Shown here: positions 1 through 64,000 of the stretch, one piece after another
Layout of the letters: every line of letters begins with the position of its first letter
Position numbering within the stretch: position 1 is the first letter of the stretch
Assembly (NCBI GenBank): GCA_023379265.1
Contig: JAMCUI010000009.1
Coordinates: 252,908-316,907, forward strand
Direction: 5' to 3'
Length of the DNA stretch: 64,000 nucleotides
Origin: Patescibacteria group bacterium
GTDB taxonomy: Bacteria > Patescibacteriota > Microgenomatia > 2-02-FULL-39-11
Notes under the pieces: model-generated
The model's database searches: none
What the model was told of the DNA's origin: nothing
What the model saw: the letters and a program-made list of their open reading frames with translations, nothing else
Position numbers and translations under genes: made by a program

Positions 1-1
1 A

Positions 2-769
2 GCAAAATCTTTTTCAGTCAGGCTTTTCAAACACGCATATACCGGTTTTGTGGAACCGGCCCGCAATTTCGCCATCTCCAAAGCCAAAGGCGATTGGGTT
101 TTGATACTTGATGCAGATGAGGAAATTCCCAAAACATTGGCAGATTACATTAAGGATATTGTACTGGGCAAGAAAGTTGATTTCTGCCGTATACCACGTA
201 AGAATATCATTTTTGACAAGTGGATAACGCATGCAGGATGGTGGCCGGATTACCAGATCAGATTTTTCAAAAAAGGCATGGTGACATGGACCGATAAGAT
301 TCATGGGATTCCTTTGACCCGGGGGAACGGTTTGGACTTTCCTGCTGAAGAGTCTTTAAGCATCGTCCATCATAATTATCAGACTATCGAGCAGTTTATT
401 GAAAGGCTGAATCGCTACTCGGGTATTGCTGCCAAGGAAATGTATCTTGCCGACAAGAGGTTTAAACCTGAATGTCTTTTTGACCTGCCTGTACGTGAGT
501 TTGTCCAAAGGTATTTTGTTCAGGAGGGTTATAAGGATGGAGTGCACGGTTTGGGTTTGTCTCTTTTGCAGTCTTTTTCGGAGATCTCTGTGTATCTGAA
601 GCTTTGGGAACTGGAAAACTTCAAAGAGGAAAAAATATCCGTTGAGGACGTACGGTCTATGATAGAAAATGAATACAGGCACAAAAGATATTGGCTATAC
701 GATCTTTTTCTTTCCAAGCCCCATTCCATCCTTGAGTCCTTAATCTGGCGCATAAAAAGAAAATTATGA
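2..769 (+). CDS. Family 2 glycosyltransferase (GT-A fold), 5'-truncated by the window edge
   Basis: The reading frame is open from nt 2 with no upstream stop, so the gene starts before the window. DXD-type motif 'GDWVLILDADEEI'. The C-terminal half is paralogous to ORFs 1671-2444 and 24229-25032 (shared 'W-PDY-R-F/Y-KG' and 'YLKLWE' segments). Confidence 0.7.
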   Translation, partial: AKSFSVRLFKHAYTGFVEPARNFAISKAKGDWVLILDADEEIPKTLADYIKDIVLGKKVDFCRIPRKNIIFDKWITHAGWWPDYQIRFFKKGMVTWTDKIHGIPLTRGNGLDFPAEESLSIVHHNYQTIEQFIERLNRYSGIAAKEMYLADKRFKPECLFDLPVREFVQRYFVQEGYKDGVHGLGLSLLQSFSEISVYLKLWELENFKEEKISVEDVRSMIENEYRHKRYWLYDLFLSKPHSILESLIWRIKRKL

Positions 770-1674
770 TTTCCAAAACAGCCGTAATTATACTTCACTA
801 CAAGAGTTGGAAGGATACAGCCGTATGTCTGTCTTCTATTTATTCGAGAGGATCCGATTTGGGGAATAAAAAGGTATATATTGTTTCCAATTCGGGAGAC
901 TTTGGAATTCCTTCTGAAATTGATAAACGGTATAAGGGAATAGAGCTTATTATTAATGATTCTAATATCGGTTACTCAGCTGCCAACAATGTGGGTTTGA
1001 GGAAAGCCTTACAGGATGGTTATAAATATTTCATATTACTGAACAATGATACTTTGGTATCTGCAAAATCATTAGACAACTTAGCCGCTTTTGGCTTTAA
1101 AAACCCCCAGGTAGGTCTTGTCTCTCCAAAGATTTATTTTGCCTCTGGCAGCGAATACCATTCACAAAGGTACACAGGGGATGAAAAGGGCCGTGTCATA
1201 TGGTATGCGGGAGGCCTTATAGACTGGAAAAACATTTATGCTTCGCACAGGGGAGTGGATGAGGTGGATACAGGTCAATATGATGAAATTTGCGATACCG
1301 GTTTTTCCACAGGCTGCTGTATGTTTATAAGTGGAAACGTTATAGATAAAATAGGTTTTCTTGATGAGAAGTATTTTCTCTATTTTGAGGATGTGGATTT
1401 TTCACTGAGGGCAAAAAGAGCAGGATTTGAAATAAAATATTATCCGGGGGTTTCCATATGGCACAAAAATGCAGAGACTTCAGGAAAACCGGGTTCAAAA
1501 CTGCACATTTATTACCAGCTTCGCAACAGGCTATATTTTGGCATCCGGTATGCTCCGCTTAGGGCAAAAAAATCCCTTCTTCTGGAAAGCTTCAGAGATT
1601 TATTTAAAGGAAACATCTTCAGACAGGCAGTAGCTGATTTTTATAAAGGTAAGATGGGTAAGGGAAAATTATGA
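766..1674 (+). CDS. Family 2 glycosyltransferase, rhamnosyl/galactosyltransferase-like
   Basis: 'VIILHYKS' N-terminal strand, 'NIGYSAANNVG' and 'LLNNDT' (DXD) motifs, and 'EKYFLYFEDVDFSLRAKRAGFEI' C-terminal GT2 signature. The start overlaps the upstream stop (ATGA). Confidence 0.75.
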   Translation: MISKTAVIILHYKSWKDTAVCLSSIYSRGSDLGNKKVYIVSNSGDFGIPSEIDKRYKGIELIINDSNIGYSAANNVGLRKALQDGYKYFILLNNDTLVSAKSLDNLAAFGFKNPQVGLVSPKIYFASGSEYHSQRYTGDEKGRVIWYAGGLIDWKNIYASHRGVDEVDTGQYDEICDTGFSTGCCMFISGNVIDKIGFLDEKYFLYFEDVDFSLRAKRAGFEIKYYPGVSIWHKNAETSGKPGSKLHIYYQLRNRLYFGIRYAPLRAKKSLLLESFRDLFKGNIFRQAVADFYKGKMGKGKL

Positions 1675-2444
1675 AAAACGCAGATATAAGCGCCATCATT
1701 ATAACCAAAAACGAAGAAAAAGACATAGAAGGTTGCATAAAAACATTGCCCTTTGCAAAAGAAATTATTGTTGTTGATAATGGTTCAACTGATAAGACAG
1801 TCGATAAGGCAAAATCTTTGGATGCAAAAGTGGTTGTAAGCGGTACTCTTGATTTTTCCTATCTGCGCAATCTGGGCCGCGAAAAGGCCGAACATGAATG
1901 GCTTTTTTATATTGATGCTGACGAAAGAGTGACGCCGCACCTCAAGGAAAGTCTTGTAAAAGCAGCAAAAAATATAAGGGGAAAATACTGTGCCTATGCT
2001 GTCAGGCGGAAAAATTATTACCTGGGAGTGGAATGGCCAAATGAGGAAAAGATGGTCAGACTGGTTAGGAAAAAGGATCTTCTGGGTTGGTACGGATCAC
2101 TGCACGAGACGCCCCAGGTGCTTGGTAAGGTAGACGATATAAAAGAGGGTATTTTACTCCATTTTGCTCATAACGACATTTCCGAGATGGTGGAAAAGAC
2201 AAATCAATGGTCCAACCTTGAGGCACAATTGCGCTACAAGAACAACCATCCTAATATGACTCCGTGGCGGTTTTTTAGGGTGATGTCGACTGCTTTTATG
2301 AAATCATATGTTACCGACGGAGGTTATAAAGCTGGCACTACCGGTCTTATAGAGAGTGTTTATCAGTCATTTAGCATGTTTATCACCTATGCTAAATTGT
2401 GGGAAAAGCAAAATGGCGATAAGTTGTATGATGAAGAAAAATAA
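1671..2444 (+). CDS. Family 2 glycosyltransferase
   Basis: 'ISAIIITKNEEKDIEGCIKTL...IIVVDNGSTDKT' and 'YIDADE' motifs. Paralog of ORFs 2-769 and 24229-25032. ATGA overlap with the upstream gene. Confidence 0.75.
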   Translation: MKNADISAIIITKNEEKDIEGCIKTLPFAKEIIVVDNGSTDKTVDKAKSLDAKVVVSGTLDFSYLRNLGREKAEHEWLFYIDADERVTPHLKESLVKAAKNIRGKYCAYAVRRKNYYLGVEWPNEEKMVRLVRKKDLLGWYGSLHETPQVLGKVDDIKEGILLHFAHNDISEMVEKTNQWSNLEAQLRYKNNHPNMTPWRFFRVMSTAFMKSYVTDGGYKAGTTGLIESVYQSFSMFITYAKLWEKQNGDKLYDEEK

Positions 2445-2457
2445 AGAGACCAAAAAG

Positions 2458-3528
2458 ATGAAAATAGGGATATACAGTCCTTATCTGGATACATTGGGGG
2501 GAGGGGAAAGGTATATATTGTCTATTGCCCGGTATTTGAAAAGCCAAAAAGACTATGCCGTCTATATCTATGGGGATGTGCGTCTGCGGGAGAAAATTGA
2601 ATCAATGTTAAGTATTGATCTTTCCGGTGTCTATTTTTTGCCTCAATCACAGATAATAAAAACTGGCCCTCTTTCCAAAATCATAAGACCTCGGATGTAT
2701 GACATTTTTTTTTACATGACGGACGGTAGCCTTTTTTTTCCGATTGCCAAGAGGAATTTTCTAATAATGCAATCACCTATTCATCTGACTAAAAAGTCAC
2801 TACTGAATAAAGTGAAATTGCATAATTGGGAAATTTTGTGCTATTCGGAATTTATGGCGGGTGTGATTTTTGACAGGTTGGGACTTGAAGCCACCGTTTT
2901 ATCCCCTCCGGTTGAGACTGAAAAGTTGCAATATAGTGGAGAAAAAAAACAAAATATAATTTTGTCTGTTGGCCGATTTTTTATAAATCCCCACAACAAG
3001 AAGCAGGAATTCCTTATAGACGTTTTCCGACGAAGCTATAAAAAATATTTTTCAGGATGGAAACTAATTCTTGCTGGAGGCTTCCTACCAAGTAAAAAAA
3101 CAAATATTGAAATGAACAGGTTGAAAGAGACAATCGGGAGCTTTCCTATAGAGTTCTATACAAACGTTAATTTCCACGAATTGGTAAGACTTTATAGAAA
3201 ATCAAAAATATATTGGCATGCGACTGGTTACGGTGAAGACTTACAGTTATATCCTGAAAGGGCGGAACACTTTGGTATTACTACTTTGGAGGCGATGTCA
3301 GCCCAGTGCGTACCGGTTGTTTTTAATGGCGGCGGTCAGGTGGATATAATAAATGACGGTATAGACGGTTATTTCTGGAAAAGCGAGAAGGAGTTGTTGT
3401 ATAAAACAACCATTTTAATGAAGGATGAAAGGCTCAGGAAAAAGATGTCTTTGGAATCAGTAAAAAGAGCAGCAGATTTCGGACCTAAAAAATTCTATGA
3501 AAAGATTGACCAAATTCTTTCAGAATAA
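2458..3528 (+). CDS. GT4-family (GT-B fold) glycosyltransferase
   Basis: 'MKIGIYSPYLDTLGGGERY' N-terminus and 'EHFGITTLEAMSAQCVPVVFNGGGQVDII' (glycos_transf_1 E-x7-E region). I prefer the ATG at 2458, just after the upstream stop (2444), over the extended track start at 2356. Confidence 0.75.
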   Translation: MKIGIYSPYLDTLGGGERYILSIARYLKSQKDYAVYIYGDVRLREKIESMLSIDLSGVYFLPQSQIIKTGPLSKIIRPRMYDIFFYMTDGSLFFPIAKRNFLIMQSPIHLTKKSLLNKVKLHNWEILCYSEFMAGVIFDRLGLEATVLSPPVETEKLQYSGEKKQNIILSVGRFFINPHNKKQEFLIDVFRRSYKKYFSGWKLILAGGFLPSKKTNIEMNRLKETIGSFPIEFYTNVNFHELVRLYRKSKIYWHATGYGEDLQLYPERAEHFGITTLEAMSAQCVPVVFNGGGQVDIINDGIDGYFWKSEKELLYKTTILMKDERLRKKMSLESVKRAADFGPKKFYEKIDQILSE

Positions 3529-5809
3529 TTTTTTCCCGCTTCTTATACTGTTATTGGTAATCATTTTTTTTTACCCGGTCTTTTTGCAGGGTAAACTTCC
3601 CATTCCTGCCGATACCATAACAGGTATGTATTATCCTTTTAAGGATGTGTCTTTTGCCGGCTATCCGTCAGGTGTGCCATACAAAAACTTTCTGACGACA
3701 GATCCTGTAAGACAACAATATGTCTGGCGGTATGCGGCAATGTCACAAATGGCAAAGGGTGAACTACCTCTTTGGAATCCTTACTCATTTTCCGGTACTC
3801 CTCTTTTGGCCAATTTCCAATCAGCACCTTTTTATCCCCTGAATGTCTTATTTATATTTCTGCCCTTTGATGTCGCCTGGACAATTCTTGTTATTGTTCA
3901 ACCTCTTCTTGCCGGTATATTTTTATATTTTTATTTGAAGGAAATCGGAACAGGAAAGATGGGTGCTTTCATAGGATCCATAGCGTTTGCCTTTTCAGGT
4001 TTCAGCATTGCCTGGTTGGAATGGAATACGGTTATACAAACCGCACTCTGGCTTCCATTATTATTGTTATCGATTGAGAGAATTATTCAGACTATCGGCA
4101 ATTTTCAAAATTCAAAACTGCAGGTAAGAAAAAGGAAGATAATTATTTGGGTGGGGATTTTTACTTTTTCCTTAATCTTCTCTTTTTTTGCCGGACATTT
4201 GCAAGTTCTCTTTTATGAGTTTCTAGTCACTAATTTTTATTTAACGATCAAAATTGTACTGGCGAGGAAAAATAAACTAAAGATTATTTTGCTCTTCGCA
4301 TTTAGTTATTTATTATTTGTTGTTTTGACGTCAATTCAATGGTTGCCTTTACTGCGCTTCATCATGCTTTCAGCCAGGAATGTCGATCAGGGAAACTATA
4401 CGCATGTTGCCGGCTGGTTTCTCCCTTGGCAAAACCTTGTTCAATTTATTGCTCCTGACTTTTTCGGTAATCCATCAACGAATAACTATTGGGGGATATG
4501 GAATTACGGTGAATTTATCGGTTTCATAGGTATTTTACCTCTTATTCTTGCTTTGTATGCGCTTGTATTTCGTTATAGCAAGAAGGCCCTTTTTTTCTCG
4601 ACCGTTTTTTTCCTAAGTCTTATTTTTTCCCTGCCAAATGTCTTTTCAATGCTGCCTTTCAGTTTGCATCTTCCTCTTCTTTCTTCAAGTCAGCCCACAA
4701 GATTGATGTTTCTTGTGGATTTTTCGCTCTCTATTCTGGCGGCATTTGGTTTTGATAATCTCTCATCAGATAAAAATATAAGGAAAATATTGTGGGTTTT
4801 AATTCCTGTTGCTGTCGTTTTTATTCTTCTTTGGATATTTGTTTTGAAGTTTCCCCTTTTTAATCTGAATATCTCTGCGGCGGACATTTCTGTTTCCAAA
4901 AGAAATCTTTTTTTGCCGAGTATAGTATATTTGTTTTCTGCGATATTATTGCTGGGGATAGCGTCAATGAAAATGAATAATAAAATCCCTCTATTTTTTT
5001 TGCTGATTATCATTTTTATTGCAGAGATTTTCAGGTTTGGCTGGAAATTTACCCCATTTTCCAAAAGCGAATTCCTTTATCCTCCAACAACTATCACTAA
5101 TTTTATAAAAAAAGACAAAAATAATTTTAGAATGATGACTACGGATAGACGAATAATGCCTTCGAATTTTTCTGTCTACTACGAATTGCAGGATGTAGCA
5201 GGATATGATCCTTTATATCTTCTGTCGTACAATCGGTTTGCGGCTTCGTGGGGAAGGGGAAAGACGGATATAGATGCCGCTTCCTTCAACAGGATTGTAA
5301 CTCCTTCAAATTACGACAGTTTCTTTTCAGATTTATTGGGGGTAAAGTATATAATGAGTTTCGGACCGCTAAAATCAGCAAAGTTAAAGCATATTATGAC
5401 TGAAGGAAATACTTATCTTTATGAAAATAAGAAAGTTTTCCCGAGAGCCTTTTTTGTAGGAAATATTGTCTTTGCATCAAATCCCCAGGAAGAGATGGAC
5501 AAGATGTATTCACTTGCCGATAATTTGCGAAATACCGCTGTGTTGAATAAGAATGTGAAAATCAAACCTCAGAAGAAAGGATTAGAAGATGATAAAGCAG
5601 AGATTGTTCATTATGAGGCAAATGATGTCCAGATTAAGGTTGTTACAACTGCAGAGAGATTGATGGTTTTGACTGATATTTATTATCCGTCGTGGAAGGC
5701 CTCAATCGATGGGAGACCTGCGGAAATTCTCAAGGCTGATTTCCTTTTGCGTGCGATTGTCGTACCAAAAGGCGAACACACAATAATGTTTTATACAAGC
5801 TTGATTTGA
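3497..5809 (+). CDS. YfhO-like polytopic membrane protein (GT-C-related, lipid-linked sugar transferase candidate)
   Basis: 770 aa with many hydrophobic segments. N-terminal 'FYPVFLQGKLPIPADTITGMYYPF' and 'LPLWNPYSFSGTPLLAN' resemble the YfhO family start. C-terminal soluble domain 'IYYPSWKASIDGRPAEI...KGEHTIMFY', shared with ORF 22580-24232. Confidence 0.55.
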   Translation: MKRLTKFFQNNFFPLLILLLVIIFFYPVFLQGKLPIPADTITGMYYPFKDVSFAGYPSGVPYKNFLTTDPVRQQYVWRYAAMSQMAKGELPLWNPYSFSGTPLLANFQSAPFYPLNVLFIFLPFDVAWTILVIVQPLLAGIFLYFYLKEIGTGKMGAFIGSIAFAFSGFSIAWLEWNTVIQTALWLPLLLLSIERIIQTIGNFQNSKLQVRKRKIIIWVGIFTFSLIFSFFAGHLQVLFYEFLVTNFYLTIKIVLARKNKLKIILLFAFSYLLFVVLTSIQWLPLLRFIMLSARNVDQGNYTHVAGWFLPWQNLVQFIAPDFFGNPSTNNYWGIWNYGEFIGFIGILPLILALYALVFRYSKKALFFSTVFFLSLIFSLPNVFSMLPFSLHLPLLSSSQPTRLMFLVDFSLSILAAFGFDNLSSDKNIRKILWVLIPVAVVFILLWIFVLKFPLFNLNISAADISVSKRNLFLPSIVYLFSAILLLGIASMKMNNKIPLFFLLIIIFIAEIFRFGWKFTPFSKSEFLYPPTTITNFIKKDKNNFRMMTTDRRIMPSNFSVYYELQDVAGYDPLYLLSYNRFAASWGRGKTDIDAASFNRIVTPSNYDSFFSDLLGVKYIMSFGPLKSAKLKHIMTEGNTYLYENKKVFPRAFFVGNIVFASNPQEEMDKMYSLADNLRNTAVLNKNVKIKPQKKGLEDDKAEIVHYEANDVQIKVVTTAERLMVLTDIYYPSWKASIDGRPAEILKADFLLRAIVVPKGEHTIMFYTSLI

Positions 5810-5824
5810 TATGAGAAGTTTAAT

Positions 5825-6748
5825 ATGAATAAAAAAATAAGCATTGTTATACCAAACTATAATGGCAGGAATTTGTTTATGAAAAACTTGCCTGAGGTTT
5901 TAAAAGCTGCGAGAGGTGCAGAGATTATAGTTGTGGATGATGCTTCAGAAGATGACAGCGTGGCAATGCTCCGAAAGAATTTTCCCCATATAAACGTTTT
6001 ACAAAGTGAAACCAATCGGGGATTTTCCACTGCGGTAAATAAGGGCGTGATGGCGGCAAAAGGAGAATTAGTGCTTCTTCTTAATAGCGATGTCTATCCA
6101 GAAACTGACTTTTTGGAATATCTTCTGCCCCATTTTGTCGATAATAAAGTTTTTGCAGTAGGATGCCTTCAGAAAAGCGAAGAAGAGAAAAACAGGACCG
6201 TACAGCGAGGCAGAGGTATTGGTGAATTTAAAAATGGATTTCTCATTCACTCAAAAGGAAAGCCCGATAAGAAAAATACTCTTTGGGTTTCAGGAGGAGC
6301 TGGGATTTTCAGAAAAGACTTGTGGAATGATCTGGGGGGGTTGCGGGAAATATATGACCCCTTTTATTGGGAGGATATAGACCTGTCTTACAGAGCGCTG
6401 AAAGCCGGATATAAAGTGGCATTTGAACCAAAAAGCACAGTTTGGCACAAACAAAGTACGGGGGCTATCCGAAACAAATATGACAGCAGTCGAATAAAGG
6501 CAATTTCATATAGGAATCAGATTCTTTTTGTCTGGATGAATATTACTGATTTTGGATTGCTGATTAATCATCTTTTATATTTGGTCTATATTACATCCAA
6601 ATCCATAATTAAGATTGATAAGTCTTTTATATCAGGGCTTTTACAGGCAATAGTAAGATTGCCCCAGGCGATGGTAGAGCGTTTCAAATTTAAGTCAATG
6701 ATTAAAATTAAAGACGAACAGATATTTCTCTTATTTAAGAAAGACTGA
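5825..6748 (+). CDS. Family 2 glycosyltransferase
   Basis: 'ISIVIPNYNGRNL', 'IIVVDDASEDDS', 'LLLNSDV' and 'FYWEDIDLSYRALKAGYKV' motifs. Confidence 0.75.
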   Translation: MNKKISIVIPNYNGRNLFMKNLPEVLKAARGAEIIVVDDASEDDSVAMLRKNFPHINVLQSETNRGFSTAVNKGVMAAKGELVLLLNSDVYPETDFLEYLLPHFVDNKVFAVGCLQKSEEEKNRTVQRGRGIGEFKNGFLIHSKGKPDKKNTLWVSGGAGIFRKDLWNDLGGLREIYDPFYWEDIDLSYRALKAGYKVAFEPKSTVWHKQSTGAIRNKYDSSRIKAISYRNQILFVWMNITDFGLLINHLLYLVYITSKSIIKIDKSFISGLLQAIVRLPQAMVERFKFKSMIKIKDEQIFLLFKKD

Positions 6749-6767
6749 GACGTAAGGCAAGCTGCTT

Positions 6768-6797
6768 TATTTGTTCAGCTTCATTTTGTGCTAAAAT
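6768..6797 (+). promoter_or_regulatory. Candidate promoter upstream of the GT-C array
   Basis: TTGTTC (6771-6776), a 15-nt spacer, then TAAAAT (6792-6797), inside the 82-nt gap before the ATG at 6831. The spacing is suboptimal. Confidence 0.25.
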
Positions 6798-6830
6798 ACT
6801 TGATATTTTGATTAGGTGTTTAGAGTAAAA

Positions 6831-8510
6831 ATGAGACGTCACATTTTTCTATTGGTATCGATTTTTATACTGGCATGTATTTTGCGGCTCTATCAGCTTG
6901 GCAAGACACCTATATCTCTAGAGTGGGATGAGGTAGCCATAGGCTATGACGCTTATTCAATACTGCATACGGGTCGGGATCAATTCGGCACGCTTTTGCC
7001 TTTGACATTCAGGTCTCTTGATGATTACAAGCCTCCAATTTATGAATATATTACAGTTCCTTCAGTGGCTATATTTGGACTAAACTCATTCGGAGTGAGA
7101 TTTCCCTCGGCATTTTTCGGGATACTGACAGTTATTGCCACCTATTTTCTGATCTTTACAATTATGTCGAAGGTGCCCAGGTTGGCAAAAGGAGCCTCAT
7201 ATATAGCTTTTCTTGCGGCATTTCTTCTTTCAGTGTCACCCTGGCATCTGCAGTTTTCCCGGGCGGCTTTTGAAGTAAATGTGTCCGTGTTTATTACAGT
7301 TGTGGCAGTGTATCTTTTTATTGCAGGTTTGGAAAAGTCGCGGCTTTTTGTACTGTCAGCTTTATTTTTCGGCCTTGATCTGTTTTCATATCACAGCACA
7401 AGAGTGGTTGCACCTCTTCTTCTGGTTTCACTTTTTCTTCTATTCAACCGATTGCTGCCGAAAAGAAAATATGTTGTCAGATTTAGTCTTATCTTTGCTG
7501 TATTTTTTGCCGGATTCATATCAATACTCCTTACGCCTGGGTCAGAGATTAGGTTTCAGGCAACAAACATATTCAACGCCGGCGCTAGGTATCTTAACGA
7601 GAAGGATCTTGAGAAAATATTTCTAGACCAGAGACTATTGGATGCGAAAGCGGGCTTTGCCCAGGCCGGAAAAATATTCCATAATCAGAGATTTATTTAT
7701 TCTGATTACGATACTTTGGTAAAAGCATTTAACCATTACCTGTCCAATTTCGGTTTTGAATTTCTGTTTATACGGGGTGATGCACCTTTGCACCATGCTC
7801 CTGGATTCGGACTCATATATGTTTGGGAGTTGCCATTTATACTATTGGGTATTTTGTATATTCTGAAAAACGGGTTAAACCGTTATTCTCTTATATTGCC
7901 CCTTTGGTTTCTTTTCGTGCCCATACCGGACGCCGTTACTCGTGAGGCTCCTCACGCGGTCAGGTCCGAGCTTTTTTTGCCTCTGTGGCAGACATTTGCC
8001 GCAATTGGATTATTTGTAGCCTTTGATTTTGTCAGGAAGGAGTCCCGCTGGGTGGTGGTATTTTCTGTGCTTTTTGCCTTGTCAACTTTTATGGTTGATA
8101 ACAGCTATTATCTGCACCAGTATTATGTGCATACCAATTACGAACTTTCAAAGAATTGGCTATACGGGAGAAAGCAGGCGGTGGAGTATACGGAGAACGT
8201 AAAAGGCAGTTATGATCACGTCTTGGTTTCTATGCATGTTGACATGCCATATATTTTCTGGCTTTTTTACTCCAAATACCCTCCGGCAAAATATCTGGCT
8301 GCGGGAGGTACGGTTTCCGGCGGTTTTGCTGATCAAAGAAATCATTTTGATAAGTATGAATTCAAAAATTTCAATTACAACAATCTGCCGACAAATGAAA
8401 CGTTGCTCTTGGTTGGTGTACCGGGAGATTTTCCGCCAGATGCAAGGATACTCAAAACCATAAGATATATTGACGGTACAAAGGCATTGGAAATAGTTGA
8501 GAATCGGTAG
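6831..8510 (+). CDS. GT-C fold glycosyltransferase, ArnT/PMT-like (GT39/GT83-type), array copy 1
   Basis: Polytopic membrane protein. First-loop 'SLEWDEVAIGYDAYSILHTGRDQFG', 'SVSPWHLQFSRAAFEVNV', 'APHAVRSELFLP', and C-terminal periplasmic domain 'GRKQAVEY...MPYIFWLFYSKYPPAKY'. The ATG at 6831 is preferred over the GTG at 6816. Confidence 0.7.
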   Translation: MRRHIFLLVSIFILACILRLYQLGKTPISLEWDEVAIGYDAYSILHTGRDQFGTLLPLTFRSLDDYKPPIYEYITVPSVAIFGLNSFGVRFPSAFFGILTVIATYFLIFTIMSKVPRLAKGASYIAFLAAFLLSVSPWHLQFSRAAFEVNVSVFITVVAVYLFIAGLEKSRLFVLSALFFGLDLFSYHSTRVVAPLLLVSLFLLFNRLLPKRKYVVRFSLIFAVFFAGFISILLTPGSEIRFQATNIFNAGARYLNEKDLEKIFLDQRLLDAKAGFAQAGKIFHNQRFIYSDYDTLVKAFNHYLSNFGFEFLFIRGDAPLHHAPGFGLIYVWELPFILLGILYILKNGLNRYSLILPLWFLFVPIPDAVTREAPHAVRSELFLPLWQTFAAIGLFVAFDFVRKESRWVVVFSVLFALSTFMVDNSYYLHQYYVHTNYELSKNWLYGRKQAVEYTENVKGSYDHVLVSMHVDMPYIFWLFYSKYPPAKYLAAGGTVSGGFADQRNHFDKYEFKNFNYNNLPTNETLLLVGVPGDFPPDARILKTIRYIDGTKALEIVENR

Positions 8511-8515
8511 ACAGT

Positions 8516-9385
8516 ATGAAAAAGATTTTTTTTCTGGTGCTGATTTTACTTAACACAGTTTTCTTGAGGATATATAAGATCGGGTTGGTTCCACCCCTAA
8601 AGTCACAAGCGGATTTGGATTTACGCTATTTATCTTCAATACTTGGGATACTTTCAGTTTTTTTAATATATTTTTATGTCAAAAAGATATTTCAAGAAAA
8701 CGTAAGGATGGGACTTTTGGGTGCCTGGGTATTCAGTTTGCTGCCTTGGACAATAGAACAAAACCGTATTATTTCCCAGCCGACGTATGCACTTTTCATA
8801 TTAATTATTGCTCTGTTAATTTCGTTGGTAAACAAAAATAAAATAATAAAATATGGAGTTTTTTTTGTTTTTGCCCTAATATTGTATTTTGTCTATCCCC
8901 AGTTCTGGCTTTTCAGACATTTTGCTCATCTTCCGGGGATAAAGGATGTTGCGGATAATGTTTTTATATTGGTTTCGCCTGATCTCCTTTTTTTCAAAAA
9001 TATTACTTTCTGGTGGGGCGGGGTAAGAGACTACGGAATTTTGCTTTTGGGTTTTTTGCCGTTTCTTCTTGTAGGATTTTACCGGGTTGTAGTTTCCCAA
9101 AAAAAGGAAATCCTTCTACCCTTTTTTTTGCTTCTAATGATTTCTGCTTTGAGCCCCTTTTTTCCTGAAAGCCGGGAATATTACCTTACATTACCTTTTA
9201 TTACGGTATTTATATCTGTAGGAATCTGGAATATTTTCCGTAATAAATATTTTTTAAGTAATGTTTTATCGGTTTTTCTTTTTCTTTTTTTAATATATGA
9301 TTTTGCCGGATTTCTTCATTTTTACCAAATACATTACCCGCAATTTATTATAGGTAACCTACACAATATACATGTACCATATTAA
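8516..9385 (+). CDS. Degenerate/truncated paralog of the GT-C array (possible gene remnant or non-catalytic subunit)
   Basis: 289 aa, hydrophobic. The N-terminus aligns with array paralogs ('FLRIYKIGLVPPLKSQADLDLRY' against 'VLRVWNTNYAPPGLNRDEAAIGY'), but the DE pair is replaced and the ~50-aa 'NAYSIL-TGKDEYG' loop is missing. 'SLLPWTIEQNRI' corresponds to the 'ISPWHI-FSR' motif. The conserved C-terminal domain is absent. Confidence 0.45.
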   Translation: MKKIFFLVLILLNTVFLRIYKIGLVPPLKSQADLDLRYLSSILGILSVFLIYFYVKKIFQENVRMGLLGAWVFSLLPWTIEQNRIISQPTYALFILIIALLISLVNKNKIIKYGVFFVFALILYFVYPQFWLFRHFAHLPGIKDVADNVFILVSPDLLFFKNITFWWGGVRDYGILLLGFLPFLLVGFYRVVVSQKKEILLPFFLLLMISALSPFFPESREYYLTLPFITVFISVGIWNIFRNKYFLSNVLSVFLFLFLIYDFAGFLHFYQIHYPQFIIGNLHNIHVPY

Positions 9386-11030
9386 ATTAAAAGCAGGAAT
9401 ATTACTTCTTGCAATCATAATTTTTTCCGCAGTTTTGCGTATTGTCTGGCTTGGTAACTTTCCTGCTTCTTTATATACGGATGAAGCTGACCAAGGATAT
9501 AATGCATATTCTATACTTTTGACGGGAAGAGACGAACATGGTGTATTTCTACCAGTATCGATGAGATCTTTTGGAGATTGGAAGCCGCCCCTACCGACCT
9601 ACCTTATGATTCCATTTATATATTTCTCAGACTTAAATAGTGTCGCCATCAGGATGCCTTCTGCTCTCTCGGGTGTAGGGACTATTGTTCTTACTTATTT
9701 ACTGGTTGTTGAACTTTTCTCCCGCCAAAAATATAAGACAAAAATTGCTCTTTTATCCGCATTTTTTTTATCAATCTCACCTTGGCATATTTTGCAAAGC
9801 CGATCGGCGATGCTTGTTGTCATAAGCCTTTTTTTTCTTGAAGCGGGAGTACTTTTTTTCCTTTGGTATAGGAAAAAGGCTTCAATGTTAATTTTTTCGG
9901 CTATCTTTTTTTCCTTATCAATTTACGCATATTACGGAATGCGTGTAATTACGCCTCTCGTAATCTTGCTTATGTATTTAAGAGAGAGGAAGAATATTGT
10001 TTTGCTATCTAAAGAGGTGATAGTCGGATTTCTGGCGGGAATAATCATTCTTATTCCTCTTTTTGCCGGCATTGTCAAAAATAAGGATGTTCTTTTGGGT
10101 CGCGCGCAGACCGTCAGTGTTTTTTACGACCAAGGTGTAAAACTTTTGCAGTGGGAATATATAGCCCAGGACGGGGTGAAGCAAGTTTCACCTACCATTA
10201 CAAGGTTATTTCATAACAACGTTACTATGTATGTACAGAATATAATCAGACGGTATCTTTCACATTTTGACGGTGATTACCTTTTCTTCACTGGTGACAA
10301 AGCAGAGCCTTTTGAAATACCCAATATGGGAATTTTATATATTCCCGACGGAATATTTATTCTGGCAGGAATAATATTATTGATAAAACGAGGATATAAA
10401 GGTATAGACTTACTGTTGGGATTTTTACTTATATCGTTCATACCTGCTGCATTTACATTTATGACTCCGTCAACTAATCGGACATTCAATGCCGTTGTGC
10501 CTTTGGTTATATTTTCGTCTGGGTGCGCTGTATATTTATCAAGCCTGATGAATAAAAGTATAATACCGGGTCTCGCAATAAGTTTGGTTTATACGGTTTT
10601 ATTTGCATATTTTATGCAGCAGTATTTTCTTGTCCTGCCCAAAAAACATTCCGATTGGTGGAATTGGGGTTGGAAGCAAGTGGTGAATTATGTCAGCGGA
10701 GTGGATAGTAGATACAATAATGTGATCGTTGCTGATGTGAATGGCATGCCGTATATATATTTTCTTTTCTATACTAAATATAATCCCGCGCTTTATCAAA
10801 AGCAAGCAGTAAGGCCATATGTGCCGGATCGATTTGGTTTCGAACATGTCGAAGGGTTCGGGAAATTCTGGTTCCCTAAAAATTTTGAATGGAAGTATGT
10901 AAAAAATGATCTGCAAAAGGATACTTTATACGTTGTGCCGGCAGATCAGGCTCCCGGGAATGACGGCTATATCAAAGAAATAGACAATCCTGCCGGTAAA
11001 CCGTTATTTAAAATTTTCAGCAGTTTATAA
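9372..11030 (+). CDS. GT-C fold glycosyltransferase, ArnT/PMT-like, array copy 2
   Basis: 'YTDEADQGYNAYSILLTGRDEHG', 'SISPWHILQSRSAM', and C-terminal 'GWKQVVNYV...MPYIYFLFYTKYNPALYQK'. Confidence 0.7.
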   Translation: MYHIKLKAGILLLAIIIFSAVLRIVWLGNFPASLYTDEADQGYNAYSILLTGRDEHGVFLPVSMRSFGDWKPPLPTYLMIPFIYFSDLNSVAIRMPSALSGVGTIVLTYLLVVELFSRQKYKTKIALLSAFFLSISPWHILQSRSAMLVVISLFFLEAGVLFFLWYRKKASMLIFSAIFFSLSIYAYYGMRVITPLVILLMYLRERKNIVLLSKEVIVGFLAGIIILIPLFAGIVKNKDVLLGRAQTVSVFYDQGVKLLQWEYIAQDGVKQVSPTITRLFHNNVTMYVQNIIRRYLSHFDGDYLFFTGDKAEPFEIPNMGILYIPDGIFILAGIILLIKRGYKGIDLLLGFLLISFIPAAFTFMTPSTNRTFNAVVPLVIFSSGCAVYLSSLMNKSIIPGLAISLVYTVLFAYFMQQYFLVLPKKHSDWWNWGWKQVVNYVSGVDSRYNNVIVADVNGMPYIYFLFYTKYNPALYQKQAVRPYVPDRFGFEHVEGFGKFWFPKNFEWKYVKNDLQKDTLYVVPADQAPGNDGYIKEIDNPAGKPLFKIFSSL

Positions 11031-12790
11031 TGAAAAGGAAATATCTTCTTATATTTCTTATCCTTATTTTGGGGTTTGTGCTCAGGGTGTGGAATACAAA
11101 TTATGCTCCTCCTGGTTTAAATCGTGATGAAGCCGCGATAGGTTACAATGCTTATTCAATACTGAGAACGGGAAAGGATGAATACGGGAAGTTTCTTCCT
11201 TTATCGTTCAAGTCTTTTGGTGACTGGAAGTTGCCATTCTATATTTATTTGGATGTTATTCCAGTAAAACTTTTTTCGCTGACGCCTTTTTCAGTCCGCC
11301 TTCCTTCTATATTTTTAGGCACTGCTACAATCCTGACTGTATATTTTTTGGTTAAGGAACTCTTAAGAAATAAAAGAAAATCAGATATTATTGCACTTTT
11401 GTCAGCATTTTTTATATCAATTTCTCCCTGGCATATACATTTTTCCCGGGTTGCCGCAGAAGCAAACGTAGCCGTATTTTTTGTCGTTTTGGGGTTGTAT
11501 TTCTTTATAAAAGGAATTAAAACACCAATTTACCTTTTATACTCGTCAACGAGTTTTGGTCTAAGCATGTATACTTATCACGGCAATCATGTATTTACTC
11601 CTCTTCTACTTTTGGCTCTTTTTGTTTATATCCTAAAATCCCATAGAGGGTTAAAAACTGTTTTCATGTTTATTTTGCCCGTATTTTTGTTGGGTTCAGT
11701 TGTATTTGCTAATACACTTTTGGGAGCGGACAGGACAAAAATTTCCGGCTTGACGCCCCTGTCGGATGTATCACTGGTATACCAGAAAGTAGCGTTACCG
11801 AGATTTGACCATACAAATCCGTATTCCAAACTGACTCTTGCCTACCATAATAAAATAACTTTTCTGATTGGAAGGTTTCTACAAGGGTATTATATGGGTT
11901 TTTCACCAGAATTTCTGTTCATAAAGGGAGGAAATAACCTGCAGCACAATATACCGGATTTCGGTAACCTTTATATGTGGGATGCGCCATTTTTTCTTTT
12001 GGGATTATTTTATATTTTAAGGGATAGATTGAGATGGCGCTATATATTGCTATTTTGGTTGCTGATTTCTCCGGTTGCAGCAGCCATTACTAAGGATGCA
12101 CCGCATTCAGCCAGGATGATTGCCTTTTTACCGTTACCGTATATTTTATCGGCAGTAGGATTTCTAGTATTGTCTAAGAGTATCAGGAAACGGGTATTAC
12201 AAGATATATTTTTGTTTGGGTCAGGAGTACTTCTCATCATCAATTTTACTTTTTACCTTGATCGGTATTTTATTCATTTCCCAAAATTATTGGAAGCACA
12301 GTGGGGAGGAGGGTACAAACAATTGGTTGAGGATGTAGATAGTTTATCTCCCAGATATAAGAATATAGTTATTGATAATCCTGACAATTCACCTTATATT
12401 TATTTTCTTTTTTATAAAAGAACTGACCCGAAACTATATCAGAAAAATGTCGTAAGATACCCTACAGATATAGAAGGATTCCAAAATGTCAAAAGTTTCG
12501 GAGGTATCACTTATAAGAAAATAGATTGGGCTGATGATTTGGTTATCCCCAACAGATTATTAATTTCCTGGGTTGATTCAACCCCGGCAGGTGCAACAGG
12601 AAGTGCTGTTCTTGTGACAAATAAACTTCTTTCACATGTTGAAGAAAAGTTCGGCGGCAGAAATTTTAATCTGGCAGTGGGGGATAAGGTGACAAGTAAA
12701 ATTCTCAAAACGATCAGACTTAAAAATGGAATTTCCCAGTTTTATATATTAGATATTGAGCGAACACCGGCTGCATTAATAAATAAATAA
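11030..12790 (+). CDS. GT-C fold glycosyltransferase, ArnT/PMT-like, array copy 3
   Basis: 'NRDEAAIGYNAYSILRTGKDEYG', 'SISPWHIHFSRVAAEANV', 'DAPHSARMIAFLP' and 'SPYIYFLFYKRTDPKLYQKN'. TAATG overlap with copy 2. Confidence 0.7.
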   Translation: MKRKYLLIFLILILGFVLRVWNTNYAPPGLNRDEAAIGYNAYSILRTGKDEYGKFLPLSFKSFGDWKLPFYIYLDVIPVKLFSLTPFSVRLPSIFLGTATILTVYFLVKELLRNKRKSDIIALLSAFFISISPWHIHFSRVAAEANVAVFFVVLGLYFFIKGIKTPIYLLYSSTSFGLSMYTYHGNHVFTPLLLLALFVYILKSHRGLKTVFMFILPVFLLGSVVFANTLLGADRTKISGLTPLSDVSLVYQKVALPRFDHTNPYSKLTLAYHNKITFLIGRFLQGYYMGFSPEFLFIKGGNNLQHNIPDFGNLYMWDAPFFLLGLFYILRDRLRWRYILLFWLLISPVAAAITKDAPHSARMIAFLPLPYILSAVGFLVLSKSIRKRVLQDIFLFGSGVLLIINFTFYLDRYFIHFPKLLEAQWGGGYKQLVEDVDSLSPRYKNIVIDNPDNSPYIYFLFYKRTDPKLYQKNVVRYPTDIEGFQNVKSFGGITYKKIDWADDLVIPNRLLISWVDSTPAGATGSAVLVTNKLLSHVEEKFGGRNFNLAVGDKVTSKILKTIRLKNGISQFYILDIERTPAALINK

Positions 12791-12794
12791 TATA

Positions 12795-14423
12795 ATGAAT
12801 AAGAAAAAAGTTTTATTTGTTCTGATACTTATCTTATCTGTCTTTCTTAGGTTCTATAAGATCTCGACAGTTCCCACGGGATTATACAGTGATGAAGCGG
12901 CGTATGGTTATAATGCCTATTCCATCCTGCTGACGGGTAAGGATGAATATGGTACCCATTTTCCTTTGGCATTCAAGTCCTTTGGTGACTACAAGACTCC
13001 TCTTTATATATATTTTATGGTTCCGTTTGTAAGAGTATTTGGACTGACTATAGAAGCAGTCAGATATTCCTCAGTATTTTTGGGTTTGGCTCTTATCGTT
13101 ATTGTTTATCTTCTCTCAGGCCGTATGTTCCAGAGATCCTCGGTTTCTCTTCTGAGTGCTTTTTTTGTTTCGGTATTTCCCTTCGGTCTACAATTCAACC
13201 GTATGGCGCATGAGAATAATTTGTCAGTCGTGCTTCTTTCTCTTGGGGTTTTGCTATTTTTATATTCTTTCGAGTACAAAAAGCTGATAATACTATCTTT
13301 TATTGCATTTGCCATGTCTATGTATGCGTATCATGACACCCGTGTTATTGTTCCGTGCCTTCTTGCAAGCCTTCTTATTATATTCAGAAGTCAGTTATAT
13401 GATATGAAAAAACAGATTGGAGTAGCAGTAGTTTCCGGCATAATCTTGTTGCTTCCGTTTGTGGATATTGTGAGATCTCCCGATTTCTGGTCAAGGCCTA
13501 GTTTCACCGCAGTTACAACAGACGCGGGTATAAGGAATGAAATTAATCAGGAAAGAGGCGAAGATAAACTATACGGCTTTTTACTTCCAGCCTTCTTTCA
13601 CAATAAACCTTTGTCATACGCATTTACTTTCTTAGATAATTATTTCAAACATTTTTCAGCAGATTTTTTCTTTTTCAGAGGGGATACTGTAACAATATAC
13701 AGAACTTTAGGAAACGGCGTGCTTTATATAGCAGTCCTGCCATTTCTTGTTTTCGGAGCATATTTTCTTGTAAGAAAGAAAAGTGTCTATAATCAGGTAA
13801 TTATTGCCTGGATGATAATTTCTCCGATTCCGGCAGCACTAACCAGATTTGTCCCATCAGCAAGCAGAACATTATCTCTATTACCTATTCTAAGTATCAT
13901 TGTTGCAATAGGAATTGTTTCACTAATTGATAACAAAAAATATTCAAATATTAATCGAGTAATTTATTTACTCATAACAGTGGTTATATCATTTAATGTG
14001 GCGTATTATTTACATATGTACTATTTCAACTCTCCTGTCAGATATGCAAAGGATTGGCATTTCGGGATGCAAACGGTTATAAATGAGGTTGTTAACCTTC
14101 AGTCTAAATATAAACAGGTTTGGTTTAGTCGTAATGCATGGGGATATATTTATCCGCTTTTCTATATGAAATACCCGCCAAGCGAATATCAAAAAGAAGC
14201 AAAATTAAGCAATCTGAACGAATACGGATTTGGCTGGGTTGACGGATTTGGCAAATACAAATTCGGGGATTTCCCTCCAAAATTTGAAAACATGAGAGAT
14301 ACGCTATTTGTTGGAACGCCAAATGACTTTCCTAAGTTAAATAATGCAATATATACAGAATATTATCCTGATAAAAGTAAAGCTTTTATATTGGCTGATT
14401 ACGATTCTCTTCACACAAAATGA
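12795..14423 (+). CDS. GT-C fold glycosyltransferase, ArnT/PMT-like, array copy 4
   Basis: 'YSDEAAYGYNAYSILLTGKDEYG', 'YHDTRVIVP' and 'GYIYPLFYMKYPPSEYQKE'. The 'SPWH' motif has diverged to 'FPFGLQFNR'. Confidence 0.65.
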   Translation: MNKKKVLFVLILILSVFLRFYKISTVPTGLYSDEAAYGYNAYSILLTGKDEYGTHFPLAFKSFGDYKTPLYIYFMVPFVRVFGLTIEAVRYSSVFLGLALIVIVYLLSGRMFQRSSVSLLSAFFVSVFPFGLQFNRMAHENNLSVVLLSLGVLLFLYSFEYKKLIILSFIAFAMSMYAYHDTRVIVPCLLASLLIIFRSQLYDMKKQIGVAVVSGIILLLPFVDIVRSPDFWSRPSFTAVTTDAGIRNEINQERGEDKLYGFLLPAFFHNKPLSYAFTFLDNYFKHFSADFFFFRGDTVTIYRTLGNGVLYIAVLPFLVFGAYFLVRKKSVYNQVIIAWMIISPIPAALTRFVPSASRTLSLLPILSIIVAIGIVSLIDNKKYSNINRVIYLLITVVISFNVAYYLHMYYFNSPVRYAKDWHFGMQTVINEVVNLQSKYKQVWFSRNAWGYIYPLFYMKYPPSEYQKEAKLSNLNEYGFGWVDGFGKYKFGDFPPKFENMRDTLFVGTPNDFPKLNNAIYTEYYPDKSKAFILADYDSLHTK

Positions 14424-16084
14424 AGATAAATTTTTTGATTGTTTTGATACTGATATTAAGCATTTTTCTGCGTTTTTGGCATCTTAATGAGTTCCCTGCA
14501 ACACTTTATGGAGATGAACAAGCTTTTGCCTGGAATGCTTACAATATCCTTTTGACCGGCAAGGATGAGTATGGGAAGCCCTTTCCTCTAGAATTCAGGT
14601 CGTTTGACGACTACAAAGCTCCAATCCCAGTATATATACTTGTGCCATTTTTCAAGGTGATGGGGATGAATATGTTTTCCATAAGGCTTCCAGTAGCAAT
14701 TTCTTCCGTAATAACGGTTTATGCAGTATATCTTCTTTCAGGATTATTTTTCAGGAAGAAAGCTTCGCTAATAATTACTTTTCTTATGGCAATTTCTCCA
14801 TGGCATATACATCTGTCCAGGGGTTATTTTGAGGCAACGATGAGTCTGTTGTTTTTTATACTGGGTATTTATTTCTATTTTGCCAGTAAGAATAGGTTGA
14901 AGATTATGTTTTTTGGGATATTTTTTTTCGCCCTATCGCTTTACACGTATTTCACCCCAAGAATTCTTGTACCCATTTTTCTTCTGTTTCTTTTTATTTA
15001 CAGCTATAAATATCGAGACCGGTTAGTAACAGCTAAAGAAATGTTGAAGAAGTTTACAGTCAGTTTCATATTTTTTATCATACTTATTTCTCCCCTTATT
15101 AAAGTAACATTTTTCGGAGAAGGATTATCACGTTTCAACAAACTTACTGGTTCGCTAGAATTAGAAGCAGTCCAAACTGTTGTTAAAGAAAGAAACACTT
15201 CAAATTTATCAGCCAGATGGAAACCTTTGTTTCATAATAGATATTTAGCAACGGTAAGATTGGTTGCCGATAATTATCTAGAGCTTTTGTCTCCAAACTT
15301 CTGGTACATTTATGGAGACAGTTCCTTGCGGTATTTTACCGGCAATATGGGTATGTTCTACCTTCTGGAGTTTCCGTTTTTTATTGTCGGAGCATATCTG
15401 CTGTTTGTTAAAAAAAGAAAAGTCGCCTTATTTTTCTTTGTGTGGATCCTCTTGGCGCCTATTCCAGCAGCTTTAGTAGGAAAACCATATGCAGTGCGGA
15501 CTCTGGCAATCCTTCCGGCGCCATTTATTTTTGTCGGATATGGAATATATAAAAGCTTTGATATGGTAAAGTATATGTTTGGCAGACGTATTCTTACAGT
15601 ATCATTGGTTTTACTTTTTACCCTCTCTCTTTTTACACTTCTAATAAGGTATTACATGGAATATCCGGTTTATGCTGCAACTTGGTGGGGGTGGGAAAAT
15701 AAAGCGGCTATAGATTATGCAATGGCACGGTCGACAAAATATAAGGATATATTCATTTCAAATTTTTACAGCGGCGCTACATTGGCTTTTGCCGTCTATA
15801 ATCATTATGATCCAATACAATACAGATATGCCATAAATCATCCTGTCACTATGGCTGACGGAAGACATCTTGTAAAACTGGGAAAGTATTATTTTGGTTC
15901 CTTGGATCTTAATAAAAATAGGTTAGAAGAGAAGATAATTCCTACCGACAGCCTTTATATAGGACGTCCCGAAGAACCAAGGGGAGAAGACCAAATAGTT
16001 GCTCCTGACGACGGAAGGCTAATTTTTGTCGTGCATGATACATTGCGTAAAAAATGTTATATTTATGCGAAAATTCCCTGCTGA
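14420..16084 (+). CDS. GT-C fold glycosyltransferase, ArnT/PMT-like, array copy 5
   Basis: 'YGDEQAFAWNAYNILLTGKDEYG', 'AISPWHIHLSRGYFEA' and 'KPYAVRTLAILP'. ATGA overlap with copy 4. Confidence 0.7.
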   Translation: MKINFLIVLILILSIFLRFWHLNEFPATLYGDEQAFAWNAYNILLTGKDEYGKPFPLEFRSFDDYKAPIPVYILVPFFKVMGMNMFSIRLPVAISSVITVYAVYLLSGLFFRKKASLIITFLMAISPWHIHLSRGYFEATMSLLFFILGIYFYFASKNRLKIMFFGIFFFALSLYTYFTPRILVPIFLLFLFIYSYKYRDRLVTAKEMLKKFTVSFIFFIILISPLIKVTFFGEGLSRFNKLTGSLELEAVQTVVKERNTSNLSARWKPLFHNRYLATVRLVADNYLELLSPNFWYIYGDSSLRYFTGNMGMFYLLEFPFFIVGAYLLFVKKRKVALFFFVWILLAPIPAALVGKPYAVRTLAILPAPFIFVGYGIYKSFDMVKYMFGRRILTVSLVLLFTLSLFTLLIRYYMEYPVYAATWWGWENKAAIDYAMARSTKYKDIFISNFYSGATLAFAVYNHYDPIQYRYAINHPVTMADGRHLVKLGKYYFGSLDLNKNRLEEKIIPTDSLYIGRPEEPRGEDQIVAPDDGRLIFVVHDTLRKKCYIYAKIPC

Positions 16085-16086
16085 AC

Positions 16087-17706
16087 ATGATTAAAAAAAA
16101 TATTGCAATTATATTTATAATTCTGTTATTGTCCGCAATGCTCAGGTTGTACAGGATAAACATAAATCCGCCATCACTTTCATGGGATGAAGCTTCACTC
16201 GGGTATAATGCATTTCTTATTGGGTCATCTCTTCATGATGAGCATGGGGAATACATTCCTTTGGCACGTTTTATTGCCTTTGGAGATTATAAACCTCCAG
16301 GATATATATATGCGGACGTTCTGCCCGTCCGTCTTTTAGGGCTGAATGAGTTTTCCGTCAGATTTCCGTCTGCTGTTTCCGGAATATTGATGGTTTTAGT
16401 GACATATCTTTTAGTAAAGGAATTATTCGGAAGCAAGAGAATCGCTCTACTAGCGTCTTTATTTATTGGTATCTCGCCATGGTCACTGCAACTTTCGCGG
16501 GCGGCATACGAGGCAAATATGGCGGCCTTTTTGAATTTGTCGGGAGTTTATTTTTTCCTCCTGTCACGGAAGAGGAAATGGTTTTTAGCTCTATCGGTAG
16601 TGTTATTCATTGCTTCATTTTATACTTTCAATGCCAACAGGATAATCGCACCGTTTCTTCTATTATTCCTATCAGTCTATTTTTGGAGGGATATGCTTTC
16701 AAATAAGAAGTGGGTCATTATTTCAGTGCTTATGGGTATGGTGTTAGTTTCTCCTAGCATACAGTATCTCTTAAGCCGTGAAAGCAAGCTTCGTTTGCAA
16801 GAAGTATCCATTTTCAATAATCTTGCTCCCTTAAAACAATCAAATGAAATGATAGCATATGATAAAGGAGCTTGGTGGGCAAAAATAATTCATAACAGAA
16901 GAGTGCTTTATGGAATGGATTTCCTGAAGCACTATTTTGACAATTTTACCGGTAGGTTTCTCTTTGTCGAAGGCGATGCAAATCCCAGGTTGTCAGTGCA
17001 AAACATGGGGGAACTTTATGTTTTTGATCTATTTTTTCTCATTGCTGGGGGATTCTGGTTATTTAAAAAGAAAAAAGATGTCTTCTGGCCTCTTATTTTT
17101 TGGATGATTATAGTACCAATTCCTTCAGCCTTGGCAAAGGAAACTCCACATGCTTTGAGGATTGTATCAATACTGCCAGTATACCAGATTATTATCGCCT
17201 ATGGGGTCTATATGACTTTTAATAAATTAAAAGTAAGATTACCTTTCAATATATTTCAAACCGCATTGGTTATGATTGTATTAGTTCTTACTGCCTGCGT
17301 CTATTATTATTTGCACAATTATTATATTCATTATCCAATTGACTGGAGTGGTGAATGGCAATACGGGTATAAACAGATGGTTTCCTATGTGACGCCGCTT
17401 GAAAGCAAGTATGACCATATTTTTGTGACAGAGTCTTATGGTAGGCCCTATATATATTTTGCTTTTTACAACAGGTATACGGAGGGTAAACTTCTTAAAA
17501 TAAAGAAAGGTTCCAGGGACTGGTTTGGTTTTTGGCACGTATCGGATCTGGGTAAGATACATTTCGGTTTTGACAATCTGCAAAAATCCAAAGGGAAAAT
17601 ACTGATTGTGACAACATCCGGTAATATGCCCGGAGGTTATAAAGAGATAAAGGAAATACCAAATCTTAAGGGCGACACTGTATTTATCATCGGAAAGAAA
17701 TTATGA
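16087..17706 (+). CDS. GT-C fold glycosyltransferase, ArnT/PMT-like, array copy 6
   Basis: 'SWDEASLGYNAFLIG', 'GISPWSLQLSRAAYEANM', 'ETPHALRIVSILP' and 'GYKQMVSYV...RPYIYFAFYNRY'. I chose the ATG at 16087 (MIKKNIAIIF), right after the upstream stop. Confidence 0.7.
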   Translation: MIKKNIAIIFIILLLSAMLRLYRININPPSLSWDEASLGYNAFLIGSSLHDEHGEYIPLARFIAFGDYKPPGYIYADVLPVRLLGLNEFSVRFPSAVSGILMVLVTYLLVKELFGSKRIALLASLFIGISPWSLQLSRAAYEANMAAFLNLSGVYFFLLSRKRKWFLALSVVLFIASFYTFNANRIIAPFLLLFLSVYFWRDMLSNKKWVIISVLMGMVLVSPSIQYLLSRESKLRLQEVSIFNNLAPLKQSNEMIAYDKGAWWAKIIHNRRVLYGMDFLKHYFDNFTGRFLFVEGDANPRLSVQNMGELYVFDLFFLIAGGFWLFKKKKDVFWPLIFWMIIVPIPSALAKETPHALRIVSILPVYQIIIAYGVYMTFNKLKVRLPFNIFQTALVMIVLVLTACVYYYLHNYYIHYPIDWSGEWQYGYKQMVSYVTPLESKYDHIFVTESYGRPYIYFAFYNRYTEGKLLKIKKGSRDWFGFWHVSDLGKIHFGFDNLQKSKGKILIVTTSGNMPGGYKEIKEIPNLKGDTVFIIGKKL

Positions 17707-19316
17707 AATATAAAATAGCCCTGATTTCAATTATTGCTCTTGCCTTTTTTCTCAGATTTTGGCAGTTGGGAGCCAATCCTGCGTCTTTGGATTGGGACGA
17801 GGCTTCATTGGGATACAATGCCTATTCGATATTGAAAACAGGACGTGATGAATATGGTAGGTTTTTGCCTTTATCGATAAAATCATTCGGAGATTATAAG
17901 CCGCCATTATATTCTTATTTGACTATAATTCCTGTGGCAATCCTTGGGCTGACTGAATTTTCGACACGGTTTACATCGGCATTCTTCGGATTCTTAGCTG
18001 TTATTGTAGCGTATTTCCTTATAAAGGAGCTTTTTCCAAAAAGAAGTCGCCGGTTTTATCTTTTTTTCACTTTTCTTTTCTCTATTTCTCCCTGGCAGAT
18101 ACAGTTTTCCCGCGTGGCTTTTGAAGCAAACCTAGGCCTTTTCTTTTTCATGGGAGGAGTATTATTTTTCCTCAAAGGCTTAAGAAAGAAATTGTGGTAT
18201 CTTTTTTCTGCATTTTTCTTTGCTTTATCAATTTATGCCTATCACAGCCCTAGGCTCATAAGCCCACTGATGCTTTTGGGACTTTTGTTTATTTTTAGAA
18301 AGTACGTTGTAAAAAATCTAAAATGGCTTGTGGTAAGTATTGTCGTTTTGGGTTTTCTTGTGGCGCCGGTTTATATAGAAATGAGAACTACAGGCGCAAG
18401 ACTTGGTTCGGTCACAATAATGAATGATCAGGAGAGGTTGGGTAACAGTATCGGCAAAATAGAATTTGATCGCGGGAGAAGTGATCTTTTGGGTGTTTTG
18501 ACACACAACAGACGTGTAGTATACGGATTTGATATTCTAGCTGGATATCTTGACCACTTTAACTTTGATTTTCTTTTCCTCTATGGTGATGCGCCTGGCC
18601 GCCACCATGCCCTGAATATGGGAATGCTTTATCTCTGGACTCTGCCGTTTATACTTTTTGGATTTTATTACATGTTAAACCATAGGGATGAAAGAGCATG
18701 CGTTATATTTCTGTGGTTTCTTCTGGCACCTGCCGCAGCCTCAATAACAACTGGTACTCCTCATGCGGTGCGCTCATTGGAGTTTATCCCTACTTACCAG
18801 ATTTTTACAGCTGTTGGATTTTTTGAACTTCTATATATTCTGAGGGAGAAAATAAGACCGGAATTTTATAAGTCTTTTGTATCCTTGGCTGTATTTCTAC
18901 TACTAGTAAACTTTTTTTATTATATGCAAATGTATTGGGTTCATACGCCGGTTATGGATTCCCAATCCTGGCAGTATGGATATAAACAGGCTGTTACTGT
19001 CGTAGATAAATATGCATCAAATTACAAAAGAATAATTGTAACTTATAGGTATGACCAGCCGTATGTATTTTTCCTTTTTTACAATAAAACTGATCCTGTT
19101 TGGTACCAAAAAAACTGGGGAAGTGGACAGATTCAGCGGGCAAACAGGTCGTTTGGCAAATATGAGTTTCGCAATATCGATTGGGCAATAGATTCAAAGT
19201 TGAGTGACACACTTCTAGTGGGTACTCCTGATGAAATTCCGCCCGGCGCAGGCAAGCTTCTATCTGAGATTCATTTTTTGGATGGCAGTGTTGCCTTCAG
19301 GATAGTGGGAAGGTAA
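17703..19316 (+). CDS. GT-C fold glycosyltransferase, ArnT/PMT-like, array copy 7
   Basis: 'DWDEASLGYNAYSILKTGRDEYG', 'SISPWQIQFSRVAFEANL', 'GTPHAVRSLEFIP' and 'GYKQAVTVV...QPYVFFLFYNKTDPVWYQKN'. ATGA overlap with copy 6. Confidence 0.7.
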   Translation: MKYKIALISIIALAFFLRFWQLGANPASLDWDEASLGYNAYSILKTGRDEYGRFLPLSIKSFGDYKPPLYSYLTIIPVAILGLTEFSTRFTSAFFGFLAVIVAYFLIKELFPKRSRRFYLFFTFLFSISPWQIQFSRVAFEANLGLFFFMGGVLFFLKGLRKKLWYLFSAFFFALSIYAYHSPRLISPLMLLGLLFIFRKYVVKNLKWLVVSIVVLGFLVAPVYIEMRTTGARLGSVTIMNDQERLGNSIGKIEFDRGRSDLLGVLTHNRRVVYGFDILAGYLDHFNFDFLFLYGDAPGRHHALNMGMLYLWTLPFILFGFYYMLNHRDERACVIFLWFLLAPAAASITTGTPHAVRSLEFIPTYQIFTAVGFFELLYILREKIRPEFYKSFVSLAVFLLLVNFFYYMQMYWVHTPVMDSQSWQYGYKQAVTVVDKYASNYKRIIVTYRYDQPYVFFLFYNKTDPVWYQKNWGSGQIQRANRSFGKYEFRNIDWAIDSKLSDTLLVGTPDEIPPGAGKLLSEIHFLDGSVAFRIVGR

Positions 19317-19317
19317 A

Positions 19318-19350
19318 CCCATCTTACTTTTCGTAGAAATGTTAGATGGG
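19318..19350 (+). terminator. Stem-loop immediately after the GT-C array stop (candidate terminator, no U-tract)
   Basis: CCCATCT (19318-19324) pairs with AGATGGG (19344-19350). An inner TTTTC/GAAA stem flanks a GTA loop. It lies 2 nt after the TAA of ORF 17703-19316. Confidence 0.3.
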
Positions 19351-19369
19351 TATATACTGAGTAACCAAG

Positions 19370-19397
19370 TTGCAGACCTGAGTTAAAGAAGTATAAA
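19370..19397 (+). promoter_or_regulatory. Candidate sigma70-like promoter for the galE-glf operon
   Basis: TTGCAG (19370-19375), a 16-nt spacer, then TATAAA (19392-19397). The ATG at 19408 is only ~4-10 nt from the predicted TSS, so the leader is short. Confidence 0.3.
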
Positions 19398-19407
19398 ATA
19401 TCAGAAT

Positions 19408-20337
19408 ATGAAAATCTTAGTTACTGGCGGAGCAGGATTTATTGCGTCACATATAGTTGATGCTTTTATAGCCAAAGGGTATGAAGTCTGTGTGGTTGAT
19501 AATTTATCCACAGGGCATAGGGACTTTGTAAATAAGAATGCGGTATTTTATGAGGCTGATATAAGAGACAGGAAAGCAATCGAAAAGATTTTTCAGAGAG
19601 AGAAACCAGATATTATAGATCATCATGCGGCACAAATAAGCGTACGTAATTCTGTTGATGATCCTATAAATGATGCGCAGGTAAATCTTCTTGGGCTCTT
19701 AAATCTTTTGGAGACAGGTAGAAAAACAGGTATAAAAAAAGTGATATTTGCTTCATCTGGCGGGGTCGTCTATGGCGAAGCAAAAAAGGTGCCAACGCCT
19801 GAAAGTTATAAACCGTTGCAGCCGTTGTCGCCGTATGGAGTCTCCAAATTGGCTTCCGAGTATTATCTCCATTTTTATCATAAGACCTACGGTATACCAT
19901 TTGTGGCCTTAAGATATTCCAATGTTTATGGACCCAGACAAAATCCGCATGGGGAAGCTGGAGTTGTTGCTATATTCAGTCTCAAGCTATTGTATGGGCA
20001 GGTACCTGTTATAAACGGCGATGGCAGGCAAACTAGGGATTATGTGTATGTAGCTGATGTGGTAAAGGCAAATGTTTTGGCTGCAAAAAAGTCTGTCGTT
20101 GGAGCTTTTAATATCGGGACGGGCAAAGAGACAGATGTGGTGAAAATTTATGAGAAAATCAGAAAATCTACCGATAGTCAGATAGTCGCAAAACACGGCC
20201 CAGCCAAGGATGGGGAGCAGAAGAGGAGTTGTTTAGATGCCTCAATGGCGGATGAAAAATTGGGTTGGGAACCGCAGGTAGATTTATCCAAAGGATTGGA
20301 CTTAACAGTGGCATATTTCAAAAATCTCAGACAATAA
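19408..20337 (+). CDS. NAD-dependent sugar-nucleotide 4-epimerase (UDP-glucose 4-epimerase GalE-like, short form)
   Basis: '[18 protein letters not shown]' Rossmann motif, 'YGVSKLASEYY' (YxxxK) and 'NVYGPRQNP'. The 'SSGGVVYG' pattern fits an epimerase rather than a 4,6-dehydratase. Confidence 0.7.
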   Translation: MKILVTGGAGFIASHIVDAFIAKGYEVCVVDNLSTGHRDFVNKNAVFYEADIRDRKAIEKIFQREKPDIIDHHAAQISVRNSVDDPINDAQVNLLGLLNLLETGRKTGIKKVIFASSGGVVYGEAKKVPTPESYKPLQPLSPYGVSKLASEYYLHFYHKTYGIPFVALRYSNVYGPRQNPHGEAGVVAIFSLKLLYGQVPVINGDGRQTRDYVYVADVVKANVLAAKKSVVGAFNIGTGKETDVVKIYEKIRKSTDSQIVAKHGPAKDGEQKRSCLDASMADEKLGWEPQVDLSKGLDLTVAYFKNLRQ

Positions 20338-20349
20338 AATTATTCTGCA

Positions 20350-21816
20350 ATGATAAAAAATTCAAAAAAAGTCGTAATTCTAGGAGCAGGATTGGCTGGT
20401 TTGGCCGCCGGATATGAATTGTCCAAAAAAGGGATAAACGTGGAGATCGTGGAAAAATGGGATGATGTGGGTGGTTTGGCTCGTACCATAAATGTAAATG
20501 ACTTTCAGTTTGATACTGGCCCGCACCGTTGGTATACCAAAAGCAATATGGTTAACCGGTGGATGTTGAAACTTCTTGGTAACGAGGTAATAAAAGTCCC
20601 AAGACTGACAAGGATATATTTTGACGGGAAATTCTTCTATTATCCCATAAAACTTATGAACGCCCTTTCGGGAATTGGTATATGGAAAGCCATAAAAGCC
20701 GTAATTGATTATATTTACGCCAGAATCCGCGCAAGGATTTTCCAGCCGAAACTATTAACCATGGAAGATGGCTATATTAATCAATTCGGCAAAACTCTGT
20801 ATGAACTTTTTTTCAAGCGTTATAGTGAGAAATTGTGGGGAGCGGACTGTCGAACTATTTCCATTGATTGGGTGGGACAGCGGACCCGCGGGCTGAATAT
20901 TTTTACCCTTATTAGAGAGACGTTGTTTAAGAGCAAAAGTGTAGTGTCTCTTGTGGATGAATTCTCTTACCCCAAAAAAGGAGTGGGTAGGCTAGCCCAG
21001 AAAATGGCTGAAGAAATAAAGAAAAAGGGAGGGAGAATATACTTGAGTGCTGAAGTGATCGGTATTTCCTGTGAAAAAAACAGCATTAAGTCAGTTGAAG
21101 TATCCTTTAAGAGTAAAAAGAAAACCAGACTTTTAGCTGATTATTTTATTTCAAGCATTCCCCTAAATGAATTGGTCAGCCGGATGACCCCACGCCTAGA
21201 CATTAAATATCTGAATTTAGCTTCAAAGCTCACCTACAGAGATGAATTACAGGTTGCGCTATTTGTAAAAAAAACGCATATTACTCCAGATACATGGATT
21301 TATGTCCATCCAAAGGAGATTCCATTTATGAGAGTGATGGAAATGGATAATTGGAGTGATGAATTATCTCCTGAAGGGACAACTACTTTAGTTTTTGAGG
21401 TGGCCTGTACGATGGGAGATGCCGTGTGGCGTAAAAATGATAAAAATGTCATTGATATGGTATCAAATTCTTATATAAAGGAGTTTAAGCTTATTAAAAA
21501 AAGCGATATATTGGGAGGATATGTCCACCGAGTACCCAAAGAATATCCTGTCTATCATGTTAATTATGATGACGATGTCTTAAAGATTAAAGATTTATTG
21601 AAACAATTTTCCAATCTTCAGATTATCGGCAGGAACGGTACTTTCCGTTATAACAATATGGATCATTCAATTGAGATGGGATTGTATGCCGCTTGGAATA
21701 TTATTGCTGGTCGGAAAAAATATGACATAGAGTCGGTAAATATTGAAAGAGAATATCTAGAGGAGAAAAAAATTGAGAATTTAGAGGATGAGACAGTTGA
21801 GACTGAAGATGAGTAA
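20350..21816 (+). CDS. Glf-family flavoenzyme (NDP-sugar pyranose/furanose mutase, UDP-galactopyranose mutase-like, long form with acidic C-tail)
   Basis: 'VVILGAGLAGLAAGYEL...GG' FAD dinucleotide fold, 'GPHRWYT' and 'FDGKFFYYPI', and 'LYELFFKRYSEKLWG', which closely matches the Glf 'LYEKFFRGYTEKQWG' region. 488 aa, with a C-terminal 'EDETVETEDE' tail. Confidence 0.6.
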   Translation: MIKNSKKVVILGAGLAGLAAGYELSKKGINVEIVEKWDDVGGLARTINVNDFQFDTGPHRWYTKSNMVNRWMLKLLGNEVIKVPRLTRIYFDGKFFYYPIKLMNALSGIGIWKAIKAVIDYIYARIRARIFQPKLLTMEDGYINQFGKTLYELFFKRYSEKLWGADCRTISIDWVGQRTRGLNIFTLIRETLFKSKSVVSLVDEFSYPKKGVGRLAQKMAEEIKKKGGRIYLSAEVIGISCEKNSIKSVEVSFKSKKKTRLLADYFISSIPLNELVSRMTPRLDIKYLNLASKLTYRDELQVALFVKKTHITPDTWIYVHPKEIPFMRVMEMDNWSDELSPEGTTTLVFEVACTMGDAVWRKNDKNVIDMVSNSYIKEFKLIKKSDILGGYVHRVPKEYPVYHVNYDDDVLKIKDLLKQFSNLQIIGRNGTFRYNNMDHSIEMGLYAAWNIIAGRKKYDIESVNIEREYLEEKKIENLEDETVETEDE

Positions 21817-21822
21817 ACATAT

Positions 21823-22593
21823 ATGACAAAAAATACCAAAGAAAAGAAAGTTGTAGTTGTTATGCCGGCATACAATGCCGAAAAGACAATAAAAAAAACC
21901 TACAATGATATCCCCCAAGACGCAGTAGACGAAGTGATAGTTGTAGATGATGATAGCGCTGACAGTACTGTGAAAATTGCCAAAAAGTTGAAACTTGCCG
22001 TATTTGTTCACGATAAAAATTTGGGATACGGAGGGAATCAGAAGACGTGTTATAGGGAGGCTTTGAGGAAAAATGCCGATATAATAGTGATGATTCATCC
22101 TGATTATCAGTATGATGCCACTTTGACTAAATATCTTGTACAACCAATCATTGACGGAAAGTTTGATATCATGTTAGGAAGCAGGATAAGAAGCAGAAAA
22201 GAGGCTCTTTCAGGAGGCATGCCTTTGTATAAATACATAAGCAACAGGGTTCTTACACTTTTTGAGAATATCATTCTTGATCTGAATCTTTCCGAATACC
22301 ATACAGGTTTTCGTGCTTTTAGCAGTAATGTTCTGAAGAGGTTGCCTTTAGATAAATTTTCAGATGACTTTGTTTTTGACCAGGAAATTCTAGTTAGTGC
22401 CCATGCTGCTGGTTTTACCATTGGAGAAATTGCAGTACCCGTGCGCTATTTTCCTGAAGCATCTTCAATAAATTTTATCCGTTCTACTAGATATGGAATA
22501 ATGATATTGTATACGCTGGTGAAGTATTTACTTAAAGATTACGGCATGGATTTTCCAATATTCCATTTTAAGGGAAAAAGTGAAAAAAACTGA
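21823..22593 (+). CDS. Polyprenyl-phosphate glycosyltransferase, GT2 Dpm1/GtrB/CsbB-like
   Basis: 'VVVVMPAYNAEKTI', 'VIVVDDDSADST' and 'GSRIRSRKEALSGGMPLYKYISNRVLTLFEN...YHTGFRAF' (the ArnC/GtrB-type R-x-R...S/T region). Immediately followed by a YfhO-like membrane protein. Confidence 0.65.
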   Translation: MTKNTKEKKVVVVMPAYNAEKTIKKTYNDIPQDAVDEVIVVDDDSADSTVKIAKKLKLAVFVHDKNLGYGGNQKTCYREALRKNADIIVMIHPDYQYDATLTKYLVQPIIDGKFDIMLGSRIRSRKEALSGGMPLYKYISNRVLTLFENIILDLNLSEYHTGFRAFSSNVLKRLPLDKFSDDFVFDQEILVSAHAAGFTIGEIAVPVRYFPEASSINFIRSTRYGIMILYTLVKYLLKDYGMDFPIFHFKGKSEKN

Positions 22594-24232
22594 CTTTATA
22601 GTTATTGCCTTAATTATCCTTTTTTCTGTACTTACCCTAAAGGATCTTTTTATTCCGGGATTTTATACAAGTCATGATGGCATTCACCAGATAGTCAGAC
22701 TGTATTATTTTGATAAACTCATGCATGATGGACAGTTTCCACCGCGTTATGTCGGAAACCTGTTGTACGGTTTTGGTTATCCTCTTTTCAGTTTTTCTTA
22801 CCAAATGCCGTGGTTTTTCGGGGAGCCTCTTCATTTTGCTGGATTGTCGGTAATTGATAGTGTAAAGATGACTTTTCTAGTCACTTATGTTCTTTCAGGA
22901 ATTGCTATGTTTATCTTCCAAAAAAAAGTATTTGGTACTTTACCAGCTATTGTAGGTACTGTTGTATACCAATATGCTCCCTACAGATTTTCCAATATTT
23001 TTGTCAGGGCGGCAATCGGGGATGCGACGTCGTTTATTTTTCCTCCACTTTTTTTCTTGGCCATTTATATGATTAAAAAAGGCAAAAAAATTAGTGGAAA
23101 ATGGATTTCACTCTCGGCATTATCCATTGCCGGCCTATTACTTTCCCATGCAATGGTATTTTTCTTATTTATTATTTGTATAGGTATCTATTTTATTTTG
23201 TCATATCTTTTTGTCCCAAATAAAAAACTATTCCTTGTATCTTTTATTTCCATCGGATTTCTAGCATCGGGTCTATCCGCTTATTATTTTTTTCCCTCTC
23301 TAATTGAAAGAAACTATACTGTATTTGCTTCTATATTTGGTCCTGAATTTGTCGGAAATACATTTTTGTCTATTAAAGACTTGATCTACTCTCCTTGGGG
23401 GTACGGTATGATGAACGCGAAAGAAGGAGCAATGTCTCTTCAGGTGGGAATTGGTCAATGGTTATCTGTTATTGCAGGTTTTATAGGATTGATTTGGCTT
23501 TCTTTGCGTCGCAATCTAAGTAATAAAGAAAAACTACTTAGAGGGGAAGCGTTTATTTTTCTTGTCATTTTTATTTTTTCTGTCTTTCTAATGCTTCCTT
23601 TATCGCTATTTTTATGGAAACTTATAAGCCGCTTCGCCATAGTTGATTTTACGTGGAGAGTATTGCCTGTGACAGTGTTAGCAGCATCATATCTGGCCGG
23701 ATTTTTATCATCTGTTGTTCACGGCAGAGAGTTTTTTGCGTTTTTATTAGTACTTATCACGTTATACGCGGTGAGAAATGATACTAGAATAAACCAGGTG
23801 CAGAACTGGTCGATGCCGTTTTACCTTAGTCTAGAATCGACTACTAATCAGAATGATGAATATACACCGCAGTGGGTTAGATCAGATCTGTTGAAACCCG
23901 GCTTACCCAAAGTAGAATTTTCCGGAAATAATGCCGTGATAGATATAAAAGACATGAAATCAAATTATATAAGTTTGGCGGAAAATGCTTCACAATCAGG
24001 CATTTTGCAGATAAACAGAGTTTATTATCCCGGGTGGGTGGCTTATGTCAACGGCCGGCAAGCTCAAATAAATTACAAAGATAACGGTTTTATGAAATTG
24101 CGCGTTGCCGCAGGAAGAAATCTTGTTGAGGCAAAGTTTATGGAGACGCCGCTTAGAAAGATAAGTGATATTCTATCGATCATCTCGCTTTTGGTCGCAT
24201 CATATCTCATAATTAGATACAGGAAAACATGA
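22580..24232 (+). CDS. Polytopic membrane protein, YfhO/GT-C-like (candidate lipid-linked sugar transferase partner of the upstream GT2)
   Basis: 550 aa. First-loop 'FYTSHDGIHQIVRLYYFDKLMHDGQFPPRYV...GFGYPLFSFSYQMPW'. Its C-terminal soluble domain 'VYYPGWVAYVNGRQAQI' shares a motif with the C-terminus of ORF 3497-5809. Confidence 0.45.
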   Translation: MKKTDFIVIALIILFSVLTLKDLFIPGFYTSHDGIHQIVRLYYFDKLMHDGQFPPRYVGNLLYGFGYPLFSFSYQMPWFFGEPLHFAGLSVIDSVKMTFLVTYVLSGIAMFIFQKKVFGTLPAIVGTVVYQYAPYRFSNIFVRAAIGDATSFIFPPLFFLAIYMIKKGKKISGKWISLSALSIAGLLLSHAMVFFLFIICIGIYFILSYLFVPNKKLFLVSFISIGFLASGLSAYYFFPSLIERNYTVFASIFGPEFVGNTFLSIKDLIYSPWGYGMMNAKEGAMSLQVGIGQWLSVIAGFIGLIWLSLRRNLSNKEKLLRGEAFIFLVIFIFSVFLMLPLSLFLWKLISRFAIVDFTWRVLPVTVLAASYLAGFLSSVVHGREFFAFLLVLITLYAVRNDTRINQVQNWSMPFYLSLESTTNQNDEYTPQWVRSDLLKPGLPKVEFSGNNAVIDIKDMKSNYISLAENASQSGILQINRVYYPGWVAYVNGRQAQINYKDNGFMKLRVAAGRNLVEAKFMETPLRKISDILSIISLLVASYLIIRYRKT

Positions 24233-25032
24233 ACAAAATATCCGTCGCCATAGCTACATATAATGAAGGGAAAAACATCAGCAAATGCTTGGAAAGTGTG
24301 AAAAGTTGGGTGGATGAGATTGTGATTGTGGATGGTACATCAACAGATGACACTGTTAAAATAGCCAAAGAGTTTGGCGCGAGTGTAATTTCTGCAGATA
24401 ATCCTGACATGTTTCATATAAACAAGCAGAAAGCCATAGACGCATGTAAATCTGGAAATTGGATACTCCAACTTGATGCAGACGAAGTAGTGTCAACCGA
24501 TTTGAAAAAAGAAATTATAGTTGCTATTAATAACCAACAACCAATAACTCATAGCTTACAATCAATCAATGGTTTCTGGCTTCCACGCAAGAATTTTTTC
24601 TTGGGAAGATTTTTTGAAAAAGGAGGACAGTATCCTGACTATACTTTGAGGTTATACCGTAAGGGAAAGGGCAAGTTGCCCTGTAAAAGCGTCCATGAAC
24701 AGGCGGTTGTAGAAGGAGAGACTGCATATCTTAAAAACCCTCTTTTGCACTACCCATATCCAAATTTCGCGCATTATTTAGAACATTTCAATAAATATAC
24801 CGATATATTTGCCGACGAGTTGATAGACAAGAAAATTTCAATTTCTTTTTCTTCTATAGTTTCTTTTATGTTTATAAAACCATTTTTATGGTTTCTTTTG
24901 ACTTTTGTAAGGCATAAAGGCTTCGTAGACGGTTTTCCCGGATTTGTTTTTTCCTTCTTTTCTGCTTTGCGATATCCTGTTTCCTATATTAAATATTGGG
25001 AAAAGAAGAAACTAGGAAATATTTCCAAGTAA
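24229..25032 (+). CDS. Family 2 glycosyltransferase with C-terminal membrane segment
   Basis: 'ISVAIATYNEGKNI', 'IVIVDGTSTDDT', 'QLDADE' and 'YPDYTLRLYRKGKG'. Paralog of ORFs 2-769 and 1671-2444. Hydrophobic C-terminus. Confidence 0.7.
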   Translation: MNKISVAIATYNEGKNISKCLESVKSWVDEIVIVDGTSTDDTVKIAKEFGASVISADNPDMFHINKQKAIDACKSGNWILQLDADEVVSTDLKKEIIVAINNQQPITHSLQSINGFWLPRKNFFLGRFFEKGGQYPDYTLRLYRKGKGKLPCKSVHEQAVVEGETAYLKNPLLHYPYPNFAHYLEHFNKYTDIFADELIDKKISISFSSIVSFMFIKPFLWFLLTFVRHKGFVDGFPGFVFSFFSALRYPVSYIKYWEKKKLGNISK

Positions 25033-25033
25033 A

Positions 25034-26095
25034 ATGATAAAAGGAAGAAAACTCAAAGTTGCAATTGTTGTTCCTCCGATTGCAGGCCACAAGATGCGCG
25101 GAACCGGCAATTACACTCAAAATCTATATACGGCTTTGAATAAGATTCAAGATGTTGAAGTAAGTTTAAAGACGATCGATGAAATTAGATATTGCACTGC
25201 CGATGTTATCCATTTTCCTTATTTTGACCCTTTTTTTTTGACTCTTCCCTTCATAAAGTCAAAGCCTACAGTAGTCACGGTTCATGATCTTATCCCTCTT
25301 CGTTACCCGAGTCATTTTCCATCCGGTTTAAAGGGTTTTCTAAAATGGAATCTGCAGAAAATTTCTCTTTGGAGCGTCGACGCAGTCATTACTGACTCTG
25401 TTTCATCACAGAATGATATTGAAGGATTTGCCGATATTAAAAAGGAGAAAATACATGTGATCTATCTGGGGGTAACACCGGAATTTAGCAAAGCATACTC
25501 CAAAGATTATAAAGAAAAAGTAATAAAAAGTTTGTCGCTTCCCCAAAAGTTCGTACTAAATGTGGGGGATATCAATTACAATAAAAACATCCCTGGGTTA
25601 TTGAAGGCTTTTTCAGTTTTAGTTTCAAGGAATTCTGGATTGAAATTAATCTTAGTAGGTGAAGGATTTACGCGGCCATCGACAGAATTGGTTCAGATGA
25701 CGGAGTTGATGAGAGAGATGGAAATAGAAGATAAGGTATTGAGAGTTAGTTCATTGGATGTACTCGAATTGGCAGTTGTATATCAACTAGCACAAGTGTA
25801 TGTGCAGCCATCATTTGCTGAGGGATTTGGTCTTCCCGTTCTTGAGGCTTTTGCTGCCGGGTGTCCAGTGGTAGTTGCAAACACCACCAGTCTCCCCGAG
25901 GTGGTAGGTAGTGCCGCCGTTATGTTTAACCCACAGAATACGGATACGCTTGTAAAGTCAATTTCCCTCCTCTTAAAAGACAAGGGTAAAAGAGATTACT
26001 TTATATCCCAGGGAAAGAAGAGAGCAAAATTATTTACTTGGGAAAAATGTGCCAGAGAGACAGCGGAAATTTACAGAAAATTTATCCATAATTAA
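25034..26095 (+). CDS. GT4-family glycosyltransferase
   Basis: 'SFAEGFGLPVLEAFAAGCPVVVANTTSLPEVVG' (glycos_transf_1 signature). Confidence 0.75.
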   Translation: MIKGRKLKVAIVVPPIAGHKMRGTGNYTQNLYTALNKIQDVEVSLKTIDEIRYCTADVIHFPYFDPFFLTLPFIKSKPTVVTVHDLIPLRYPSHFPSGLKGFLKWNLQKISLWSVDAVITDSVSSQNDIEGFADIKKEKIHVIYLGVTPEFSKAYSKDYKEKVIKSLSLPQKFVLNVGDINYNKNIPGLLKAFSVLVSRNSGLKLILVGEGFTRPSTELVQMTELMREMEIEDKVLRVSSLDVLELAVVYQLAQVYVQPSFAEGFGLPVLEAFAAGCPVVVANTTSLPEVVGSAAVMFNPQNTDTLVKSISLLLKDKGKRDYFISQGKKRAKLFTWEKCARETAEIYRKFIHN

Positions 26096-26202
26096 ATAGG
26101 AGCTACGCATTCCAATATCATGCTGAATTTGTTTGTGATTCCGAGACTAGTTCGGGATGACAATCTAAACTACGATTTATTGCGTAACTCCTGATTAAAA
26201 TA

Positions 26203-27399
26203 ATGTTTATTTTTATTACTTTTTTAATCTGGAGAGTAGGTTTATTTTCATTGGCCGCTTTAGGTTCAAATTTATTGCCTTTCGCGCCCCGTTTTCCTTA
26301 TGCGGATATGCTTCTTATTCCCTCAGGTCTTCCGTCATGGTTTTGGTCGTTTGCCAATTTTGATGGAGTACATTATCTGACTATTGCCAAAGAAGGTTAT
26401 AGTGCCCAATATACTCAAGTGTTTTTTCCATTTTTTCCTCTAGTATTGAGATTTTTTCAAAATTTGATCTTTTTTGCTAGTCCTGTTTTTGTTGGAATAA
26501 CTTTATCAAGCCTTATATTTCTGGCGTCTTTATATGTTTTGGGAAAGTTAATGTCGCTTGATTATAAAAAAAGTGAAGTGAAATGGATAATTCTTTTTTT
26601 TGTTTTTTTTCCAACATCATTTTTTTTTGGTAGCCTTTATACCGAAGGTATTTTTCTTTTATTTATGCTCAGTGCATTTTATGAGGCTAGAAGAAAACAT
26701 TTCAGACTGGCGGCAGTTTTGGGTACTCTTGCTTCAGCGACGAGACTTGTTGGCATATTTCTCATTCTTGCCTTATGGTGGGAAGAAATTATTGCAAAGA
26801 GGGAGAAGATGGGCCCAAAAGGTTCAAAAACAATTAAATTAGAGACAAAGTACACGGGATATTTTGAAGTTATAATCAATTATTTGAATTATATCGTTCA
26901 CTCTCCAATAACATATATTCTTCCCATAGGACTTCTGGCCTATATGATTTTTCTACAGTGGCAATATGGGGATTTTCTATATTTCTGGCATGCACAGCCG
27001 GTTTTTGGCGCCCAGAGAAGCGGAGCAGGCATAATACTTTTGCCACAGGTAGTTTGGAGATATTTCAAGATTTTTTCAAATTTAAGTCCGCTTAAAGAAC
27101 CTTTTATTATTGCGTTTACTGAATTTGTAGCAACGATATTATCAATAGTTCTCTTAATTATTGCTTATTTGAAGAAAGTTCGGCTTTCATATCTTATCTT
27201 TTCTTGTTTGACGATATTGGTACCAACGCTTACCGGAACCTTTTCTAGTATGCCTCGATATATATTGGTAGCGTTCCCCCTTTTTATAGTTCTTGGGCTT
27301 ATTAAGAACAAATGGTTGAAGATAGTATTGTTGACGATTTTTATCGTACTTCTTTCTTTTTACACAATACTTTTTACAAGAGGTCACTGGGTAAGCTGA
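26203..27399 (+). CDS. GT-C fold mannosyltransferase-like membrane protein, PIG-V/Gpi18 (GT76)-like
   Basis: 'FANFDGVHYLTIAKEGYSAQYTQVFFPFFPL' matches the PIG-V 'WD--HFL-IAEHGY--EH--AFFPGFPL' signature. 398 aa, polytopic. Confidence 0.55.
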   Translation: MFIFITFLIWRVGLFSLAALGSNLLPFAPRFPYADMLLIPSGLPSWFWSFANFDGVHYLTIAKEGYSAQYTQVFFPFFPLVLRFFQNLIFFASPVFVGITLSSLIFLASLYVLGKLMSLDYKKSEVKWIILFFVFFPTSFFFGSLYTEGIFLLFMLSAFYEARRKHFRLAAVLGTLASATRLVGIFLILALWWEEIIAKREKMGPKGSKTIKLETKYTGYFEVIINYLNYIVHSPITYILPIGLLAYMIFLQWQYGDFLYFWHAQPVFGAQRSGAGIILLPQVVWRYFKIFSNLSPLKEPFIIAFTEFVATILSIVLLIIAYLKKVRLSYLIFSCLTILVPTLTGTFSSMPRYILVAFPLFIVLGLIKNKWLKIVLLTIFIVLLSFYTILFTRGHWVS

Positions 27400-27434
27400 T
27401 TGAATACATCTTAATTCTCCTATAAAATTAAGCA

Positions 27435-28115
27435 ATGAGACTTTTGATAGGGATACCTGCCTATAATGAAGAAAAAATGATTGGGGTTGTTATTTCATCT
27501 TTGCCTAAAAGACTTACGGGAGTTGATAAGGTTGATATAGTGGTGGTTGACGATGGGTCTGAAGATAGAACTGGAGAAATTGCCCAATCTAAAAGGGTTA
27601 CAGTTCTGCGTCATATCATAAACAGAGGATTGGGTGGAGCGTTAAAAACTATATTTGCATTTGCATTAGAGAGAAATTATGATATTTTAGTGACTTTTGA
27701 CGCTGATGGACAACATGAGTCAAAATATATATCTGATGTTATTAAACCTATTCTTTCACAAAAATCAGATGTGGTTATAGGTACCAGATGGAAAAGTAAG
27801 GCACATGTACCCTTTTCCCGAAGATTGATAAACCAATTAGCAAACGTAATAACTTTTATTCTTTACCATGTTTGGACTTCTGATTCTCAATCGGGATTTC
27901 GGGCATTTAATAAAAACTCAATAAACAAAATTAAATTGCAGACTGACGGAATGGAAGTTTCTAGTGAATTTTTTAAGGAGATAAAAAGTAATAATCTGAG
28001 ATTTTCTGAAATATCCATAATTCCTGTTTATTCTGATTATTCATTAGAGAAAGGCCAAAGATTGAGTAATGCTCCTTCAGTAATGATAAATTTACTTTTG
28101 AGGCTATTAAGATAG
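27435..28115 (+). CDS. Polyprenyl-phosphate glycosyltransferase, GT2 Dpm1/GtrB-like (soluble form)
   Basis: 'LLIGIPAYNEEKMI', 'VVVDDGSEDRT', 'FDADGQHE' and 'GTRWKSKAHVPFSRRLINQLANVI...SGFRAF'. Confidence 0.65.
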   Translation: MRLLIGIPAYNEEKMIGVVISSLPKRLTGVDKVDIVVVDDGSEDRTGEIAQSKRVTVLRHIINRGLGGALKTIFAFALERNYDILVTFDADGQHESKYISDVIKPILSQKSDVVIGTRWKSKAHVPFSRRLINQLANVITFILYHVWTSDSQSGFRAFNKNSINKIKLQTDGMEVSSEFFKEIKSNNLRFSEISIIPVYSDYSLEKGQRLSNAPSVMINLLLRLLR

Positions 28116-28119
28116 ATCT

Positions 28120-28485
28120 ATGCATTTAGTATTTACACAAGTTGTCTTAAGTATTTTTATTGTATTTGCTCTATCGCGTGTTTTTTTGCGGTTCAAAAGC
28201 GGAGAAGTGACATTTTTGGGATTCCTATTTTGGATTTTGCTTTTCGGATCTGCTTTGGCAATTATCATTTATCCGCCCATTTCTGGGGGTATCGCCAGAA
28301 TATTGGGTATAGGCCGTGGAGTAGATCTTGTTATTTATACTTCAATCGTACTTCTTTTTTATCTTGTTTTTAGACTTTATGTCTATCTTCAAGATATGCG
28401 TCATGAACTGACGAAATTGGTACAGAAGCTGGCTATGAAGGAGTTGGATGAAAAAAATGAAAAAAAACCCTCTTCCCAAAATTAG
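28120..28485 (+). CDS. Small 4-TM membrane protein, DUF2304-like (commonly paired with Dpm1-like GT2)
   Basis: 121 aa. 'GIGRGVDLVIYTSIVLLFYLVFRLYVYLQD' followed by a charged C-terminal tail. Directly downstream of the GT2. Confidence 0.4.
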   Translation: MHLVFTQVVLSIFIVFALSRVFLRFKSGEVTFLGFLFWILLFGSALAIIIYPPISGGIARILGIGRGVDLVIYTSIVLLFYLVFRLYVYLQDMRHELTKLVQKLAMKELDEKNEKKPSSQN

Positions 28486-29233
28486 TGTAATTACCCCCTC
28501 ATTCAATCAGGGTAACTTTATTGCAGAAACTATAGACTCGGTTCTTTCCCAGGGATATAAGAATTTGGAGTATTGGATAATTGATGGAGGTTCAACAGAT
28601 GATACAATTTCGGTACTAAAAAGATACGGTAAGAAAATCCAATGGATGTCCAAAAAAGATAAAGGTCAAACAGATGCGATAAATAAAGGGATGGAAAAAG
28701 TGAGTGGGGATATAGTTACTTATCTTAACTCAGATGATATTTTATTACCGGGAAGTATAGAAAAAATTGCTGACTTTTTTTCTGTAAATCCGGATATATT
28801 CTGGATTACTGGGAAATGCAAGATAATAGATGAAAAAGGTAATGAAATAAGGAAACTGGTTACATTATACAAAAACTTCTGGCTGAAATATTCCAGAAAT
28901 CCAATATTTCTCTCTATTTTGAATTTCATTTCCCAGCCTGCGACTTTCTGGAGAGCAGAAGTAATAAAATCAGTCGGTTTATTTGACGCCAGTCTTTATT
29001 ACACTATGGACTATGATTATTGGTTAAGAATGAGTAGAATATATAAACTGGGTTTTATCGATGATTATCTAGCATCATTCAGGTTTCATGATAAATCAAA
29101 AAGCTCAAAAAATGTTAAGAAATTGATTGAAGAAGGTTATAAGGTGGTCAAAGGACATGATAAGGGAATGTTGCCGACAATACACAGGTTACACGATATT
29201 TTCACTCTAACCGCTTACTCTATTATTAAATAA
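28448..29233 (+). CDS. Family 2 glycosyltransferase
   Basis: 'ISVITPSFNQGNFIAETIDSVLSQ', 'YWIIDGGSTDDT' and 'YLNSDD'. The start could instead be 28457; it overlaps the upstream ORF. Confidence 0.75.
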   Translation: MKKMKKNPLPKISVITPSFNQGNFIAETIDSVLSQGYKNLEYWIIDGGSTDDTISVLKRYGKKIQWMSKKDKGQTDAINKGMEKVSGDIVTYLNSDDILLPGSIEKIADFFSVNPDIFWITGKCKIIDEKGNEIRKLVTLYKNFWLKYSRNPIFLSILNFISQPATFWRAEVIKSVGLFDASLYYTMDYDYWLRMSRIYKLGFIDDYLASFRFHDKSKSSKNVKKLIEEGYKVVKGHDKGMLPTIHRLHDIFTLTAYSIIK

Positions 29234-30187
<954 letters not shown>

Positions 30188-30199
30188 AATTTTGTATTT

Positions 30200-31222
30200 A
30201 TGGTTAGCAAGAGATTCTGGAAAAAGAAAAAAGTACTCGTAACAGGTGCTTCATTTATAGGGTCACATCTTATAGATAGACTGGTGGATATGGGAACGAA
30301 GGTAAGAGTAGTAAATATAAGTAAAAAACATCTACCCTTTTTTTCTAAACTAGTGAGAAGTGGCAGCGTTGAATTCATATCTAGAGATCTTCGTAATTTA
30401 GAAAATGCGCAAAAAAGTGTAAGAGGAATTGATATTGTTTTTCACCTTGCCTGTAATTACGGAGGTAGAGGATACATAGATTTACATCAGGGTTCTACCT
30501 CATCTAATTTGCTTCTTGATGGATCTGTATTTTTGGCTTCACTAAATGAAAGAGTGGAGAAAGTGGTTTTTGCCTCTTCAGGTTGTGTTTATCCAAATTT
30601 TTTACAGACTGATCCGAATAAAACAATATATCTCAAGGAAGAAATGGTGAAACCTCCATATGATGTAGATAATATGTACGGATGGGCAAAACTTATGGGT
30701 GAGATGACTTTGCGTGCATATTATAGAGATTTCGGATTAAAGTCCGTTTCATGCAGGTATTTTTCCGTCTATGGAGAAAGAGAGGCAGAGAACCATGCGG
30801 TGATCGCCATGATTGCCAAAGCCTTCATTAGACAAAATCCTTATGAAATCTGGGGTACGGGAGAACAGATAAGAAATTGGACTTATGTAGCCGATACTGT
30901 GGAAGGTACGCTTTTAGCTGCAGAAAAGATAAATGACGCAACATCGGTAAATCTTGGAACTACTGAGAGAACAAAAGTAATTGATGCGGCTCGGGAGATT
31001 TTACGTTGTACGGGATCTAATGCTAAAATAAAAGTTTTACCATCCATGCCTACAGGACCTTACAATAGGGTAGCCGATAACCGGCTGGCAAAAAAGCTTT
31101 TAGGTTGGGAGCCTCAGGTGAAGTTTATGGATGGGTTACATAGGACAATAGAATGGTATTTTGCCAACAAAAATGAAAATCAGATCAGAAATTGCTTAAA
31201 AAAGATTCTTTTAGGGAGCTAA
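30200..31222 (+). CDS. NAD-dependent epimerase/dehydratase family protein, diverged paralog of fcl
   Basis: The N-terminus '[21 protein letters not shown]' parallels fcl '[22 protein letters not shown]' but lacks one Gly of the Rossmann motif. 'YGWAKL' supplies YxxxK. 340 aa. Confidence 0.6.
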   Translation: MVSKRFWKKKKVLVTGASFIGSHLIDRLVDMGTKVRVVNISKKHLPFFSKLVRSGSVEFISRDLRNLENAQKSVRGIDIVFHLACNYGGRGYIDLHQGSTSSNLLLDGSVFLASLNERVEKVVFASSGCVYPNFLQTDPNKTIYLKEEMVKPPYDVDNMYGWAKLMGEMTLRAYYRDFGLKSVSCRYFSVYGEREAENHAVIAMIAKAFIRQNPYEIWGTGEQIRNWTYVADTVEGTLLAAEKINDATSVNLGTTERTKVIDAAREILRCTGSNAKIKVLPSMPTGPYNRVADNRLAKKLLGWEPQVKFMDGLHRTIEWYFANKNENQIRNCLKKILLGS

Positions 31223-31231
31223 CTTTCCCCT

Positions 31232-31259
31232 TTTACACGACCACCGGTTTTTATATACT
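31232..31259 (+). promoter_or_regulatory. Candidate sigma70-like promoter
   Basis: TTTACA (31232-31237), a 16-nt spacer, then TATACT (31254-31259), in the gap between the stop at 31222 and the ATG at 31279. Confidence 0.35.
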
Positions 31260-31278
31260 TACGTTATTCCATTTGCAT

Positions 31279-32934
31279 ATGTTACGAATGTTTTCCTCAA
31301 CAATAAAAAAACATACTCCACTTTTTTTTATAATTTTTGCTTATATACTTCTTATTTACCGATATTCCGGTTTCGTGCCACTTTGGGATTCTTTCGAGTA
31401 TGTCAATACTCATATGTACAAAGCCGTGATTTCACAATTTAGCCTGCTGAATTTTAACTTTGCCGAGCATGTTTCTTTTGCCTGGACACTACTTACCAGC
31501 TGGCCTCAGTATTTAAGCTTTGGAAATATGACTCTTCTTCATTTTACTGTAGCCTTTTTTACTGTTCTTTCAATTATTTCATTTTACGGTATATTAAAAC
31601 ACCTTTTTTCCGGCAATAAGCATAATATTGAAGTAAATCTATTGACATTCCTATACGCTTTCTATCCTCCTTTTGTAGCAAATGCCCTGCAATATAGTCC
31701 TGATTACGGAGTTTTGGTTTTCTATACAATTTTTCTTTATTTTTTGATTACTAAACATAAAAAACTTACCATTTTGTCGGGTCTATGTCTCGTATTTACA
31801 AAAGAAACAGGTATTGTCTTATACATAATAAGCATATTTATACTCCATCTTTTTACTATATTTGAACAAAGACTGAATAGAAAAAATATACAAAATTTCA
31901 TATGGAATTTTTCAGCATACATATTGCCTTTTTTATTCTATGTTTTTTTTCAGTTTATTAAGGTTTTGAATTTTAGGCAAGAAGTTTTACCTTGGTATTT
32001 AGATCCAATGTCAGGAAAATTGCAAATGCCGTTATTTCCGGCAAGTGTTGTCCAAAAAATCCCCTTTTCTTATTTTTTGGGGATTTTTGTAATAAATTTT
32101 AATTGGATCTTATCTACGTTCCTCATAATAGGATTGGTACTCAGTTTATTCCATTTTTTCTCTCAAAATAGCATGAAATCCGGAAAAACTTGGGGCATAA
32201 ATAAGTCAATTTCCTATTTATATATAGTTTTTCTTAGTGCAACGGCTATTTTCAGCCTTTATAAAATCTTTACCAATCTGAGATATTTTTTGCCGCTTTA
32301 TGTTTTTATGATTATATTATTTTATTTTGGTTTGAAATCTGTTTTTCGAAAAAGGCGTATTGTAATTTTCATATTATCGATTATAGTTATAGTTTTTTTT
32401 ATATCCTGTTTTAGGACTGTAGATCCGGTTTCAAGGAAAATTTACGGTACTTTCAAATTCGGAAATCACGACATTCTGGATATGACGTCGATTACAGGAG
32501 AATGTTGCGGATATGGACGTGATCAACTCGTATATAATCTTGAGTATACTCATTTACACTACCTTTTAAATGATTTGCTCCATAATATTCGTCCTCCCAA
32601 CGAAGATGCTTTTGCCTATAATCTTCATGCAGGACCATTTCTATTTCCAGTTTGGGATAAAAGCAATTTTTCCAGAACTGTAAGCCATAAGAATGTACAC
32701 CCGGTATATATAATCAACTGGTATAGTTATCTTTATAATAAGCCTAAAATAATCTATTATATTGAAATGCCCAATACTGACAATACAAATTATCTCCAGT
32801 GGTATGAGACCAGAATGTATAGCCCGACTTTGAAATTACATTATGCTTTAGTGAAAGAAATGAGTTTTGATGATGACGGATACGCCCTTAAAGTATATAA
32901 GTTGAAATATAAAAGTGAGACACCTACCAGATAG
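31279..32934 (+). CDS. Polytopic membrane protein of unknown family (possible GT-C-like transferase or polymerase)
   Basis: At least 12 hydrophobic segments and a soluble C-terminal ~150 aa. 'VPLWDSFEYVNTHMY' acidic/aromatic first loop. Start chosen at the first ATG after the upstream stop; the track ORF begins at 31192. Confidence 0.35.
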   Translation: MLRMFSSTIKKHTPLFFIIFAYILLIYRYSGFVPLWDSFEYVNTHMYKAVISQFSLLNFNFAEHVSFAWTLLTSWPQYLSFGNMTLLHFTVAFFTVLSIISFYGILKHLFSGNKHNIEVNLLTFLYAFYPPFVANALQYSPDYGVLVFYTIFLYFLITKHKKLTILSGLCLVFTKETGIVLYIISIFILHLFTIFEQRLNRKNIQNFIWNFSAYILPFLFYVFFQFIKVLNFRQEVLPWYLDPMSGKLQMPLFPASVVQKIPFSYFLGIFVINFNWILSTFLIIGLVLSLFHFFSQNSMKSGKTWGINKSISYLYIVFLSATAIFSLYKIFTNLRYFLPLYVFMIILFYFGLKSVFRKRRIVIFILSIIVIVFFISCFRTVDPVSRKIYGTFKFGNHDILDMTSITGECCGYGRDQLVYNLEYTHLHYLLNDLLHNIRPPNEDAFAYNLHAGPFLFPVWDKSNFSRTVSHKNVHPVYIINWYSYLYNKPKIIYYIEMPNTDNTNYLQWYETRMYSPTLKLHYALVKEMSFDDDGYALKVYKLKYKSETPTR

Positions 32935-32955
32935 TTATATCCGGAGGAGGAGATA

Positions 32956-34236
32956 TCAGAATCTTTTAAGAAATCTTTCTATCATCCTTTTGGTATATTC
33001 GATCATATCAGAGTTTATTCCTGGAAAAACTCCCAACCAGAAAGCTCGCGCCATCACTTCGTCGGCATTTACTATTTTTCCTGCAGTTTTATATTTTATT
33101 TTCAGGTACGCCGGATGCCGCAGAAGGTTTCCTGAAAAGACATTTCTGGTACCTATTCTTTCTTTTTCCAGATATTCAGTAAGCTGATTTCTGGTAAACG
33201 GTGCTTCCTTTCTGACAAGAAGTGGAAATCCAAACCAGCAAGGATCTTCTTTATCTGTTGGAGTAAGAAGTTCGAAGAATTTGATATATTTACTGAAGAA
33301 TTTATATAACTTTTTATAATTCTCTTTCCTTATTTTTATAAAATACGGCAGTTTTGAGAGTTGAGCCAAGCCAATGGCGGCTTGGAAATCCGTAAGTTTC
33401 AGATTGAAACCTATTTGTGAATAGATATATTTATGGTCGTAGCCTGCCGGCAACTCTCCCATCTTCCAGCCAAACCTCTTGCCGCATGTATCATCTTTTC
33501 CCGTATCACACCAGCAGTCCCTGCCCCAGTCGCGAAATTGCCTGATTGAGCGGTGGATAAGGGGGTTATTGGTAACTACCGCTCCTCCTTCACCCATTGT
33601 AATCTGATGAGCAGGATAAAAGGAGAATGTGGATATATCGCCATATGTTCCCACCATTTTCCCGTCATAACGGCTTCCCAAGGCATCGCAGCAGTCCTCA
33701 ATCAACCATAGATGGTATTTTTTGGCTAGTGCCACTATTTTATCCAGATTATAGGGATTACCAAGGGTGTGAGCGACCATTATCAGTTTTGTCTTTTTGG
33801 TTATCGCTTTTTCGATTTTGTCCGTGTCGATGTTAAGAGAAGAAAGTTCGGCGTCCACAAAGACAGGCGTCATGCCAAAGATGATGCCGGGGTTGACGGT
33901 CGTGGGGAAGGCGACAGCGCCGGTAATGAACTCATCACCTTTTTGTAAACGCCTTTCACCAAAAACTTTTGATGTAAGGGAAAAAAAGGCAGCCAGATTG
34001 GCAGAAGAGCCTGAGTTTACCAATGAAACATAACGTACTCCAAGGAAACGCGCGAATTCCCTTTCAAACTCTTTGGCAAATCGTCCTTCTGTCCACCAAC
34101 CATCTTTTGCTGCTGAGACGGCATTTTCTATTTCGTTTTCGTCAAATACTTTTCCAGAAGCTGGAATATAAGTCTTTCCCGGTATAAATGTTGTATCGTA
34201 AGGCATAGAGTATATTAACTTTGTATTATAATACAT
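32956..34236 (-). CDS. ddhC: CDP-6-deoxy-D-xylo-4-hexulose 3-dehydrase (E1; PMP-dependent Fe-S enzyme, DegT/DnrJ/EryC1 superfamily)
   Basis: Collinear with Salmonella RfbH: 'PASGKVF', 'GSSANL', 'AFPTTVNP', 'LIMVAHTLGN' (His in place of the PLP lysine), 'LIEDCCDALG', 'FYPAHQITMGEGGAV' and 'RDWGRDCWCDTGKDDTCGKRFG' (Fe-S cysteine cluster). Confidence 0.85.
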   Translation of the reverse strand: MYYNTKLIYSMPYDTTFIPGKTYIPASGKVFDENEIENAVSAAKDGWWTEGRFAKEFEREFARFLGVRYVSLVNSGSSANLAAFFSLTSKVFGERRLQKGDEFITGAVAFPTTVNPGIIFGMTPVFVDAELSSLNIDTDKIEKAITKKTKLIMVAHTLGNPYNLDKIVALAKKYHLWLIEDCCDALGSRYDGKMVGTYGDISTFSFYPAHQITMGEGGAVVTNNPLIHRSIRQFRDWGRDCWCDTGKDDTCGKRFGWKMGELPAGYDHKYIYSQIGFNLKLTDFQAAIGLAQLSKLPYFIKIRKENYKKLYKFFSKYIKFFELLTPTDKEDPCWFGFPLLVRKEAPFTRNQLTEYLEKERIGTRNVFSGNLLRHPAYLKIKYKTAGKIVNADEVMARAFWLGVFPGINSDMIEYTKRMIERFLKRF

Positions 34237-34265
34237 GGCAATTACTTATAGAAATTAATTTCCAG

Positions 34266-34973
34266 ATGGGAACTGCTTCACTATCAATAATTTTGCCGGT
34301 ATTCAATGAAAAAGAAGTTATAGAATATGTCCTTTCGGAATGGAAAACGCTTCTCGAAAAAAACAAAATCCCTTTCAATTTCGTCATTTGTGAGGATGGC
34401 TCAACTGATGGAACAAAAGAATTATTAAAAAGACTAAAATTGAATTATCCTATTATCCTCAATCAGAAAAGGAAAAGGAGAGGTTACGGTAATGCAGTAC
34501 TTGATGGTATAAAGTCTGCATTGTCAGAGTTTTTACTTTGTGTCGATTCTGACGGTCAATGTGATCCAGAAGATTTTCTTAAGTTTTGGAAGGAGAGAAT
34601 GTCGGCAGACATACTGATTGGGAGGAGACGGGAAAGGTCCGATCCTCTACAAAGAAAAGTATTTTCTAATTTATTTAGAATAGTCCATAAAACACTTTTT
34701 ACAACGTCTATACATGATCCATCTACTCCCTTTGTCTTATTTAGAAAGAAGGTAGTTACTCCCTATATAAATTATTTGACTTACTTAAACGAAGGATTTT
34801 GGTGGGGTTTTATAGCTATGGCTGTTAAGGCTAAATTATCCGTAAATGAAATACCGATTAACCATCGTAAAACACTATGTAGTGTCAAGACAAAGGTCTA
34901 TACACTAGATAAAATTCCGTCTATTGCTTTCAGAAATCTGTTAGGACTTTTTCGTTTATACTTTACAAAATAA
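34266..34973 (+). CDS. Polyprenyl-phosphate glycosyltransferase, GT2 Dpm1/GtrB-like
   Basis: 'SLSIILPVFNEKEVI', 'FVICEDGSTDGT', 'VDSDGQCDPED' and 'GRRRERSDPLQRKVFSNLFRIV...DPSTPFVLFRKKVV' (ArnC/GtrB-type). The track ORF starts at a TTG at 34221; the ATG at 34266 is preferred. Confidence 0.6.
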   Translation: MGTASLSIILPVFNEKEVIEYVLSEWKTLLEKNKIPFNFVICEDGSTDGTKELLKRLKLNYPIILNQKRKRRGYGNAVLDGIKSALSEFLLCVDSDGQCDPEDFLKFWKERMSADILIGRRRERSDPLQRKVFSNLFRIVHKTLFTTSIHDPSTPFVLFRKKVVTPYINYLTYLNEGFWWGFIAMAVKAKLSVNEIPINHRKTLCSVKTKVYTLDKIPSIAFRNLLGLFRLYFTK

Positions 34974-34986
34974 ACGCTTATTGATT

Positions 34987-36045
34987 TCAAAAAGTAATTA
35001 TTTTATTTTTTAAGCCAAGTTTTTTTATATCTTTTAGAATTTCCTTCTTAAAGCGGAATGAGGAGACGAGTATCGGTTCTTTGTAATTCTCTAGATTTTC
35101 TGGCGGGATTATATCAATTCCTTTTAATTTTTTTCCTTGAAGATTTGTATTCCTATCTGCTAATTTAATAGTTTTTTGGGCAAGATTAGTGGTTGAAAGT
35201 AAGCGTTCGGTAAGAGATCCTGCACCCCAAACAATTATTCTTTCAGGAGCGGCATCAATAACCCGGTTTATCCTATCCATTTTTGATTGTGATAATTGGA
35301 TATACTTGACCATAGAATTTCTTACGCCTCCATCTTTTTGCCACACTGAATAGATAGCCTTCCCGTCTGAAGATACATACAACGGAAAAAATTCATACAT
35401 TAGAGAATGAAGTGAGGATTTGCCAAAAAAATTGATATGTTCCAGTGAAAATTCTCCAAAAGGTTCTTCGAAATTTCTGTAAAAATTATCTGCATCAGGT
35501 ACGCATATGAATATTTTCCCTCCATCATTTATAAGACTGCCCAGTATGTGTATGGCTAAAGTGACTTTATCCAGATGTTCAAGAACGGCCGAAAGAATAA
35601 GGAAGTCATATTTTTTAGTGCCTGATTTCAGGTTGAACAGATCATTTGTTTCTACAGTAATGCCGTATTTCTTTTTTGCCATTTCTTTGCAGCGGGGAGC
35701 GGGGTCGACTCCGGAAAGGTTTTTGAAACCGTCTGTTTTGAGGAGATAAAGGAGATGTCCGGTTGAGCAGCCTATGTCCATGATGCGGTCTGATTTGTTT
35801 ATAAATTGTTCAATTATTTTAACGCAGTCTTTATGCAACTGGAAGTCCCGCGTGTCTTCATATTTTGACATTTTTTCATAATATTTGGCATAGTAAGTCT
35901 GTCTTGGGGAATTATTTACAAAAACAAATCCGCACCTGTTACATAAGGCAATATTATGTATTAGACCACCAACAAATTTCTGCGTAAACAATACGGTATT
36001 ATTTCTGCTGGTACAGATAGGACATGGTCTAACAGTCTGTCTCAT
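34987..36045 (-). CDS. NDP-hexose C-methyltransferase family protein (TylC3/EvaC-like): Zn-ribbon + class I SAM MTase + C-methyltransferase C-terminal domain
   Basis: N-terminal 'CPIC...CNRCGF' four-Cys ribbon. 'IMDIGCSTGHLLYLL...LSGVDPAPRCKEMAKKKYGI' SAM fold. C-terminal 'IIVWGAGSLTERLL...ADRNTNLQGKKLKGIDIIPPENL' resembles the Methyltransf_14 domain. Confidence 0.6.
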   Translation of the reverse strand: MRQTVRPCPICTSRNNTVLFTQKFVGGLIHNIALCNRCGFVFVNNSPRQTYYAKYYEKMSKYEDTRDFQLHKDCVKIIEQFINKSDRIMDIGCSTGHLLYLLKTDGFKNLSGVDPAPRCKEMAKKKYGITVETNDLFNLKSGTKKYDFLILSAVLEHLDKVTLAIHILGSLINDGGKIFICVPDADNFYRNFEEPFGEFSLEHINFFGKSSLHSLMYEFFPLYVSSDGKAIYSVWQKDGGVRNSMVKYIQLSQSKMDRINRVIDAAPERIIVWGAGSLTERLLSTTNLAQKTIKLADRNTNLQGKKLKGIDIIPPENLENYKEPILVSSFRFKKEILKDIKKLGLKNKIITF

Positions 36046-36977
36046 TTATTCTTGTTTCCAATAATTTTATCGATGATATAAGTCGGCCTGGCTTTGGTTT
36101 CTTCCACTATTACCTGTATATATTTGCCTATTATACTGATGGCCAAAAGCTGTATTCCTCCAAAAAAGACGATTGAAACTAATATGGTGACAGCACCCTT
36201 TATTGGGTTGCCGTAAATAATACTTATGAGGATATATAAGATAATAAAAAGAAATGACAAGATTACCAATATGAATCCGAAATAAGCCATCAGATCCAAT
36301 AGTAGGTATGAAAATCCAAATACACCCCTTTCAGCATGCTTAAAGTAATCGAGTATGTTATAAGAACTTTTACCTTTTTTTCTTTTGGGCCGGTCGTACA
36401 AGACATAAGCCGTATCAAATCCTACCCATGCCCTGAGTCCTCTGAAAAATCTGTATTTTTCTGGTAATGATTTGATAGCCTGCTGCACCTTTTTATCCAT
36501 AAGTCCATATCCGCTGGCGTTTACCGGAATTTCGATATTTGATATGAGCTTAAAAATTTTGTAGAAAAGCTTTCTGAAAAATATGGTGATAAAATAGTCA
36601 TCAATCTTTTTATACACTCCAACAACAACCTGGTAACCTTTTTCCCATCTTTTAATAAATTCCTTGATGAGATCCGGAGGGTCTTGAAGGTCTGCAGCAA
36701 AGCCGATTATTGCCTCACCTGTAGCCTGATCATATCCCGCCTGAGCAGAAGCTTCCGCGCCGAAATTTCGTGAAAGGAATATTCCTGTAACCCTTCTATC
36801 TTTTCTGACTATTTTGGAGATTATGTCCCTGGAGTTGTCGCTGCTGCCATTATCCACAAAAACAAATTCATAAGAATATTTGGGAATCTGCTTTGTTACT
36901 CTCAATAGGGTTTTATAAGCATTTTCCAAATTTAATTCTTCGTTGAAGCAGGGGATGACAAAAGAAATTTTCTTCAT
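36042..36977 (-). CDS. Membrane-anchored polyprenyl-phosphate glycosyltransferase (GtrB/ArnC-like GT2 with two C-terminal TM helices)
   Basis: 'ISFVIPCFNEELNL', 'FVFVDNGSSDNS', 'FAADLQDPPDLI' and two C-terminal hydrophobic helices ('FILVILSFLFIILYILISII' and 'VTILVSIVFFGGIQLLAISIIG'). Confidence 0.7.
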   Translation of the reverse strand: MKKISFVIPCFNEELNLENAYKTLLRVTKQIPKYSYEFVFVDNGSSDNSRDIISKIVRKDRRVTGIFLSRNFGAEASAQAGYDQATGEAIIGFAADLQDPPDLIKEFIKRWEKGYQVVVGVYKKIDDYFITIFFRKLFYKIFKLISNIEIPVNASGYGLMDKKVQQAIKSLPEKYRFFRGLRAWVGFDTAYVLYDRPKRKKGKSSYNILDYFKHAERGVFGFSYLLLDLMAYFGFILVILSFLFIILYILISIIYGNPIKGAVTILVSIVFFGGIQLLAISIIGKYIQVIVEETKARPTYIIDKIIGNKNK

Positions 36978-36990
36978 ACGAGGTAAAAAT

Positions 36991-37809
36991 TTATTTTATG
37001 AGATTTCGGATTCTTTTTACTGCCGTCTTAAAACCAGCAAAACCGTCCGTATATCCAAGCCAGATTTCAGGGACGATCATTCCTTTATATTTTTTTAATT
37101 TCTCAAAGATTGGTTTGAAATTTATTTCCCCATCGCCAATTTGCACACCCTCGCCATCCTCACCTGTTGCATCTGCGATGTGAAGATGAGCCATATTCTG
37201 GATAAAAATCTCAAATTGAGCCATAAAATCCTTTTTTGCATAATTACAATACAATTTGGAGTGAGAAATGTCGTAGCAGATTTTTCTTTTTGTAGTTTTG
37301 CAAAACTCACCGATTTCCTCACCATCCATAAATATATTCGAGTTCCATTGCCCACCGAAATACCAGGGAAGAGGAGGCAGATTTTCTACCAGAATTTCAG
37401 AATTTTCGGTTCGTAAGAGAGATAGACTCTTTATGAGCGTTTCCATCCTGTAAATGTTATTCTTGGGTATATCTTTTTCATATGACATGCCTCCGGGATG
37501 CAAGATAAAAATATTTCTTTCATTAGTGAAATAGCTGAAAAATTTTTCGCTTTTAGAAATTATATTTTGCAGAATATCAAGTGATTCATTTAGAGGTAAT
37601 ACCTGATTCTCCGGTTTAATGTTTGAGATGTCTATCAAGTGTCCGCTCCAAAATTCGGGGAGATGGATTATGGCAGGAATAGGATATTTTATTTTTGGGG
37701 AAAAAGGGTAATCTGCATCTTTGTCAGAGAATTGGAATTCCACAAATTCTGGATCAAGTTCCATGACTTGGTCAAAATCTGAAAATCTGGTTTTCAAACC
37801 TATTTTCAT
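36991..37809 (-). CDS. Xylose isomerase-like TIM-barrel protein (sugar phosphate isomerase/epimerase family)
   Basis: 'NMAHLHIADATGEDGEG' (metal-binding H-x-H-x-x-D type) and 'MIVPEIWLGY'. 272 aa. Confidence 0.5.
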   Translation of the reverse strand: MKIGLKTRFSDFDQVMELDPEFVEFQFSDKDADYPFSPKIKYPIPAIIHLPEFWSGHLIDISNIKPENQVLPLNESLDILQNIISKSEKFFSYFTNERNIFILHPGGMSYEKDIPKNNIYRMETLIKSLSLLRTENSEILVENLPPLPWYFGGQWNSNIFMDGEEIGEFCKTTKRKICYDISHSKLYCNYAKKDFMAQFEIFIQNMAHLHIADATGEDGEGVQIGDGEINFKPIFEKLKKYKGMIVPEIWLGYTDGFAGFKTAVKRIRNLIK

Positions 37810-37815
37810 ATCTAA

Positions 37816-38862
37816 TCATTGAATATCGCTATGGATGAAATAATCATTTTTAGCTATATTTCTTTTTGTTTTTTTACCTATAAGCTTATCAATGAGCTGG
37901 GGACTGAGACCTTTACCCGGGCTTTTTACATCAATCATTCTGTGAGTAATTACTTCTCCTGCCTTTATTGGGACTGCGGCCACCAGACTTTTGCCAAAGA
38001 CTTCCCTAGTCAATATTTCCCCTCTGGCTATAGTTCTTATGCCGTTTCCTATTGCCACTTCTGCGACTCGAATTCTGTCCACCATTTTCTTTAACCCTTC
38101 GGGCATGATAGATAAATTATGATCGGGTCCGTCCATAGAGCGGTCAAGCGTAAAATGCTTCTCAATAATGTTTGCTCCCAATGCTACTGCACAGACTGCA
38201 ACAGTGATTCCTCTTTCATGTCCAGAGTAACCTACCGGTACTTTATACGTTTCTTTTAAGACATTAATCATCTTTAAGTTAACATCCTTGAAATTGGCCG
38301 GGTAAGTACTTACGCAATGCATAAGTGCGAATTTAGCTTTGTTTTTGTTGAGAAATTTTACCGTATAGTCTATTTCTGACGGATTTGACATACCTGTTGA
38401 AAGTATTATAGGTTTTTTAGTTTTAATAATTCGATGAATTAATGGTATATTTGTTAGATCTCCAGAGGCGATTTTATATAGAGGAACTTGAAGGGATTCT
38501 AAAAATTCTACGCTTTCCAAATCAAATGGTGTCGCAAAAAAAATAATCCCTATTTCGTCACAGTACTTTTTCAATTCTATATATTCACTTTTATCAAGTT
38601 CATATTTCTTAAATATGGAAAATAGATATACTGTTGATTGACTATCCTGGTTGGGATCGTTGTATACATCTTCTTTGTATATCGCCTTCAAATCCCTTTT
38701 TTGAAACTTTACCGCATCAGCGCCGCTGTCTTTAGCCAGTTTTATCATTTTCTTAGCCAGCGAAAGATTACCGTTATGGTTTAAGCCTATTTCTGCCACT
38801 ACAAATGTAGGATGCCCTTCACCTATCAGTCTTCCGTTTATATTCAGAGTACGGTCATTCAT
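37816..38862 (-). CDS. NeuB-family nonulosonic acid (sialic/pseudaminic/legionaminic-type) synthase with C-terminal SAF domain
   Basis: 'GHPTFVVAEIGLNHNGNLSLAKKMIKLAKDSGADAVKFQKR', 'LMHCVSTYPA' and 'GYSGHERG', plus a C-terminal antifreeze-like domain 'VAAVPIKAGEVIT'. Confidence 0.8.
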   Translation of the reverse strand: MNDRTLNINGRLIGEGHPTFVVAEIGLNHNGNLSLAKKMIKLAKDSGADAVKFQKRDLKAIYKEDVYNDPNQDSQSTVYLFSIFKKYELDKSEYIELKKYCDEIGIIFFATPFDLESVEFLESLQVPLYKIASGDLTNIPLIHRIIKTKKPIILSTGMSNPSEIDYTVKFLNKNKAKFALMHCVSTYPANFKDVNLKMINVLKETYKVPVGYSGHERGITVAVCAVALGANIIEKHFTLDRSMDGPDHNLSIMPEGLKKMVDRIRVAEVAIGNGIRTIARGEILTREVFGKSLVAAVPIKAGEVITHRMIDVKSPGKGLSPQLIDKLIGKKTKRNIAKNDYFIHSDIQ

Positions 38863-38940
38863 AAAAAGTTATTATACATTTTATTTTTTCTTATGACCAG
38901 CTGGCTAATTAAAAACCGATTGTACTGTTACTCTTACACT

Positions 38941-39828
38941 TTATGGATTAAGGTTCTTTTTTTTGAAAATAGATTTGTTATCTAAATAATAACGGTACAG
39001 TTGATCAATTGCTGATGTGAAAGGAGTAAATTTGAAACCTGATAATTCAGACAGTAATCTCTGATTATTACATGTATATTCCATATTATATCCCTGTTTT
39101 AAAATCTTTATGGGATGAGGATTATGTGTAGTTTTTTTAACTATCTCAGCCAGCGAGATTAAATCAATTTTTTCGCCTTTTCCGGCATTGTAGTGAGTAT
39201 ATTTCATGTTGTGAATAAGACAATATTCCACAATTTTTACCAGATCGTCAATGTAAATATAATCGAAAAAGACATTCTGTCTTATAACAACTGGTAAACC
39301 CAGAATTGACCGGCAGATAGCCTGGGAAATAAATCTTCTGGTATAATCCTCGTATTTTCCATAAACTCCAAAAAGTCTCAATACTACCGCATTGTCTGTT
39401 TTCTTCATAATTCTGGAAATGGTATATTTCAGTAGTCCATAATCATCTTTTGGAAGCGATAGACCGCTTTCCTTTTCAGATACATTGATAATTGGTTTTG
39501 ATTTATCGTATTCCGCTCCTGATCCGAAAACTATCACTTTGGTATCAGGATGCCTTTGTTCAAGAAGATTGTAGAAAATAGTCAAATTTTTTCCCAACAT
39601 ATCAGAAGAAAATACTCTTTTATCAGATCCTACATATAAGGCTGCATGAATTATGGCGTCGGGATTGTGTTCTTTCAAATATTCTTTGACTTTTTTCCTG
39701 TCAAGAAGATCTAGTTGCGAGTGTGATGGCGATATGGTGGAGAATTTATGTTTCAATTGTTCTGCAAGGTTATGCCCGATAAAGCCGTTTGCGCCCGTAA
39801 TCAGAATTTTTAAGTTTCTTTTATTCAT
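38941..39828 (-). CDS. NAD(P)-dependent sugar-nucleotide epimerase/reductase (RfbJ/RfbS-size; possible CDP-4-keto-dideoxyhexose reductase)
   Basis: 'KILITGANGFIGHNLAEQL' Rossmann motif. 295 aa. 'HAALYVGS'. Confidence 0.55.
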   Translation of the reverse strand: MNKRNLKILITGANGFIGHNLAEQLKHKFSTISPSHSQLDLLDRKKVKEYLKEHNPDAIIHAALYVGSDKRVFSSDMLGKNLTIFYNLLEQRHPDTKVIVFGSGAEYDKSKPIINVSEKESGLSLPKDDYGLLKYTISRIMKKTDNAVVLRLFGVYGKYEDYTRRFISQAICRSILGLPVVIRQNVFFDYIYIDDLVKIVEYCLIHNMKYTHYNAGKGEKIDLISLAEIVKKTTHNPHPIKILKQGYNMEYTCNNQRLLSELSGFKFTPFTSAIDQLYRYYLDNKSIFKKKNLNP

Positions 39829-39831
39829 ATC

Positions 39832-41013
39832 TCAGACGGCAATGCAGATGGTATCTACAAGTTCATTTGAATAATGTCTAACAAAAAGTTTATATGAAGG
39901 ATTAAGTTTTTTAATAAGAAGTATAAGTTTCCAAAGATCAGCGGCATGGTGGTAAATGGAAATAATAAGTTTAGGTTTTGTTTGTCTGATTATTTTTTTT
40001 GCACCTAACAGCGCTTCCCTTTCAACTCCTTCTATATCCATTTTAATAATAGTAGGTTTTGGTTTATCTCGGAAGAAAAAATCTAATGATGATAGTCTAA
40101 TAGACTTTGTTTTTCCGGCGTTTCCCGCAGCGTGATTATTTGATAAATTTTTCTTAATAATTCGTGAGTCAACTGATGAATTCTCACTAAAATCTATTGT
40201 GCCTTCTTTATAAAACACACCTCTTTTTATTGGAATTATTCTTTTGTGATCAATTTTCCTGGAAATTTTTTGAAGTTTTATATAGTTTGCAGTATCAGGC
40301 TCAAAGGAGTAAATTTTCATGAATTTGTTTTTTACTGTTTTACAAAAACTAAGAACGGTATCACCGTCAAAGGCACCGCAGTCAGCCAGAATTTCCTGAG
40401 AATTTAATTTTAATATACTTTCGTCAAAATAAGTCTTTTTTGACGATTGTGCTAACTTTATATATTTTTTATCCAGTGATAACCTGAATTTGATTAGATT
40501 CTCAAAAATTTTCTTTGAGTTGCTTTCCGTCAGTATTTGTTCAGTTTGCAATATGTCTATTAAGTTTCGCTTGGAAAATAAAGAGTTAAACGTATTTTCA
40601 TATTCTGATGAGATAAATATATCAGGATACAGAATATTTAGATAACCCAGAGGATAAATATACTTAAAACCTGCCTTTTTAAGAAGAGAATAAATTTCAG
40701 ATTCATACATCAGGCTGGCAACAAGAATCGGTGTGGCAAGATACAGTTTTTTGGCTGTGACAAACGAAATGATTTTTGCTTCGCCAATTTTCCTGTCATG
40801 GAGTTTTGGATTGTTATCGACTATCGCTGAAACCTTGATATTTTTTGCCTGGAGATTTTCTACAAATATTTTTCCCATTCTGGCTGCACCAAACACGACA
40901 CAGGGGATATTCCTATTGCATATTAATTCCCTTGGAGGAAAGTGTTCTTGAAGCTGTGAAAGATAGTAATTTTTATTCTTTTCCAATAAATATTTAAGGC
41001 TATTTTTTGTCAT
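39832..41013 (-). CDS. FkbM-family SAM-dependent methyltransferase with N-terminal Rossmann-like domain
   Basis: 'ILADCGAFDGDTVLSF', 'YSFEPDTANY' and 'TIIKMDIEGVEREALLGAKKII' FkbM signature. The N-terminal 'PCVVFGAARMGKI' domain is extra. Confidence 0.65.
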   Translation of the reverse strand: MTKNSLKYLLEKNKNYYLSQLQEHFPPRELICNRNIPCVVFGAARMGKIFVENLQAKNIKVSAIVDNNPKLHDRKIGEAKIISFVTAKKLYLATPILVASLMYESEIYSLLKKAGFKYIYPLGYLNILYPDIFISSEYENTFNSLFSKRNLIDILQTEQILTESNSKKIFENLIKFRLSLDKKYIKLAQSSKKTYFDESILKLNSQEILADCGAFDGDTVLSFCKTVKNKFMKIYSFEPDTANYIKLQKISRKIDHKRIIPIKRGVFYKEGTIDFSENSSVDSRIIKKNLSNNHAAGNAGKTKSIRLSSLDFFFRDKPKPTIIKMDIEGVEREALLGAKKIIRQTKPKLIISIYHHAADLWKLILLIKKLNPSYKLFVRHYSNELVDTICIAV

Positions 41014-42814
41014 AAGAAAGTGGCTTGGCTATCATATTTTTGAAAAAAATTTCCCTTGGCAGATAAGGATACATATCCTCAAGCGGTTTTGAAATCATAC
41101 TGCCGTCTGGTAAAACTTCAGAACCGATTCTGGGTATAATTTCAACAGAAGGCGCCATGTTTACACGGCAAAGTACCGGACCTTTGTGTTCTAGAACTTT
41201 TTTTATACCTCTATGTAAATCGTTATGATTTTTTATTTCGATAAAGTGCATTCCGTAAGCGTAAGCAATTTTTGAAAGGTTAGGTATAACTACTCCTGAG
41301 TTGGCATCTGAGGCAAAAAACCTCTGGCCTGCAAATTTTTTTTGAGTATTTCTTATGGATAAATAACCCTTATTGTCATAAACAAAAATCTTTAGTGGTA
41401 GTTCGTAAGTGATGAGAGTCTGGAGTTCATGAATATTAAACTGTAGTGAACCGTCACCCACAATCACAATAACTGGTTTTTTACCGGAGGCGATACTGGC
41501 GCCGATACCTGAAGGTAGTTCATAACCCATCGGGCCGCAGCCGATATTGGCTAGGAATCTTTGGTTTTTTTTCAGTCTAGCCATAAGGAAGGCGGTGGCT
41601 GAAGTGACACCGCTGCAGGTAGTTAAAATATCTCCTTCCTTAAAATAAGAAGATAGTGTATGCATAAAAAAGTAGGGGTTGACATATTTATCGCCATCTT
41701 TTAGGTATTGCGGAAGAATTTTTGGAAAGAGCGTTGTCCACCTTTTACACTTGGTTACCCAAACATCATACTCTGGTAATTTTGATTTTTCAGATTGTTG
41801 GATTAATTCTTCGATAAAAACTTTTGCATCCGCTTCTACTTTCATATATGGATTGACTGTTTTTTTATTCAGTTCATTTGCATCAATATTTACAAAAATA
41901 ATCTTTGCTTCTCTAGCAAAAGCCTGATAATTAAAACCGGTGGTTTTGAAGTTTAACCTGGCGCCAATACTGAGAACTAAATCACTATTTTGAATTATAA
42001 AATTTGCGGTTCTGTCCCCGATTATGCCGGGGTTTCCGAAATACAAAGGATATTCTTCATACATCAGGTCATTGGCGCACGAGGCCGTCAATACCGGTAT
42101 TTTTAGTATATTTACCAATTTTAGAAATGACTTGTAAGCTCCAGAAATCCTAATTCCGTTTCCAGCCAGGATGACTGGCCGGTTGGATTTTTGGAGTAAT
42201 TTTAATATTTCGTTGATAGAGTCAGAGATACTTTTTGAAGTGGTTCGATTAGTCTCTAATTCTTCAGGATCAAATTTTACCATCGATTTTTCCTCTATCT
42301 GGTGCGCCTGGATATCCAACGGAACATCAATCCAAACGGGTCCTGGGCGGCCTGTTGTGGCAAGATAAATTGCTTTTTCCAGATGATAGCGGATGCTTTG
42401 CGGATCTGTAATTCTTACAGCATATTTTGTAACGGGTTTCACGATATCAGTGATATTCAGTTCCTGTTCACCAAGCTGGCGCAAATCTGAGCCTTCCGCG
42501 GAAATTTCTGTCCTGACCTGACCGGATATATAAAGTGCCGGGACTGAATCCTGCCATTGGCAGACGATTCCAGTAAGTGAGTTACTGCCTCCGGGACCTC
42601 CCGTGACTACACAGACACCCAGTTTTCCTGTAATCTTGGAGTAAGCTTCAGCAGCCATGGCAGCTGCCTGTTCGTGGAAGGTGCAATAGTATTTTATTTT
42701 TTTACTTCTGCCGAATGAATCATTCAGATGCATTGCCAAACCGCCGGAGATCATAAAAATATCTCTGACGCCGTAATTTTCCAGGAATCGGACAATATAG
42801 TCACTGAGTTTCAT
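41000..42814 (-). CDS. ThDP-dependent acetolactate-synthase-like enzyme (YerE-like sugar-nucleotide C-branching carboligase candidate)
   Basis: 604 aa. N-terminal Pyr domain 'GGLAMHL...HEQAAAMAAEAY...GVCVVTGGPGGSNSLTG'. C-terminal ThDP-binding 'VIVIVGDGSLQFNIHELQTLITYELPLKIFVYDNKGY' (GDG...N motif). Adjacent to the ddh genes and an SDR. ThDP-enzyme family confidence is about 0.85; the specific role about 0.5. Confidence 0.6.
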   Translation of the reverse strand: MKLSDYIVRFLENYGVRDIFMISGGLAMHLNDSFGRSKKIKYYCTFHEQAAAMAAEAYSKITGKLGVCVVTGGPGGSNSLTGIVCQWQDSVPALYISGQVRTEISAEGSDLRQLGEQELNITDIVKPVTKYAVRITDPQSIRYHLEKAIYLATTGRPGPVWIDVPLDIQAHQIEEKSMVKFDPEELETNRTTSKSISDSINEILKLLQKSNRPVILAGNGIRISGAYKSFLKLVNILKIPVLTASCANDLMYEEYPLYFGNPGIIGDRTANFIIQNSDLVLSIGARLNFKTTGFNYQAFAREAKIIFVNIDANELNKKTVNPYMKVEADAKVFIEELIQQSEKSKLPEYDVWVTKCKRWTTLFPKILPQYLKDGDKYVNPYFFMHTLSSYFKEGDILTTCSGVTSATAFLMARLKKNQRFLANIGCGPMGYELPSGIGASIASGKKPVIVIVGDGSLQFNIHELQTLITYELPLKIFVYDNKGYLSIRNTQKKFAGQRFFASDANSGVVIPNLSKIAYAYGMHFIEIKNHNDLHRGIKKVLEHKGPVLCRVNMAPSVEIIPRIGSEVLPDGSMISKPLEDMYPYLPREIFFKNMIAKPLSYDKK

Positions 42815-42898
42815 AGTATATAGAACTTATTTCAAAACCCTAGCTCGCCGGATTTGAGTTATTATCCGTTAGTAAACGGTTTAGTTTTACAACAGCTA

Positions 42899-43696
42899 CT
42901 AGTGGATAGTCCAGCCGCCGTCAACAAGAAGATTGTGTCCGGTAATGTATCCCGAGATGTCCGAAGCCAAGAATAGAGTTGGTCCGACTAAATCATCTGG
43001 ACTTGCCATTCTACCCAATGGAGTAAGTTTTTCATAATTTTTGATAAAGTCGGGATTTTGATTGGCTTTTACTCCGCCAGGACTTATACAATTGACTCTG
43101 ATGTCGTATTTCCCAAAATATGAAGCGAAATATTTTGTCATCATATTTACTCCACCTTTGATAAGAGCATAAGGGGAAGGTGAGGTCATTTCCGTATTGT
43201 TATAAATGGAGAATGTCGGTGCTACCGTACCATATATGGAACTGAAATTTATAATGTTTCCTCCTTGTGGAGATTTATTTTTCATATAAACGGCAATTTT
43301 TTGAGTACAGTGGTAATAACCGCCCAGATGCATGGCAAGATTTTTCTCTACAGATGAGTAGGGCATTTCTTCAACGTTTTTTGACCAATCCTCGGTTTTG
43401 GGCCAGCTGCAGTTGATAAAAACCTCAATTTTTCCCATTTTCTGGCAGGAAAATTCAATTAATTCATCAATTGATTTTTCTTTGGTCGTATCGAATTTAT
43501 AAAATATCACTTTATTTTTTGAAGATGTATTCACCTTTTCCAGAAATTTCTGATCAGTATTTACGTCGGCAATGATAAGTTTAGATCCAGAAGAGGAAAA
43601 TCCTTTAGCGAGAACTTTACCGATAAGTCCCATTCCGCCCACAATGAGTATAGGTTTATCCTGCAGATCTGAGAAATTATATTTATTTTTATCCAT
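42899..43696 (-). CDS. Short-chain dehydrogenase/reductase (SDR), YerF-like reductase candidate
   Basis: 'ILIVGGMGLIGKVLAKGF' (TGxxxGxG-like), 'NFSSIYG' and 'SPYALIKGG' (YxxxK). 265 aa. Confidence 0.7.
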   Translation of the reverse strand: MDKNKYNFSDLQDKPILIVGGMGLIGKVLAKGFSSSGSKLIIADVNTDQKFLEKVNTSSKNKVIFYKFDTTKEKSIDELIEFSCQKMGKIEVFINCSWPKTEDWSKNVEEMPYSSVEKNLAMHLGGYYHCTQKIAVYMKNKSPQGGNIINFSSIYGTVAPTFSIYNNTEMTSPSPYALIKGGVNMMTKYFASYFGKYDIRVNCISPGGVKANQNPDFIKNYEKLTPLGRMASPDDLVGPTLFLASDISGYITGHNLLVDGGWTIH

Positions 43697-43733
43697 AAAT
43701 ATTTGATTTACATTCTATTTAATTATAATCTAT

Positions 43734-44744
43734 TCAAACTATTACACTATCCATATCGATTATTCTTTTATACTTAATCGAATCATGTGTTGCTAAAAGA
43801 AGTCTCAAGTTGGCAATTCCATCTTCAAGAGATATGGATGGATGCTTTTTATTTTTGACCTTATCAATAAATTCTTTCACTTCATCATAAAACATATTAT
43901 TTCTATTAAAACCTTTTGAATAGTCGATTACTTGTTTTCTTGGCTGATCTTCTTTTTTGTTTTTGTTGAAAATATATAATTTATTGGCAAAAAAATCTAG
44001 TTCTATACGGCCCTTATCTCCAACTATTTCCCAATATCTTTTAGGCGGGTCAAGAATATAGTCAAGATGTATTTCGGCGAGAGTGTTACTACTATATTTC
44101 ATAAGTATTTCGACATTGTCTTCAGTATTTACTCCTGTAAGTGATTTTTTACCGTTCAGAGCAATTACACACGTGGGTAGACCGAAATACCAATAAAGTA
44201 TATCCAGATCATGACAGAGAGTGTTAATCGGACCTCCGCCCAATTCTTTATTTGCCGCATAGCTTTTCTTGTAATTTTCCCAAGGATGCCAGTTTGGTAG
44301 AAACTCGCCCCAGATTACGCGTGAATATACGGGATTTCCTATAATTTTATTCTTAAGAATTTTTTTGATTCTTATAAAGGCCGGGTGATAACGGTGCATA
44401 AAGCCAATTTGGACAATTAGTTCTTTTTGTCTGACAATTTCCTGCAGTTTTTTTACTCCTTCTGTGCTATCTGATAAAGGTTTTTCTATAAAAAGGTGAC
44501 AATCTGCCTGGGCCAGTTTATTTGCCAGGTCTATATGGAGTGAGGAAGGGTTAGTGATAAAAGCAACGTCGGGTTTTTGCTTTATAGCATCTCCGAAATC
44601 CGAAAAGGTTTTAATCTCTTGTCTGACAAATCTTAACGGTTGGGTAGTGGTGCGGTAGGCGATAATATCCTTTTCGCCCATTTTTAATAGATTGTTTAAA
44701 TGTTGTTGTCCGATTGATCCTAGACCGCAAAAAAGAAATTTCAT
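43734..44744 (-). CDS. Gfo/Idh/MocA-family NAD(P)-dependent oxidoreductase
   Basis: 'MKFLFCGLGSIGQQHLNNL' and 'LFIEKPLSDSTEGVKKL' (EKP motif). 336 aa. Confidence 0.7.
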   Translation of the reverse strand: MKFLFCGLGSIGQQHLNNLLKMGEKDIIAYRTTTQPLRFVRQEIKTFSDFGDAIKQKPDVAFITNPSSLHIDLANKLAQADCHLFIEKPLSDSTEGVKKLQEIVRQKELIVQIGFMHRYHPAFIRIKKILKNKIIGNPVYSRVIWGEFLPNWHPWENYKKSYAANKELGGGPINTLCHDLDILYWYFGLPTCVIALNGKKSLTGVNTEDNVEILMKYSSNTLAEIHLDYILDPPKRYWEIVGDKGRIELDFFANKLYIFNKNKKEDQPRKQVIDYSKGFNRNNMFYDEVKEFIDKVKNKKHPSISLEDGIANLRLLLATHDSIKYKRIIDMDSVIV

Positions 44745-45716
44745 TTATTTTGAGTAATAATTGGTATACCAGTTATAGATATTTTTCATGGTATTTTTGA
44801 TCGTATACTCCGGTTTCCAGCCGACTGTTTTTCTGATTTTAGTCCAATCAAGCGACTGGTAAGGAATCTCGTTTTTGGCAGTATTTATAATCTTATATTT
44901 TATCTTCATATCCAAAACTTTTTCCAAAAGTCCAATGAGATCTAACACTGAAAACGAATCATCTGAGCCGAAATTGTAGGCTTCGCCTTTGGTCTTTGCT
45001 ATATTTTGCGCCAAAAGCAGATAGCCCCTGACGACATCTTTAACATATAAATAATCCCTTATATATTTGCCATTGCTTCTAATAAGAAATGTTTGTTTCT
45101 TAACTATTGCTTCCATTATTCCGGGAATTATCCTGGAAAAATGCATATCTCCCTCACCGTAAATATTGCCAAAGCGAGTGATTGTTGTTGGTAAACCGTA
45201 TGTTTTGTAATAAGAATAGGAGATCAGGTCCGCAGATGATTTTGAAACCTCATAGGGATGGTCGCCACGGAGGGGATCGGATTCAGAATATTTTAATTGA
45301 GAATTGAGAATTTTACCGTATGCCTTGTCGGAAGACGCAACGATAATAGCATGAGTTTTACCAAATAGCCTTGTTGCTTCAAGGAGATTTATTGTACCGA
45401 CTATGTTTGAGTAAAGTGTGGTTTTGGGGTTTTTATAAGCGATATCTACTAAAGGTTGGGCGGCTAGATGAAAGATGCAGTCTGGTTTGACATTGAAAAC
45501 CATTTTTTCTACTGCTTTATAACCTGACAGTTCAATCCTGATGATCTTTGTTTTTCGTTCAAGACCCTGAGTAGCAAAATAGGAATTGGTTGGTATATTA
45601 TGGTGAGTGGTGACGGTGATGTCTGCTTTTGTTTTTGCCAATTCTTCAGCTAGATGCGATCCGACAAATCCAGTCGCTCCGGTTATAAGTATGTTTTTAT
45701 AGTTGAAATTTGTCAT
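44745..45716 (-). CDS. ddhB: CDP-glucose 4,6-dehydratase
   Basis: 'KNILITGATGFVGSHL', 'FHLAAQPLVDIAYKNPKTTLYSNIVGTINLLEA', 'SSDKAYG' and 'PYEVSKSSADL' parallel RfbG. The ATG at 45716 is 1 nt after the ddhA stop; the track ORF extends further. Confidence 0.8.
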   Translation of the reverse strand: MTNFNYKNILITGATGFVGSHLAEELAKTKADITVTTHHNIPTNSYFATQGLERKTKIIRIELSGYKAVEKMVFNVKPDCIFHLAAQPLVDIAYKNPKTTLYSNIVGTINLLEATRLFGKTHAIIVASSDKAYGKILNSQLKYSESDPLRGDHPYEVSKSSADLISYSYYKTYGLPTTITRFGNIYGEGDMHFSRIIPGIMEAIVKKQTFLIRSNGKYIRDYLYVKDVVRGYLLLAQNIAKTKGEAYNFGSDDSFSVLDLIGLLEKVLDMKIKYKIINTAKNEIPYQSLDWTKIRKTVGWKPEYTIKNTMKNIYNWYTNYYSK

Positions 45717-45717
45717 C

Positions 45718-46497
45718 TCACTTCCATACCTTCCACGGCGGATTTTCGCTGTTCCAGATGCCGTTGAGCTCGTCATATTCCTTGTTAGTGTCGACAGCAT
45801 ACCAGAAGCCGGTATGCTTGTAGATGGAAAGCTGAGAAATTTTGGCCAGTCGGGTGAGGGCCGCATGTTCCAACTCTGCCGGTTTCTGGTACTTAAAATA
45901 ATCCCTCTTGAAGACCATATATCCGCCGTTTGCCCAGTCGGACATATAAGGTTTTTCCTTAAACTCCACGATTTTGCTGTCGTTTCCTACTTTTACCACT
46001 CCAAACTTAAATTTTGGATGGATTCCAGTGATGGTTCCTATCGTGTTTTGTTTCTTATGGAACTGCACCAGTTTTCCGATATCAAGGTTCGTCACCCCGT
46101 CTCCATAAGTCACCATAAAATTTTTATCACTTTTAGGGATATAACTTTCACAAAGAAGAATCCTTTCTCCCGGAAGGGTATCCATACCCGTATCTACAAA
46201 AGTGATTTTGAAATCGTCTATTTCTTTTCTGTGTTCCCAGTGATAGGCGGTTTTGTGGGTTTTTGTCTCGAGTGTAAAATCTGTGGTAAAAGCTTTCTGG
46301 TTGAGGAAAAAATCCTTGATATAGTTGGCCTTATAACCTAAAGCCAAAATAAATTCGTTAAAGCCGTAATGGGCGTATATTTTCATAATATGCCAGATTA
46401 TTGGTTTTCCGCCAATATTTATCATCGGTTTTGGTTTGTATTCAGTTTCCTCTTTGAGTCTGGTACCTGTACCACCGCATAAAATTATTGTTTTCAT
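45718..46497 (-). CDS. ddhA: Glucose-1-phosphate cytidylyltransferase
   Basis: 'MKTIILCGGTGTRLKEETEYKPKPMINIGGKPIIWHIMKIYAHYGFNEFILALGYK' is near-identical in pattern to RfbF '[42 protein letters not shown]'. Confidence 0.85.
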   Translation of the reverse strand: MKTIILCGGTGTRLKEETEYKPKPMINIGGKPIIWHIMKIYAHYGFNEFILALGYKANYIKDFFLNQKAFTTDFTLETKTHKTAYHWEHRKEIDDFKITFVDTGMDTLPGERILLCESYIPKSDKNFMVTYGDGVTNLDIGKLVQFHKKQNTIGTITGIHPKFKFGVVKVGNDSKIVEFKEKPYMSDWANGGYMVFKRDYFKYQKPAELEHAALTRLAKISQLSIYKHTGFWYAVDTNKEYDELNGIWNSENPPWKVWK

Positions 46498-46659
46498 ACA
46501 GCCTGGATTATAGCAGAACTGGTTGTAAGTTGTTAGTTTTGGGTTGTGAGTGGAGAATGGCTAAATTTTATTATTTAAGAATTAGTAAATTTGTTCATTG
46601 ATCAAAAATTAGAAATTATAATTGAAAATTATACTTGGGCATTATGAGTAGTTCTATAG

Positions 46660-46665
46660 TATAAT
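46660..46665 (+). promoter_or_regulatory. Candidate -10 element (TATAAT) in the divergent intergenic region
   Basis: TATAAT at 46660-46665 within 'tctatagtataattatg', 12 nt upstream of the ATG at 46678. The 180-nt AT-rich spacer separates the minus-strand ddhA start from the plus-strand carbamoyltransferase start. Confidence 0.3.
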
Positions 46666-46677
46666 TATGAAGTTTTT

Positions 46678-48393
46678 ATGGGTACTGACGGTAAAATGCA
46701 TATTACTGTTTTGGGCATCCATGACGGGCACAATAGTGGAGCTGCTTTAGTGCGAGACGGTAAGGTTCTCTCGGCCATATCGGAGGAGAGACTGAATAAT
46801 ATAAAGAATTATTCCGGAGTGCCAGTACTTTCCATTGCCAAGGTTTTTGAAATTGCCGAAATACCTCCTGAGGAAACCGATCTTATCGCAATAGGATGTT
46901 TCGTCCGTGTGGGGCCACCCTATGCTGATATAAATTGGTTAGGTAGAATTCAGGTAGAATTGGCACCATATCTTCATTCACACTTATTTGCTAAAACATA
47001 TGTGAAATTGCTGCACAAATTCAGACAAACAGGTCGATTGAAGGATTTATTTGAAAGTTTGGGAATAGGGGATAAAAAAATCATATTTATAGAACACCAT
47101 CTAAGTCATGCAGCATGTGCTTATTACGGGTCAGGTTTCAAGGATGAGACACTGATTCTCACTCTTGACGGGTCAGGGGATGGGCTATCAGCGACTGTCT
47201 CAGTAGGAAAAGACTGTAGAATCAAAAGGATTGCCGAGACGACATTCTATGACAGTTTGTCAAACAATATATACAGTGAAATCACAGGGTACTTGGGGAT
47301 GAAGAGGTGGGAACATGAATACAAGGTGATGGGTCTTGCTCCATATGGTAGAGATGACGGTTTGGTAGATGAATTTAAAAAAATTGTCAGGATAAATCCG
47401 GCAAAAACTCTGGAGTTTCAGAATATTTTCGGCGCCTATTTATACGATGTTACCAAAAACTTGGTTCCAATTTTAGCCGGGCGGCGATTTGACAATATTG
47501 CTTGGGCGACTCAGAAATATTTTGAAGATTTGGTTTCCCAGTGGGTAAAAAATGCGATAGATCAGACCGGTGTTCATAATGTAGTCTGTAGTGGCGGGTC
47601 ATTTCTGAACGTTAAGGCGAATAAGGTGATAAGGGAATTGCCTGAAGTGAAAAAAGTCTTTTTTTACCCGGCCGCTGATGATGGCGGGACTCCGGCGGGG
47701 GCTGCCATTGAAGGGTATGTCAGGTTGTGCAGGGAAAAGAAAATAAAACCGGTGGTTGAGCCGATTGGTGATTTATATTTTGGTCAGCAATATTCTGACG
47801 AAAAGATAAGCGCTATTTTGAAAAAATCAAATTGGAAAAAAAAGGCAGTAAATTTAGGAAAAGGGATAGCAAAAGAGGTTGCTAGATTACTAGGTAAAGG
47901 AAAGATTGTCGCCAGGTTTGCCGGACGGGATGAGTGGGGTCCAAGAGCATTGGGAAATCATAGTATATTGGCAGATCCCCGCGATCTGCGTGTAATTTCA
48001 AAACTGAATTTTGCTATCAAACAGAGAGATTTCTGGATGCCTTTTGCCGCGTCCATTCTGGAGGAGGATGCTGGAGAATATTTGAAGGATTATAGGGGAC
48101 AAGCAAGATATATGATTGAAGCTTTCGATACAAAAGAAAAAGCAGCTGAAATTACGGCAGCTCTCCATCCTTACGACCTGACATGCCGGCCTCAGACAGT
48201 AAACGATTGGAATCCCGGTTACAGAAGTATATTGACGGAATTTAAAAAACTGACGGGAGTCTCAGGAATTCTAAATACTTCATTTAACCTGCACGGGTTT
48301 CCAATGGTGGGTACTCCTGACGTTGCTCTTTCCACTTTTGAAAATTCAGGATTGGATGCGCTTATTCTTGAAAATTTCTTAATTACTAGATGA
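46678..48393 (+). CDS. NodU/CmcH-family carbamoyltransferase
   Basis: 'ITVLGIHDGHNSGAALVRDGKVLSAISEERLNNIK' N-terminal signature. 571 aa; 'EHHLSHAACAYY'. Confidence 0.7.
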   Translation: MGTDGKMHITVLGIHDGHNSGAALVRDGKVLSAISEERLNNIKNYSGVPVLSIAKVFEIAEIPPEETDLIAIGCFVRVGPPYADINWLGRIQVELAPYLHSHLFAKTYVKLLHKFRQTGRLKDLFESLGIGDKKIIFIEHHLSHAACAYYGSGFKDETLILTLDGSGDGLSATVSVGKDCRIKRIAETTFYDSLSNNIYSEITGYLGMKRWEHEYKVMGLAPYGRDDGLVDEFKKIVRINPAKTLEFQNIFGAYLYDVTKNLVPILAGRRFDNIAWATQKYFEDLVSQWVKNAIDQTGVHNVVCSGGSFLNVKANKVIRELPEVKKVFFYPAADDGGTPAGAAIEGYVRLCREKKIKPVVEPIGDLYFGQQYSDEKISAILKKSNWKKKAVNLGKGIAKEVARLLGKGKIVARFAGRDEWGPRALGNHSILADPRDLRVISKLNFAIKQRDFWMPFAASILEEDAGEYLKDYRGQARYMIEAFDTKEKAAEITAALHPYDLTCRPQTVNDWNPGYRSILTEFKKLTGVSGILNTSFNLHGFPMVGTPDVALSTFENSGLDALILENFLITR

Positions 48394-49577
48394 AAATTCT
48401 TCAATTAGTCCCCTACTTTTATCCAGCTCTTTCAGTTGGAGGAAGCGCGACAGCGGTCTATAGTCTCTCCGGAGAGTTGGTCAAGCGTGGTCACAAAGTA
48501 ACCGTATATACGACTGATGTTAACCATAGCATGCCGGAAAAGAAAATGCTGGTAAATAAAAGAGTCAGGATTGGTGGTTTTGATGTTTATTATTTCAGAA
48601 ATATATCAAATAGTCTTGCGTTTAGAAACCATATTTTTTTCCCTCCCTATTTTTTCACTGAGATAATCAGACACATTACCGATTTTGATATTGTCCATAT
48701 GCATGAAATTTACACCCTTATGCATCTCTGGACAGCTTTTTTGGCAAGAAAACAGGGGATTCCGTATATTTTGACAGGACACGGTACGGCAGTGTTGGGT
48801 GAAAAAGAAGGTAATATGGGAAGAAAAAAGTTGTTTTACTCTTTTGGAGGAAAAAAACTTCTATTGGGTGCATCAAGGATTGTCGCTTTGACTGAGAAGG
48901 AAAAAAGGTCTTACCTTAAACTGGGAGTGGAAGAAAAAAATATTAGGGTTATCCCAAACGGTATAAACCCAGAATTATTCCACAAACTGCCTAAAAAAGA
49001 AGTGTTTAGAAATAAAATGCGACTAGTGAAGGATGATTGTGTCATACTTTATCTAGGAAGACTTCATGCAAAAAAAGGAATTGAGCTTTTGATAAAATCC
49101 TTAAAACTCCTAAAGAATGAGCATTTGTTAGTAAAGTTGGTGATTGCGGGCCCAGTGGAGCAGGAGGATTATCTTAAAAGGCTAAAAACCATTATAGAGA
49201 AAGAAGGTCTTTCCCAAAACGTGATTTTTACAGGCAACCTGACAGGAAAAGAAAAAATGGAAGCTTATTCCAGTGCGGATATATTTGCTCTGACATCGTA
49301 CTCCGAAGGACTGCCCGTTTCGGTTCTGGAGGCCGCTGTCTGCGGACTTCCACTTCTTTTATCCGAAAATTCAGGGGTGCCGATGATAGAAAAATATAAC
49401 GCCGGGGTATTAGTGAAAAATGATTTAGACAGTATTGTAAAAGGTCTGGAAAGAATTTTGAAAAAGGATAATTTCCGCAGATATTACGGAGATAATGCCA
49501 AAAAGATGGCGCAAAAAGAATATTCTATTTCCCGGACAGCTTTTATGATTGAAAAAGTTTATAAAGAGTTTGTGTAA
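48390..49577 (+). CDS. GT4-family glycosyltransferase
   Basis: 'MKILQLVPYFYPALSVGGSATAVYSLSGEL' and 'SYSEGLPVSVLEAAVCGLPLLLSENSG'. ATGA overlap. Confidence 0.75.
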   Translation: MKILQLVPYFYPALSVGGSATAVYSLSGELVKRGHKVTVYTTDVNHSMPEKKMLVNKRVRIGGFDVYYFRNISNSLAFRNHIFFPPYFFTEIIRHITDFDIVHMHEIYTLMHLWTAFLARKQGIPYILTGHGTAVLGEKEGNMGRKKLFYSFGGKKLLLGASRIVALTEKEKRSYLKLGVEEKNIRVIPNGINPELFHKLPKKEVFRNKMRLVKDDCVILYLGRLHAKKGIELLIKSLKLLKNEHLLVKLVIAGPVEQEDYLKRLKTIIEKEGLSQNVIFTGNLTGKEKMEAYSSADIFALTSYSEGLPVSVLEAAVCGLPLLLSENSGVPMIEKYNAGVLVKNDLDSIVKGLERILKKDNFRRYYGDNAKKMAQKEYSISRTAFMIEKVYKEFV

Positions 49578-49579
49578 TT

Positions 49580-51532
49580 ATGTGCGGAATTGCAGGAATC
49601 TATAATTTCGATAAAAGAAGTGTTGAGTCTTATGTTATTCACAGGATGAACAATGTCATGGTGCATAGAGGTCCTGATGGTCAAGGTGAACATTTGGAAG
49701 AAAATATCGGCTTGGCAAACCGCAGGCTGGCAATTATTGATCCTACAACAGCCGGAAACCAACCCATGGCGACCGCTGATGGGACACTCTGGATTACGTT
49801 TAATGGAGAGATATTTAATTTCGAAAAGCTGAAAAAAGATTTAATAGGTAGGGGTTATCATTTCAGATCACACACTGATACTGAGGTAGTATTAAACGGA
49901 TACAGGGAATACGGACACATGTTTGTAAAAAAACTTATCGGCCAGTTTGCCTTTTGCATCTGGGACAGGAGACAATCAAGGTTTATACTGGCCCGTGACC
50001 AGTTGGGCGTAAATCCTCTCTACTGGACCAGAATAGGTAACGCTTTTATTTTTGCCTCAGAATTGAAGGCAATATTGGCGTCAGGGCTGGTCAAAAAGGA
50101 GATAAACCCCGAGGCTTTACATCATTATCTTTCTATATTTTCCATCCCCAGTCCCATGACGATAATAAAAGGTGTAAATAGTCTTTTGCCGGGTAGAGTG
50201 ATGACGGTGGATAAAGGAGGCGTCAGGATAGAAAAGTACTGGGAACTCCCCGTTGGTTTATGGCAGAATAAAAACATTTCGGAAGGAGAGGAGATAGAGG
50301 AATTAAAAAGTCAACTGGTATCTGCAGTATCCTATGCCAAGGTATCAGATGTGCCGGTAGGCGCGTATCTCTCAGGTGGCGTGGATTCCTCGACAGTTGT
50401 TGCGCTTCTTTCCATGTCGCAAACCAAGCCCGTAAGGACATATTCTCTCTGGTCAGAGGGTGGTGAGGCTTATGATGAAAGAAAATACGCCAGCCTCGTT
50501 GCAAAACGTTACGGGACTGTTCATACAGAGTTTACGGTATCTCAAAGTGATTTAATAAGCAGCCTTCCTGAAATTATCTATTACTTTGATCAGCCAACAG
50601 GTGGATCACTCGAGACTTATTTTATCTCCCGATTGGCAGCCAAAGACGTAAAAGTTGCATTATCTGGACTCGGGGGCGATGAACTTTTTGCCGGATATCA
50701 TAGTGAACTATACAATACCAAGTCTATAGGAGACATATACAACCATATTCCTCCGGCTCTCCGTTCACTCCTTTTTTTACTGATGAAAAGAATTGCTTTC
50801 CGGTCAGACTGGAAAAAAGTTTTGTCAGTATCACAGGATTTTTTTAACCTGCCGACTCTGGTACGGCGTAGCCTTTATCTTTATTTTGCTTATCAGGAGG
50901 AAGAGAAAAAAAATCTTTATAGCAAGTCTTATCTTTCGCTGCAAAAGGGGAGTTACAGTACTCAAAGTTACTTCGAAGGACTTTATCAGAAAATAAAAGG
51001 CTGGCATCCGGTAGATCAACTAAACTATATTGACCTGAAAAGCTATACCAGAGACGATTTGCTTTTGGGTATGAATATGATGAGTATGGCAAATTCTCTC
51101 GAGGCAAGAGTGCCCCTTCTTGACCCCAGACTGGTTGAGTTTTCCGCCAGAATCCACCCTTCCCGTAAATATAGAGATGGAATTTCCAAATATATTCTCA
51201 AGAAAGCCGTAGCGGACTGGTTGCCAAAGGAAGTGGTAAATCACAAAAAAACCGGTTTTGCCATTCCTAGAGTGATTTATATGAAAGGAATATTGAAACC
51301 TTATATAAAATCAGTTTTGAGCCCAGAGTCCTTAAAGAACAGAGGAATATTCAATGATAAATATATTACCGAAGTGGTGAATAAATTTTATGGTTCAAAA
51401 CAGGGCAAGATGCTCTGGAGTGAGCATTTGCGCGTCTGGATACTTTTTGTATTTGAGCTCTGGTGCCGGATCTATCTGGATAATACAAAAATCGCCAAAC
51501 CGGCAGTCACGTTGGATGATCTTGCCATATGA
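49580..51532 (+). CDS. Asparagine synthase (glutamine-hydrolysing)-like amidotransferase (AsnB/WbpS type)
   Basis: 'MCGIAGIYNF' Ntn Cys nucleophile, 'HRGPDGQG', 'RRLAIIDP', and 'YLSGGVDSS' PP-loop ATP pyrophosphatase motif. Confidence 0.8.
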   Translation: MCGIAGIYNFDKRSVESYVIHRMNNVMVHRGPDGQGEHLEENIGLANRRLAIIDPTTAGNQPMATADGTLWITFNGEIFNFEKLKKDLIGRGYHFRSHTDTEVVLNGYREYGHMFVKKLIGQFAFCIWDRRQSRFILARDQLGVNPLYWTRIGNAFIFASELKAILASGLVKKEINPEALHHYLSIFSIPSPMTIIKGVNSLLPGRVMTVDKGGVRIEKYWELPVGLWQNKNISEGEEIEELKSQLVSAVSYAKVSDVPVGAYLSGGVDSSTVVALLSMSQTKPVRTYSLWSEGGEAYDERKYASLVAKRYGTVHTEFTVSQSDLISSLPEIIYYFDQPTGGSLETYFISRLAAKDVKVALSGLGGDELFAGYHSELYNTKSIGDIYNHIPPALRSLLFLLMKRIAFRSDWKKVLSVSQDFFNLPTLVRRSLYLYFAYQEEEKKNLYSKSYLSLQKGSYSTQSYFEGLYQKIKGWHPVDQLNYIDLKSYTRDDLLLGMNMMSMANSLEARVPLLDPRLVEFSARIHPSRKYRDGISKYILKKAVADWLPKEVVNHKKTGFAIPRVIYMKGILKPYIKSVLSPESLKNRGIFNDKYITEVVNKFYGSKQGKMLWSEHLRVWILFVFELWCRIYLDNTKIAKPAVTLDDLAI

Positions 51533-52689
51533 AAATTGTTCACCTTATTGATTATTTCCAGCCCCAAGTAGGTTACCAGGAGACATTTTTGGCAAAAGAG
51601 CATAGAAAAGCAGGGCATGACGTATGTGTGGTAACGTCAGACAGGTATTTCCCTTTTGAAGGATACAGATCATCATATTTTTCTCTTTTGGGTGAGAGAT
51701 ATGTGGGGGAGGGAGAAAGAAATGAGAATGGGATAAGGACTGTGAGATTAAAGAATATTGAATTTCCCGGGACAAATCTGATTTATCTCTTGAAATTAAA
51801 AAGGACATTAGCAGATATTTCACCTGACGCAGTTTTTTGTCATGGGATGTATTCTATTACGTCTTATTTTGCAGCCAAAATCAAAAATGAGTTGGGATAT
51901 AAGCTGGTTTATGATACTCATGCGGCGGGATTTAATACACAATTTGGTACTTTTTTGAAAAAGGCTTACCGTTTTTTCTTTCGAAAATTTGCCGTGCCCC
52001 TCATCAAAGATCAGGCTGACAGTATTTTTGCCATAGGCGAAGCGGAGCAGGATTTTATCTGCACTGAATTCGGGTTAAATCGGAATCACGTTTCAATAAT
52101 AAGGCTTGGGGTGGATACCGAATTATTTACGGCAAGTGTGGTTAAAAGAAAGGAAATAAGGAAAAAAATGGGAGTTGCGGCTGACGGTGTTGTCTGTATT
52201 TTCTCAGGGAAAATCAGTCCCAGAAAAGATATTGAGACTCTACTTCTGGCGGTTAAAAAAATAAATGATACTAAAATCAAGGTACTTCTGGTGGGAGGCG
52301 GTAAAACGAATCATGTATCAGACCTGAAAAAGATTCTTGACGCAAAAGAGCTGATTGTTGAACATTTTGTAAGCAATGATAAATTACCCGATTATTACAG
52401 CGCCGCCGATATTGCGGTCTGGCCGGGAGACCCGTCACAGGGGATGCTTGAAGCAATGTCCTCTTCACTGCCGCTTATAGTTCCTGAATGGTACGGTTCT
52501 GAATTTTTGCAAAAAAGCGGGGGCGTACTTTTTTTCAAAAGAAAAGATATTCGTGGTTTAGCACAAAAAATAGCCAAATTATCGTATAATAAGAACAAAA
52601 GAAAGGAAATCGGAATGAATGCCCGATATTATATCGGGAGGTATTTCAGTTGGAAAGAAATTGCACGGCAGACTTTATCTCTCTTGTGA
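51529..52689 (+). CDS. GT4-like (GT-B fold) glycosyltransferase
   Basis: 'MKIVHLIDYFQPQVGYQE...GHDVCVVT' and 'DPSQGMLEAMSSSLPLIVPEW'. Confidence 0.65.
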   Translation: MKIVHLIDYFQPQVGYQETFLAKEHRKAGHDVCVVTSDRYFPFEGYRSSYFSLLGERYVGEGERNENGIRTVRLKNIEFPGTNLIYLLKLKRTLADISPDAVFCHGMYSITSYFAAKIKNELGYKLVYDTHAAGFNTQFGTFLKKAYRFFFRKFAVPLIKDQADSIFAIGEAEQDFICTEFGLNRNHVSIIRLGVDTELFTASVVKRKEIRKKMGVAADGVVCIFSGKISPRKDIETLLLAVKKINDTKIKVLLVGGGKTNHVSDLKKILDAKELIVEHFVSNDKLPDYYSAADIAVWPGDPSQGMLEAMSSSLPLIVPEWYGSEFLQKSGGVLFFKRKDIRGLAQKIAKLSYNKNKRKEIGMNARYYIGRYFSWKEIARQTLSLL

Positions 52690-52699
52690 AAAGGAAAAG

Positions 52700-53524
52700 A
52701 TGGATACTAAAGAAATTGTCATCAGGCCCAAATCATCATGGAATTTTATCGATTTTGCAGAGCTTTGGCGGTTCCGGGAGCTTTTCTATGTTTTTGCATG
52801 GAGGGATATAAAAGTCCGTTATAAACAGACTTTGTTGGGAATACTATGGGTAGTTTTCCAGCCTTTGGTGAGCACATTCATTTTTACCGTCTTTTTCGGC
52901 AACCTGGCCAAAATTTCTTCAGGCAAACTGCCTTATGCGCTTTTTGTGCTGGCTGGTCTGGTTTTCTGGAACTTTTTCTCCAGCGCACTCTCCCACGCTG
53001 CGACCAGTATGGTAGGAAGCGCCAATATTTTTCAAAAAGTATATTTCCCCAAAATGATTCTGCCCCTGTCAGCCATTTTGACCAGTTTTGTCGATTTTCT
53101 TATAAATTTAGCTATGCTACTTCTGGCGGCTATTGTGTTGGGGTATTACCCCAGTCTATCAGCGCTGATAATTTTTCCCATGGCGGTTGTAGTGACCGCC
53201 ATTACTGCAGCCGGTCTGGGACTTCTATTGACCTCCATAAACATCAAATATAGGGATGTGGGGTACATTTTGCCTTATTTTATACAGCTTCTTTTGTTTC
53301 TGACTCCGGTCATTTATCCCATTACAATTCTTTCCCAAAGCCACAGGTTTATTATGGCCTTAAACCCCATGACTTCCGTCATTGAGGCTTCCCGGACAGT
53401 TTTTTCCGGAGCAACTTACGATCCTGTTTATATGGTGGTTTCATTTATATCTGCCCTGGTAATCCTGTCCGTAGGGATTTTGTATTTTAATAAAACTGAA
53501 CAGTTTTTTGCAGATATTGTTTAA
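52700..53524 (+). CDS. wzm: ABC-2 type polysaccharide exporter permease (Wzm/TagG/KpsM-like)
   Basis: 'WRDIKVRYKQTLLGILWVVFQPLVSTFIFTVFFG' and six hydrophobic segments. ATG at 52700 with an AAGGAAAAGA RBS, right after the upstream stop. Confidence 0.75.
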   Translation: MDTKEIVIRPKSSWNFIDFAELWRFRELFYVFAWRDIKVRYKQTLLGILWVVFQPLVSTFIFTVFFGNLAKISSGKLPYALFVLAGLVFWNFFSSALSHAATSMVGSANIFQKVYFPKMILPLSAILTSFVDFLINLAMLLLAAIVLGYYPSLSALIIFPMAVVVTAITAAGLGLLLTSINIKYRDVGYILPYFIQLLLFLTPVIYPITILSQSHRFIMALNPMTSVIEASRTVFSGATYDPVYMVVSFISALVILSVGILYFNKTEQFFADIV

Positions 53525-53527
53525 GAT

Positions 53528-54817
53528 ATGGAAACAATGATCAAAGTCAATAAATTGTCTAAAAAATACAGGTTCGGGCAAAACCAGCCGTACAATACTT
53601 TGCGCGATACTCTGGTTGGTCTGGTGCATAACCCCAAAAATATTTTCGGAAAAAGGAAGCATGAGGAAGGACAGTTGGCCGAAAATGAATTCTGGGCCCT
53701 CAAAAACATTTCCTTTGATGTTGGCGAAGGGGAAGTGTTGGGGATAATAGGAAAAAACGGTGCGGGCAAAAGTACTCTTCTTAAGGTTCTTAGCCGCATT
53801 ACCCCTCCAACAGAAGGTGAAATTAGGCTAAGGGGAAGAGTGTCAAGTCTGCTTGAGGTGGGTACGGGTTTTTCGGGAGAATTAAGCGGTAGGGAGAATA
53901 TATATCTAAACGGAGCCATATTAGGAATGACTAGGAATGAAATTAGGCGCAAGTTTTCCCAAATTGTGGATTTTGCCGAAGTGGGAAAATTTATCGATAC
54001 GCCGGTAAAATATTATTCTTCAGGCATGTATGTCAGGCTGGCATTTGCGGTGGCGGCACACCTTGAACCGGAAATACTTCTGGTGGATGAAGTGTTGGCG
54101 GTGGGAGATGTTGGTTTTAGGAAAAAAAGCATGGGGAAGATGAGGGAGATATCCAAATCATCGGGGCGTACTATACTTTTTGTCAGTCATGATATGTCTT
54201 CAATCCAAAATATATGTTCACGGGCAATTTTGCTAAGAGACGGAAAATTAGCATACAGCGGTTATGCCGATGAGACTATAAAAAAATATCTTGAGGAAAG
54301 CGGGGGAGAGACTGCCGATAAATGGTTGGAATGGAAACCCGAAGCTTCAGGAAGATATCCTTACGGTGAAATTATAAAACTTAAAAAGTTTTATATTAGC
54401 GATGTTGCCGGGAAGACGGTAAAAGGCAGATTGTTTAATAGCAAGCAGTATTTCGTCAATATTGACGCTGATTTTAAAAAAAGGGACTCGCGTCTGGTTT
54501 TTGCCGTTGCCTTTTATGATGAAAAGCAGACAGTACTTTTTGCCTCAGATATAAACGATAACGGTTTAGTTGATTTTGGAACTATAAAACCGGGTCATAT
54601 CAAACTTCAATTCCTCCTGCCGGTCGAATTACTTTCAAATGAAACATACGAAATTGAGTTGTTGTGCGCTTTGCATCACGTCGGTTGGATATTTCCGCCC
54701 AACAACGACTGCCGTCTGAAGTTTAGTTTTTTCCGGGACAAGGATGACAATCCTTATTCCAGTGATACGCGAATGGGGCTTTTGGCACCGGTATTAAAAT
54801 GGTCGGTTATTACCTGA
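53528..54817 (+). CDS. wzt: ABC exporter ATPase (Wzt/TagH-like) with ~170-aa C-terminal carbohydrate-binding-type extension
   Basis: Walker A 'GIIGKNGAGKST', signature 'YSSGMYVRLAF' and Walker B 'ILLVDEVLAVGD'. The C-terminal tail beyond the ~250-aa NBD is predicted beta-rich ('KLQFLLPVELLSNETYEIELLC'). Confidence 0.8.
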   Translation: METMIKVNKLSKKYRFGQNQPYNTLRDTLVGLVHNPKNIFGKRKHEEGQLAENEFWALKNISFDVGEGEVLGIIGKNGAGKSTLLKVLSRITPPTEGEIRLRGRVSSLLEVGTGFSGELSGRENIYLNGAILGMTRNEIRRKFSQIVDFAEVGKFIDTPVKYYSSGMYVRLAFAVAAHLEPEILLVDEVLAVGDVGFRKKSMGKMREISKSSGRTILFVSHDMSSIQNICSRAILLRDGKLAYSGYADETIKKYLEESGGETADKWLEWKPEASGRYPYGEIIKLKKFYISDVAGKTVKGRLFNSKQYFVNIDADFKKRDSRLVFAVAFYDEKQTVLFASDINDNGLVDFGTIKPGHIKLQFLLPVELLSNETYEIELLCALHHVGWIFPPNNDCRLKFSFFRDKDDNPYSSDTRMGLLAPVLKWSVIT

Positions 54818-54824
54818 GAATTTT

Positions 54825-55685
54825 ATGGCTGATAGTGTTTCCAAAAAGAGTGATTATTCAATAGGGGTTGTAACCTTTCTTGATAGATACGAAGAGACTT
54901 TCAAAAAACTGGCAATAGATTTGGCCAGGTATTTCCCTGATGTGGAAAAAAACGTTATACTGAACGGTTTTCCCGACAAAAACAGGCAGCTTAAGTATCT
55001 TAAAGAAGCCACAGGTTTTCTTTCCGGTCTTGGTTTTAACCATGTTTTAACATTTGAAACGCACCAGTCTTTAGCCAGAGGTTGGAATCTGCTTGTTATA
55101 TTATCCTCAAAATCCAAGGTTCTCATATTAAATGATGATTGCCTGATGGGGCCTGGTTTTCGTAAGGAGTTTGAGACACAAAAGGGAAATAGAGATTGGA
55201 TTTTTATAAACGAGTCATACAGCCATTTTATGACTTCCAAAAACGTGGTTAGGAAAGTGGGTTGGTTTGACGAAAGGTTCAAAGGGATAGGCCACGAGGA
55301 TGGGGATTTTTCCAGACGTTGTGCTCTGGCCGGTTATCCATACGATGTAGGAATTGATTGTCCCACCCTGAAAAATCTTAAAGTAGAAAGCAGAGAAGTA
55401 AGCTATTTGGAAACAGATAACAATAACAAGAAAGGATTTCTAGGAAAAGTCAGGAATTATCTAAATAGAGAAAAGTCCGGCAGAAGCGGAAATTACTCCA
55501 CCTATAATGAATATTTTTTCAGAAAAAAGTGGAAACATGCCGACAGGCCGTTACCCGGCTATACGCTAATTCCCATCCGCCATCTGAAGAAATACCGCGG
55601 TATCAAGCCGGGCGCAGGCGCTTATTGCAAGCTGGCTCCCGGTATGGAAACACCGCTTTTTTATCCTCTTGATATTCTTAATTAA
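54825..55685 (+). CDS. GT-A fold glycosyltransferase (GT2-like)
   Basis: 'IGVVTFLDRY', 'LILNDDC' (DXD) and 'GWFDERFKGIGHEDGDFSRRCALAGY', which parallels the GT2 'G-FDE-F--Y-ED-D---R---AG' block. Confidence 0.5.
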   Translation: MADSVSKKSDYSIGVVTFLDRYEETFKKLAIDLARYFPDVEKNVILNGFPDKNRQLKYLKEATGFLSGLGFNHVLTFETHQSLARGWNLLVILSSKSKVLILNDDCLMGPGFRKEFETQKGNRDWIFINESYSHFMTSKNVVRKVGWFDERFKGIGHEDGDFSRRCALAGYPYDVGIDCPTLKNLKVESREVSYLETDNNNKKGFLGKVRNYLNREKSGRSGNYSTYNEYFFRKKWKHADRPLPGYTLIPIRHLKKYRGIKPGAGAYCKLAPGMETPLFYPLDILN

Positions 55686-55693
55686 AGCCGCCT

Positions 55694-56647
55694 ATGCAAA
55701 AAACCAAACTAGTTATCTATATTCCTTCCTACAACAGAGGACAAGTGTTGTCAGAACAGCTGGAAAGGATAGTAAACCAGTGGGGAAAATACAGGGATAG
55801 GATTCGTCTGGTAATCAGCGATAACTTTTCCAGTGATCCGGTATATAAAACATTGTCAGCTAAATTTATCCAAAAGAACATATCTTTCAGGCGAAACATC
55901 TCCAATATAGGTGGCAATGAGAATATTATGCAAGGGTTCCTTACTGCCGGGGAGGATGATTATCTATGGATACTTTCGGATGATGATATGCTGACTTCTT
56001 CTGCTCTTGAAGAGATTTTCTGGGGAATAGATAAGAATACAGATATTATACATATTGGTGAGACCGAAAGGATAATCCAAACAGAGTTAAGCCTGAATAA
56101 TGTTTTTACAATAACAAAAGGGGCAGGGTTTGGATTGACCAGCGTGGTAATTTTCAGCGTGAACTTCATAAAAGATTTTATATACTACGGCTTTGAGTAT
56201 ATGGATTCTTCTTTTCCCCATTTTGCCATACTTCTTTCTTCCCTGAGGGAACATAAAAAAGCCAAATTGACTATAGTCAGGCATAAATACGTTTTTACCA
56301 AAGAAACGGTTGCGACACACGGTTCCGGGGATTATTTTTTGAGCGCAGTGGGTTTTGGTTATTTGTCTGATTTTCTTGAGAAACCTAACCAGCGGAAATT
56401 TCTTTGGGATTGGATTACATCTACCTGGCCGCTATATTTTGCTGCCAGAAGACATTATCCTGCCGCTTTCCACAAATCTGAAGGTTATCTAAGGTCATTT
56501 GGATTACGATTTTTCTTTTTCCTTTTTTTTGCGGGAATACTTTACGGTTTGCAATCCGCGCAGAAAAAAATTCTTATGGCAGCTGTAGTTGAGGCAAAAA
56601 AATCCTCTTTTGGCCGAAGTATAATAGAGAGTTTGAAAAAACTTTAA
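55694..56647 (+). CDS. Family 2-like glycosyltransferase
   Basis: 'LVIYIPSYNRGQVL', 'LVISDNFSSD' and 'WILSDDDM'. Confidence 0.55.
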   Translation: MQKTKLVIYIPSYNRGQVLSEQLERIVNQWGKYRDRIRLVISDNFSSDPVYKTLSAKFIQKNISFRRNISNIGGNENIMQGFLTAGEDDYLWILSDDDMLTSSALEEIFWGIDKNTDIIHIGETERIIQTELSLNNVFTITKGAGFGLTSVVIFSVNFIKDFIYYGFEYMDSSFPHFAILLSSLREHKKAKLTIVRHKYVFTKETVATHGSGDYFLSAVGFGYLSDFLEKPNQRKFLWDWITSTWPLYFAARRHYPAAFHKSEGYLRSFGLRFFFFLFFAGILYGLQSAQKKILMAAVVEAKKSSFGRSIIESLKKL

Positions 56648-56845
56648 TAGTGATTAATCAATAAATAAGAAATTATTATTGTTTGGGCATAAAAATCAGT
56701 ATTTAAAAAGTGAAATCCTTACTTTTGAATATGTAATAAACATTAGTTTGTTTAAAAATTAATAAGTAAAGCGGTTTGTCTCAAGAAAAGGATTAAAAGT
56801 CCCAAAATAGTCAGCATACATACAATAGATTAAATTTCCGTTAAT

Positions 56846-57547
56846 ATGGTTAGAAAATACATCAATTCAGTTATAAGAATAATAGACAATTTATGGCAAA
56901 AAAATGATGATCTGCGACAGTTAATCTTTAGGCGAATGAAAAGATCTTACAGCCAATATTTCGAAGATTTAGAACTGGATAAAGCTTTTAAAAATAAAAC
57001 TCTTGGTTTTTATGTAGATGTTGGGGCAAACGACCCAAGAATTCTTTCCAATACGTATCATTTCTACTTAAAAGGATGGAGAGGAATAAACATAGAGCCT
57101 GATACAGATTTGTTTACAAAGTTGGAAAAATATAGAAAAGAAGATATAAATTTGAATATAGGAATAGCAAGAAGAAGAGGAAAAAGAAAATTCTTTAATA
57201 TTTCGGCTCCTACACTTTCTACTTTCTCCGAAATAACTGCAATAAGGTCAGAATCGGAAGGCTATAAGATAAACGAAATTAAATATATAGACGTAATTCC
57301 ACTGTCACAAATATTAGATAAGTATTTGGTTAATGGAAAGGTGGATTTTTTTTCTATAGATGTAGAAGGATATGAATCTGAAGTGCTTAGAAGTAATAAT
57401 TGGCGAAAATACAGACCTGAATTTATTATTATCGAAATAAACAGAAGTGGAAAGGAGATAAAATCATTCTTAGAATCAAAAATGTACAGACAGATTTTCG
57501 AAAATGGTACTAACGCAATATTTAGAGATAATAATCTTAAAAATTAA
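56846..57547 (+). CDS. FkbM-family SAM-dependent methyltransferase
   Basis: 'GFYVDVGANDPRILSN', 'NIEPDTDLF' and 'VDFFSIDVEGYESEVL'. Visibly lower GC than the neighbours and flanked by ~200-nt and ~115-nt AT-rich spacers. Confidence 0.65.
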   Translation: MVRKYINSVIRIIDNLWQKNDDLRQLIFRRMKRSYSQYFEDLELDKAFKNKTLGFYVDVGANDPRILSNTYHFYLKGWRGINIEPDTDLFTKLEKYRKEDINLNIGIARRRGKRKFFNISAPTLSTFSEITAIRSESEGYKINEIKYIDVIPLSQILDKYLVNGKVDFFSIDVEGYESEVLRSNNWRKYRPEFIIIEINRSGKEIKSFLESKMYRQIFENGTNAIFRDNNLKN

Positions 57548-57661
57548 GATTGCTAATACAAAGAAATTATTTATGAAATGTACGGTGCTAATGAAGTAAA
57601 AATCTGACAGGAAAAGATATAGTCATTCTTGAAAATTTTGGAGGAAGGTTAATACAAACTG

Positions 57662-58792
57662 ATGAATTTTATTCTAGCAATTTGCGTAGATATTCAGGCA
57701 TTCTATAAAAATAAAATTTTGGATGGTAATTATGCCCGTAAGTTTCCAGGCGCAGGTTGGGTATCAGAATTTCTTCCTTTAGCCAAAAAACGAGACGTCG
57801 ATGTAGCGACTGGAGACATTGCTTTAGAGATGGTACATGCCGGGAAATGGAAAGCTAAGGATATATTTGTAATTTCGGAACTTGATGCCAGCCAGGCAAA
57901 AGAACTGATTGGGCTCGGCGCCCGGCCATTTATACTTTCTGCTTTCGAATCACCCCTTATTGCCTATAATTTTTACGATAAACTGAAAGATTTATCGGTA
58001 AAGTTTCCTTATAGACTTCTTTTCCCGGGAGCTTTCGGGTTAGCAGCGGGAGATGGCAAAAACATGAGGGCGTATTTTCCGAATTTTGACCCGTCTGAAA
58101 TAAAAAGGCCTGTCGCGTGGGACAAAAGGAAATTTATTTGTATGGTGGCGGCAAATAAATTCTGGCGGGAAAAATTCGTTTTCCCTTTATATTTGTCACC
58201 TTTAAGGTACGCCAAGTGGCTGGCGTTTCAGCGGGAAAAAGTAACTTCTCCAACAAGAAGGTACGCAATAAAAAATGAGTTGCAGTCAAAGAGGTTTGAA
58301 GCAATTGAGTATTTCGGGAAAAGAAAAGAATTGGATTTATTTGGTTACGGTTGGAAGGATAGGGAGAGATTACCTGACGGTTTTAGAGAAAGATTAGATC
58401 CAATTCTTGATAAGATTAAACCAAATTCGTGTAAGGATAAAAATAGAACTATTTCGGGATATAAATATGCCGTCTGTTTCGAAAATACCGCATATCCGGG
58501 GTATATTACGGAGAAAATTATCGACTGTTTTACGGCAGGGGTGATACCGGTATACCTGGGAGCGCCGGATGTGGAAAAGTATATACCTCCTGAAACATTT
58601 GTCGATATGCGCAAATTTGATTCATGGGAGAAACTTGAGAGGAAATTAAAACGCATAAACGAACAAGAGGCTAAAAGGATGATTGAGGCAGGCAGAAAAT
58701 TCTTGATGGGCAAAGAGGGTATAAAATACAGCTTTTCCGGTTTTGCTAAAGATATTGATGATTTAGTTCAGAAAGAAATAAACAATCTATGA
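57662..58792 (+). CDS. GT10-family alpha-1,3(/4)-fucosyltransferase
   Basis: 'YKYAVCFENTAYPGYITEKIIDCFTAGVIPVYLGAPDVEKYIPPETFVDMRKFDSW' matches the FucT alpha-1,3 motif (compare Helicobacter FutA 'FHLCFENSQGYGYVTEKIIDAYFSHTIPIYWGSPSV'). A GGAGGAAGG sequence lies upstream. Confidence 0.8.
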   Translation: MNFILAICVDIQAFYKNKILDGNYARKFPGAGWVSEFLPLAKKRDVDVATGDIALEMVHAGKWKAKDIFVISELDASQAKELIGLGARPFILSAFESPLIAYNFYDKLKDLSVKFPYRLLFPGAFGLAAGDGKNMRAYFPNFDPSEIKRPVAWDKRKFICMVAANKFWREKFVFPLYLSPLRYAKWLAFQREKVTSPTRRYAIKNELQSKRFEAIEYFGKRKELDLFGYGWKDRERLPDGFRERLDPILDKIKPNSCKDKNRTISGYKYAVCFENTAYPGYITEKIIDCFTAGVIPVYLGAPDVEKYIPPETFVDMRKFDSWEKLERKLKRINEQEAKRMIEAGRKFLMGKEGIKYSFSGFAKDIDDLVQKEINNL

Positions 58793-59721
58793 AATATTCA
58801 AACGAAGATTTAGGAGTATTTATTCTTACTTATAATAGGCCGCGGTTATTGGAGCAGACGTTATTGAGCTTTGTTCACCAGACTATTAAGGGATTTAAAC
58901 TAACAGTGATTGATAATGGATCAACAGATAGAGAAATGAAGCAAATGAAAAAGAAAATTATTAATTGGGGATATAACTATATGAGACTCAGGAAAAATTT
59001 AAACCCAAGTCTGATCTTGGAACCAATAAAGCCGAAAATGAAAACAAAATTATTTATGCTTTTTCATGATGATGATTTAATACACCCTGATTACTTAAGA
59101 CAAGCAATAAATTTGTTCAACCGTTACCCTGAGACAATATTTATCGGCTCCGCAATGTCTTTTGACAGTCAGCCTGAAAAGTTATCTTGGCCTAATTTTA
59201 CTGGTGAGTTTGAGGTGTTTGATACAGTAAATGACTTTGCTGCATTTATTTATAAAGGATTTCCGCTTCATTTTGCTTCCGTCGTTTACGTAACTAGATA
59301 TTTCAAAGAGGCATGCAATCCTTTTGACGTGTATGGCAAAATAGCTGACAGACCTTTTTTATTTGATATGGCTGGAAATAAAAAGAGAGAGATAATTGTA
59401 CTAACGGAATGTTATATCAGATATCGTACTCACTATAACCAGGATTCGCAGAATGTAAATACCGGTCCTTTCAAGGATCAGCTTTTTGCACTGCACAGAA
59501 GATATCGCGAGCTTTTGGGTGATAATATTTTGACCGCAAACGGTAGGATTTTTGTCAGAAAAAATTACGAGTATTTATATTTAGAAGCGTTAAAATTAAA
59601 AAAAACCACATCCCCGGAAGAATATATTATAGAAGCTTTGGAAAAAGGCGCGACGACCCGGTTGGCTATAAATTACGGCAGACTGCATTTATATCTAAAA
59701 AGATTGCTAGGATATGGGTAA
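58789..59721 (+). CDS. Family 2 glycosyltransferase
   Basis: 'LGVFILTYNRPRLLEQTL', 'LTVIDNGSTD' and 'LFHDDDL'. ATGA overlap. Confidence 0.65.
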   Translation: MKYSNEDLGVFILTYNRPRLLEQTLLSFVHQTIKGFKLTVIDNGSTDREMKQMKKKIINWGYNYMRLRKNLNPSLILEPIKPKMKTKLFMLFHDDDLIHPDYLRQAINLFNRYPETIFIGSAMSFDSQPEKLSWPNFTGEFEVFDTVNDFAAFIYKGFPLHFASVVYVTRYFKEACNPFDVYGKIADRPFLFDMAGNKKREIIVLTECYIRYRTHYNQDSQNVNTGPFKDQLFALHRRYRELLGDNILTANGRIFVRKNYEYLYLEALKLKKTTSPEEYIIEALEKGATTRLAINYGRLHLYLKRLLGYG

Positions 59722-60715
59722 GAAAAAGAATATTAACATAATCTCAGAATCTGCAAAGTCTGGCAAAATTACGGGTCCGTATAAGGTATTCCTTAATACT
59801 TGCAAAGGGTTTGGCCAAATCGGCCAGCCATATACGGTTAATCACAATATTTATAGTTGCGAAAGGAATTGGATACACGATTCGGTCGGCGGATTTATGG
59901 AGATGGCAGTATCAGGTTTGCCGGGAGTGGTTGGACCCAACATATTTATTTTGCCAGATGATATTCCAAAGTATCGGCCCAAACTCAAAAACTGCATTTA
60001 TGTCCATCCAAGTGTTTGGCCGATAAGATTGTGGGAGAGATTAGGGTTTGATGAGTGTAAATTAGAAATATGGTCAGCAGGCATTGATATAGATTATTTT
60101 ATTCCGGAAAAAAAAGAAAAATCAAAACAGGTAATGGTATATTTTAAGGAACGTGAGGCCAAATTACTGGATAAAGTTTTGGAAGTTTTATCCTCAGAAA
60201 AAATTGAACCGGCTGTCATAAATTACGGTAATTACAAAGAAGACTATTATTTGGATACATTACAAAACTCAATTTTCGGAATTTGGCTGGGACGACACGA
60301 AAGCCAGGGTATAGCGATGCTAGAGGCGCTTTCGGCAGGATTGCCGCTTTTGGTGATTGACGTGAACTCTCTTTTTGAGGTATCCGCAGAAAACCATTAC
60401 AGGTTTCCTCCGGGTCTGAAGAATTTCCGTGTAACTAGCGCGCCATACTTCAGTGACAGATGCGGAATTATCATAAAGGATATAGGCAGATTGGAAGGGA
60501 CAGTTAGACAAATGACGGAAAACTACAAGAAATATAACCCTCGACAGTACATATTGGAAAATTTATCTCTAAGAAAATCAGCCCAAAGAATAGTAGGCCT
60601 GTTTGATAAATTGGAGAATGACGGATTTTTGCAAAAGTTTACAGGGTCGGTTGACAAAGAATTTCAATTAAGCGTCAGGTCAAAATTGTTACTCAAAATA
60701 AATAAATTTTTATGA
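59714..60715 (+). CDS. GT-B fold (GT4-like) glycosyltransferase
   Basis: 'GRHESQGIAMLEALSAGLPLLVIDVNSL' C-terminal GT-B motif. Confidence 0.55.
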   Translation: MGKKKNINIISESAKSGKITGPYKVFLNTCKGFGQIGQPYTVNHNIYSCERNWIHDSVGGFMEMAVSGLPGVVGPNIFILPDDIPKYRPKLKNCIYVHPSVWPIRLWERLGFDECKLEIWSAGIDIDYFIPEKKEKSKQVMVYFKEREAKLLDKVLEVLSSEKIEPAVINYGNYKEDYYLDTLQNSIFGIWLGRHESQGIAMLEALSAGLPLLVIDVNSLFEVSAENHYRFPPGLKNFRVTSAPYFSDRCGIIIKDIGRLEGTVRQMTENYKKYNPRQYILENLSLRKSAQRIVGLFDKLENDGFLQKFTGSVDKEFQLSVRSKLLLKINKFL

Positions 60716-61389
60716 GAGAAAATGTAAAAATCACAAATGTCCGGAAACTGCACCTGGGTTGCGGGGAAATATACCTGCCCGGTTATATAAACATAGATTT
60801 TCCCCAAAGCAAGCATACTGTCCAGGAAAATGCGAAAGTCGATCTTTATGCTGATATAAATAAGCTTAAATATAAGCCAAATTCAATAGGTGAGATAAGG
60901 TTGCACCATGTATTTGAGCATTTTGAGAGACCGGTAGCCTGCGCGCTTTTGGTTTCGTGGCGATCCTGGTTGACTGTAGGAGGAAGACTAAGAATTGAAG
61001 TGCCTGATTTTGACAGGACCGCATTGAATGTAATCAATCCCTTCACTAGTTTCCGGACGAAAACCGTGGCACTGAGGCATATTTTCGGCTCAAATGAAGC
61101 TTTGTGGGCGGTACACTTTGAAGGATGGTCAAAAAATCGGTTAACGGAAATTCTTGAGACGATCGGATTCAGATTGGTTAAAACGAGAAAGAATTCCTGG
61201 AAAGGAACATATAATATTGATATTACCGCAGTTAAGACGGAATCTGTTTTAAGTGTGGCAGATTATTATCGTCAGGTAAGGGATTATCTCGGTAATTTTA
61301 CCCTGGATGAGTCGGAAGGGGAAAAGCGCATACTGATGGTCTGGATGCAGAAATATAATAGACAGATTAAGTTATCATTTGCCAAATGA
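60712..61389 (+). CDS. Class I SAM-dependent methyltransferase
   Basis: 'KLHLGCGEIYLPGYINID' (motif I), 'LHHVFEHF' and 'GGRLRIEVPDF'. Confidence 0.6.
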   Translation: MRENVKITNVRKLHLGCGEIYLPGYINIDFPQSKHTVQENAKVDLYADINKLKYKPNSIGEIRLHHVFEHFERPVACALLVSWRSWLTVGGRLRIEVPDFDRTALNVINPFTSFRTKTVALRHIFGSNEALWAVHFEGWSKNRLTEILETIGFRLVKTRKNSWKGTYNIDITAVKTESVLSVADYYRQVRDYLGNFTLDESEGEKRILMVWMQKYNRQIKLSFAK

Positions 61390-62192
61390 AAAAAATAAGC
61401 GTAATTATTCCGACTTTCAACAGATCAAAAAGTTTGATCCGTGCAGTAAAAAGTGTAATTGGTCAAACGGTCAAACCTTTTGAGATTATTGTTTCTGACG
61501 ACGGGTCAAATGATGGTAGTGAAAAAATCGTAGGCAGGATTGGTGATCCGATAGTAAAATGGATAAGCGCAAAACATACAGGACTTCCGGCCGCCGTGCG
61601 AAACAAAGGCATAAAAAAATCCAGGGGAGACTGGCTTGCATTTCTGGACAGTGATGATAAGTGGGAAGAAAACAAGTTGGAAGAACAAATAGAGATTATT
61701 GATAAGTATAAATGCGGAGCTGTTTGTGCCAACTCTTCAAGAGTAACTAATAATGCTAGTAAAGCAGGTTTTGTTTCCCCTTTTTCCGGCAGAATTATCC
61801 GCTTAACTGATTTGTTAAAAGAAAATTATGTCGTCACCAGTTCTGTTTTGATAAGGAAAGATTTGATTCAAAGGACAGGAGGTTTTCCTGAAGATAAGAA
61901 TTTATTGGTGGGTGAGGATTATGCCTTGTGGCTTAGGGTTGCTGCCGAGACAGATTTTTACTTTATTAATAAACCTCTTTTAAGGTATACCGATAACCCT
62001 AAAAGCAGTATAAGAAAGCTTGGCAAAGATGATTTTTTACAAAGGGTGGAAGTATTGGAAAATTTCAGCCGTTATCTGGCCGAAAAAAAATACCCATTTG
62101 GTATGAGACTAAAAACACATATATATAAGACATTATTGTATTACTTTTTTTACACTAACCTACTGATAAGGAAAACTAAATATTTGATATGA
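61386..62192 (+). CDS. Family 2 glycosyltransferase
   Basis: 'ISVIIPTFNRSKSL', 'IIVSDDGSNDGS' and 'FLDSDDKW'. Confidence 0.75.
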   Translation: MKKISVIIPTFNRSKSLIRAVKSVIGQTVKPFEIIVSDDGSNDGSEKIVGRIGDPIVKWISAKHTGLPAAVRNKGIKKSRGDWLAFLDSDDKWEENKLEEQIEIIDKYKCGAVCANSSRVTNNASKAGFVSPFSGRIIRLTDLLKENYVVTSSVLIRKDLIQRTGGFPEDKNLLVGEDYALWLRVAAETDFYFINKPLLRYTDNPKSSIRKLGKDDFLQRVEVLENFSRYLAEKKYPFGMRLKTHIYKTLLYYFFYTNLLIRKTKYLI

Positions 62193-63367
62193 AAATACTA
62201 CATGCAGTCCAGTTCTATTTTCCCGCTACCGGAGGGATGCAGGAAGCAGTCAGGCAAATTTCCGAGAACCTCGCCCGACTTGGACATGACGTGACGGTAG
62301 TTACCTCAAAAGATACTAAGAGGAAGAAAGGGATGGTAAACGGGGTCAAAATTGAAGAATTTGATATAACGGGAAATGCGGTAGTAGGGATAAAAGGAGA
62401 GATTGAACGTTTTAGGAAATATCTGACGGATTCCCGCTTTGATATCGTCACAAATTTTGCCGCGACCCAATGGGCGACGGACATAATGCTGCCTATCCTT
62501 TCCAGAGTAAAGGCCAAAAAGGTATTTGTGCCGACCGGTTTTTCCATGCTTTACACGCCTTCCTATTCGCAATATTTCAGGGAGATGAAAAGCTGGATGA
62601 AGGAATATGATATGAATGTTTTTTTATCAGAAAACTATCGGGATATAAATTTTGCCAGGGAAAACGGGATTAAAAAGATACGTATTATCCCAAACGGAGC
62701 CAGCAGGGAAGAGTTTGGAGAAAAAGTGAAAATCGATATAAAAAAAAAGCTGGGAATTCCTAAAAACCATTTACTTATCCTTCATGTTGGTTCTCATACG
62801 GGAGCCAAGGGTCACAGTGAAGGAATCCGCATATTTGACAAAGCGGATATTAATAACGCAACATTTCTCATTATTGGAAACAAAACAACCAAAGGATGTT
62901 ATAGAAGCTGCAAGTTGAGAGAACTGGCATTTGCAATAAAGCCCAAAAACAGGAGAAAAGAAAAAAGGCTGAAAATTATGGAGTTTGACAGAGCTCATAC
63001 AATTGCGGCATACCAGGCTGCCGATCTCTTTCTTTTTCCCTCAAATATAGAGTGTTCTCCTCTTGTGCTTTTTGAGTGTATGGCTTCAAGAACCCCATTT
63101 TTAACGGCTGACACGGGAAACGCCAGGGAGATAATCGATTGGTCACATTCGGGGGTATTATTACCCACCATTATTGACACGCTAGGCTATAGTCATGTTG
63201 ATGAAAAAGAATCCGCGGGTATTTTGGAGAAAATGGTAAACAATAAACCACAGCTTCAAAAAATGGCAGGTAATGGTTTCATAGCCTGGAAAAATAAATT
63301 CACCTGGGAAAAAATTGCAATAAAGTATGAAAATCTTTATAAGGAATTGTTATGCAAAAAAAATTAA
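62189..63367 (+). CDS. GT4-family glycosyltransferase
   Basis: 'MKILHAVQFYFPATGGMQEAV...GHDVTVVTS' and 'NIECSPLVLFECMASRTPFLTADTGNAREII'. Confidence 0.7.
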   Translation: MKILHAVQFYFPATGGMQEAVRQISENLARLGHDVTVVTSKDTKRKKGMVNGVKIEEFDITGNAVVGIKGEIERFRKYLTDSRFDIVTNFAATQWATDIMLPILSRVKAKKVFVPTGFSMLYTPSYSQYFREMKSWMKEYDMNVFLSENYRDINFARENGIKKIRIIPNGASREEFGEKVKIDIKKKLGIPKNHLLILHVGSHTGAKGHSEGIRIFDKADINNATFLIIGNKTTKGCYRSCKLRELAFAIKPKNRRKEKRLKIMEFDRAHTIAAYQAADLFLFPSNIECSPLVLFECMASRTPFLTADTGNAREIIDWSHSGVLLPTIIDTLGYSHVDEKESAGILEKMVNNKPQLQKMAGNGFIAWKNKFTWEKIAIKYENLYKELLCKKN

Positions 63368-64000
63368 TGAATTATTTCCTAAAAGAAGCAGTATCAGCAT
63401 ATCATTTTTTATTCTATTTCTATGAAATTTTCGGCATGCCGCGGCCAACACAGGAATATTATAAAGATATGGGTTATTTTTACAAAAATGATCCTTACAC
63501 CAGACAATACCGTTTTTCAAATTGGGGAAGCAGAAAATGGGAGTACAGATATGCACAGGGAATTCTTGAAGAGATTGGAATAAAAGATAAAAACGTGGTT
63601 GATGTCGGGATCGGCATTCCGTCTGATTATGATTTTTATAAATATTATTTGAAATCTGGTTGCCATCTTTGGGCGTTTGATCCGGATGGCAGGTTGCCAA
63701 AAGTATTAAACTTGTCGGAAAAATGCCGGATTTTCAATAAATCAGCAGAGAAAATCAACATTCCTCCAAAATCATGCGATGTTGTAGTCTGCATATCGGC
63801 TTTTGAGCATTTTCCTTTCAGGATATTTCAAAAAACAGTGAAGGAGGTCTATAGAATATTAAAGAAAAACGGGCATTTTATCATAACTTTGGACTTGACT
63901 CATGATAAAAAGAAATCAGCCAGGTGGGCAATTTTGGAGAAAACACTAAACGGACTGCCAGAATATGAAAATGATATCGGACTGAAAACTCACGACAAAC
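63367..64000 (+). CDS. Class I SAM-dependent methyltransferase, 3'-truncated by the window edge
   Basis: This ORF is not in the supplied track because it has no stop in the window. Translation from the ATG at 63367 (TAATG overlap) gives 'MNYFLKEAV...VVDVGIGIPSDYDF...CDVVVCISAFEHFP...LKKNGHFIITLD', i.e. SAM fold motifs I to III. Confidence 0.55.
   Translation, partial: MNYFLKEAVSAYHFLFYFYEIFGMPRPTQEYYKDMGYFYKNDPYTRQYRFSNWGSRKWEYRYAQGILEEIGIKDKNVVDVGIGIPSDYDFYKYYLKSGCHLWAFDPDGRLPKVLNLSEKCRIFNKSAEKINIPPKSCDVVVCISAFEHFPFRIFQKTVKEVYRILKKNGHFIITLDLTHDKKKSARWAILEKTLNGLPEYENDIGLKTHDK

Follow-up and report, generated by a model that had tools for sequence, protein, structure and literature searches.

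Four putative GT2 lipid-sugar synthases and eleven GT-C transferases probably lie in one surface-glycan gene island of a CPR bacterium

The window analyzed here, a stretch of 64,000 nucleotides from a CPR/Patescibacteria (Microgenomates-like) MAG, belongs to a glycan gene island of at least 85 kb that extends beyond it. The source genome is likely about 1 Mb, as estimated from two related assemblies. The features of the window considered here are:

3497..5809, + strand, YfhO-family GT-C (PF09586, 90 bits against a cut-off of 28.5; 12 predicted TM segments)
6816..19316, + strand, tandem array of seven full-length PMT_2/ArnT-like GT-C paralogues (PMT_2/PMT scores above cut-off)
8516-9385, + strand, truncated PMT_2-like ORF without the loop-1 region
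19408-20337, + strand, GalE-like SDR (GalE model 200 bits, below its cut-off)
20350-21816, + strand, UDP-galactopyranose-mutase (UGM)-like flavoenzyme (NF005548, 462 bits against a cut-off of 389)
21823..22593, + strand, G1, soluble GT2 of 256 aa, candidate polyprenyl-phosphate hexose synthase (DPMS/AglJ-like)
22580..24232, + strand, YfhO-like polytopic membrane protein, probable GT-C (10 predicted TM segments)
26203..27399, + strand, PIG-V-like GT-C (PF04188, 27.6 bits against a cut-off of 22.4; 10 predicted TM segments)
27435..28115, + strand, G2, soluble GT2 of 226 aa, GacI/PpgS type, candidate polyprenyl-phosphate HexNAc/hexose synthase
28120..28485, + strand, DUF2304 small membrane protein (PF10066, 72 bits against a cut-off of 25.5; 4 hydrophobic segments)
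30200..31222, + strand, SDR epimerase/dehydratase
31288..32934, + strand, GT-C-fold membrane glycosyltransferase (AlphaFold2 pLDDT 89.7, pTM 0.92)
34266..34973, + strand, G3, soluble GT2, DPM1-like polyprenyl-phosphate sugar synthase candidate
36042..36977, - strand, G4, GtrB-like membrane-anchored GT2 of 311 aa with two C-terminal TM helices, variant clade
36991..46497, - strand, CDP-hexose tailoring operon co-transcribed with G4 (Pfam and NCBIfam matches)
52619..54817, + strand, Wzm/Wzt-type ABC-2 glycan exporter (PF01061, 74 bits; PF00005, 80 bits; weak Wzt_C match)

The four GT2 ORFs of the original prediction were all found at these positions, and all of them exceeded the Pfam PF00535 cut-off of 23.3 bits, with scores of 74-97 bits. 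Their best sequence matches among solved structures were PfDPMS, GtrB and ArnC, and the best NCBIfam models across the four were PpgS, AglJ, PgfS and ArnC, with every score below the equivalog cut-off; G1, G2 and G3 all fell below the cut-offs of the AglJ and DPhHxTase models. Family HMMs were made from CPR orthologues, with the ten other GT2 ORFs of the window as internal controls. PfDPMS and/or GtrB, together with the other candidates, scored above all ten, and these ten had no match to characterized Pren-P glycosyltransferases. Clustering of the four with processive synthases or lipid-PP transferases was not seen in structure matches, NCBIfam models or family HMMs. Chance is not an issue here, since the GT2 and GT-C identifications rest on homology.

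G1-G4 have retained the Asp and Gln that bind the metal, as well as most of the residues that bind the lipid phosphate. Equivalents of DPMS D91 and Q93 were kept in all four, and those of R117/R131/S135 read R/R/S in G3, R/R/N in G2 and R/K/N in G1. The hallmark motifs proposed for all four GT2s were present as quoted in G1 (LGSRIRSR...SN...TGFRAF), G2 (IGTRWKSK...RRLIN...SGFRAF) and G3 (IGRRRER...RKVFS...DPSTPF), and the claim was slightly overstated because G4 deviates (VGVYKK...SGYGLM). Hydrophobicity agreed with the prediction that G4 is the only one of the four with two C-terminal TM helices. Synteny associated every GT2 with a GT-C, either here or in related genomes, and the four GT2s define four modules (M1 to M4, with G1 to G4 respectively), of which M1, M3 and M4 were also found in other Microgenomates genomes.

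Module M1 consists of the GalE-like SDR, the UGM-like flavoenzyme, G1 and the YfhO-like GT-C. PfDPMS was the sole match of G1 in the PDB search (32 bits) and AglJ its best NCBIfam model (85 bits). G1 carries H92-P93-D94-Y95-Q96 where DADLQ would stand. The fold of G1 is about as close to soluble GpgS/MpgS as to DPMS/ArnC, and the fold by itself does not separate G1 from GpgS. Neither G1 nor G3 has a TM segment, and no membrane partner was identified for either. As predicted, the YfhO-like ORF directly follows G1. The two overlap by 14 nt, and the YfhO-like ORF is translationally coupled to G1. Its Pfam YfhO match (23.4 bits, below the 28.5 cut-off) covers the C-terminus only, and an orthologue with 52% identity follows the G1 orthologue in loci L005/L006, where the order UGM-like, G1, YfhO-like, GT2 and GT4 is conserved. 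The GalE-like SDR and the flavoenzyme (19408..21816) lie directly upstream of G1; the best PDB match of the latter was the T. cruzi UGM 4DSG (83 bits, full length).

In module M2, the predicted neighbors of G2 were recovered on both sides, namely the PIG-V-like GT-C (with an FDG motif in its first loop) upstream and the DUF2304 protein downstream, which is the same arrangement as in GacL/GacI/GacJ and PpgS/Rv3632. G2 matched the PpgS model over its full length (142 bits), the AglJ model at 92 bits and, as its best PDB match, PfDPMS at 59 bits; it retains D89-A-D91-G-Q93, R118 and R129. The DUF2304 proteins GacJ and Rv3632 bind and stimulate GacI and PpgS (bioRxiv 10.1101/180810), and the protein encoded here is probably a partner of this type for G2.

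Module M3 combines the SDR at 30200, the GT-C at 31288-32934 and G3. The longest ORF of G3 begins at TTG 34221, and the ATG at 34266 is favored as the start because homologues have about 232 aa; JGI names these homologues dolichol-phosphate mannosyltransferase. The best PDB matches of G3 were PfDPMS (55 bits), GtrB (40 bits) and ArnC (37 bits), and its best NCBIfam models were PgfS and ArnC. With its family HMM, DPMS scored 69 and GtrB 61, against at most 30 for the other GT2s of the window. G3 retains D-S-D-G-Q and all three DPMS phosphate-binding residues (R121, R130, S134). In related genomes, G3 homologues have an SDR directly before them and proteins with 10-15 TM segments nearby; the SDR at 30200 is the orthologue of the gene directly 5' of G3 homologues in other CPR genomes and is 38-41% identical to the SDRs abutting or overlapping them in loci L009 and L011. 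The GT-C at 31288-32934 had no Pfam match. In a Foldseek search of its model against the PDB, all of the top 19 hits were GT-C enzymes (ALG12, ArnT, Pmt4, STT3/PglB/AglB, EmbC, AftA), and Asp34 in its first loop was invariant in 42 homologues.

Module M4 joins G4 to the CDP-hexose/TPP-enzyme operon, which encodes a glucose-1-P cytidylyltransferase, a CDP-glucose 4,6-dehydratase, a GFO oxidoreductase, SDRs, a TPP enzyme, an FkbM methyltransferase, a NeuB-like protein and a TIM-barrel protein. G4 matched Synechocystis GtrB (5EKP) at 241 bits over its full length, in an alignment spanning the GT-A domain, the juxtamembrane helices and the TM hairpin, and ArnC at about 100 bits; its NCBIfam scores were 223 bits for PgfS and 131 bits for ArnC. 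In about 15 Microgenomates loci, G4 orthologues are flanked by this same CDP-sugar cassette, often followed by a protein of 569-691 aa with 10-15 TM segments.

The predicted count of eleven GT-C transferases held for full-length genes in the window (YfhO 3497-5809, the seven PMT_2 within 6816-19316, and those at 22580, 26203 and 31288-32934), with the truncated PMT_2-like ORF in addition. The loop-1 DE motif is kept in all seven full-length PMT_2 proteins, which share 27-40% pairwise identity. The count of four synthases applies to the window and not to the island, in which two further synthase-like GT2s lie just upstream, along with one more PMT_2 and, 2-3 kb from the window, a Wzx-type MOP flippase gene. 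With 11-13 GT-Cs and four synthases (six in the whole island), the ratio is about 2-3 to 1. Genes for many cytoplasmic GT2, GT4, GT10 and GT11 enzymes are also present in the island.

The predicted lack of GtrA in the window was confirmed by a scan of small multi-TM ORFs and by tblastn with CPR GtrA. The DUF2304 protein was the only credible small multi-TM ORF, one other match being antisense within G1. In a Curtissbacteria MAG, the orthologous G4 cassette contains a bona fide GtrA (88 bits). The Wzm/Wzt exporter may deliver the acceptor polymer, and we infer that a polymer exported by this pair is the most economical acceptor; the ORFs scanned, which cover part of the genes in the two flanks, included no priming phosphoglycosyltransferase, no LCP ligase and no acceptor.

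Several known systems resemble these modules. As in S. pyogenes GacI/GacJ/GacL (and GacK) and M. tuberculosis PpgS/Rv3632, a soluble GT2 adjoins a DUF2304 protein and a GT-C in a cluster that includes an ABC-type polymer exporter, and G2 aligns over the full PpgS model, although far below its equivalog cut-off of 370. In contrast to those systems, the adjacent GT-C is PIG-V-like (PF04188) and not PMT_2, and the Wzx-type gene lies beyond the window, at a distance of about 30 kb. G4 resembles Synechocystis/Shigella GtrB, E. coli/Salmonella ArnC-ArnT and S. mutans PgfS, but it is found with CDP-hexose/TPP-enzyme genes and not in a UDP-Glc or Ara4N context, and the GtrA that accompanies GtrB, along with a Gtr-type GT-C, is absent from this window. 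G1, G2 and G3 have PfDPMS as their best solved-structure match and share with P. furiosus DPMS, eukaryotic DPM1 and Haloferax AglJ a largely kept DxDxQ metal site and R117/R131/S135-type lipid-phosphate site, with equivalents of the interface helix; in contrast to those enzymes they are bacterial and without a TM domain, and G1 has HPDYQ. The Firmicutes multi-component transmembrane glycosylation systems (B. subtilis CsbB/YfhO, YkcC/YkcB and YkoT/YkoS; L. lactis CsdAB/CD/EF and CflA; Listeria GtlA/B, GttA/B and GtcA) likewise have several GT2/GT-C pairs per genome, GT-Cs that are YfhO-type, PMT_2-type or unassigned, and a flippase that is often shared and encoded elsewhere, but here a single island combines four synthases (six over its full extent) with 11-13 GT-Cs. 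The mycobacterial and corynebacterial Emb, Aft, Mpt and PimE GT-C sets are fed by decaprenyl-P-Araf and polyprenyl-P-Man. There, too, a small number of lipid-linked monosaccharide donors serve many GT-Cs with varied linkage specificities; those sets, in contrast, polymerize arabinan and mannan, with DPA made via a UbiA/DprE route and not by a GT2, and the homology to them seen here extends as far as the GT-C fold.

The lipid-linked-sugar reading is supported as far as homology, key residues and synteny go. On the cytoplasmic face, each GT2 would use a nucleotide sugar as donor and load a single sugar onto the phosphate group of a C55-type lipid carrier, with the Asp and Gln of D-x-D-x-Q holding metal and diphosphate and the Arg/Lys and Ser/Asn on the interface helix holding the lipid phosphate. 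The lipid-linked monosaccharide would then be flipped, possibly by the upstream Wzx-type MOP protein or a GtrA encoded elsewhere, and used by GT-C enzymes on the outer face, so that each module would run from sugar tailoring through the lipid-sugar synthase to the GT-C. The seven divergent PMT_2 paralogues, together with YfhO 3497, probably share these same few donors and differ in linkage or acceptor specificity. We consider it probable that the window is the core of a glycan island in which four non-paralogous polyprenyl-phosphate glycosyltransferases feed GT-Cs in modules M1-M4. Family assignment, residue conservation, folds and synteny support this reading, from which we infer the lipid-sugar products, sugar identities, flippase and acceptor. 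It would be a large new instance of an already known mechanism, on an unusually large scale and in a tiny-genome CPR bacterium.

Combinatorial decoration is one option for the output of this system, and extracytoplasmic polymer assembly or protein O-glycosylation fits equally well. That the GT-Cs, fed by the proposed donors, build or branch an extramembrane glycan as mycobacterial Emb/Aft/Mpt do, or O-glycosylate surface proteins (pilins, S-layer) in a PMT-like manner instead of decorating a pre-made polymer, is the least improbable of the alternatives, though we hold it unlikely. Eleven GT-Cs stand against four to six donors, the PMT_2 family holds both polymer-modifying and protein-mannosylating enzymes, and the seven PMT_2 genes are old duplicates that all keep the catalytic DE motif and therefore imply distinct acceptors or linkages. 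Nevertheless, cytoplasmic GT2/GT4/GT10/GT11 enzymes with Wzm/Wzt are the usual layout for a polymer assembled first and decorated later, and no protein acceptor is evident within the window.

It is rather improbable that G1 and/or G3 are ordinary soluble or peripheral GT2s, either GpgS/MpgS-like on a small phospho-acid or extending an Und-PP-linked glycan in the cytoplasm, such that only G2 and G4 feed GT-Cs. In G1, the GpgS model reaches no further than the N-terminal half (41.6 bits; cut-off 262), while the AglJ and PpgS models align to nearly the whole protein; G1 keeps R, K and N/S where G3 keeps the complete lipid-phosphate site, the family HMMs place DPMS above every other GT2 of the window, and the pairing of G1 with its coupled polytopic membrane protein is conserved. 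Additionally, GacI, human DPM1 and the TM-less PfDPMS are active without TM helices of their own. Very unlikely is a catalytically dead or repurposed G4. This enzyme has A94, Y122 and G156 where GtrB has D94, R122 and D157, three residues implicated in that enzyme. D94 is favored as the proposed catalytic base of both GtrB and ArnC, and R122 has been called universally conserved (PMC12698845). The G4 clade in CPR lacks D94, the first Asp of DxD, and mostly R122 and D157 as well. Against loss of function, however, its 31 CPR orthologues are 54-87% identical across many Microgenomates; G4 retains D96, Q98, D99 and R196 (R197 in the GtrB comparison), and the clade retains D96, Q98, D99, K/R at 125, R at 180 and R197. 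D94 is also absent in 24 of 150 family representatives, the lipid phosphate in PfDPMS needs no base, and PfDPMS D89A keeps some activity. G4 is, moreover, located at the end of a sugar-nucleotide operon.

Open reading frame calling and Pfam/NCBIfam scans, covering essentially all ORFs of at least 100 aa, revealed the 64-kb window to be a single unbroken surface-glycan island with a GC content of ~0.37. Its glycosyltransferases comprised 14 GT2 ORFs, several GT4s and one GT10, and these were accompanied by numerous sugar-nucleotide tailoring enzymes, many polytopic proteins of the GT-C type and a Wzm/Wzt ABC-2 exporter (52619-54817). By exact-match look-up, the window sequence lies on contig JAMDBJ010000020.1 of GCA_023487465.1, whose proteins carry the NCBI label 'Patescibacteria group bacterium'. 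Homologues with names belonged to Gottesman-, Levy-, Roizman-, Curtiss- and Daviesbacteria, which are Microgenomates of the CPR (Patescibacteria). CPR bacteria are mostly uncultured and episymbiotic, with very small genomes, and the related complete genomes measured ~1.0-1.2 Mb.

Four of the GT2 ORFs had been predicted to be polyprenyl-phosphate (Pren-P) sugar synthases. All were recovered at the predicted coordinates, passed PF00535 and showed the GT-A fold/Pfam GT2 domain:

21823-22593 (+), G1
27435-28115 (+), G2
34266-34973 (+), G3; the ATG at 34266 is the favoured start, since homologues are ~232 aa long
36042-36977 (-), G4; as predicted, the only one of the four with two C-terminal TM helices (Kyte-Doolittle scan)

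The closest characterised relatives of G1-G4 were Pren-P glycosyltransferases and not other GT2 classes, according to PDB searches, NCBIfam ranking and a family-HMM control. In the PDB sequence search, G4 matched Synechocystis GtrB with 241 bits over residues 3-307, both TM helices included, and ArnC with ~100 bits. Pyrococcus furiosus DPMS (PfDPMS) was the top match of G2 (59 bits) and of G3 (55 bits, followed by GtrB and ArnC), and the sole match of G1 (32 bits). NCBIfam whole-protein scores were 142 bits for G2 with PpgS (full-length; cut-off 370), 85 bits for G1 with AglJ (cut-off 325) and 60 bits with PpgS, and 223 and 131 for G4 with PgfS (cut-off 500) and ArnC (cut-off 529), respectively; G3 gave weak matches of 50 bits or less to PgfS, PgaC (N-terminal only) and ArnC. 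As no equivalog cut-off for PpgS, AglJ, PgfS or ArnC was reached by these scores, G1-G4 are not assignable as those enzymes themselves. The other GT2s of the window ranked SunS-, TuaG-, MftF-, EpsD- or PgaC-type models top.

Family HMMs for G1, G3 and G4 were each trained on CPR orthologues and run on a small panel that included ten other window GT2s. The G1 model gave 99.6 for G2 and 46.5 for PfDPMS, with the other window GT2s at 28 or less; GtrB, G3 and G4 reached only 13-16, below three of those other GT2s. With the G3 model, PfDPMS scored 68.9, GtrB 60.7, G1 only 17.8 and the other window GT2s at most 30, and with the G4 model the values were 288.5 for GtrB, 66.6 for PfDPMS and at most 14 for the others. 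This ranking, a proxy for phylogeny, agrees with the Pren-P assignment that had been proposed for these GT2s.

The competing identities fared less well. Models of processive synthases and lipid-PP transferases (PgaC, chondroitin synthase, TuaG and PglI) did match, through the N-terminal nucleotide-binding half only, and they scored under the Pren-P glycosyltransferase models. The fold of G1 taken alone is compatible with GpgS/MpgS (GT81/GT78), an identity rejected on sequence coverage, the GpgS family model giving no full-length match to G1, and on gene context. Recent paralogy among the four was also rejected, the sole pair with detectable relatedness being G1 and G2 (27-30% identity). G1-G4 are candidate Pren-P sugar synthases.

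The active-site residues were compared with those of PfDPMS, in whose DADLQH motif D91 and Q93 bind the metal and D89 touches the sugar; R117, R131 and S135 on interface helix 1 bind dolichyl phosphate, and a catalytic base is not required (PMC5526996).

Residues of G1-G4 aligned with PfDPMS D89/D91/Q93/R117/R131/S135
G1: H92/D94/Q96/R121/K137/N141 (S140 adjacent)
G2: D89/D91/Q93/R118/R129/N133
G3: D94/D96/Q98/R121/R130/S134
G4: A94/D96/Q98/Y122/R135/Y139

The second Asp and the Gln of D-x-D-x-Q, which serve the metal and nucleotide diphosphate, are kept in all four proteins, and the first Asp is replaced by His in G1 and by Ala in G4. The lipid-phosphate set (DPMS R117/R131/S135) reads R/R/S in G3, R/R/N in G2 and R/K/N with an adjacent Ser in G1; G4 has Y122. 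The tabulated G1 residues were invariant across 36 family members. In the G1 model, helices 135-151 and 218-239 lie at the positions expected for interface helices, and G4 has equivalents of the juxtamembrane helices in addition to its two TM helices. The expected interface helices were the top amphipathic/hydrophobic segments by hydrophobic moment in G1-G3, with control GT2s giving similar values. A search for a membrane anchor, either an own TM helix or a partner protein, found none for G1 or G3.

Each synthase lies in a module of neighbouring genes, named M1-M4 after G1-G4. In M1, a GalE-like SDR (start at 19408) and a flavoenzyme (20350-21816) stand upstream of G1, and the YfhO-like GT-C comes after it. 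The flavoenzyme passes NF005548, a 'hypothetical protein' model, and among solved structures it is closest to eukaryote-type UDP-galactopyranose mutases (UGM; T. cruzi 4DSG, 83 bits, full length). Two long CPR contigs share the order flavoenzyme (69% identity), G1 (78%), YfhO-like protein (52%), GT2 (53%) and GT4 (49%), and there an additional protein (564 aa, 12 TM) separates the YfhO-like gene from the GT2. The G1 homologue of a Gottesmanbacteria contig comes instead after two 8-9-TM proteins of ~500 aa. The conservation of the flavoenzyme beside G1 homologues hints at a furanose donor.

M2 runs from a PIG-V-like GT-C through G2 to a DUF2304 protein (28120-28485; PF10066, 72 bits against a cut-off of 25.5), which begins 5 nt past the G2 stop codon, giving the GT2-plus-DUF2304 pairing of the GacI/GacJ type. 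In the GacI/GacJ and PpgS/Rv3632 systems, the DUF2304 protein binds the soluble GT2 and boosts its activity (bioRxiv 10.1101/180810). For M3, homologues of G3 were found in CPR genomes that include Levy- and Roizmanbacteria, each directly preceded by an SDR; in two of three loci this SDR shares 38-41% identity with ORF 30200-31222 of the window, and 10-15-TM proteins of 530-850 aa lie close to the G3 homologues. In the window itself, the run of SDR, GT-C (31288-32934) and G3 is interrupted only by a divergently oriented DegT aminotransferase.

G4 is the last gene of a minus-strand operon, preceded by genes at 36991-46497 (-). These encode a glucose-1-phosphate cytidylyltransferase (257 bits), a CDP-glucose 4,6-dehydratase (212 bits), a TPP enzyme resembling acetolactate synthase, SDRs, methyltransferases including FkbM, a NeuB-like protein and a TIM-barrel protein. 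The TPP enzyme is reminiscent of YerE from yersiniose synthesis, and the operon would supply a CDP-activated hexose, probably deoxy and branched or methylated. G4 orthologues at ~15 Microgenomates loci are embedded in the M4 cassette, and at about half of these loci the orthologue is directly followed by a protein of 569-691 aa with 10-15 TM segments. The longest ORF of the dehydratase, 44745-45866 (-), overlaps the upstream cytidylyltransferase (45718-46497, -) by ~150 nt; its true start is probably an internal Met, as the dehydratase domain begins near residue 57.

The active site of G4 departs from that of its closest characterised relative. In GtrB, D96 and Q98 bind Mg, R122, R125, K132, K180 and R197 steer the Und-P phosphate, and D94 or D157 has been proposed as the catalytic base (PMC12698845). 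G4 retains D96, Q98, D99, an Arg at position 180 and R197, and differs from GtrB in A94, Y122 (with K123 and K124 adjacent), a Thr at the K132 position and G156. Among 31 CPR orthologues of G4 (54-87% identity), position 94 varied, being A, C, G, S, E or even P, R122 was present in about a third and D157 was usually lost, and Lys or Arg at position 125, R180 and R197 were conserved. Across 150 representatives of the wider family (50% identity), D94 occurred in 126 and was absent in 24, R122 occurred in 121 and D157 in 117. Given this orthologue conservation and these residue counts, G4 belongs to a conserved minority clade that is presumably functional, and we read it as a variant active site, not decay. 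The clade offers a natural experiment on which residue acts as catalytic base in GtrB and ArnC. Several GTDB-representative MAG records titled 'uncultured Gammaproteobacteria bacterium' (loci L014, L015, L022, L023, L031, L032, L037, L038 and L048) also carry G4 orthologues, 55-87% identical; the two examined, L022 and L032, have Microgenomates-type cassettes too, and the titles are probably mislabelled.

The original prediction had the synthases feeding eleven GT-C transferases, and eleven full-length GT-Cs were confirmed, together with one truncated PMT_2-like ORF:

3497-5809, YfhO GT-C (90 bits, above the Pfam cut-off)
6816-19316, head-to-tail array of seven full-length PMT_2/PMT (ArnT-like) genes, above Pfam cut-offs, and an eighth gene
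8516-9385, the eighth gene of the array, PMT_2-like, 289 aa, 8 TM, without catalytic loop 1
22580-24232, YfhO-like, below the Pfam threshold, overlapping the end of G1 by 14 nt
26203-27399, PIG-V-like, above threshold, preceding G2
31288-32934, GT-C without a Pfam match (AlphaFold2 pLDDT 89.7, pTM 0.92)

The YfhO-like, PIG-V-like and DUF2304 neighbours of G1 and G2 were likewise borne out. A lenient Pfam scan of the ORFs at 22580, 26203, 8516 and 31288 yielded no further assignments. The top 19 Foldseek PDB matches of the 31288-32934 model were all GT-C proteins (ALG12, ArnT, Pmt4, STT3, PglB, AglB, EmbC and AftA; TM-scores up to ~0.5), and its first-loop acid, Asp34, was invariant across 42 homologues. 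With pairwise identities of 27-40% and the loop-1 DE motif in every one, the seven PMT_2 paralogues look like long-diverged, active enzymes that would differ in acceptor or linkage specificity and draw on a small shared donor pool. The ORF at 8516-9385 looks like a truncated or repurposed PMT_2 copy. GT-C genes adjoin G1 and G2, one lies 1.3 kb from G3, and large polytopic proteins follow G4 orthologues in other genomes.

The predicted lack of GtrA held within the window, where a scan of small multi-TM ORFs and tblastn with CPR GtrA were both negative; the only credible small multi-TM ORF was the DUF2304 gene, one other match being antisense within G1. In a Candidatus Curtissbacteria MAG, however, the orthologue of the G4 cassette contains a genuine GtrA (PF04138, 88 bits; L016, 953-1363, -), so GtrA-type flippases accompany the G4 module in relatives. 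The island extends beyond the window at both sides, into the upstream locus L054 and the downstream locus L055 of the same contig:

L054 1-669 (partial) and 2883-3647, two further DPM1/GtrB-like GT2s (best models PgfS, AglJ, ArnC and Dol-P hexose transferase)
L054 5910-7358, MOP/Wzx flippase-family gene, 2-3 kb before window position 1 (NF007773, 120 bits, below the 273 cut-off)
L054 1-9235, also two SDRs, a 458-aa, 10-TM PMT_2 GT-C and a 562-aa secreted or anchored protein without function assignment
L055 11813-21179, methyltransferases, GT11 and GT10 (fucosyltransferase families), GT2s, a 778-aa, 19-TM protein and a DUF2142 membrane protein

For the island as a whole, four synthases is therefore a minimum, two synthase-like GT2s lying upstream. 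The upstream MOP/Wzx gene is a nearby candidate for a Wzx-type flippase, in agreement with the GacK precedent (PMC8035078).

The analysis shows family membership, residues, folds and synteny; in the mechanism we propose, the products, sugars, flippase and acceptor are inferred. Each GT2 would take a single sugar from a nucleotide sugar that its neighbours have tailored and load it onto a lipid-carrier phosphate at the inner face of the membrane; the lipid-linked sugar would be flipped and then transferred by a GT-C at the outer face. The most economical acceptor would be a polymer that the cytoplasmic GT2, GT4 and GT10 enzymes of the island assemble and Wzm/Wzt exports. Alternatively, the GT-Cs may act in protein O-glycosylation or in extracytoplasmic polymer assembly.

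Mechanistically, this is the known three-/multi-component transmembrane glycosylation scheme (reviewed in PMC8035078). G2 and its DUF2304 partner resemble the GacI/GacJ subtype, M2 repeating the GacL/GacI/GacJ and PpgS/Rv3632 arrangement, and G4 resembles the GtrB subtype. Multiple GT2/GT-C pairs per genome also occur in B. subtilis, L. lactis and Listeria (PMC8035078). Four features are unusual: the packing of four to six synthases and no fewer than 11 GT-Cs into a single island, in a lineage with related complete genomes of ~1.0-1.2 Mb; the fact that the host is a CPR bacterium; the couplings to UGM-like and CDP-sugar enzymes; and the altered active site of the G4 clade. No paper describing CPR GT-C/DPM1-like arrays was found in the literature searched, although this speaks only weakly for novelty. 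With its four to six lipid-sugar synthases and more than 11 GT-Cs, a surface-glycan island of 85 kb or more suggests that these cells invest heavily in extracytoplasmic glycosylation, which is probably central to their presentation toward hosts and phages. The modular layout leads to concrete, testable predictions of the sugar loaded by each synthase.

A bolder reading, which we regard as improbable, is that the core wall chemistry of CPR bacteria includes two lipid-linked donors, one a furanose and the other a CDP-derived sugar. M1 may make and use a polyprenyl-phosphate-linked furanose, e.g., Und-P-Galf, and what the G4 clade loads onto lipid may be a branched or dideoxy sugar derived from a CDP-sugar. 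G1 is 70-78% identical among the best matches listed (mostly unclassified metagenome sequences, the named ones being CPR/Microgenomates), and owing to this identity the M1 furanose step would, if the reading is true, be a core and possibly essential part of CPR wall-building. Loss of the first DxD Asp in the G4 clade would then reflect a hydroxyl that the sugar lacks, and would speak against a universal role of this Asp as catalytic base. No precedent for a lipid donor of the Und-P-furanose type, polyprenyl-P-galactofuranose included, was found in the searchable literature; the nearest known analogue is actinobacterial decaprenyl-P-Araf.

Additional genes bear on the composition of the glycan. 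Two genes that lie between GT4 genes, for a carbamoyltransferase (46678-48393) and for an amidotransferase resembling asparagine synthase (49580-51532), suggest that the exported polymer contains sugars that are carbamoylated, amidated or both. Similarly, a GDP-L-fucose-synthase-like SDR (29237-30187; 291 bits, below the cut-off) and the GT10 fucosyltransferase-family protein (57662-58792) suggest a glycan with fucose or a related 6-deoxyhexose.

Follow-up and report, generated by a model that had tools for sequence, protein, structure and literature searches.

Does an uncultured, ultrasmall CPR bacterium encode a mannosyltransferase of the eukaryotic PIG-V/Gpi18 type (GPI mannosyltransferase II), and does this enzyme form a unit with the putative donor synthase encoded next to it? 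The question is raised by a 398-aa protein encoded in the window, by which we mean the whole stretch of DNA analysed, where a glycan island spans the full 64 kb. Microgenomates have genomes of about 1 Mb and presumably grow attached to host cells, and very large glycan islands are notable in them because surface glycans are likely to be central to this attachment. An earlier sequence-only reading had described the protein as a PIG-V/GT76-like mannosyltransferase that, together with a Dpm1-like synthase and its DUF2304-like partner, mirrors the eukaryotic donor-transferase logic in a compact three-gene module.

The gene has an ATG start and a TGA stop (27397–27399) and its product is a polytopic, membrane-embedded protein carrying FDGVHYLTIAKEGY...FFPFFP. 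The motif and the FFP block are indeed present as described, namely at residues 53–79 (FDGVHYLTIAKEGYSAQYTQVFFPFFP), and among 39 homologues with 45–84% identity D54 (codon 26362–26364), G55, V56, H57, Y58, Y66, Q72, F75, P76 and P79 are invariant, as are many polar residues. From its conservation D54 is presumed to be the candidate catalytic Asp. The loop bearing it would be the first extracytoplasmic loop if the outward facing is taken over from PIG-V, which has a functional acidic motif between its first two transmembrane segments (PMC6056205). Despite a gap of 107 nt upstream of the gene, a scan of positions 24000–31500 gave no sign of an own transcription unit, with neither promoter-like sites (26 vs 26.8 in shuffled sequence) nor terminator-like sites (3 vs 4.5) above expectation.

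In a search with PF04188 the protein scored 27.6 bits (E 2.3e-6) and thus above the gathering threshold of 22.4. The match is partial, covering residues 42–179 on profile positions 50–197 of 443, and weak when compared to that of human PIGV (E 4e-216, PMC6056205); 30 of the 39 family members match the model, the best of them with E 5e-13. Using hhalign, the family profile could be aligned to 17 vertebrate PIGV sequences with a probability of 97% (E 1.1e-10). The motif block is in register here, and it is identical to residues 66–92 of macaque-type PIGV at 12 of 27 positions. The same profile gave a probability of 5% against the window's own PMT_2 GT-C paralogs. Reciprocally, an HMM of vertebrate PIGV assigned 34.4 bits to the PIG-V-like protein and at most 9.5 bits to ten other GT-C proteins of the window. 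The vertebrate set was compiled from database proteins named ‘GPI mannosyltransferase 2’, and a human PIGV sequence served as probe only, the best retrieved protein of that name being 97% identical to it. The claimed PIG-V/GT76 kinship is borne out by these searches, and on profile evidence the protein is a specific yet remote PIG-V/Gpi18 homologue, beyond the shared GT-C fold. Within the PIG-V/Gpi18 family (PF04188, COG5542) it falls into a large branch from Patescibacteria (Microgenomates, probably Gottesmanbacteria). The protein shows the polytopic GT-C fold common to solved GT-C enzymes and does not match the GT87 model (PimE-like, PF09594). None of the solved GT-C enzymes (PimE, ALG3/6/9/12, Gpi14, PIG-U, ArnT, PMTs, STT3) was matched by the family profile at E ≤ 10, and a PIG-V structure was not among the matches of a fold search of PDB libraries. 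A PDB sequence-profile search gave procathepsin X as its sole match (E 0.026), which we dismissed as chance.

Besides the GT-C fold and the profile–profile and reciprocal HMM similarity over residues ~15–309, the protein has in common with PIG-V/Gpi18 (PF04188, CAZy GT76) the loop-1 block [WF]-D-x-x-H-[FY]-L-x-I-A-x-x-G-Y...F-F-P-x-[FY]-P and a Y-[ST]-E motif plus a conserved Arg. In the hhalign alignment the block lies along W66-D67-A68-E69-H70...F87-F88-P89..P92 of PIGV with D54 opposite D67. In contrast, E69 lies opposite the invariant V56, so that the D/ExE motif between transmembrane segments 1 and 2 (PMC6056205) is incomplete and retains its first acidic residue alone; E76 and E82 of PIGV are not kept either. 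Whole-length colinearity including the conserved C-terminal regions of PIG-V is absent, as the alignment stops at residue 309, and the C-terminal ~90 residues compared alone showed no similarity to PIGV (E 0.32). The protein is also about 95 residues shorter, with a C-terminal quarter unrelated by sequence. Its setting differs as well: the host is a bacterium, genes of a GPI pathway are not in view, and the donor synthase encoded next to it belongs to the HexNAc type.

The branch profile matches 15,742 clusters (50% identity) when E ≤ 1e-3 is required, and 10,648 and 2,397 of them remain at E ≤ 1e-10 and E ≤ 1e-30, respectively. That bacterial homologues are little studied is true of the literature, where our search for a characterised bacterial PIG-V/GT76 protein gave genome-annotation mentions alone and that for CPR envelope glycosylation nothing specific, but the family itself already carries a precomputed PF04188 annotation and the JGI name ‘Gpi18-like mannosyltransferase’. 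The gene is an ordinary addition to this known COG5542 “Gpi18-like” family annotated by public pipelines, and its genomic context is an expected one. Its importance lies elsewhere: the bacterial PIG-V-like (GT76-like, COG5542) family is very large, and the conserved block of about ten genes described below, with GT2+DUF2304, GT-C and GT2b/GT4, is a defined, clonable set.

Directly downstream, after a spacer of 35 nt, follows the expected GT2, a protein without transmembrane or hydrophobic segments, and 4 nt past it begins the gene for the DUF2304-like partner, which has three hydrophobic segments (Table 1). The pair thus has the layout of the GacI/GacJ type, in which a TM-less DPMS-like GT2 is directly followed by a three-TM DUF2304 protein. 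GacJ binds GacI and reduces its Km for Und-P, and Rv3632 is a stimulator of PpgS (bioRxiv 10.1101/180810). All four DUF2304-partnered GT2s described in the literature we read (GacI, EpaI, WpsA and PpgS) have been assigned to polyprenyl-P-GlcNAc or -GalNAc synthesis, with direct support for GacI/J and PpgS/Rv3632 and according to a review for EpaI/J and WpsA/B. The top NCBIfam match of the GT2 is PpgS (NF058614), which covers the full length with 141.8 bits and, compared to the cut-off of 370, fails at the equivalog level and indicates family-level kinship only. Judged by these relatives the pair is of the GacI/GacJ, EpaI/J, WpsA/B and PpgS/Rv3632 type and not Dpm1-like as had been proposed.

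The GT2 sequence leaves the sugar unsettled, because the PpgS score is far below the cut-off and the nearest solved structure, the Dol-P-Man synthase of P. furiosus (E 4.6e-15), is mannose-specific. Mannose is the less likely sugar, because the pair is of the GacI/GacJ–PpgS/Rv3632 type. We therefore regard it as rather unlikely that the PIG-V-like protein is a true polyprenyl-P-mannose-dependent mannosyltransferase, with the adjacent GT2 as a Dpm1/Ppm1-type synthase and DUF2304 as its membrane partner: the described DUF2304-partnered GT2s use UDP-GlcNAc or UDP-GalNAc, PpgS is the best family model for the adjacent GT2, 12 of 43 related loci have a GalE-like 4-epimerase that separates the GT-C from the GacI-like gene, and an invariant Val replaces the second acidic residue in the D/ExE motif of PIG-V. 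By analogy with these systems the sugar moved by the enzyme is probably not mannose, and if HexNAc proves to be the sugar, PIG-V relatives would not be confined to mannose.

Table 1: Features of the conserved block around the PIG-V-like gene (positions in the window).
Feature	Position	Strand	Basis
GalE-like SDR, block start	19408–20337	+	GalE 200 bits, under cut-off 262
PRK07208-family FAD oxidoreductase, block start	20350–21816	+	PRK07208.1-4 462 bits, over cut-off 389
GT2a, second DPMS/AglJ-like GT2, beside YfhO-like GT-C	21823–22593	+	NCBIfam: AglJ 85 bits, PpgS 60 bits, Dol-P-hexose transferase 44 bits
YfhO-like GT-C, 550 aa	22580–24232	+	weak PF09586 match
GT2b, second conserved upstream neighbour	24229–25032	+	PF00535 69 bits
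GT4 glycosyltransferase, most conserved neighbour	25034–26095	+	PF00534 107 bits
PIG-V/Gpi18-like GT-C-fold membrane glycosyltransferase, 398 aa	26203–27399	+	
Signature block, residues 53–79	26359–26439	+	invariant positions; alignment with PIGV
GacI/PpgS-like GT2, soluble-type polyprenyl-phosphate sugar synthase, 226 aa	27435–28115	+	PF00535 91 bits
DUF2304 small membrane protein, GacJ/Rv3632-like activator subunit, 121 aa	28120–28485	+	PF10066 72.4 bits, cut-off 25.5
GT2c, cytoplasmic GT2 directly past DUF2304	28448–29233	+	PF00535 95 bits
Two SDR sugar-nucleotide enzymes, block end: GDP-fucose-synthase-like, then epimerase/dehydratase	29237–31222	+	Fcl 291 bits, under cut-off 500; PF01370

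As a PIG-V homologue with a GT-C fold adjoins a GT2 of the polyprenyl-phosphate-sugar-synthase type and DUF2304, the proposed donor-synthase plus GT-C logic is reasonable, but its precedent is a known bacterial periplasmic glycosylation scheme and no special mirror of the eukaryotic one. We favour, with a probability of roughly 60%, that the PIG-V-like GT-C uses the polyprenyl-P-sugar from the adjacent GT2+DUF2304 pair on the outer face. In this model, which follows the GacI/J/L and WpsA/B/J precedents, the GT2, activated by its DUF2304 partner, would load a nucleotide-sugar-derived sugar, HexNAc being likelier than mannose, onto polyprenyl monophosphate at the cytoplasmic face. The lipid-linked sugar would perhaps be lengthened by the following GT2 (GT2c is a possible extender) or GT4 before being flipped. 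There, at the outer face, it would be passed by the PIG-V-like enzyme, via the invariant Asp54, to an acceptor glycan or glycolipid, which may be the product of the upstream GT2b and GT4.

To the conservation of this arrangement we turned with a survey of 80 Patescibacteria species loci, with upstream counts on 67 and downstream counts on 65 of them. The GT4 is found within 2 kb upstream of the PIG-V-like gene in 63 of 67 loci (94%; adjacent in 47) and GT2b upstream in 54 (81%), whereas 42 of 65 loci (65%) have a GacI-like GT2 no more than 2.5 kb downstream, accompanied by DUF2304 in 38 and adjacent in 19 (29%), and 23 have none within this distance. The compact three-gene module thus gives way to a larger arrangement: the real unit is the block of about ten genes in the 64-kb glycan island, with GT2b–GT4 upstream as the tightest neighbours of the PIG-V-like gene. 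The order of the first two genes (19408–21816) is unchanged in loci L001–L015. GT2b was rejected as a lipid-sugar synthase because its nearest PDB entries, GmaR and SunS, are protein or peptide glycosyltransferases and not of the polyprenyl-P synthase type. The nearest PDB entries of the GT4 are MshA and BshA; a PIG-A- or PimA-like identity was rejected, the protein giving generic GT4 matches alone and none to PIG-A (PF08288). No GtrA, no MOP/Wzx flippase and no priming phosphoglycosyltransferase turned up in the main non-overlapping ORFs of the window (at least 100 aa), and a three-component system in which the flippase (GtrA/Wzx) is encoded with synthase and GT-C is not seen among them.

Adjacency is no proof of pairing, because GT-C proteins number at least 12 in the window and other polyprenyl-P-synthase-like GT2s at least three (21823–22593, 34221–34973 and 36042–36977, the last being PgfS/ArnC-like). 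The PIG-V-like GT-C might accordingly be independent of the GacI/J-like pair and work with the products of GT2b–GT4 and with the YfhO-like GT-C, taking its donor from GT2a or the PgfS/ArnC-like GT2, while GacI/J would prime an oligosaccharide of its own, assembled by the GTs that are encoded after the pair. The much tighter linkage of GT4 and GT2b speaks for this, as do fusions of an N-terminal YfhO-like and a C-terminal PIG-V-like part in three independent cluster representatives (P0279, P0283 and P0285), which hint at a complex of the two, and the cytoplasmic GT of its own that follows DUF2304 in 38 of 43 related loci. Loci without GacI/J also have a different GT2 beside the GT-C and a flippase that is Wzx-like by reading of its sequence, seen as a polytopic protein of 428 aa after the GT-C in L052 and as a matching region broken into two ORFs in L030. 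We nevertheless consider such independence improbable, since the GT2 comes directly after the GT-C, at a distance of 3–36 nt, both in the window and in its closest relatives, and since in the WpsA/B/J precedent the primed oligosaccharide is, according to a review, itself delivered by the membrane transferase.

A GPI/PIM-like glycolipid anchor, made by the Microgenomates trio GT2b–GT4–PIG-V-like protein and a nearby lipid-sugar synthase in cytoplasmic GT4 steps followed by outer-face GT-C steps, with the CPR family as prokaryotic stock of eukaryotic GPI mannosyltransferase II, is very improbable. The specific PIG-V kinship and the 94% conserved GT4 linkage are compatible with it and neither points to it directly, while the GT4 has no PIG-A/PimA signature and no inositol-lipid genes are in view. 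We give hardly any credence to a non-catalytic or differently acting protein (a PIG-U-like binder or presenter of lipid-linked glycans, a polymerase or a ligase), as all 39 homologues retain D54 of EL1 and many polar residues, and PIG-U is entirely without the loop-1 motif (PMC6056205).

The favoured reading, in which the PIG-V-like GT-C takes its sugar from the adjacent pair, can be compared with GacI/GacJ/GacL from Streptococcus pyogenes, with WpsA/B/J from Lactococcus and with EpaI/J. They share with the window a soluble-type GT2 directly followed by a DUF2304 small membrane protein, the position of both beside a GT-C or other membrane transferase, and a surrounding cluster in which many cytoplasmic GTs go together with a glycan exported by an ABC transporter. 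In contrast, nothing indicates PF04188 membership of GacL or WpsJ, no Wzx flippase (GacK/WpsG) is seen among the main ORFs of this window and the host here is a CPR bacterium. PpgS (Rv3631)/Rv3632/Rv3779 from Mycobacterium tuberculosis is similar in that PpgS is the top NCBIfam model for our GT2 and a DUF2304 partner stimulates the synthase, Rv3779 being the GT-C that uses the PpgS product on the outer face. However, this GT-C is larger and encoded away from the PpgS pair, and the local GT2 stays below the PpgS cut-off as given above. CsbB/YfhO and GtrA/GtrB/Gtr(type), which are three-component glycosylation systems, likewise combine a GT2 lipid-sugar synthase with a GT-C, but this GT-C is of another family, and a GtrA-type flippase was not found in the window. 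GT2a and the YfhO-like protein (21823–24232) repeat this GT2-synthase plus GT-C logic within the window. Finally, GtrB has C-terminal transmembrane helices, whereas the GacI/PpgS-like GT2 does without them and has a DUF2304 partner instead.

Residues 53-79 of the strongly hydrophobic PIG-V-like protein (FDGVHYLTIAKEGYSAQYTQVFFPFFP) agree with the motif named in the sequence-only reading, whose other descriptive statements on the locus were likewise accurate, namely the ORF, the 35-nt spacer between its stop and the next ORF, the GT2 and the DUF2304 protein. The claimed PIG-V homology could be confirmed as well. The PF04188 search proposed there gave 27.6 bits against a gathering threshold of 22.4 (E 2.3e-6), with the match confined to residues 42-179 and profile positions 50-197 of 443; for human PIGV the same model gives E 4e-216 (PMC6056205). 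From A1, an alignment of 39 homologues with 45-84% identity, 30 sequences match PF04188 (best E 5e-13), eight match GT87 weakly and two match ALG10. Vertebrate "GPI mannosyltransferase 2" proteins were fetched with a human PIGV sequence as probe (best database protein 97% identical), which served for retrieval only, all PIGV comparisons being made with database sequences. Aligning A1 with 17 PIGVs by hhalign resulted in a probability of 97% (E 1.1e-10, 286 columns, A1 15-309 on PIGV 39-350), against 5% for the control with the seven PMT_2-type GT-C paralogs of the window. In this register F53-D54-G55-V56-H57-Y58-L-x-I-A62-x-x-G65-Y66 corresponds to PIGV W66-D67-A68-E69-H70-F71-L-x-I-A75-x-x-G78-Y79, F74-F75-P76..P79 to F87-F88-P89..P92, Y146-T-E148 to Y168-S-E170 and R181 to R203. 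At E<1e-3 the CPR-family HMM recovers 119 of the 120 PIGVs, and conversely 261 of 268 CPR proteins are detected by the PIGV HMM, which gives our protein 34.4 bits but none of the window's ten other GT-C proteins more than 9.5 bits. No solved GT-C enzyme was found in the A1 profile search at E<=10. Judged by its sequence, the protein can thus be regarded as a specific but remote PIG-V family member: the loop-1 block, Y-[T/S]-E and the arginine are common to both, whereas the CPR family has an invariant Val at the second acidic position of the PIG-V "D/ExE" loop motif, the alignments of this family revealed no counterparts of the invariant PIGV residues E76 and E82, and no PIGV similarity was found in the last ~90 residues (E 0.32).

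In the AlphaFold2 model built on A1 (mean pLDDT 88, pTM 0.89) some 11 long helices are seen, and the first loop contains short ones. Its structural matches are ALG12 (21.0), AglB (18.1), GPI-MT-I (17.8), Pmt4 (17.6), ALG3 (16.7), ArnT (16.6), PIG-U (15.5), AftB (15.0) and PimE (13.7), and Foldseek returned the identical set of GT-C structures; no PIG-V structure was among the PDB matches. Following the positive-inside rule, D54, E148, R181, the H263-Q265-R272 segment and T346-S348-S349-R352 are predicted to face outward. Although invariant, the H263-Q265-R272 segment is modelled with a pLDDT <50 and in this may resemble the mobile catalytic loop known from other GT-Cs.

Features of the window (positions in nucleotides)
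Feature	Position	Strand	Remarks
YfhO GT-C	3497-5809
Eight tandem PMT_2-type (PMT, GT39-like) GT-C genes	6816-19316	+	seven ORFs of 537-586 aa; short one, 289 aa, at 8516-9385
FAD/NAD-binding oxidoreductase	20350-21816	+	488 aa
GT2a, lipid-sugar-synthase-like	21823-22593	+	256 aa; DPMS/AglJ- and PpgS-like; adjoins YfhO-like gene, overlapping its start
YfhO-like GT-C	22580-24232	+
GT2b	24229-25032	+
GT4	25034-26095	+
PIG-V-like GT-C	26203-27399	+	398 codons; ATG start, TGA stop
GacI-like GT2	27435-28115	+	226 aa; PF00535, 91 bits; no TM segment
DUF2304 protein	28120-28485	+	121 aa; PF10066, 72.4 bits; 4 nt after GacI-like GT2
GT2c	28448-29233	+
GDP-fucose-synthase-like SDR	29237-30187	+	291 bits, below cut-off 500
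Membrane protein	31192-32934	+	580 aa; no Pfam match
Candidate rare-sugar block	32956-46497	mostly -
Lipid-sugar-synthase-like GT2	34221-34973		weaker match
Lipid-sugar-synthase-like GT2	36042-36977	-	PgfS 223 bits, ArnC 131 bits, full length
Wzm/Wzt-type ABC transporter	52619-54817
GT10 (fucosyltransferase-like)	57662-58792	+

The loci of homologues with 84%, 48% and 47% identity share the gene order SDR, FAD oxidoreductase, GT2a, (YfhO-like), GT2b, GT4, PIG-V-like, GacI-like GT2, DUF2304, GT2c and SDR. A scan of species-representative genomes yielded more than 322 relatives, and conservation was counted on the best 80 loci, whose ORFs were scored with the proteins of the window; these 80 are all from Patescibacteria (Gottesman-, Woese-, Curtiss-, Davies-, Levy-, Shapiro-, Collier- and Chisholmbacteria, WWE3). 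GT4 lies within 2 kb upstream of the PIG-V-like gene in 63 of 67 loci and directly adjoins it in 47, with GT2b upstream in 54/67. The GacI-like GT2 is found within 2.5 kb downstream in 42 of 65 loci, has a DUF2304 partner in 38/65 and directly adjoins in 19/65. Therefore, the unit is a conserved multi-gene block and not the compact three-gene module of transferase, Dpm1-like synthase and DUF2304 protein proposed before; the neighbourhood check suggested at that time revealed strong GT4/GT2b linkage and a weaker one for the GacI/J-like pair (GacI-like GT2 plus DUF2304). The tightest coupling is that to GT2b, GT4 and the YfhO-like GT-C. Fusions of an N-terminal YfhO-like with a C-terminal PIG-V-like part (cluster representatives P0279, 946 aa; P0283, 980 aa; P0285, 1033 aa) suggest that both transferases act together, although read-through in gene calling is possible; their YfhO-like part belongs to the same family as the one in the window. 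Of the 43 loci that have the pair, 12 carry a GalE-like SDR between it and the GT-C, and in 38 DUF2304 is followed by a cytoplasmic GT. Two loci lacking the pair were inspected directly, and there a flippase-like gene comes after the PIG-V-like gene, with a different GT2 (271-286 aa) behind it: in L052 (7137-8423) the product is a 428-aa polytopic protein that looks Wzx/MOP-flippase-like by eye, and in L030 (7141-8448) two ORFs (226 and 203 aa) take its place, possibly owing to a frameshift or an error of assembly. Many loci (L007, L010-L012, L016, L018 and others) come from TPA MAG records titled 'uncultured Gammaproteobacteria/Pseudomonadales bacterium', one 'Vitreimonas sp.'; since these records have the gene content of Patescibacteria and their nearest named relatives belong there as well, the taxonomy in the titles seems to be wrong or a placeholder.

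Among the NCBIfam models, the GacI-like GT2 matches PpgS (polyprenyl-P-GalNAc synthase of mycobacteria) best, end-to-end with 141.8 bits and thus far under the equivalog cut-off of 370, and the nearest solved structure is the Pyrococcus Dol-P-Man synthase (E 4.6e-15), ArnC being much weaker. It is therefore a DPMS-like polyprenyl-phosphate glycosyltransferase, and its diagnostic feature is the DUF2304 partner. S. pyogenes GacJ and M. tuberculosis Rv3632 are DUF2304 proteins, the latter stimulating PpgS, and in S. pyogenes polyrhamnose outside the membrane then receives GlcNAc from the GT-C GacL (bioRxiv 10.1101/180810). A review lists EpaI/J and WpsA/B as further pairs; GlcNAc-P-Und made by WpsA/B is a primer that is extended by cytoplasmic GTs, flipped by a Wzx protein and attached by the membrane protein WpsJ (PMC8327497). 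All four pairs described in these sources load HexNAc and not mannose (bioRxiv 10.1101/180810; PMC8327497), which by homology would weigh against the mannose specificity assigned earlier, a proposal depending on this very GT2 not preferring another sugar. HexNAc is put forward tentatively as donor sugar of the system, and mannose appears less likely.

The best named homologues of the PIG-V-like protein are from Candidatus Gottesmanbacteria and Microgenomates, and the entire 64-kb window is glycan machinery, with about 14 GT2s, several GT4s, a GT10-like gene, NeuB, DegT, a TPP enzyme, methyltransferases, a carbamoyltransferase, an AsnB-like enzyme and many SDR sugar-nucleotide enzymes. Neither a GtrA or Wzx flippase nor a priming phosphoglycosyltransferase was detected among its main non-overlapping ORFs of >=100 aa. 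At least three further GT2s look like lipid-sugar synthases, and therefore the GacI/J-like synthase cannot be paired uniquely with the PIG-V-like enzyme on the basis of adjacency. GT2a and the YfhO-like GT-C form a second synthase/GT-C pair (21823-24232, +), which we take to resemble CsbB/YfhO of B. subtilis. The PgfS/ArnC-like synthase could be the supplier of the PMT_2/PMT array, whose seven long ORFs share 26-40% pairwise identity and whose density is unusual for a small-genome CPR bacterium. The mostly minus-strand block contains a DegT aminotransferase, a methyltransferase, the PgfS-like GT2, a sugar-phosphate isomerase-like TIM barrel, the nonulosonic acid synthase NeuB, an SDR, a FkbM methyltransferase, a TPP enzyme, a short-chain dehydrogenase, a GFO/IDH/MocA oxidoreductase, a 4,6-dehydratase-like SDR and a nucleotidyltransferase, a gene set that would suit the synthesis of a modified nonulosonic or another rare sugar. 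GT10 and the GDP-fucose-synthase-like SDR point to a glycan containing fucose or a related 6-deoxyhexose. The FAD/NAD-binding oxidoreductase passes the NCBIfam equivalog PRK07208.1-4 (462 vs 389 bits), named only 'hypothetical protein', and has a weakly UDP-galactopyranose mutase-like N-terminus; it is conserved in Gottesmanbacteria loci, where the block starts with this gene and that of a GalE-like SDR. The 580-aa membrane protein, detected only in the loci of the closest relative (L001, L002, L007), weakly matches 'AZOBR_p60025 family cell surface glycopolymer formation protein' (30.5 vs cut-off 150), as does the PIG-V-like protein (20 bits), and may be another divergent GT-C.

Based on the GAC and Wps precedents we propose a mechanism, with a probability of roughly 0.6, in which cytoplasmic GTs including GT2b and GT4 would build a glycan on a lipid carrier, to be exported by the ABC transporter as candidate. 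The DUF2304-activated GacI-like GT2 would load a sugar, probably GlcNAc or GalNAc, onto polyprenyl phosphate, GT2c might extend it, and after flipping the PIG-V-like GT-C would transfer it to an outer-face acceptor, D54 being the putative catalytic base. Fold, family and the conserved gene order are established by the comparisons above, while donor, acceptor, pairing, topology and the function of D54 are parts of the proposal.

Public pipelines already label the family (PF04188; "Gpi18-like mannosyltransferase"), which comprises 15,742 clusters at 50% identity with E<=1e-3 and 2,397 with E<=1e-30, and our literature search found no paper characterising a bacterial PIG-V-family member. As one more representative of an annotated family the protein is of modest significance; the sequence-only reading recognised its homology correctly and went too far on sugar and compactness. 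Compared with known systems, it most plausibly works like the GT-C component of bacterial extracytoplasmic glycosylation.

Follow-up and report, generated by a model that had tools for sequence, protein, structure and literature searches.

A stretch of DNA of 64,000 nucleotides from a Patescibacteria (CPR) genome, hereafter the window, was found to encode what we read, with a probability of about 0.6, as a Patescibacteria version of the known pathway to C-4 acyl-branched 3,6-dideoxyhexoses (the yersiniose/erwiniose/caryophyllose class), one in which the 3-dehydrase E1 would be supplied by a general electron donor. The region forms part of a predicted minus-strand sugar-nucleotide operon running from 46497 to 32956. 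It encodes DdhA- and DdhB-like proteins, a genuine E1, a YerE-like ThDP enzyme, a NeuB-family protein and a TcaB9/MtmC-like methyltransferase, and no E3 reductase. For comparison, 84 other E1 loci were surveyed (1.46 Mb in total).

E1 and its source of electrons

Judged by profile, alignment and motifs, the ORF at 32956-34236 (minus strand) is a bona fide E1 (DdhC/RfbH/AscC), the PMP- and [2Fe-2S]-dependent CDP-4-keto-6-deoxyglucose 3-dehydrase, and is predicted to carry out 3-deoxygenation. It scored 635.3 bits on the NCBIfam RfbH model NF011936 (equivalog cutoff 423) and aligned without gaps to Yersinia E1 (PDB 3bcx) at 478 bits, bearing out the identity given to it in the first-pass annotation. 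The histidine that replaces the PLP lysine had been misplaced, however. It was assigned to the motif AHTLGN, whose histidine (H156) does not align with Yersinia H220; the residue that does is H210, in SFYPAHQITMG, the position of H220 being marked by the H220K mutant 3bb8 (which reads SFYPAKHITMG). H210 is invariant in an alignment of CPR relatives and Yersinia E1 (A1), as are the four [2Fe-2S] cysteines C183, C241, C243 and C251 (C-X57-C-X1-C-X7-C), which align with Yersinia C193, C251, C253 and C261 in the literature numbering of that motif. Of the two EDCC cysteines in the cluster site proposed earlier, the second alone is conserved, relatives reading EDSC. The true start of E1 is possibly M11, at 34206. 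A GT2 glycosyltransferase on the opposite strand (34266-34973, plus strand; Glycos_transf_2, 75 bits; a gene call of 235 aa in L001) splits E1 from the rest of the candidate operon.

The first gene of the operon encodes a DdhA-like glucose-1-phosphate cytidylyltransferase (45718-46497, minus strand; Pfam NTP_transferase), and a DdhB-like CDP-glucose 4,6-dehydratase lies beside it (44745-45866, minus strand). The best NCBIfam matches of the two proteins, TIGR02623 at 256.8 bits (cutoff 300) and TIGR02622 at 212 bits (cutoff 278), are both below the equivalog cutoffs, so that a different hexose, or a different nucleotide carrying it, is conceivable. Because the DdhB ORF overlaps DdhA by 149 nt, its true start is probably downstream; the matched domain begins near residue 54-58. 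DdhA homologues adjoin E1 in 57-59 of the 84 loci. Like the E1-E3 systems of Yersinia pseudotuberculosis and Salmonella, the locus combines DdhA- and DdhB-like genes of one operon with an E1 that aligns gaplessly and has the identical catalytic histidine and C-X57-C-X-C-X7-C motif. It differs from them in its CPR host, in the nine same-strand genes and one opposite-strand GT2 that separate E1 from ddhA and ddhB, and in having no E3 gene in 84 kb.

Pfam scans of the window ORFs across the 64 kb returned no protein with Fer2, FAD_binding_6 or NAD_binding_1 domains; for ORF 21823-22593 the comparison was with NCBIfam alone, and the four ORFs outside the family-library scans are PMT_2-like paralogues. 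The FNR-type E3 of a positive-control locus (L082, 3357-4319), used as query with tblastn and phmmer, had no match in the window or in its 10 kb flanks (L086 and L087), while the same method detected L082. The DNA inspected around E1 thus came to about 84 kb, and the initial statement that the 64 kb contain no E3 also applies to the flanks. The Gfo/Idh/MocA oxidoreductase (43734-44744, minus strand) has the N- and C-terminal GFO_IDH_MocA domains of Pfam and, as had been stated, is not of the E3 fold. An E3 was present within 10 kb in 1 of the 84 other E1 loci, and the 83 without one include 42 in which the ddhA-to-E1 block is flanked on each side by 2 kb or more of sequence. The same module recurs in the CPR relatives L002-L005, the four CPR loci for which precomputed Pfam lists exist, and none of those lists contains an E3 domain. 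An E1 without a neighbouring E3 is accordingly the normal state, and not the anomaly that was first suspected, and an alternative donor is already documented: SpnQ of Saccharopolyspora spinosa, likewise a PMP/[2Fe-2S] 3-dehydrase without a dedicated E3 gene, is an E1-type enzyme that takes its electrons from general ferredoxin or flavodoxin reductase pairs (PMC8987622). SpnQ differs in its substrate, a dTDP-2,6-dideoxy sugar, and in belonging to an antibiotic pathway, whereas the E1 of the window matches the RfbH model and adjoins CDP-glucose-type genes.

Two other accounts of the electron supply were weighed against a general donor. A dedicated E3 (DdhD/AscD) might lie elsewhere in the genome, leaving the E1/E3 paradigm unchanged, and the 84 kb inspected compare with 154 kb for the contig itself and 355 kb for a related NCBI contig. 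In classical clusters ddhD stands beside ddhA, yet the 83 loci described above have no E3 within 10 kb, none appears in the four CPR lists, and CPR genomes, to judge by the contigs examined, reach only about 1-1.5 Mb, making a distant E3 improbable. Far less probable still is an E1 that works without a reductase, whether as a hydrolytic, ColD-like enzyme that glutamate regenerates or as an aminotransferase. SpnQ does show aminotransferase activity without reductase, but the review that describes this reports none for E1 (PMC8987622). The invariance of the four cluster cysteines across the CPR relatives and Yersinia E1 also speaks against a reductase-free enzyme, as does the match to ColD of 190 bits only, against 478 for Yersinia E1.

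The ThDP enzyme and its candidate keto acid supply

The predicted YerE-like ThDP-dependent carboligase (41000-42814, minus strand) carries the three domains TPP_enzyme_N, _M and _C, with a visible GDG...N motif, and belongs to the same operon as the DdhA- and DdhB-like genes, E1 lying beyond the opposite-strand GT2. Its best PDB match was JanthE (8rph; 416 bits, residues 2-596), the highest-scoring acetolactate synthase reaching 247 bits, and it scored under every NCBIfam acetolactate synthase equivalog cutoff. JanthE has been described as YerE-like (PMC12188165), and the assignment made here takes JanthE alone as its reference. Homologues were found in 37 of the 84 loci, at a median distance of 1.9 kb from E1. 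An enzyme of the YerE-like ThDP type consumes the product of E1 on the routes to yersiniose, erwiniose and caryophyllose, and the published cluster scheme unites ddh genes and the ThDP enzyme with a reductase, an aldolase and sometimes a SAM methyltransferase (PMC9306805); more than 200 clusters for acyl-branched sugars have been predicted in silico (PMC12247030). The second branching chemistry suspected in the first-pass annotation is present, but its probable main agent is this overlooked enzyme of the same operon.

A NeuB-family PEP-condensing synthase with a SAF domain is encoded at 37816-38862 (minus strand; PF03102, 306.7 bits; PF08666, 38.4 bits). NeuB homologues occurred in 15 of the 84 loci, 13 of which also contained a ThDP gene (p = 3e-4). 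A BphI/BphJ-like aldolase pair was present in eight loci, every one with a ThDP gene and none with NeuB; this exclusion (0/8 against 15 loci) is not significant alone (p = 0.34). Based on the co-occurrence and on the exclusion of BphI/BphJ, we propose that the NeuB homologue supplies a 3-deoxy-2-keto-acid donor to the ThDP enzyme.

Several further genes of the operon could contribute to such a pathway. The Gfo/Idh/MocA protein may help to prepare the NeuB substrate; with homologues close to E1 in just 2 of the 84 loci, it is not a conserved E1 partner. A classical SDR (PtmA/PRK09186-like; 42899-43696, minus strand; adh_short_C2, 140 bits; NF006619, 250 bits with a cutoff of 255; PtmA, 197 bits) could act as a ketoreductase of the side chain or in preparing a substrate. 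An RmlD/epimerase-like extended SDR (38941-39828, minus strand; Pfam Epimerase and RmlD_sub_bind), with homologues in 11 E1 loci, mostly alongside the ThDP gene, may be the YerF-type enzyme that reduces the branch carbonyl. The xylose-isomerase-like TIM-barrel protein (36991-37809, minus strand; AP_endonuc_2, 55.9 bits) had no homologue in the 84 loci surveyed. Finished sugar is probably loaded onto a lipid carrier by a PgfS/ArnC-like polyprenyl-phosphate glycosyltransferase of the GT2 family (36042-36977, minus strand; Glycos_transf_2), which scored 223 bits on PgfS and 131 bits on ArnC, each under cutoff, and has homologues in 30 of 84 E1 loci.

The window resembles the YerE/YerF, ErwE/F/I/J, MMAR_2331-2333 and R. 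palustris clusters in its ddh genes, YerE-like ThDP enzyme, NAD(P)H reductases and keto-acid-forming enzyme, and has a SAM methyltransferase in common with the R. palustris cluster (PMC9306805). It departs from these acyl-branched clusters in its Patescibacteria host, in a keto-acid candidate that is a NeuB-type PEP-condensing synthase and not a pyruvate aldolase, and in a methyltransferase whose TcaB9-like character points to C-methylation.

A remote relative of the sugar C-methyltransferases

The SAM methyltransferase at 34987-36045 (minus strand) lies, as first annotated, with the GT2 of 34266-34973 between it and E1. The three-domain architecture assigned to it was also supported: a Cys4 ribbon with conserved Cys8/11/35/38, which suggest a zinc ribbon, a class I fold (Methyltransf_23 of Pfam, 73 bits) and a Rossmann-like C-terminal domain. 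Neither of the Pfam models named at the outset as a check on its TylC3-type character reached its cutoff; PF08421 had no match even at E <= 1 and does not figure among the 25 Pfam families that most of its 36 relatives hit, and PF08484 reached 17.3 bits with a cutoff of 23.5, though it matched 26 of the 36 relatives at E <= 1 (best 1e-11).

Full-length comparisons, on the other hand, favoured the TylC3-type reading. The family profile matched MtmC with an E value of 1.5e-15 (profile positions 30-335) and TcaB9 with 2.5e-11. Residues E202-H203 align with E224-H225 of TcaB9 and H157 with H181, the catalytic residues named by the mutant entries 4e2w, 4e2y and 4e2z, and all three are invariant in alignment A2. 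A Foldseek search with the AF2 model (pLDDT 93) placed only MtmC, KijD1 or TcaB9 among the top 18 hits (E 3e-19 to 2e-15; TM about 0.5-0.58). By profile and predicted fold, the protein is thus structurally related, remotely but over its full length, to the TylC3/TcaB9-type NDP-sugar C-methyltransferases. It has the three-domain layout and the catalytic His and Glu-His of TylC3, TcaB9, KijD1 and MtmC, but is only 12-18% identical to them, about 60 residues shorter and devoid of PF08421; its C-terminal domain is assigned to PF22674 instead of PF08484, and its likely substrate would be a CDP-sugar in place of their dTDP-sugars.

That C-terminal domain is common to the N-terminus of the FkbM-family methyltransferase of the operon (39832-41013, minus strand; Methyltransf_21/TIGR01444; PF22674 in the precomputed Pfam list), residues 271-346 aligning with FkbM residues 39-117 (E 8e-5). 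Members of the TcaB9-like family were present in 16 of the 84 E1 loci, 13 of which also had a ThDP gene (p = 1.5e-3); the methyltransferase is statistically tied to the ThDP module and is not an isolated E1 partner.

These associations bear on two readings that would divide the operon differently. In one, the methyltransferase is the main branching enzyme, acting at C-3 or C-5 of CDP-4-keto-3,6-dideoxyglucose, while the ThDP and NeuB proteins serve other pathways. Its fold and Glu-His dyad match those of sugar C-3 methyltransferases, and on chemical grounds the E1 product should have an acidic C-3 methylene beside the 4-keto group; however, a YerE-like gene accompanies the family in those 13 of 16 loci, linkage to E1 is far commoner for the ThDP enzyme (37 loci against 16), PF08421 has no match and PF08484 stays under its cutoff, so that we regard a principal role as unlikely. 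Since C-methylation and ThDP-dependent branching are mutually compatible, methylation is better read as one step within the favoured pathway than as a competing account. The other reading, somewhat less doubtful but still a minority view, treats the NeuB homologue, the PtmA-like SDR, the Gfo/Idh/MocA protein and the TIM-barrel protein as a separate nonulosonic-acid-type pathway that shares the operon. The NeuB-family protein indeed scored 372.6 bits on the NeuB model and 283.3 on the PseI model, and the SDR is similar to PtmA, a protein from the flagellin-glycan locus of Campylobacter, but both NeuB-family scores are under the equivalog cutoffs (399.65 and 340.25). The window is also without a CMP-nonulosonate synthetase, a NeuC-type epimerase or an acetyltransferase, no CMP-sugar synthetase or NeuC domains being detected in its scanned ORFs, and among E1 loci NeuB shows a significant association with the ThDP gene but no co-occurrence with BphI/BphJ.

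Proposed pathway

In the acyl-branched pathway that we favour, DdhA and DdhB would produce CDP-4-keto-6-deoxyglucose, from which E1 would remove the 3-hydroxyl group with two electrons from general ferredoxin or flavodoxin carriers, as in SpnQ, and with no dedicated E3. The NeuB homologue would condense PEP with an aldehyde to give a 3-deoxy-2-keto acid donor, filling the place of the BphI- or HpaI-type aldolases of known clusters. The ThDP enzyme would then decarboxylate this alpha-keto acid and attach the resulting acyl unit at C-4 of the CDP-4-keto-3,6-dideoxyhexose, and the branch carbonyl could be reduced by either the RmlD-like or the PtmA-like SDR. The TcaB9-like methyltransferase may C-methylate a carbon beside a keto group, whether in the ring or in the newly added branch, with a further methyl group possibly added by the FkbM enzyme, before the finished sugar would pass to its lipid carrier through the polyprenyl-phosphate GT2. 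Most likely, then, E1 in this organism passes its product to a thiamine-dependent enzyme for the making of a surface sugar with a carbon branch.

The E1 gene and its glycan locus

The window carries a large glycan-biosynthesis locus (GC ~0.37), and the finding concerns three of its genes: E1 (3-dehydrase, DdhC/RfbH/AscC; 32956-34236, minus strand, 426 aa), a GT2 on the plus strand (34221/34266-34973) and a methyltransferase (34987-36045, minus strand, 352 aa). E1 and the methyltransferase form the distal end of a minus-strand gene run that starts at 46497 and encodes, in order, DdhA-like (45718-46497) and DdhB-like (44745-45866) proteins, a Gfo/Idh/MocA protein (43734-44744), a PtmA-like SDR (42899-43696), a ThDP enzyme (41000-42814), an FkbM methyltransferase (39832-41013), an RmlD-like SDR (38941-39828), a NeuB-family PEP-condensing synthase (NeuB; 37816-38862), a TIM-barrel protein (36991-37809) and a polyprenyl-phosphate GT2 (36042-36977). 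Promoter and terminator scans around E1, the plus-strand GT2 and the methyltransferase gave counts not above shuffled expectation. For two of the ORFs the true start probably lies downstream of the called one: E1 (34206-34236), whose homologues start near M11 (34206), and DdhB, which overlaps DdhA by 149 nt (45719-45866) and whose domain begins at residue ~54-58.

ORF 32956-34236 scored 635 bits against the NCBIfam equivalog RfbH (cutoff 423) and aligned without gaps to the Yersinia pseudotuberculosis E1 (3bcx) over 407 residues (478 bits), indicating at the sequence level that it is a genuine E1, as the first-pass annotation had proposed. The score against ColD, an iron-sulfur-free relative, was only 190 bits, and a ColD-type enzyme was rejected on this ground and because the cluster cysteines are intact; LegC identity was likewise rejected (174 bits, cutoff 420), whereas the RfbH score lies above its cutoff. 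The active-site assignments needed revision. The histidine replacing the PLP lysine had been placed in AHTLGN (H156); PDB 3bb8, an H220K mutant, reads SFYPAKHITMG at the aligned position, and the replacing residue is therefore H210, within SFYPAHQITMG. When the protein was aligned with the Yersinia enzyme and seven relatives (70-77% identical), C183, C241, C243 and C251 proved invariant (C-X57-C-X1-C-X7-C), upholding most of the proposed iron-sulfur site, but the first Cys of the EDCC motif also assigned to it varied.

Among the matches listed, the closest E1 relatives (70-80% identity) belong to Roizman-, Gottesman-, Shapiro- and Microgenomates-type CPR bacteria. Three MAGs labelled 'uncultured Gammaproteobacteria' (loci L007, L009 and L010) encode an E1 that is 70-73% identical to that of the window; their neighbourhoods are CPR-like and the taxonomic labels look doubtful.

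Glycosylation genes continue through the 10 kb beyond each window end (flanks L086 and L087). At more than 84 kb, the glycan locus takes up a substantial part of a CPR genome, which measures ~1-1.5 Mb. It includes a tandem array of seven GT-C genes for paralogous PMT_2/ArnT-like membrane glycosyltransferases (6816-19316; 27-40% mutual identity) with a 289-aa PMT_2-like ORF among them (8516-9385), Wzm/Wzt-type ABC transporter genes (52619-54817), GT10/GT11 fucosyltransferase-like genes, a carbamoyltransferase (46678-48393) and an asparagine-synthase homologue (49580-51532).

Electron supply to E1

The absence of E3, the ferredoxin and FNR-type reductase partner of E1 (DdhD/AscD), had been regarded as an anomaly of this locus. 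Pfam scans covered nearly all window ORFs of at least 90 aa outside other genes, ORF 21823-22593 was scanned with NCBIfam only, and four large ORFs outside the family scans are paralogues of PMT_2-type membrane glycosyltransferases. No Fer2/FAD_binding_6/NAD_binding_1 architecture was found among the scanned ORFs. The sole E3-like gene across related loci, from a Francisella MAG (L082, 3357-4319), matches Fer2-FNR reductases, among them benzoate dioxygenase reductase, and served as positive control; with it as query, neither tblastn nor phmmer detected an E3 in the window or its 10 kb flanks. The claim that E3 is missing nearby is thus confirmed for the window and 10 kb on each side.

Related loci were then surveyed at one genome per species, taking the 80 closest of at least about 600 E1 loci, each with flanks of up to 10 kb, and four CPR loci (84 loci, 1.46 Mb; 56 reached 5 kb or more to either side of E1, and 42 reached 2 kb or more past both ends of a ddhA-to-E1 block). 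Only L082 had an E3 near E1. A missing E3 is therefore ordinary among relatives, being shared by the other 83 loci, and there is precedent in SpnQ, an E1-type enzyme that works without E3, its electrons coming from general ferredoxin/ferredoxin-reductase or flavodoxin/flavodoxin-reductase pairs (PMC8987622). The textbook E1/E3 pair seems exceptional in this survey, which spanned CPR, Acidobacteria, Chloroflexi, Planctomycetes and methanogens; because it was found so rarely, C-3 deoxygenation in most organisms probably relies on housekeeping electron carriers.

A dedicated substitute for E3 was also sought. No conserved ferredoxin or other electron-transfer-like family was found near E1 across the 84 loci: plant-type ferredoxin motifs matched junk reading frames in every case save the Francisella E3, and the few 4Fe-4S motif matches fell in large proteins (372-581 aa), with no small ferredoxin-like carriers. 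As a surrogate reductase, the flavoprotein at 20350-21816 (PRK07208 amine-oxidase-like) was rejected, homologues lying near E1 in only 4-5 of the 84 loci; this FAD protein recurs at 37-38% identity in L002, L003, L047 and L066. The Gfo/Idh/MocA protein and the PtmA-like SDR were rejected as E1 partners on the same grounds, being near E1 in two and six loci, respectively.

A YerE-like enzyme as the probable partner of E1

The ThDP enzyme (41000-42814) contains three ThDP-enzyme domains by Pfam and falls short of the equivalog cutoffs of all acetolactate synthase models. Among solved structures, 8rph is by a wide margin its closest relative (416 bits over residues 2-596, versus 247 bits for the best acetolactate synthase); 8rph is JanthE, described as YerE-like (PMC12188165). 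YerE, ErwE and MMAR_2332 transfer the acyl group of an alpha-keto acid onto C-4 of CDP-4-keto-3,6-dideoxyglucose (PMC9306805), and this acceptor is exactly the product of E1. In the published 'unifying scheme' for such sugars, the ddh genes are accompanied by a ThDP enzyme, by an NAD(P)H reductase and by an aldolase for the donor acid, and in some cases by a SAM methyltransferase (PMC9306805); in silico prediction has yielded more than 200 acyl-branched sugar clusters (PMC12247030). The window operon carries a matching gene set, except that a NeuB-type synthase takes the place of the aldolase as candidate for making the donor acid.

The survey showed the same association. YerE-like genes were present in 37 of the 84 E1 loci, at a median of 1.9 kb from E1. 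Three other families occurred mainly alongside them: NeuB homologues (15 loci, 13 with the ThDP gene; p = 3e-4), BphI/BphJ-like aldolase-dehydrogenase pairs of the ErwI/ErwJ type (eight loci, all with it; p = 9e-4) and the methyltransferase family (16 loci, 13 with it; p = 1.5e-3). NeuB and the BphI/BphJ pair were together in none of the 84 loci. Split transketolases were found in 9-10 loci, one with the ThDP gene; the pairs adjoin E1 in L002, L003, L013 and ~7 other loci, mostly where a YerE-like gene is absent (8/9 loci). These neighbourhoods suggest an alternative ThDP-dependent branching route outside Streptomyces, the genus to which the cited review assigns all known candidates. Around half of the loci thus couple E1 with a ThDP-dependent C-C bond-forming enzyme, which points to the use of E1 in these lineages.

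E1 genes at 52-56% identity also occur in methanogen MAGs (Methanoregula, Methanobacteriaceae; L036, L053, L072 and L074). L036 additionally has YerE-like and BphJ-like genes, a set that suggests branched dideoxy sugars in archaea.

Proposed donor acid, probable C-methylation and the predicted sugar

Among the scanned window ORFs, no CMP-sugar synthetase, NeuC or acetyltransferase was found. A legionaminic or pseudaminic acid pathway was rejected because NeuA, NeuC and acetyltransferase genes are missing there and because E1 fits the RfbH model and not the LegC model. As the NeuB homologue also falls below the NeuB and PseI equivalog cutoffs, we infer that it would join PEP to an aldehyde, yielding a 3-deoxy-2-keto acid. 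Its co-occurrence with the ThDP gene suggests that this acid may be the donor for the YerE-like enzyme, a role less certain than the E1-YerE core; a search for literature linking YerE to NeuB returned nothing relevant.

The methyltransferase (34987-36045) had been read as a TylC3-type C-methyltransferase, with failure to match the Methyltransf_13/14 models named beforehand as refuting this. Formally it did fail: PF08421 gave no match in the Pfam scan and PF08484 reached 17.3 bits (cutoff 23.5), the match being to Methyltransf_23 (73 bits). More sensitive comparisons nevertheless favour the original reading. PF08484 is touched by 26 of 36 family members (best E 1e-11), and the family profile matches MtmC (E 1.5e-15, profile positions 30-335) as well as TcaB9 and KijD1 (E ~1e-11). 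H157 and E202-H203, invariant in the family, align with H181 and E224-H225 of TcaB9, and conserved Cys 8, 11, 35 and 38 fit a zinc ribbon. The top 18 PDB structure matches of the AlphaFold model (pLDDT 93) are all MtmC, KijD1 or TcaB9, with ordinary single-domain methyltransferases ranking below. The protein thus probably works like an NDP-sugar C-methyltransferase, although its subfamily is a distinct and mostly CPR one; methylation may take place on the ring, at C-3 or C-5, or beside the new side-chain ketone. C-methylation had been offered as a second branching chemistry, and this probably stands, but the proposal overlooked the YerE-like enzyme.

Residues 39-117 of the FkbM methyltransferase (39832-41013) align with residues 271-346 of the TcaB9-like protein (32% identity, E 8e-5), so that both contain the same Rossmann-like domain. 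Precomputed annotations list this domain as PF22674, and in the CPR locus L004 it is fused to radical SAM enzymes.

Taken together, the locus is more informatively read as a variant, in Patescibacteria, of the known pathway to acyl-branched 3,6-dideoxyhexoses, and we give its core, from E1 to the YerE-like enzyme, a probability of roughly 60%. The NeuB-type candidate donor synthase and the TcaB9-like methyltransferase would complete the variant, both roles being less certain than the core. In the fullest form of the model, E1 in Patescibacteria and many uncultured lineages would be reduced not by an FNR-type E3 but by, for example, a low-potential ferredoxin of fermentative metabolism; the NeuB-type synthase, in place of an aldolase, would pass a long 3-deoxy-2-keto acid to the YerE-like enzyme, and the TcaB9-like enzyme would then C-methylate what this enzyme makes. 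CPR cells would in that case carry on their surface a C-methylated dideoxy sugar of higher carbon number, branched at C-4 and not described before, although that all three steps hold jointly is rather unlikely.

The analysis removes the false anomaly of a missing E3, and the YerE-like and TcaB9-like enzymes are of biocatalytic interest for making tertiary alcohols and for C-methylation. Our search for literature linking Patescibacteria to dideoxy sugars returned nothing relevant and, to our knowledge, the glycans of ultra-small episymbiotic bacteria are essentially unknown. If the NeuB link is real, the 'unifying scheme' would gain a new route to the donor acid, and unusual branched sugars would be predicted on the surfaces of these bacteria.
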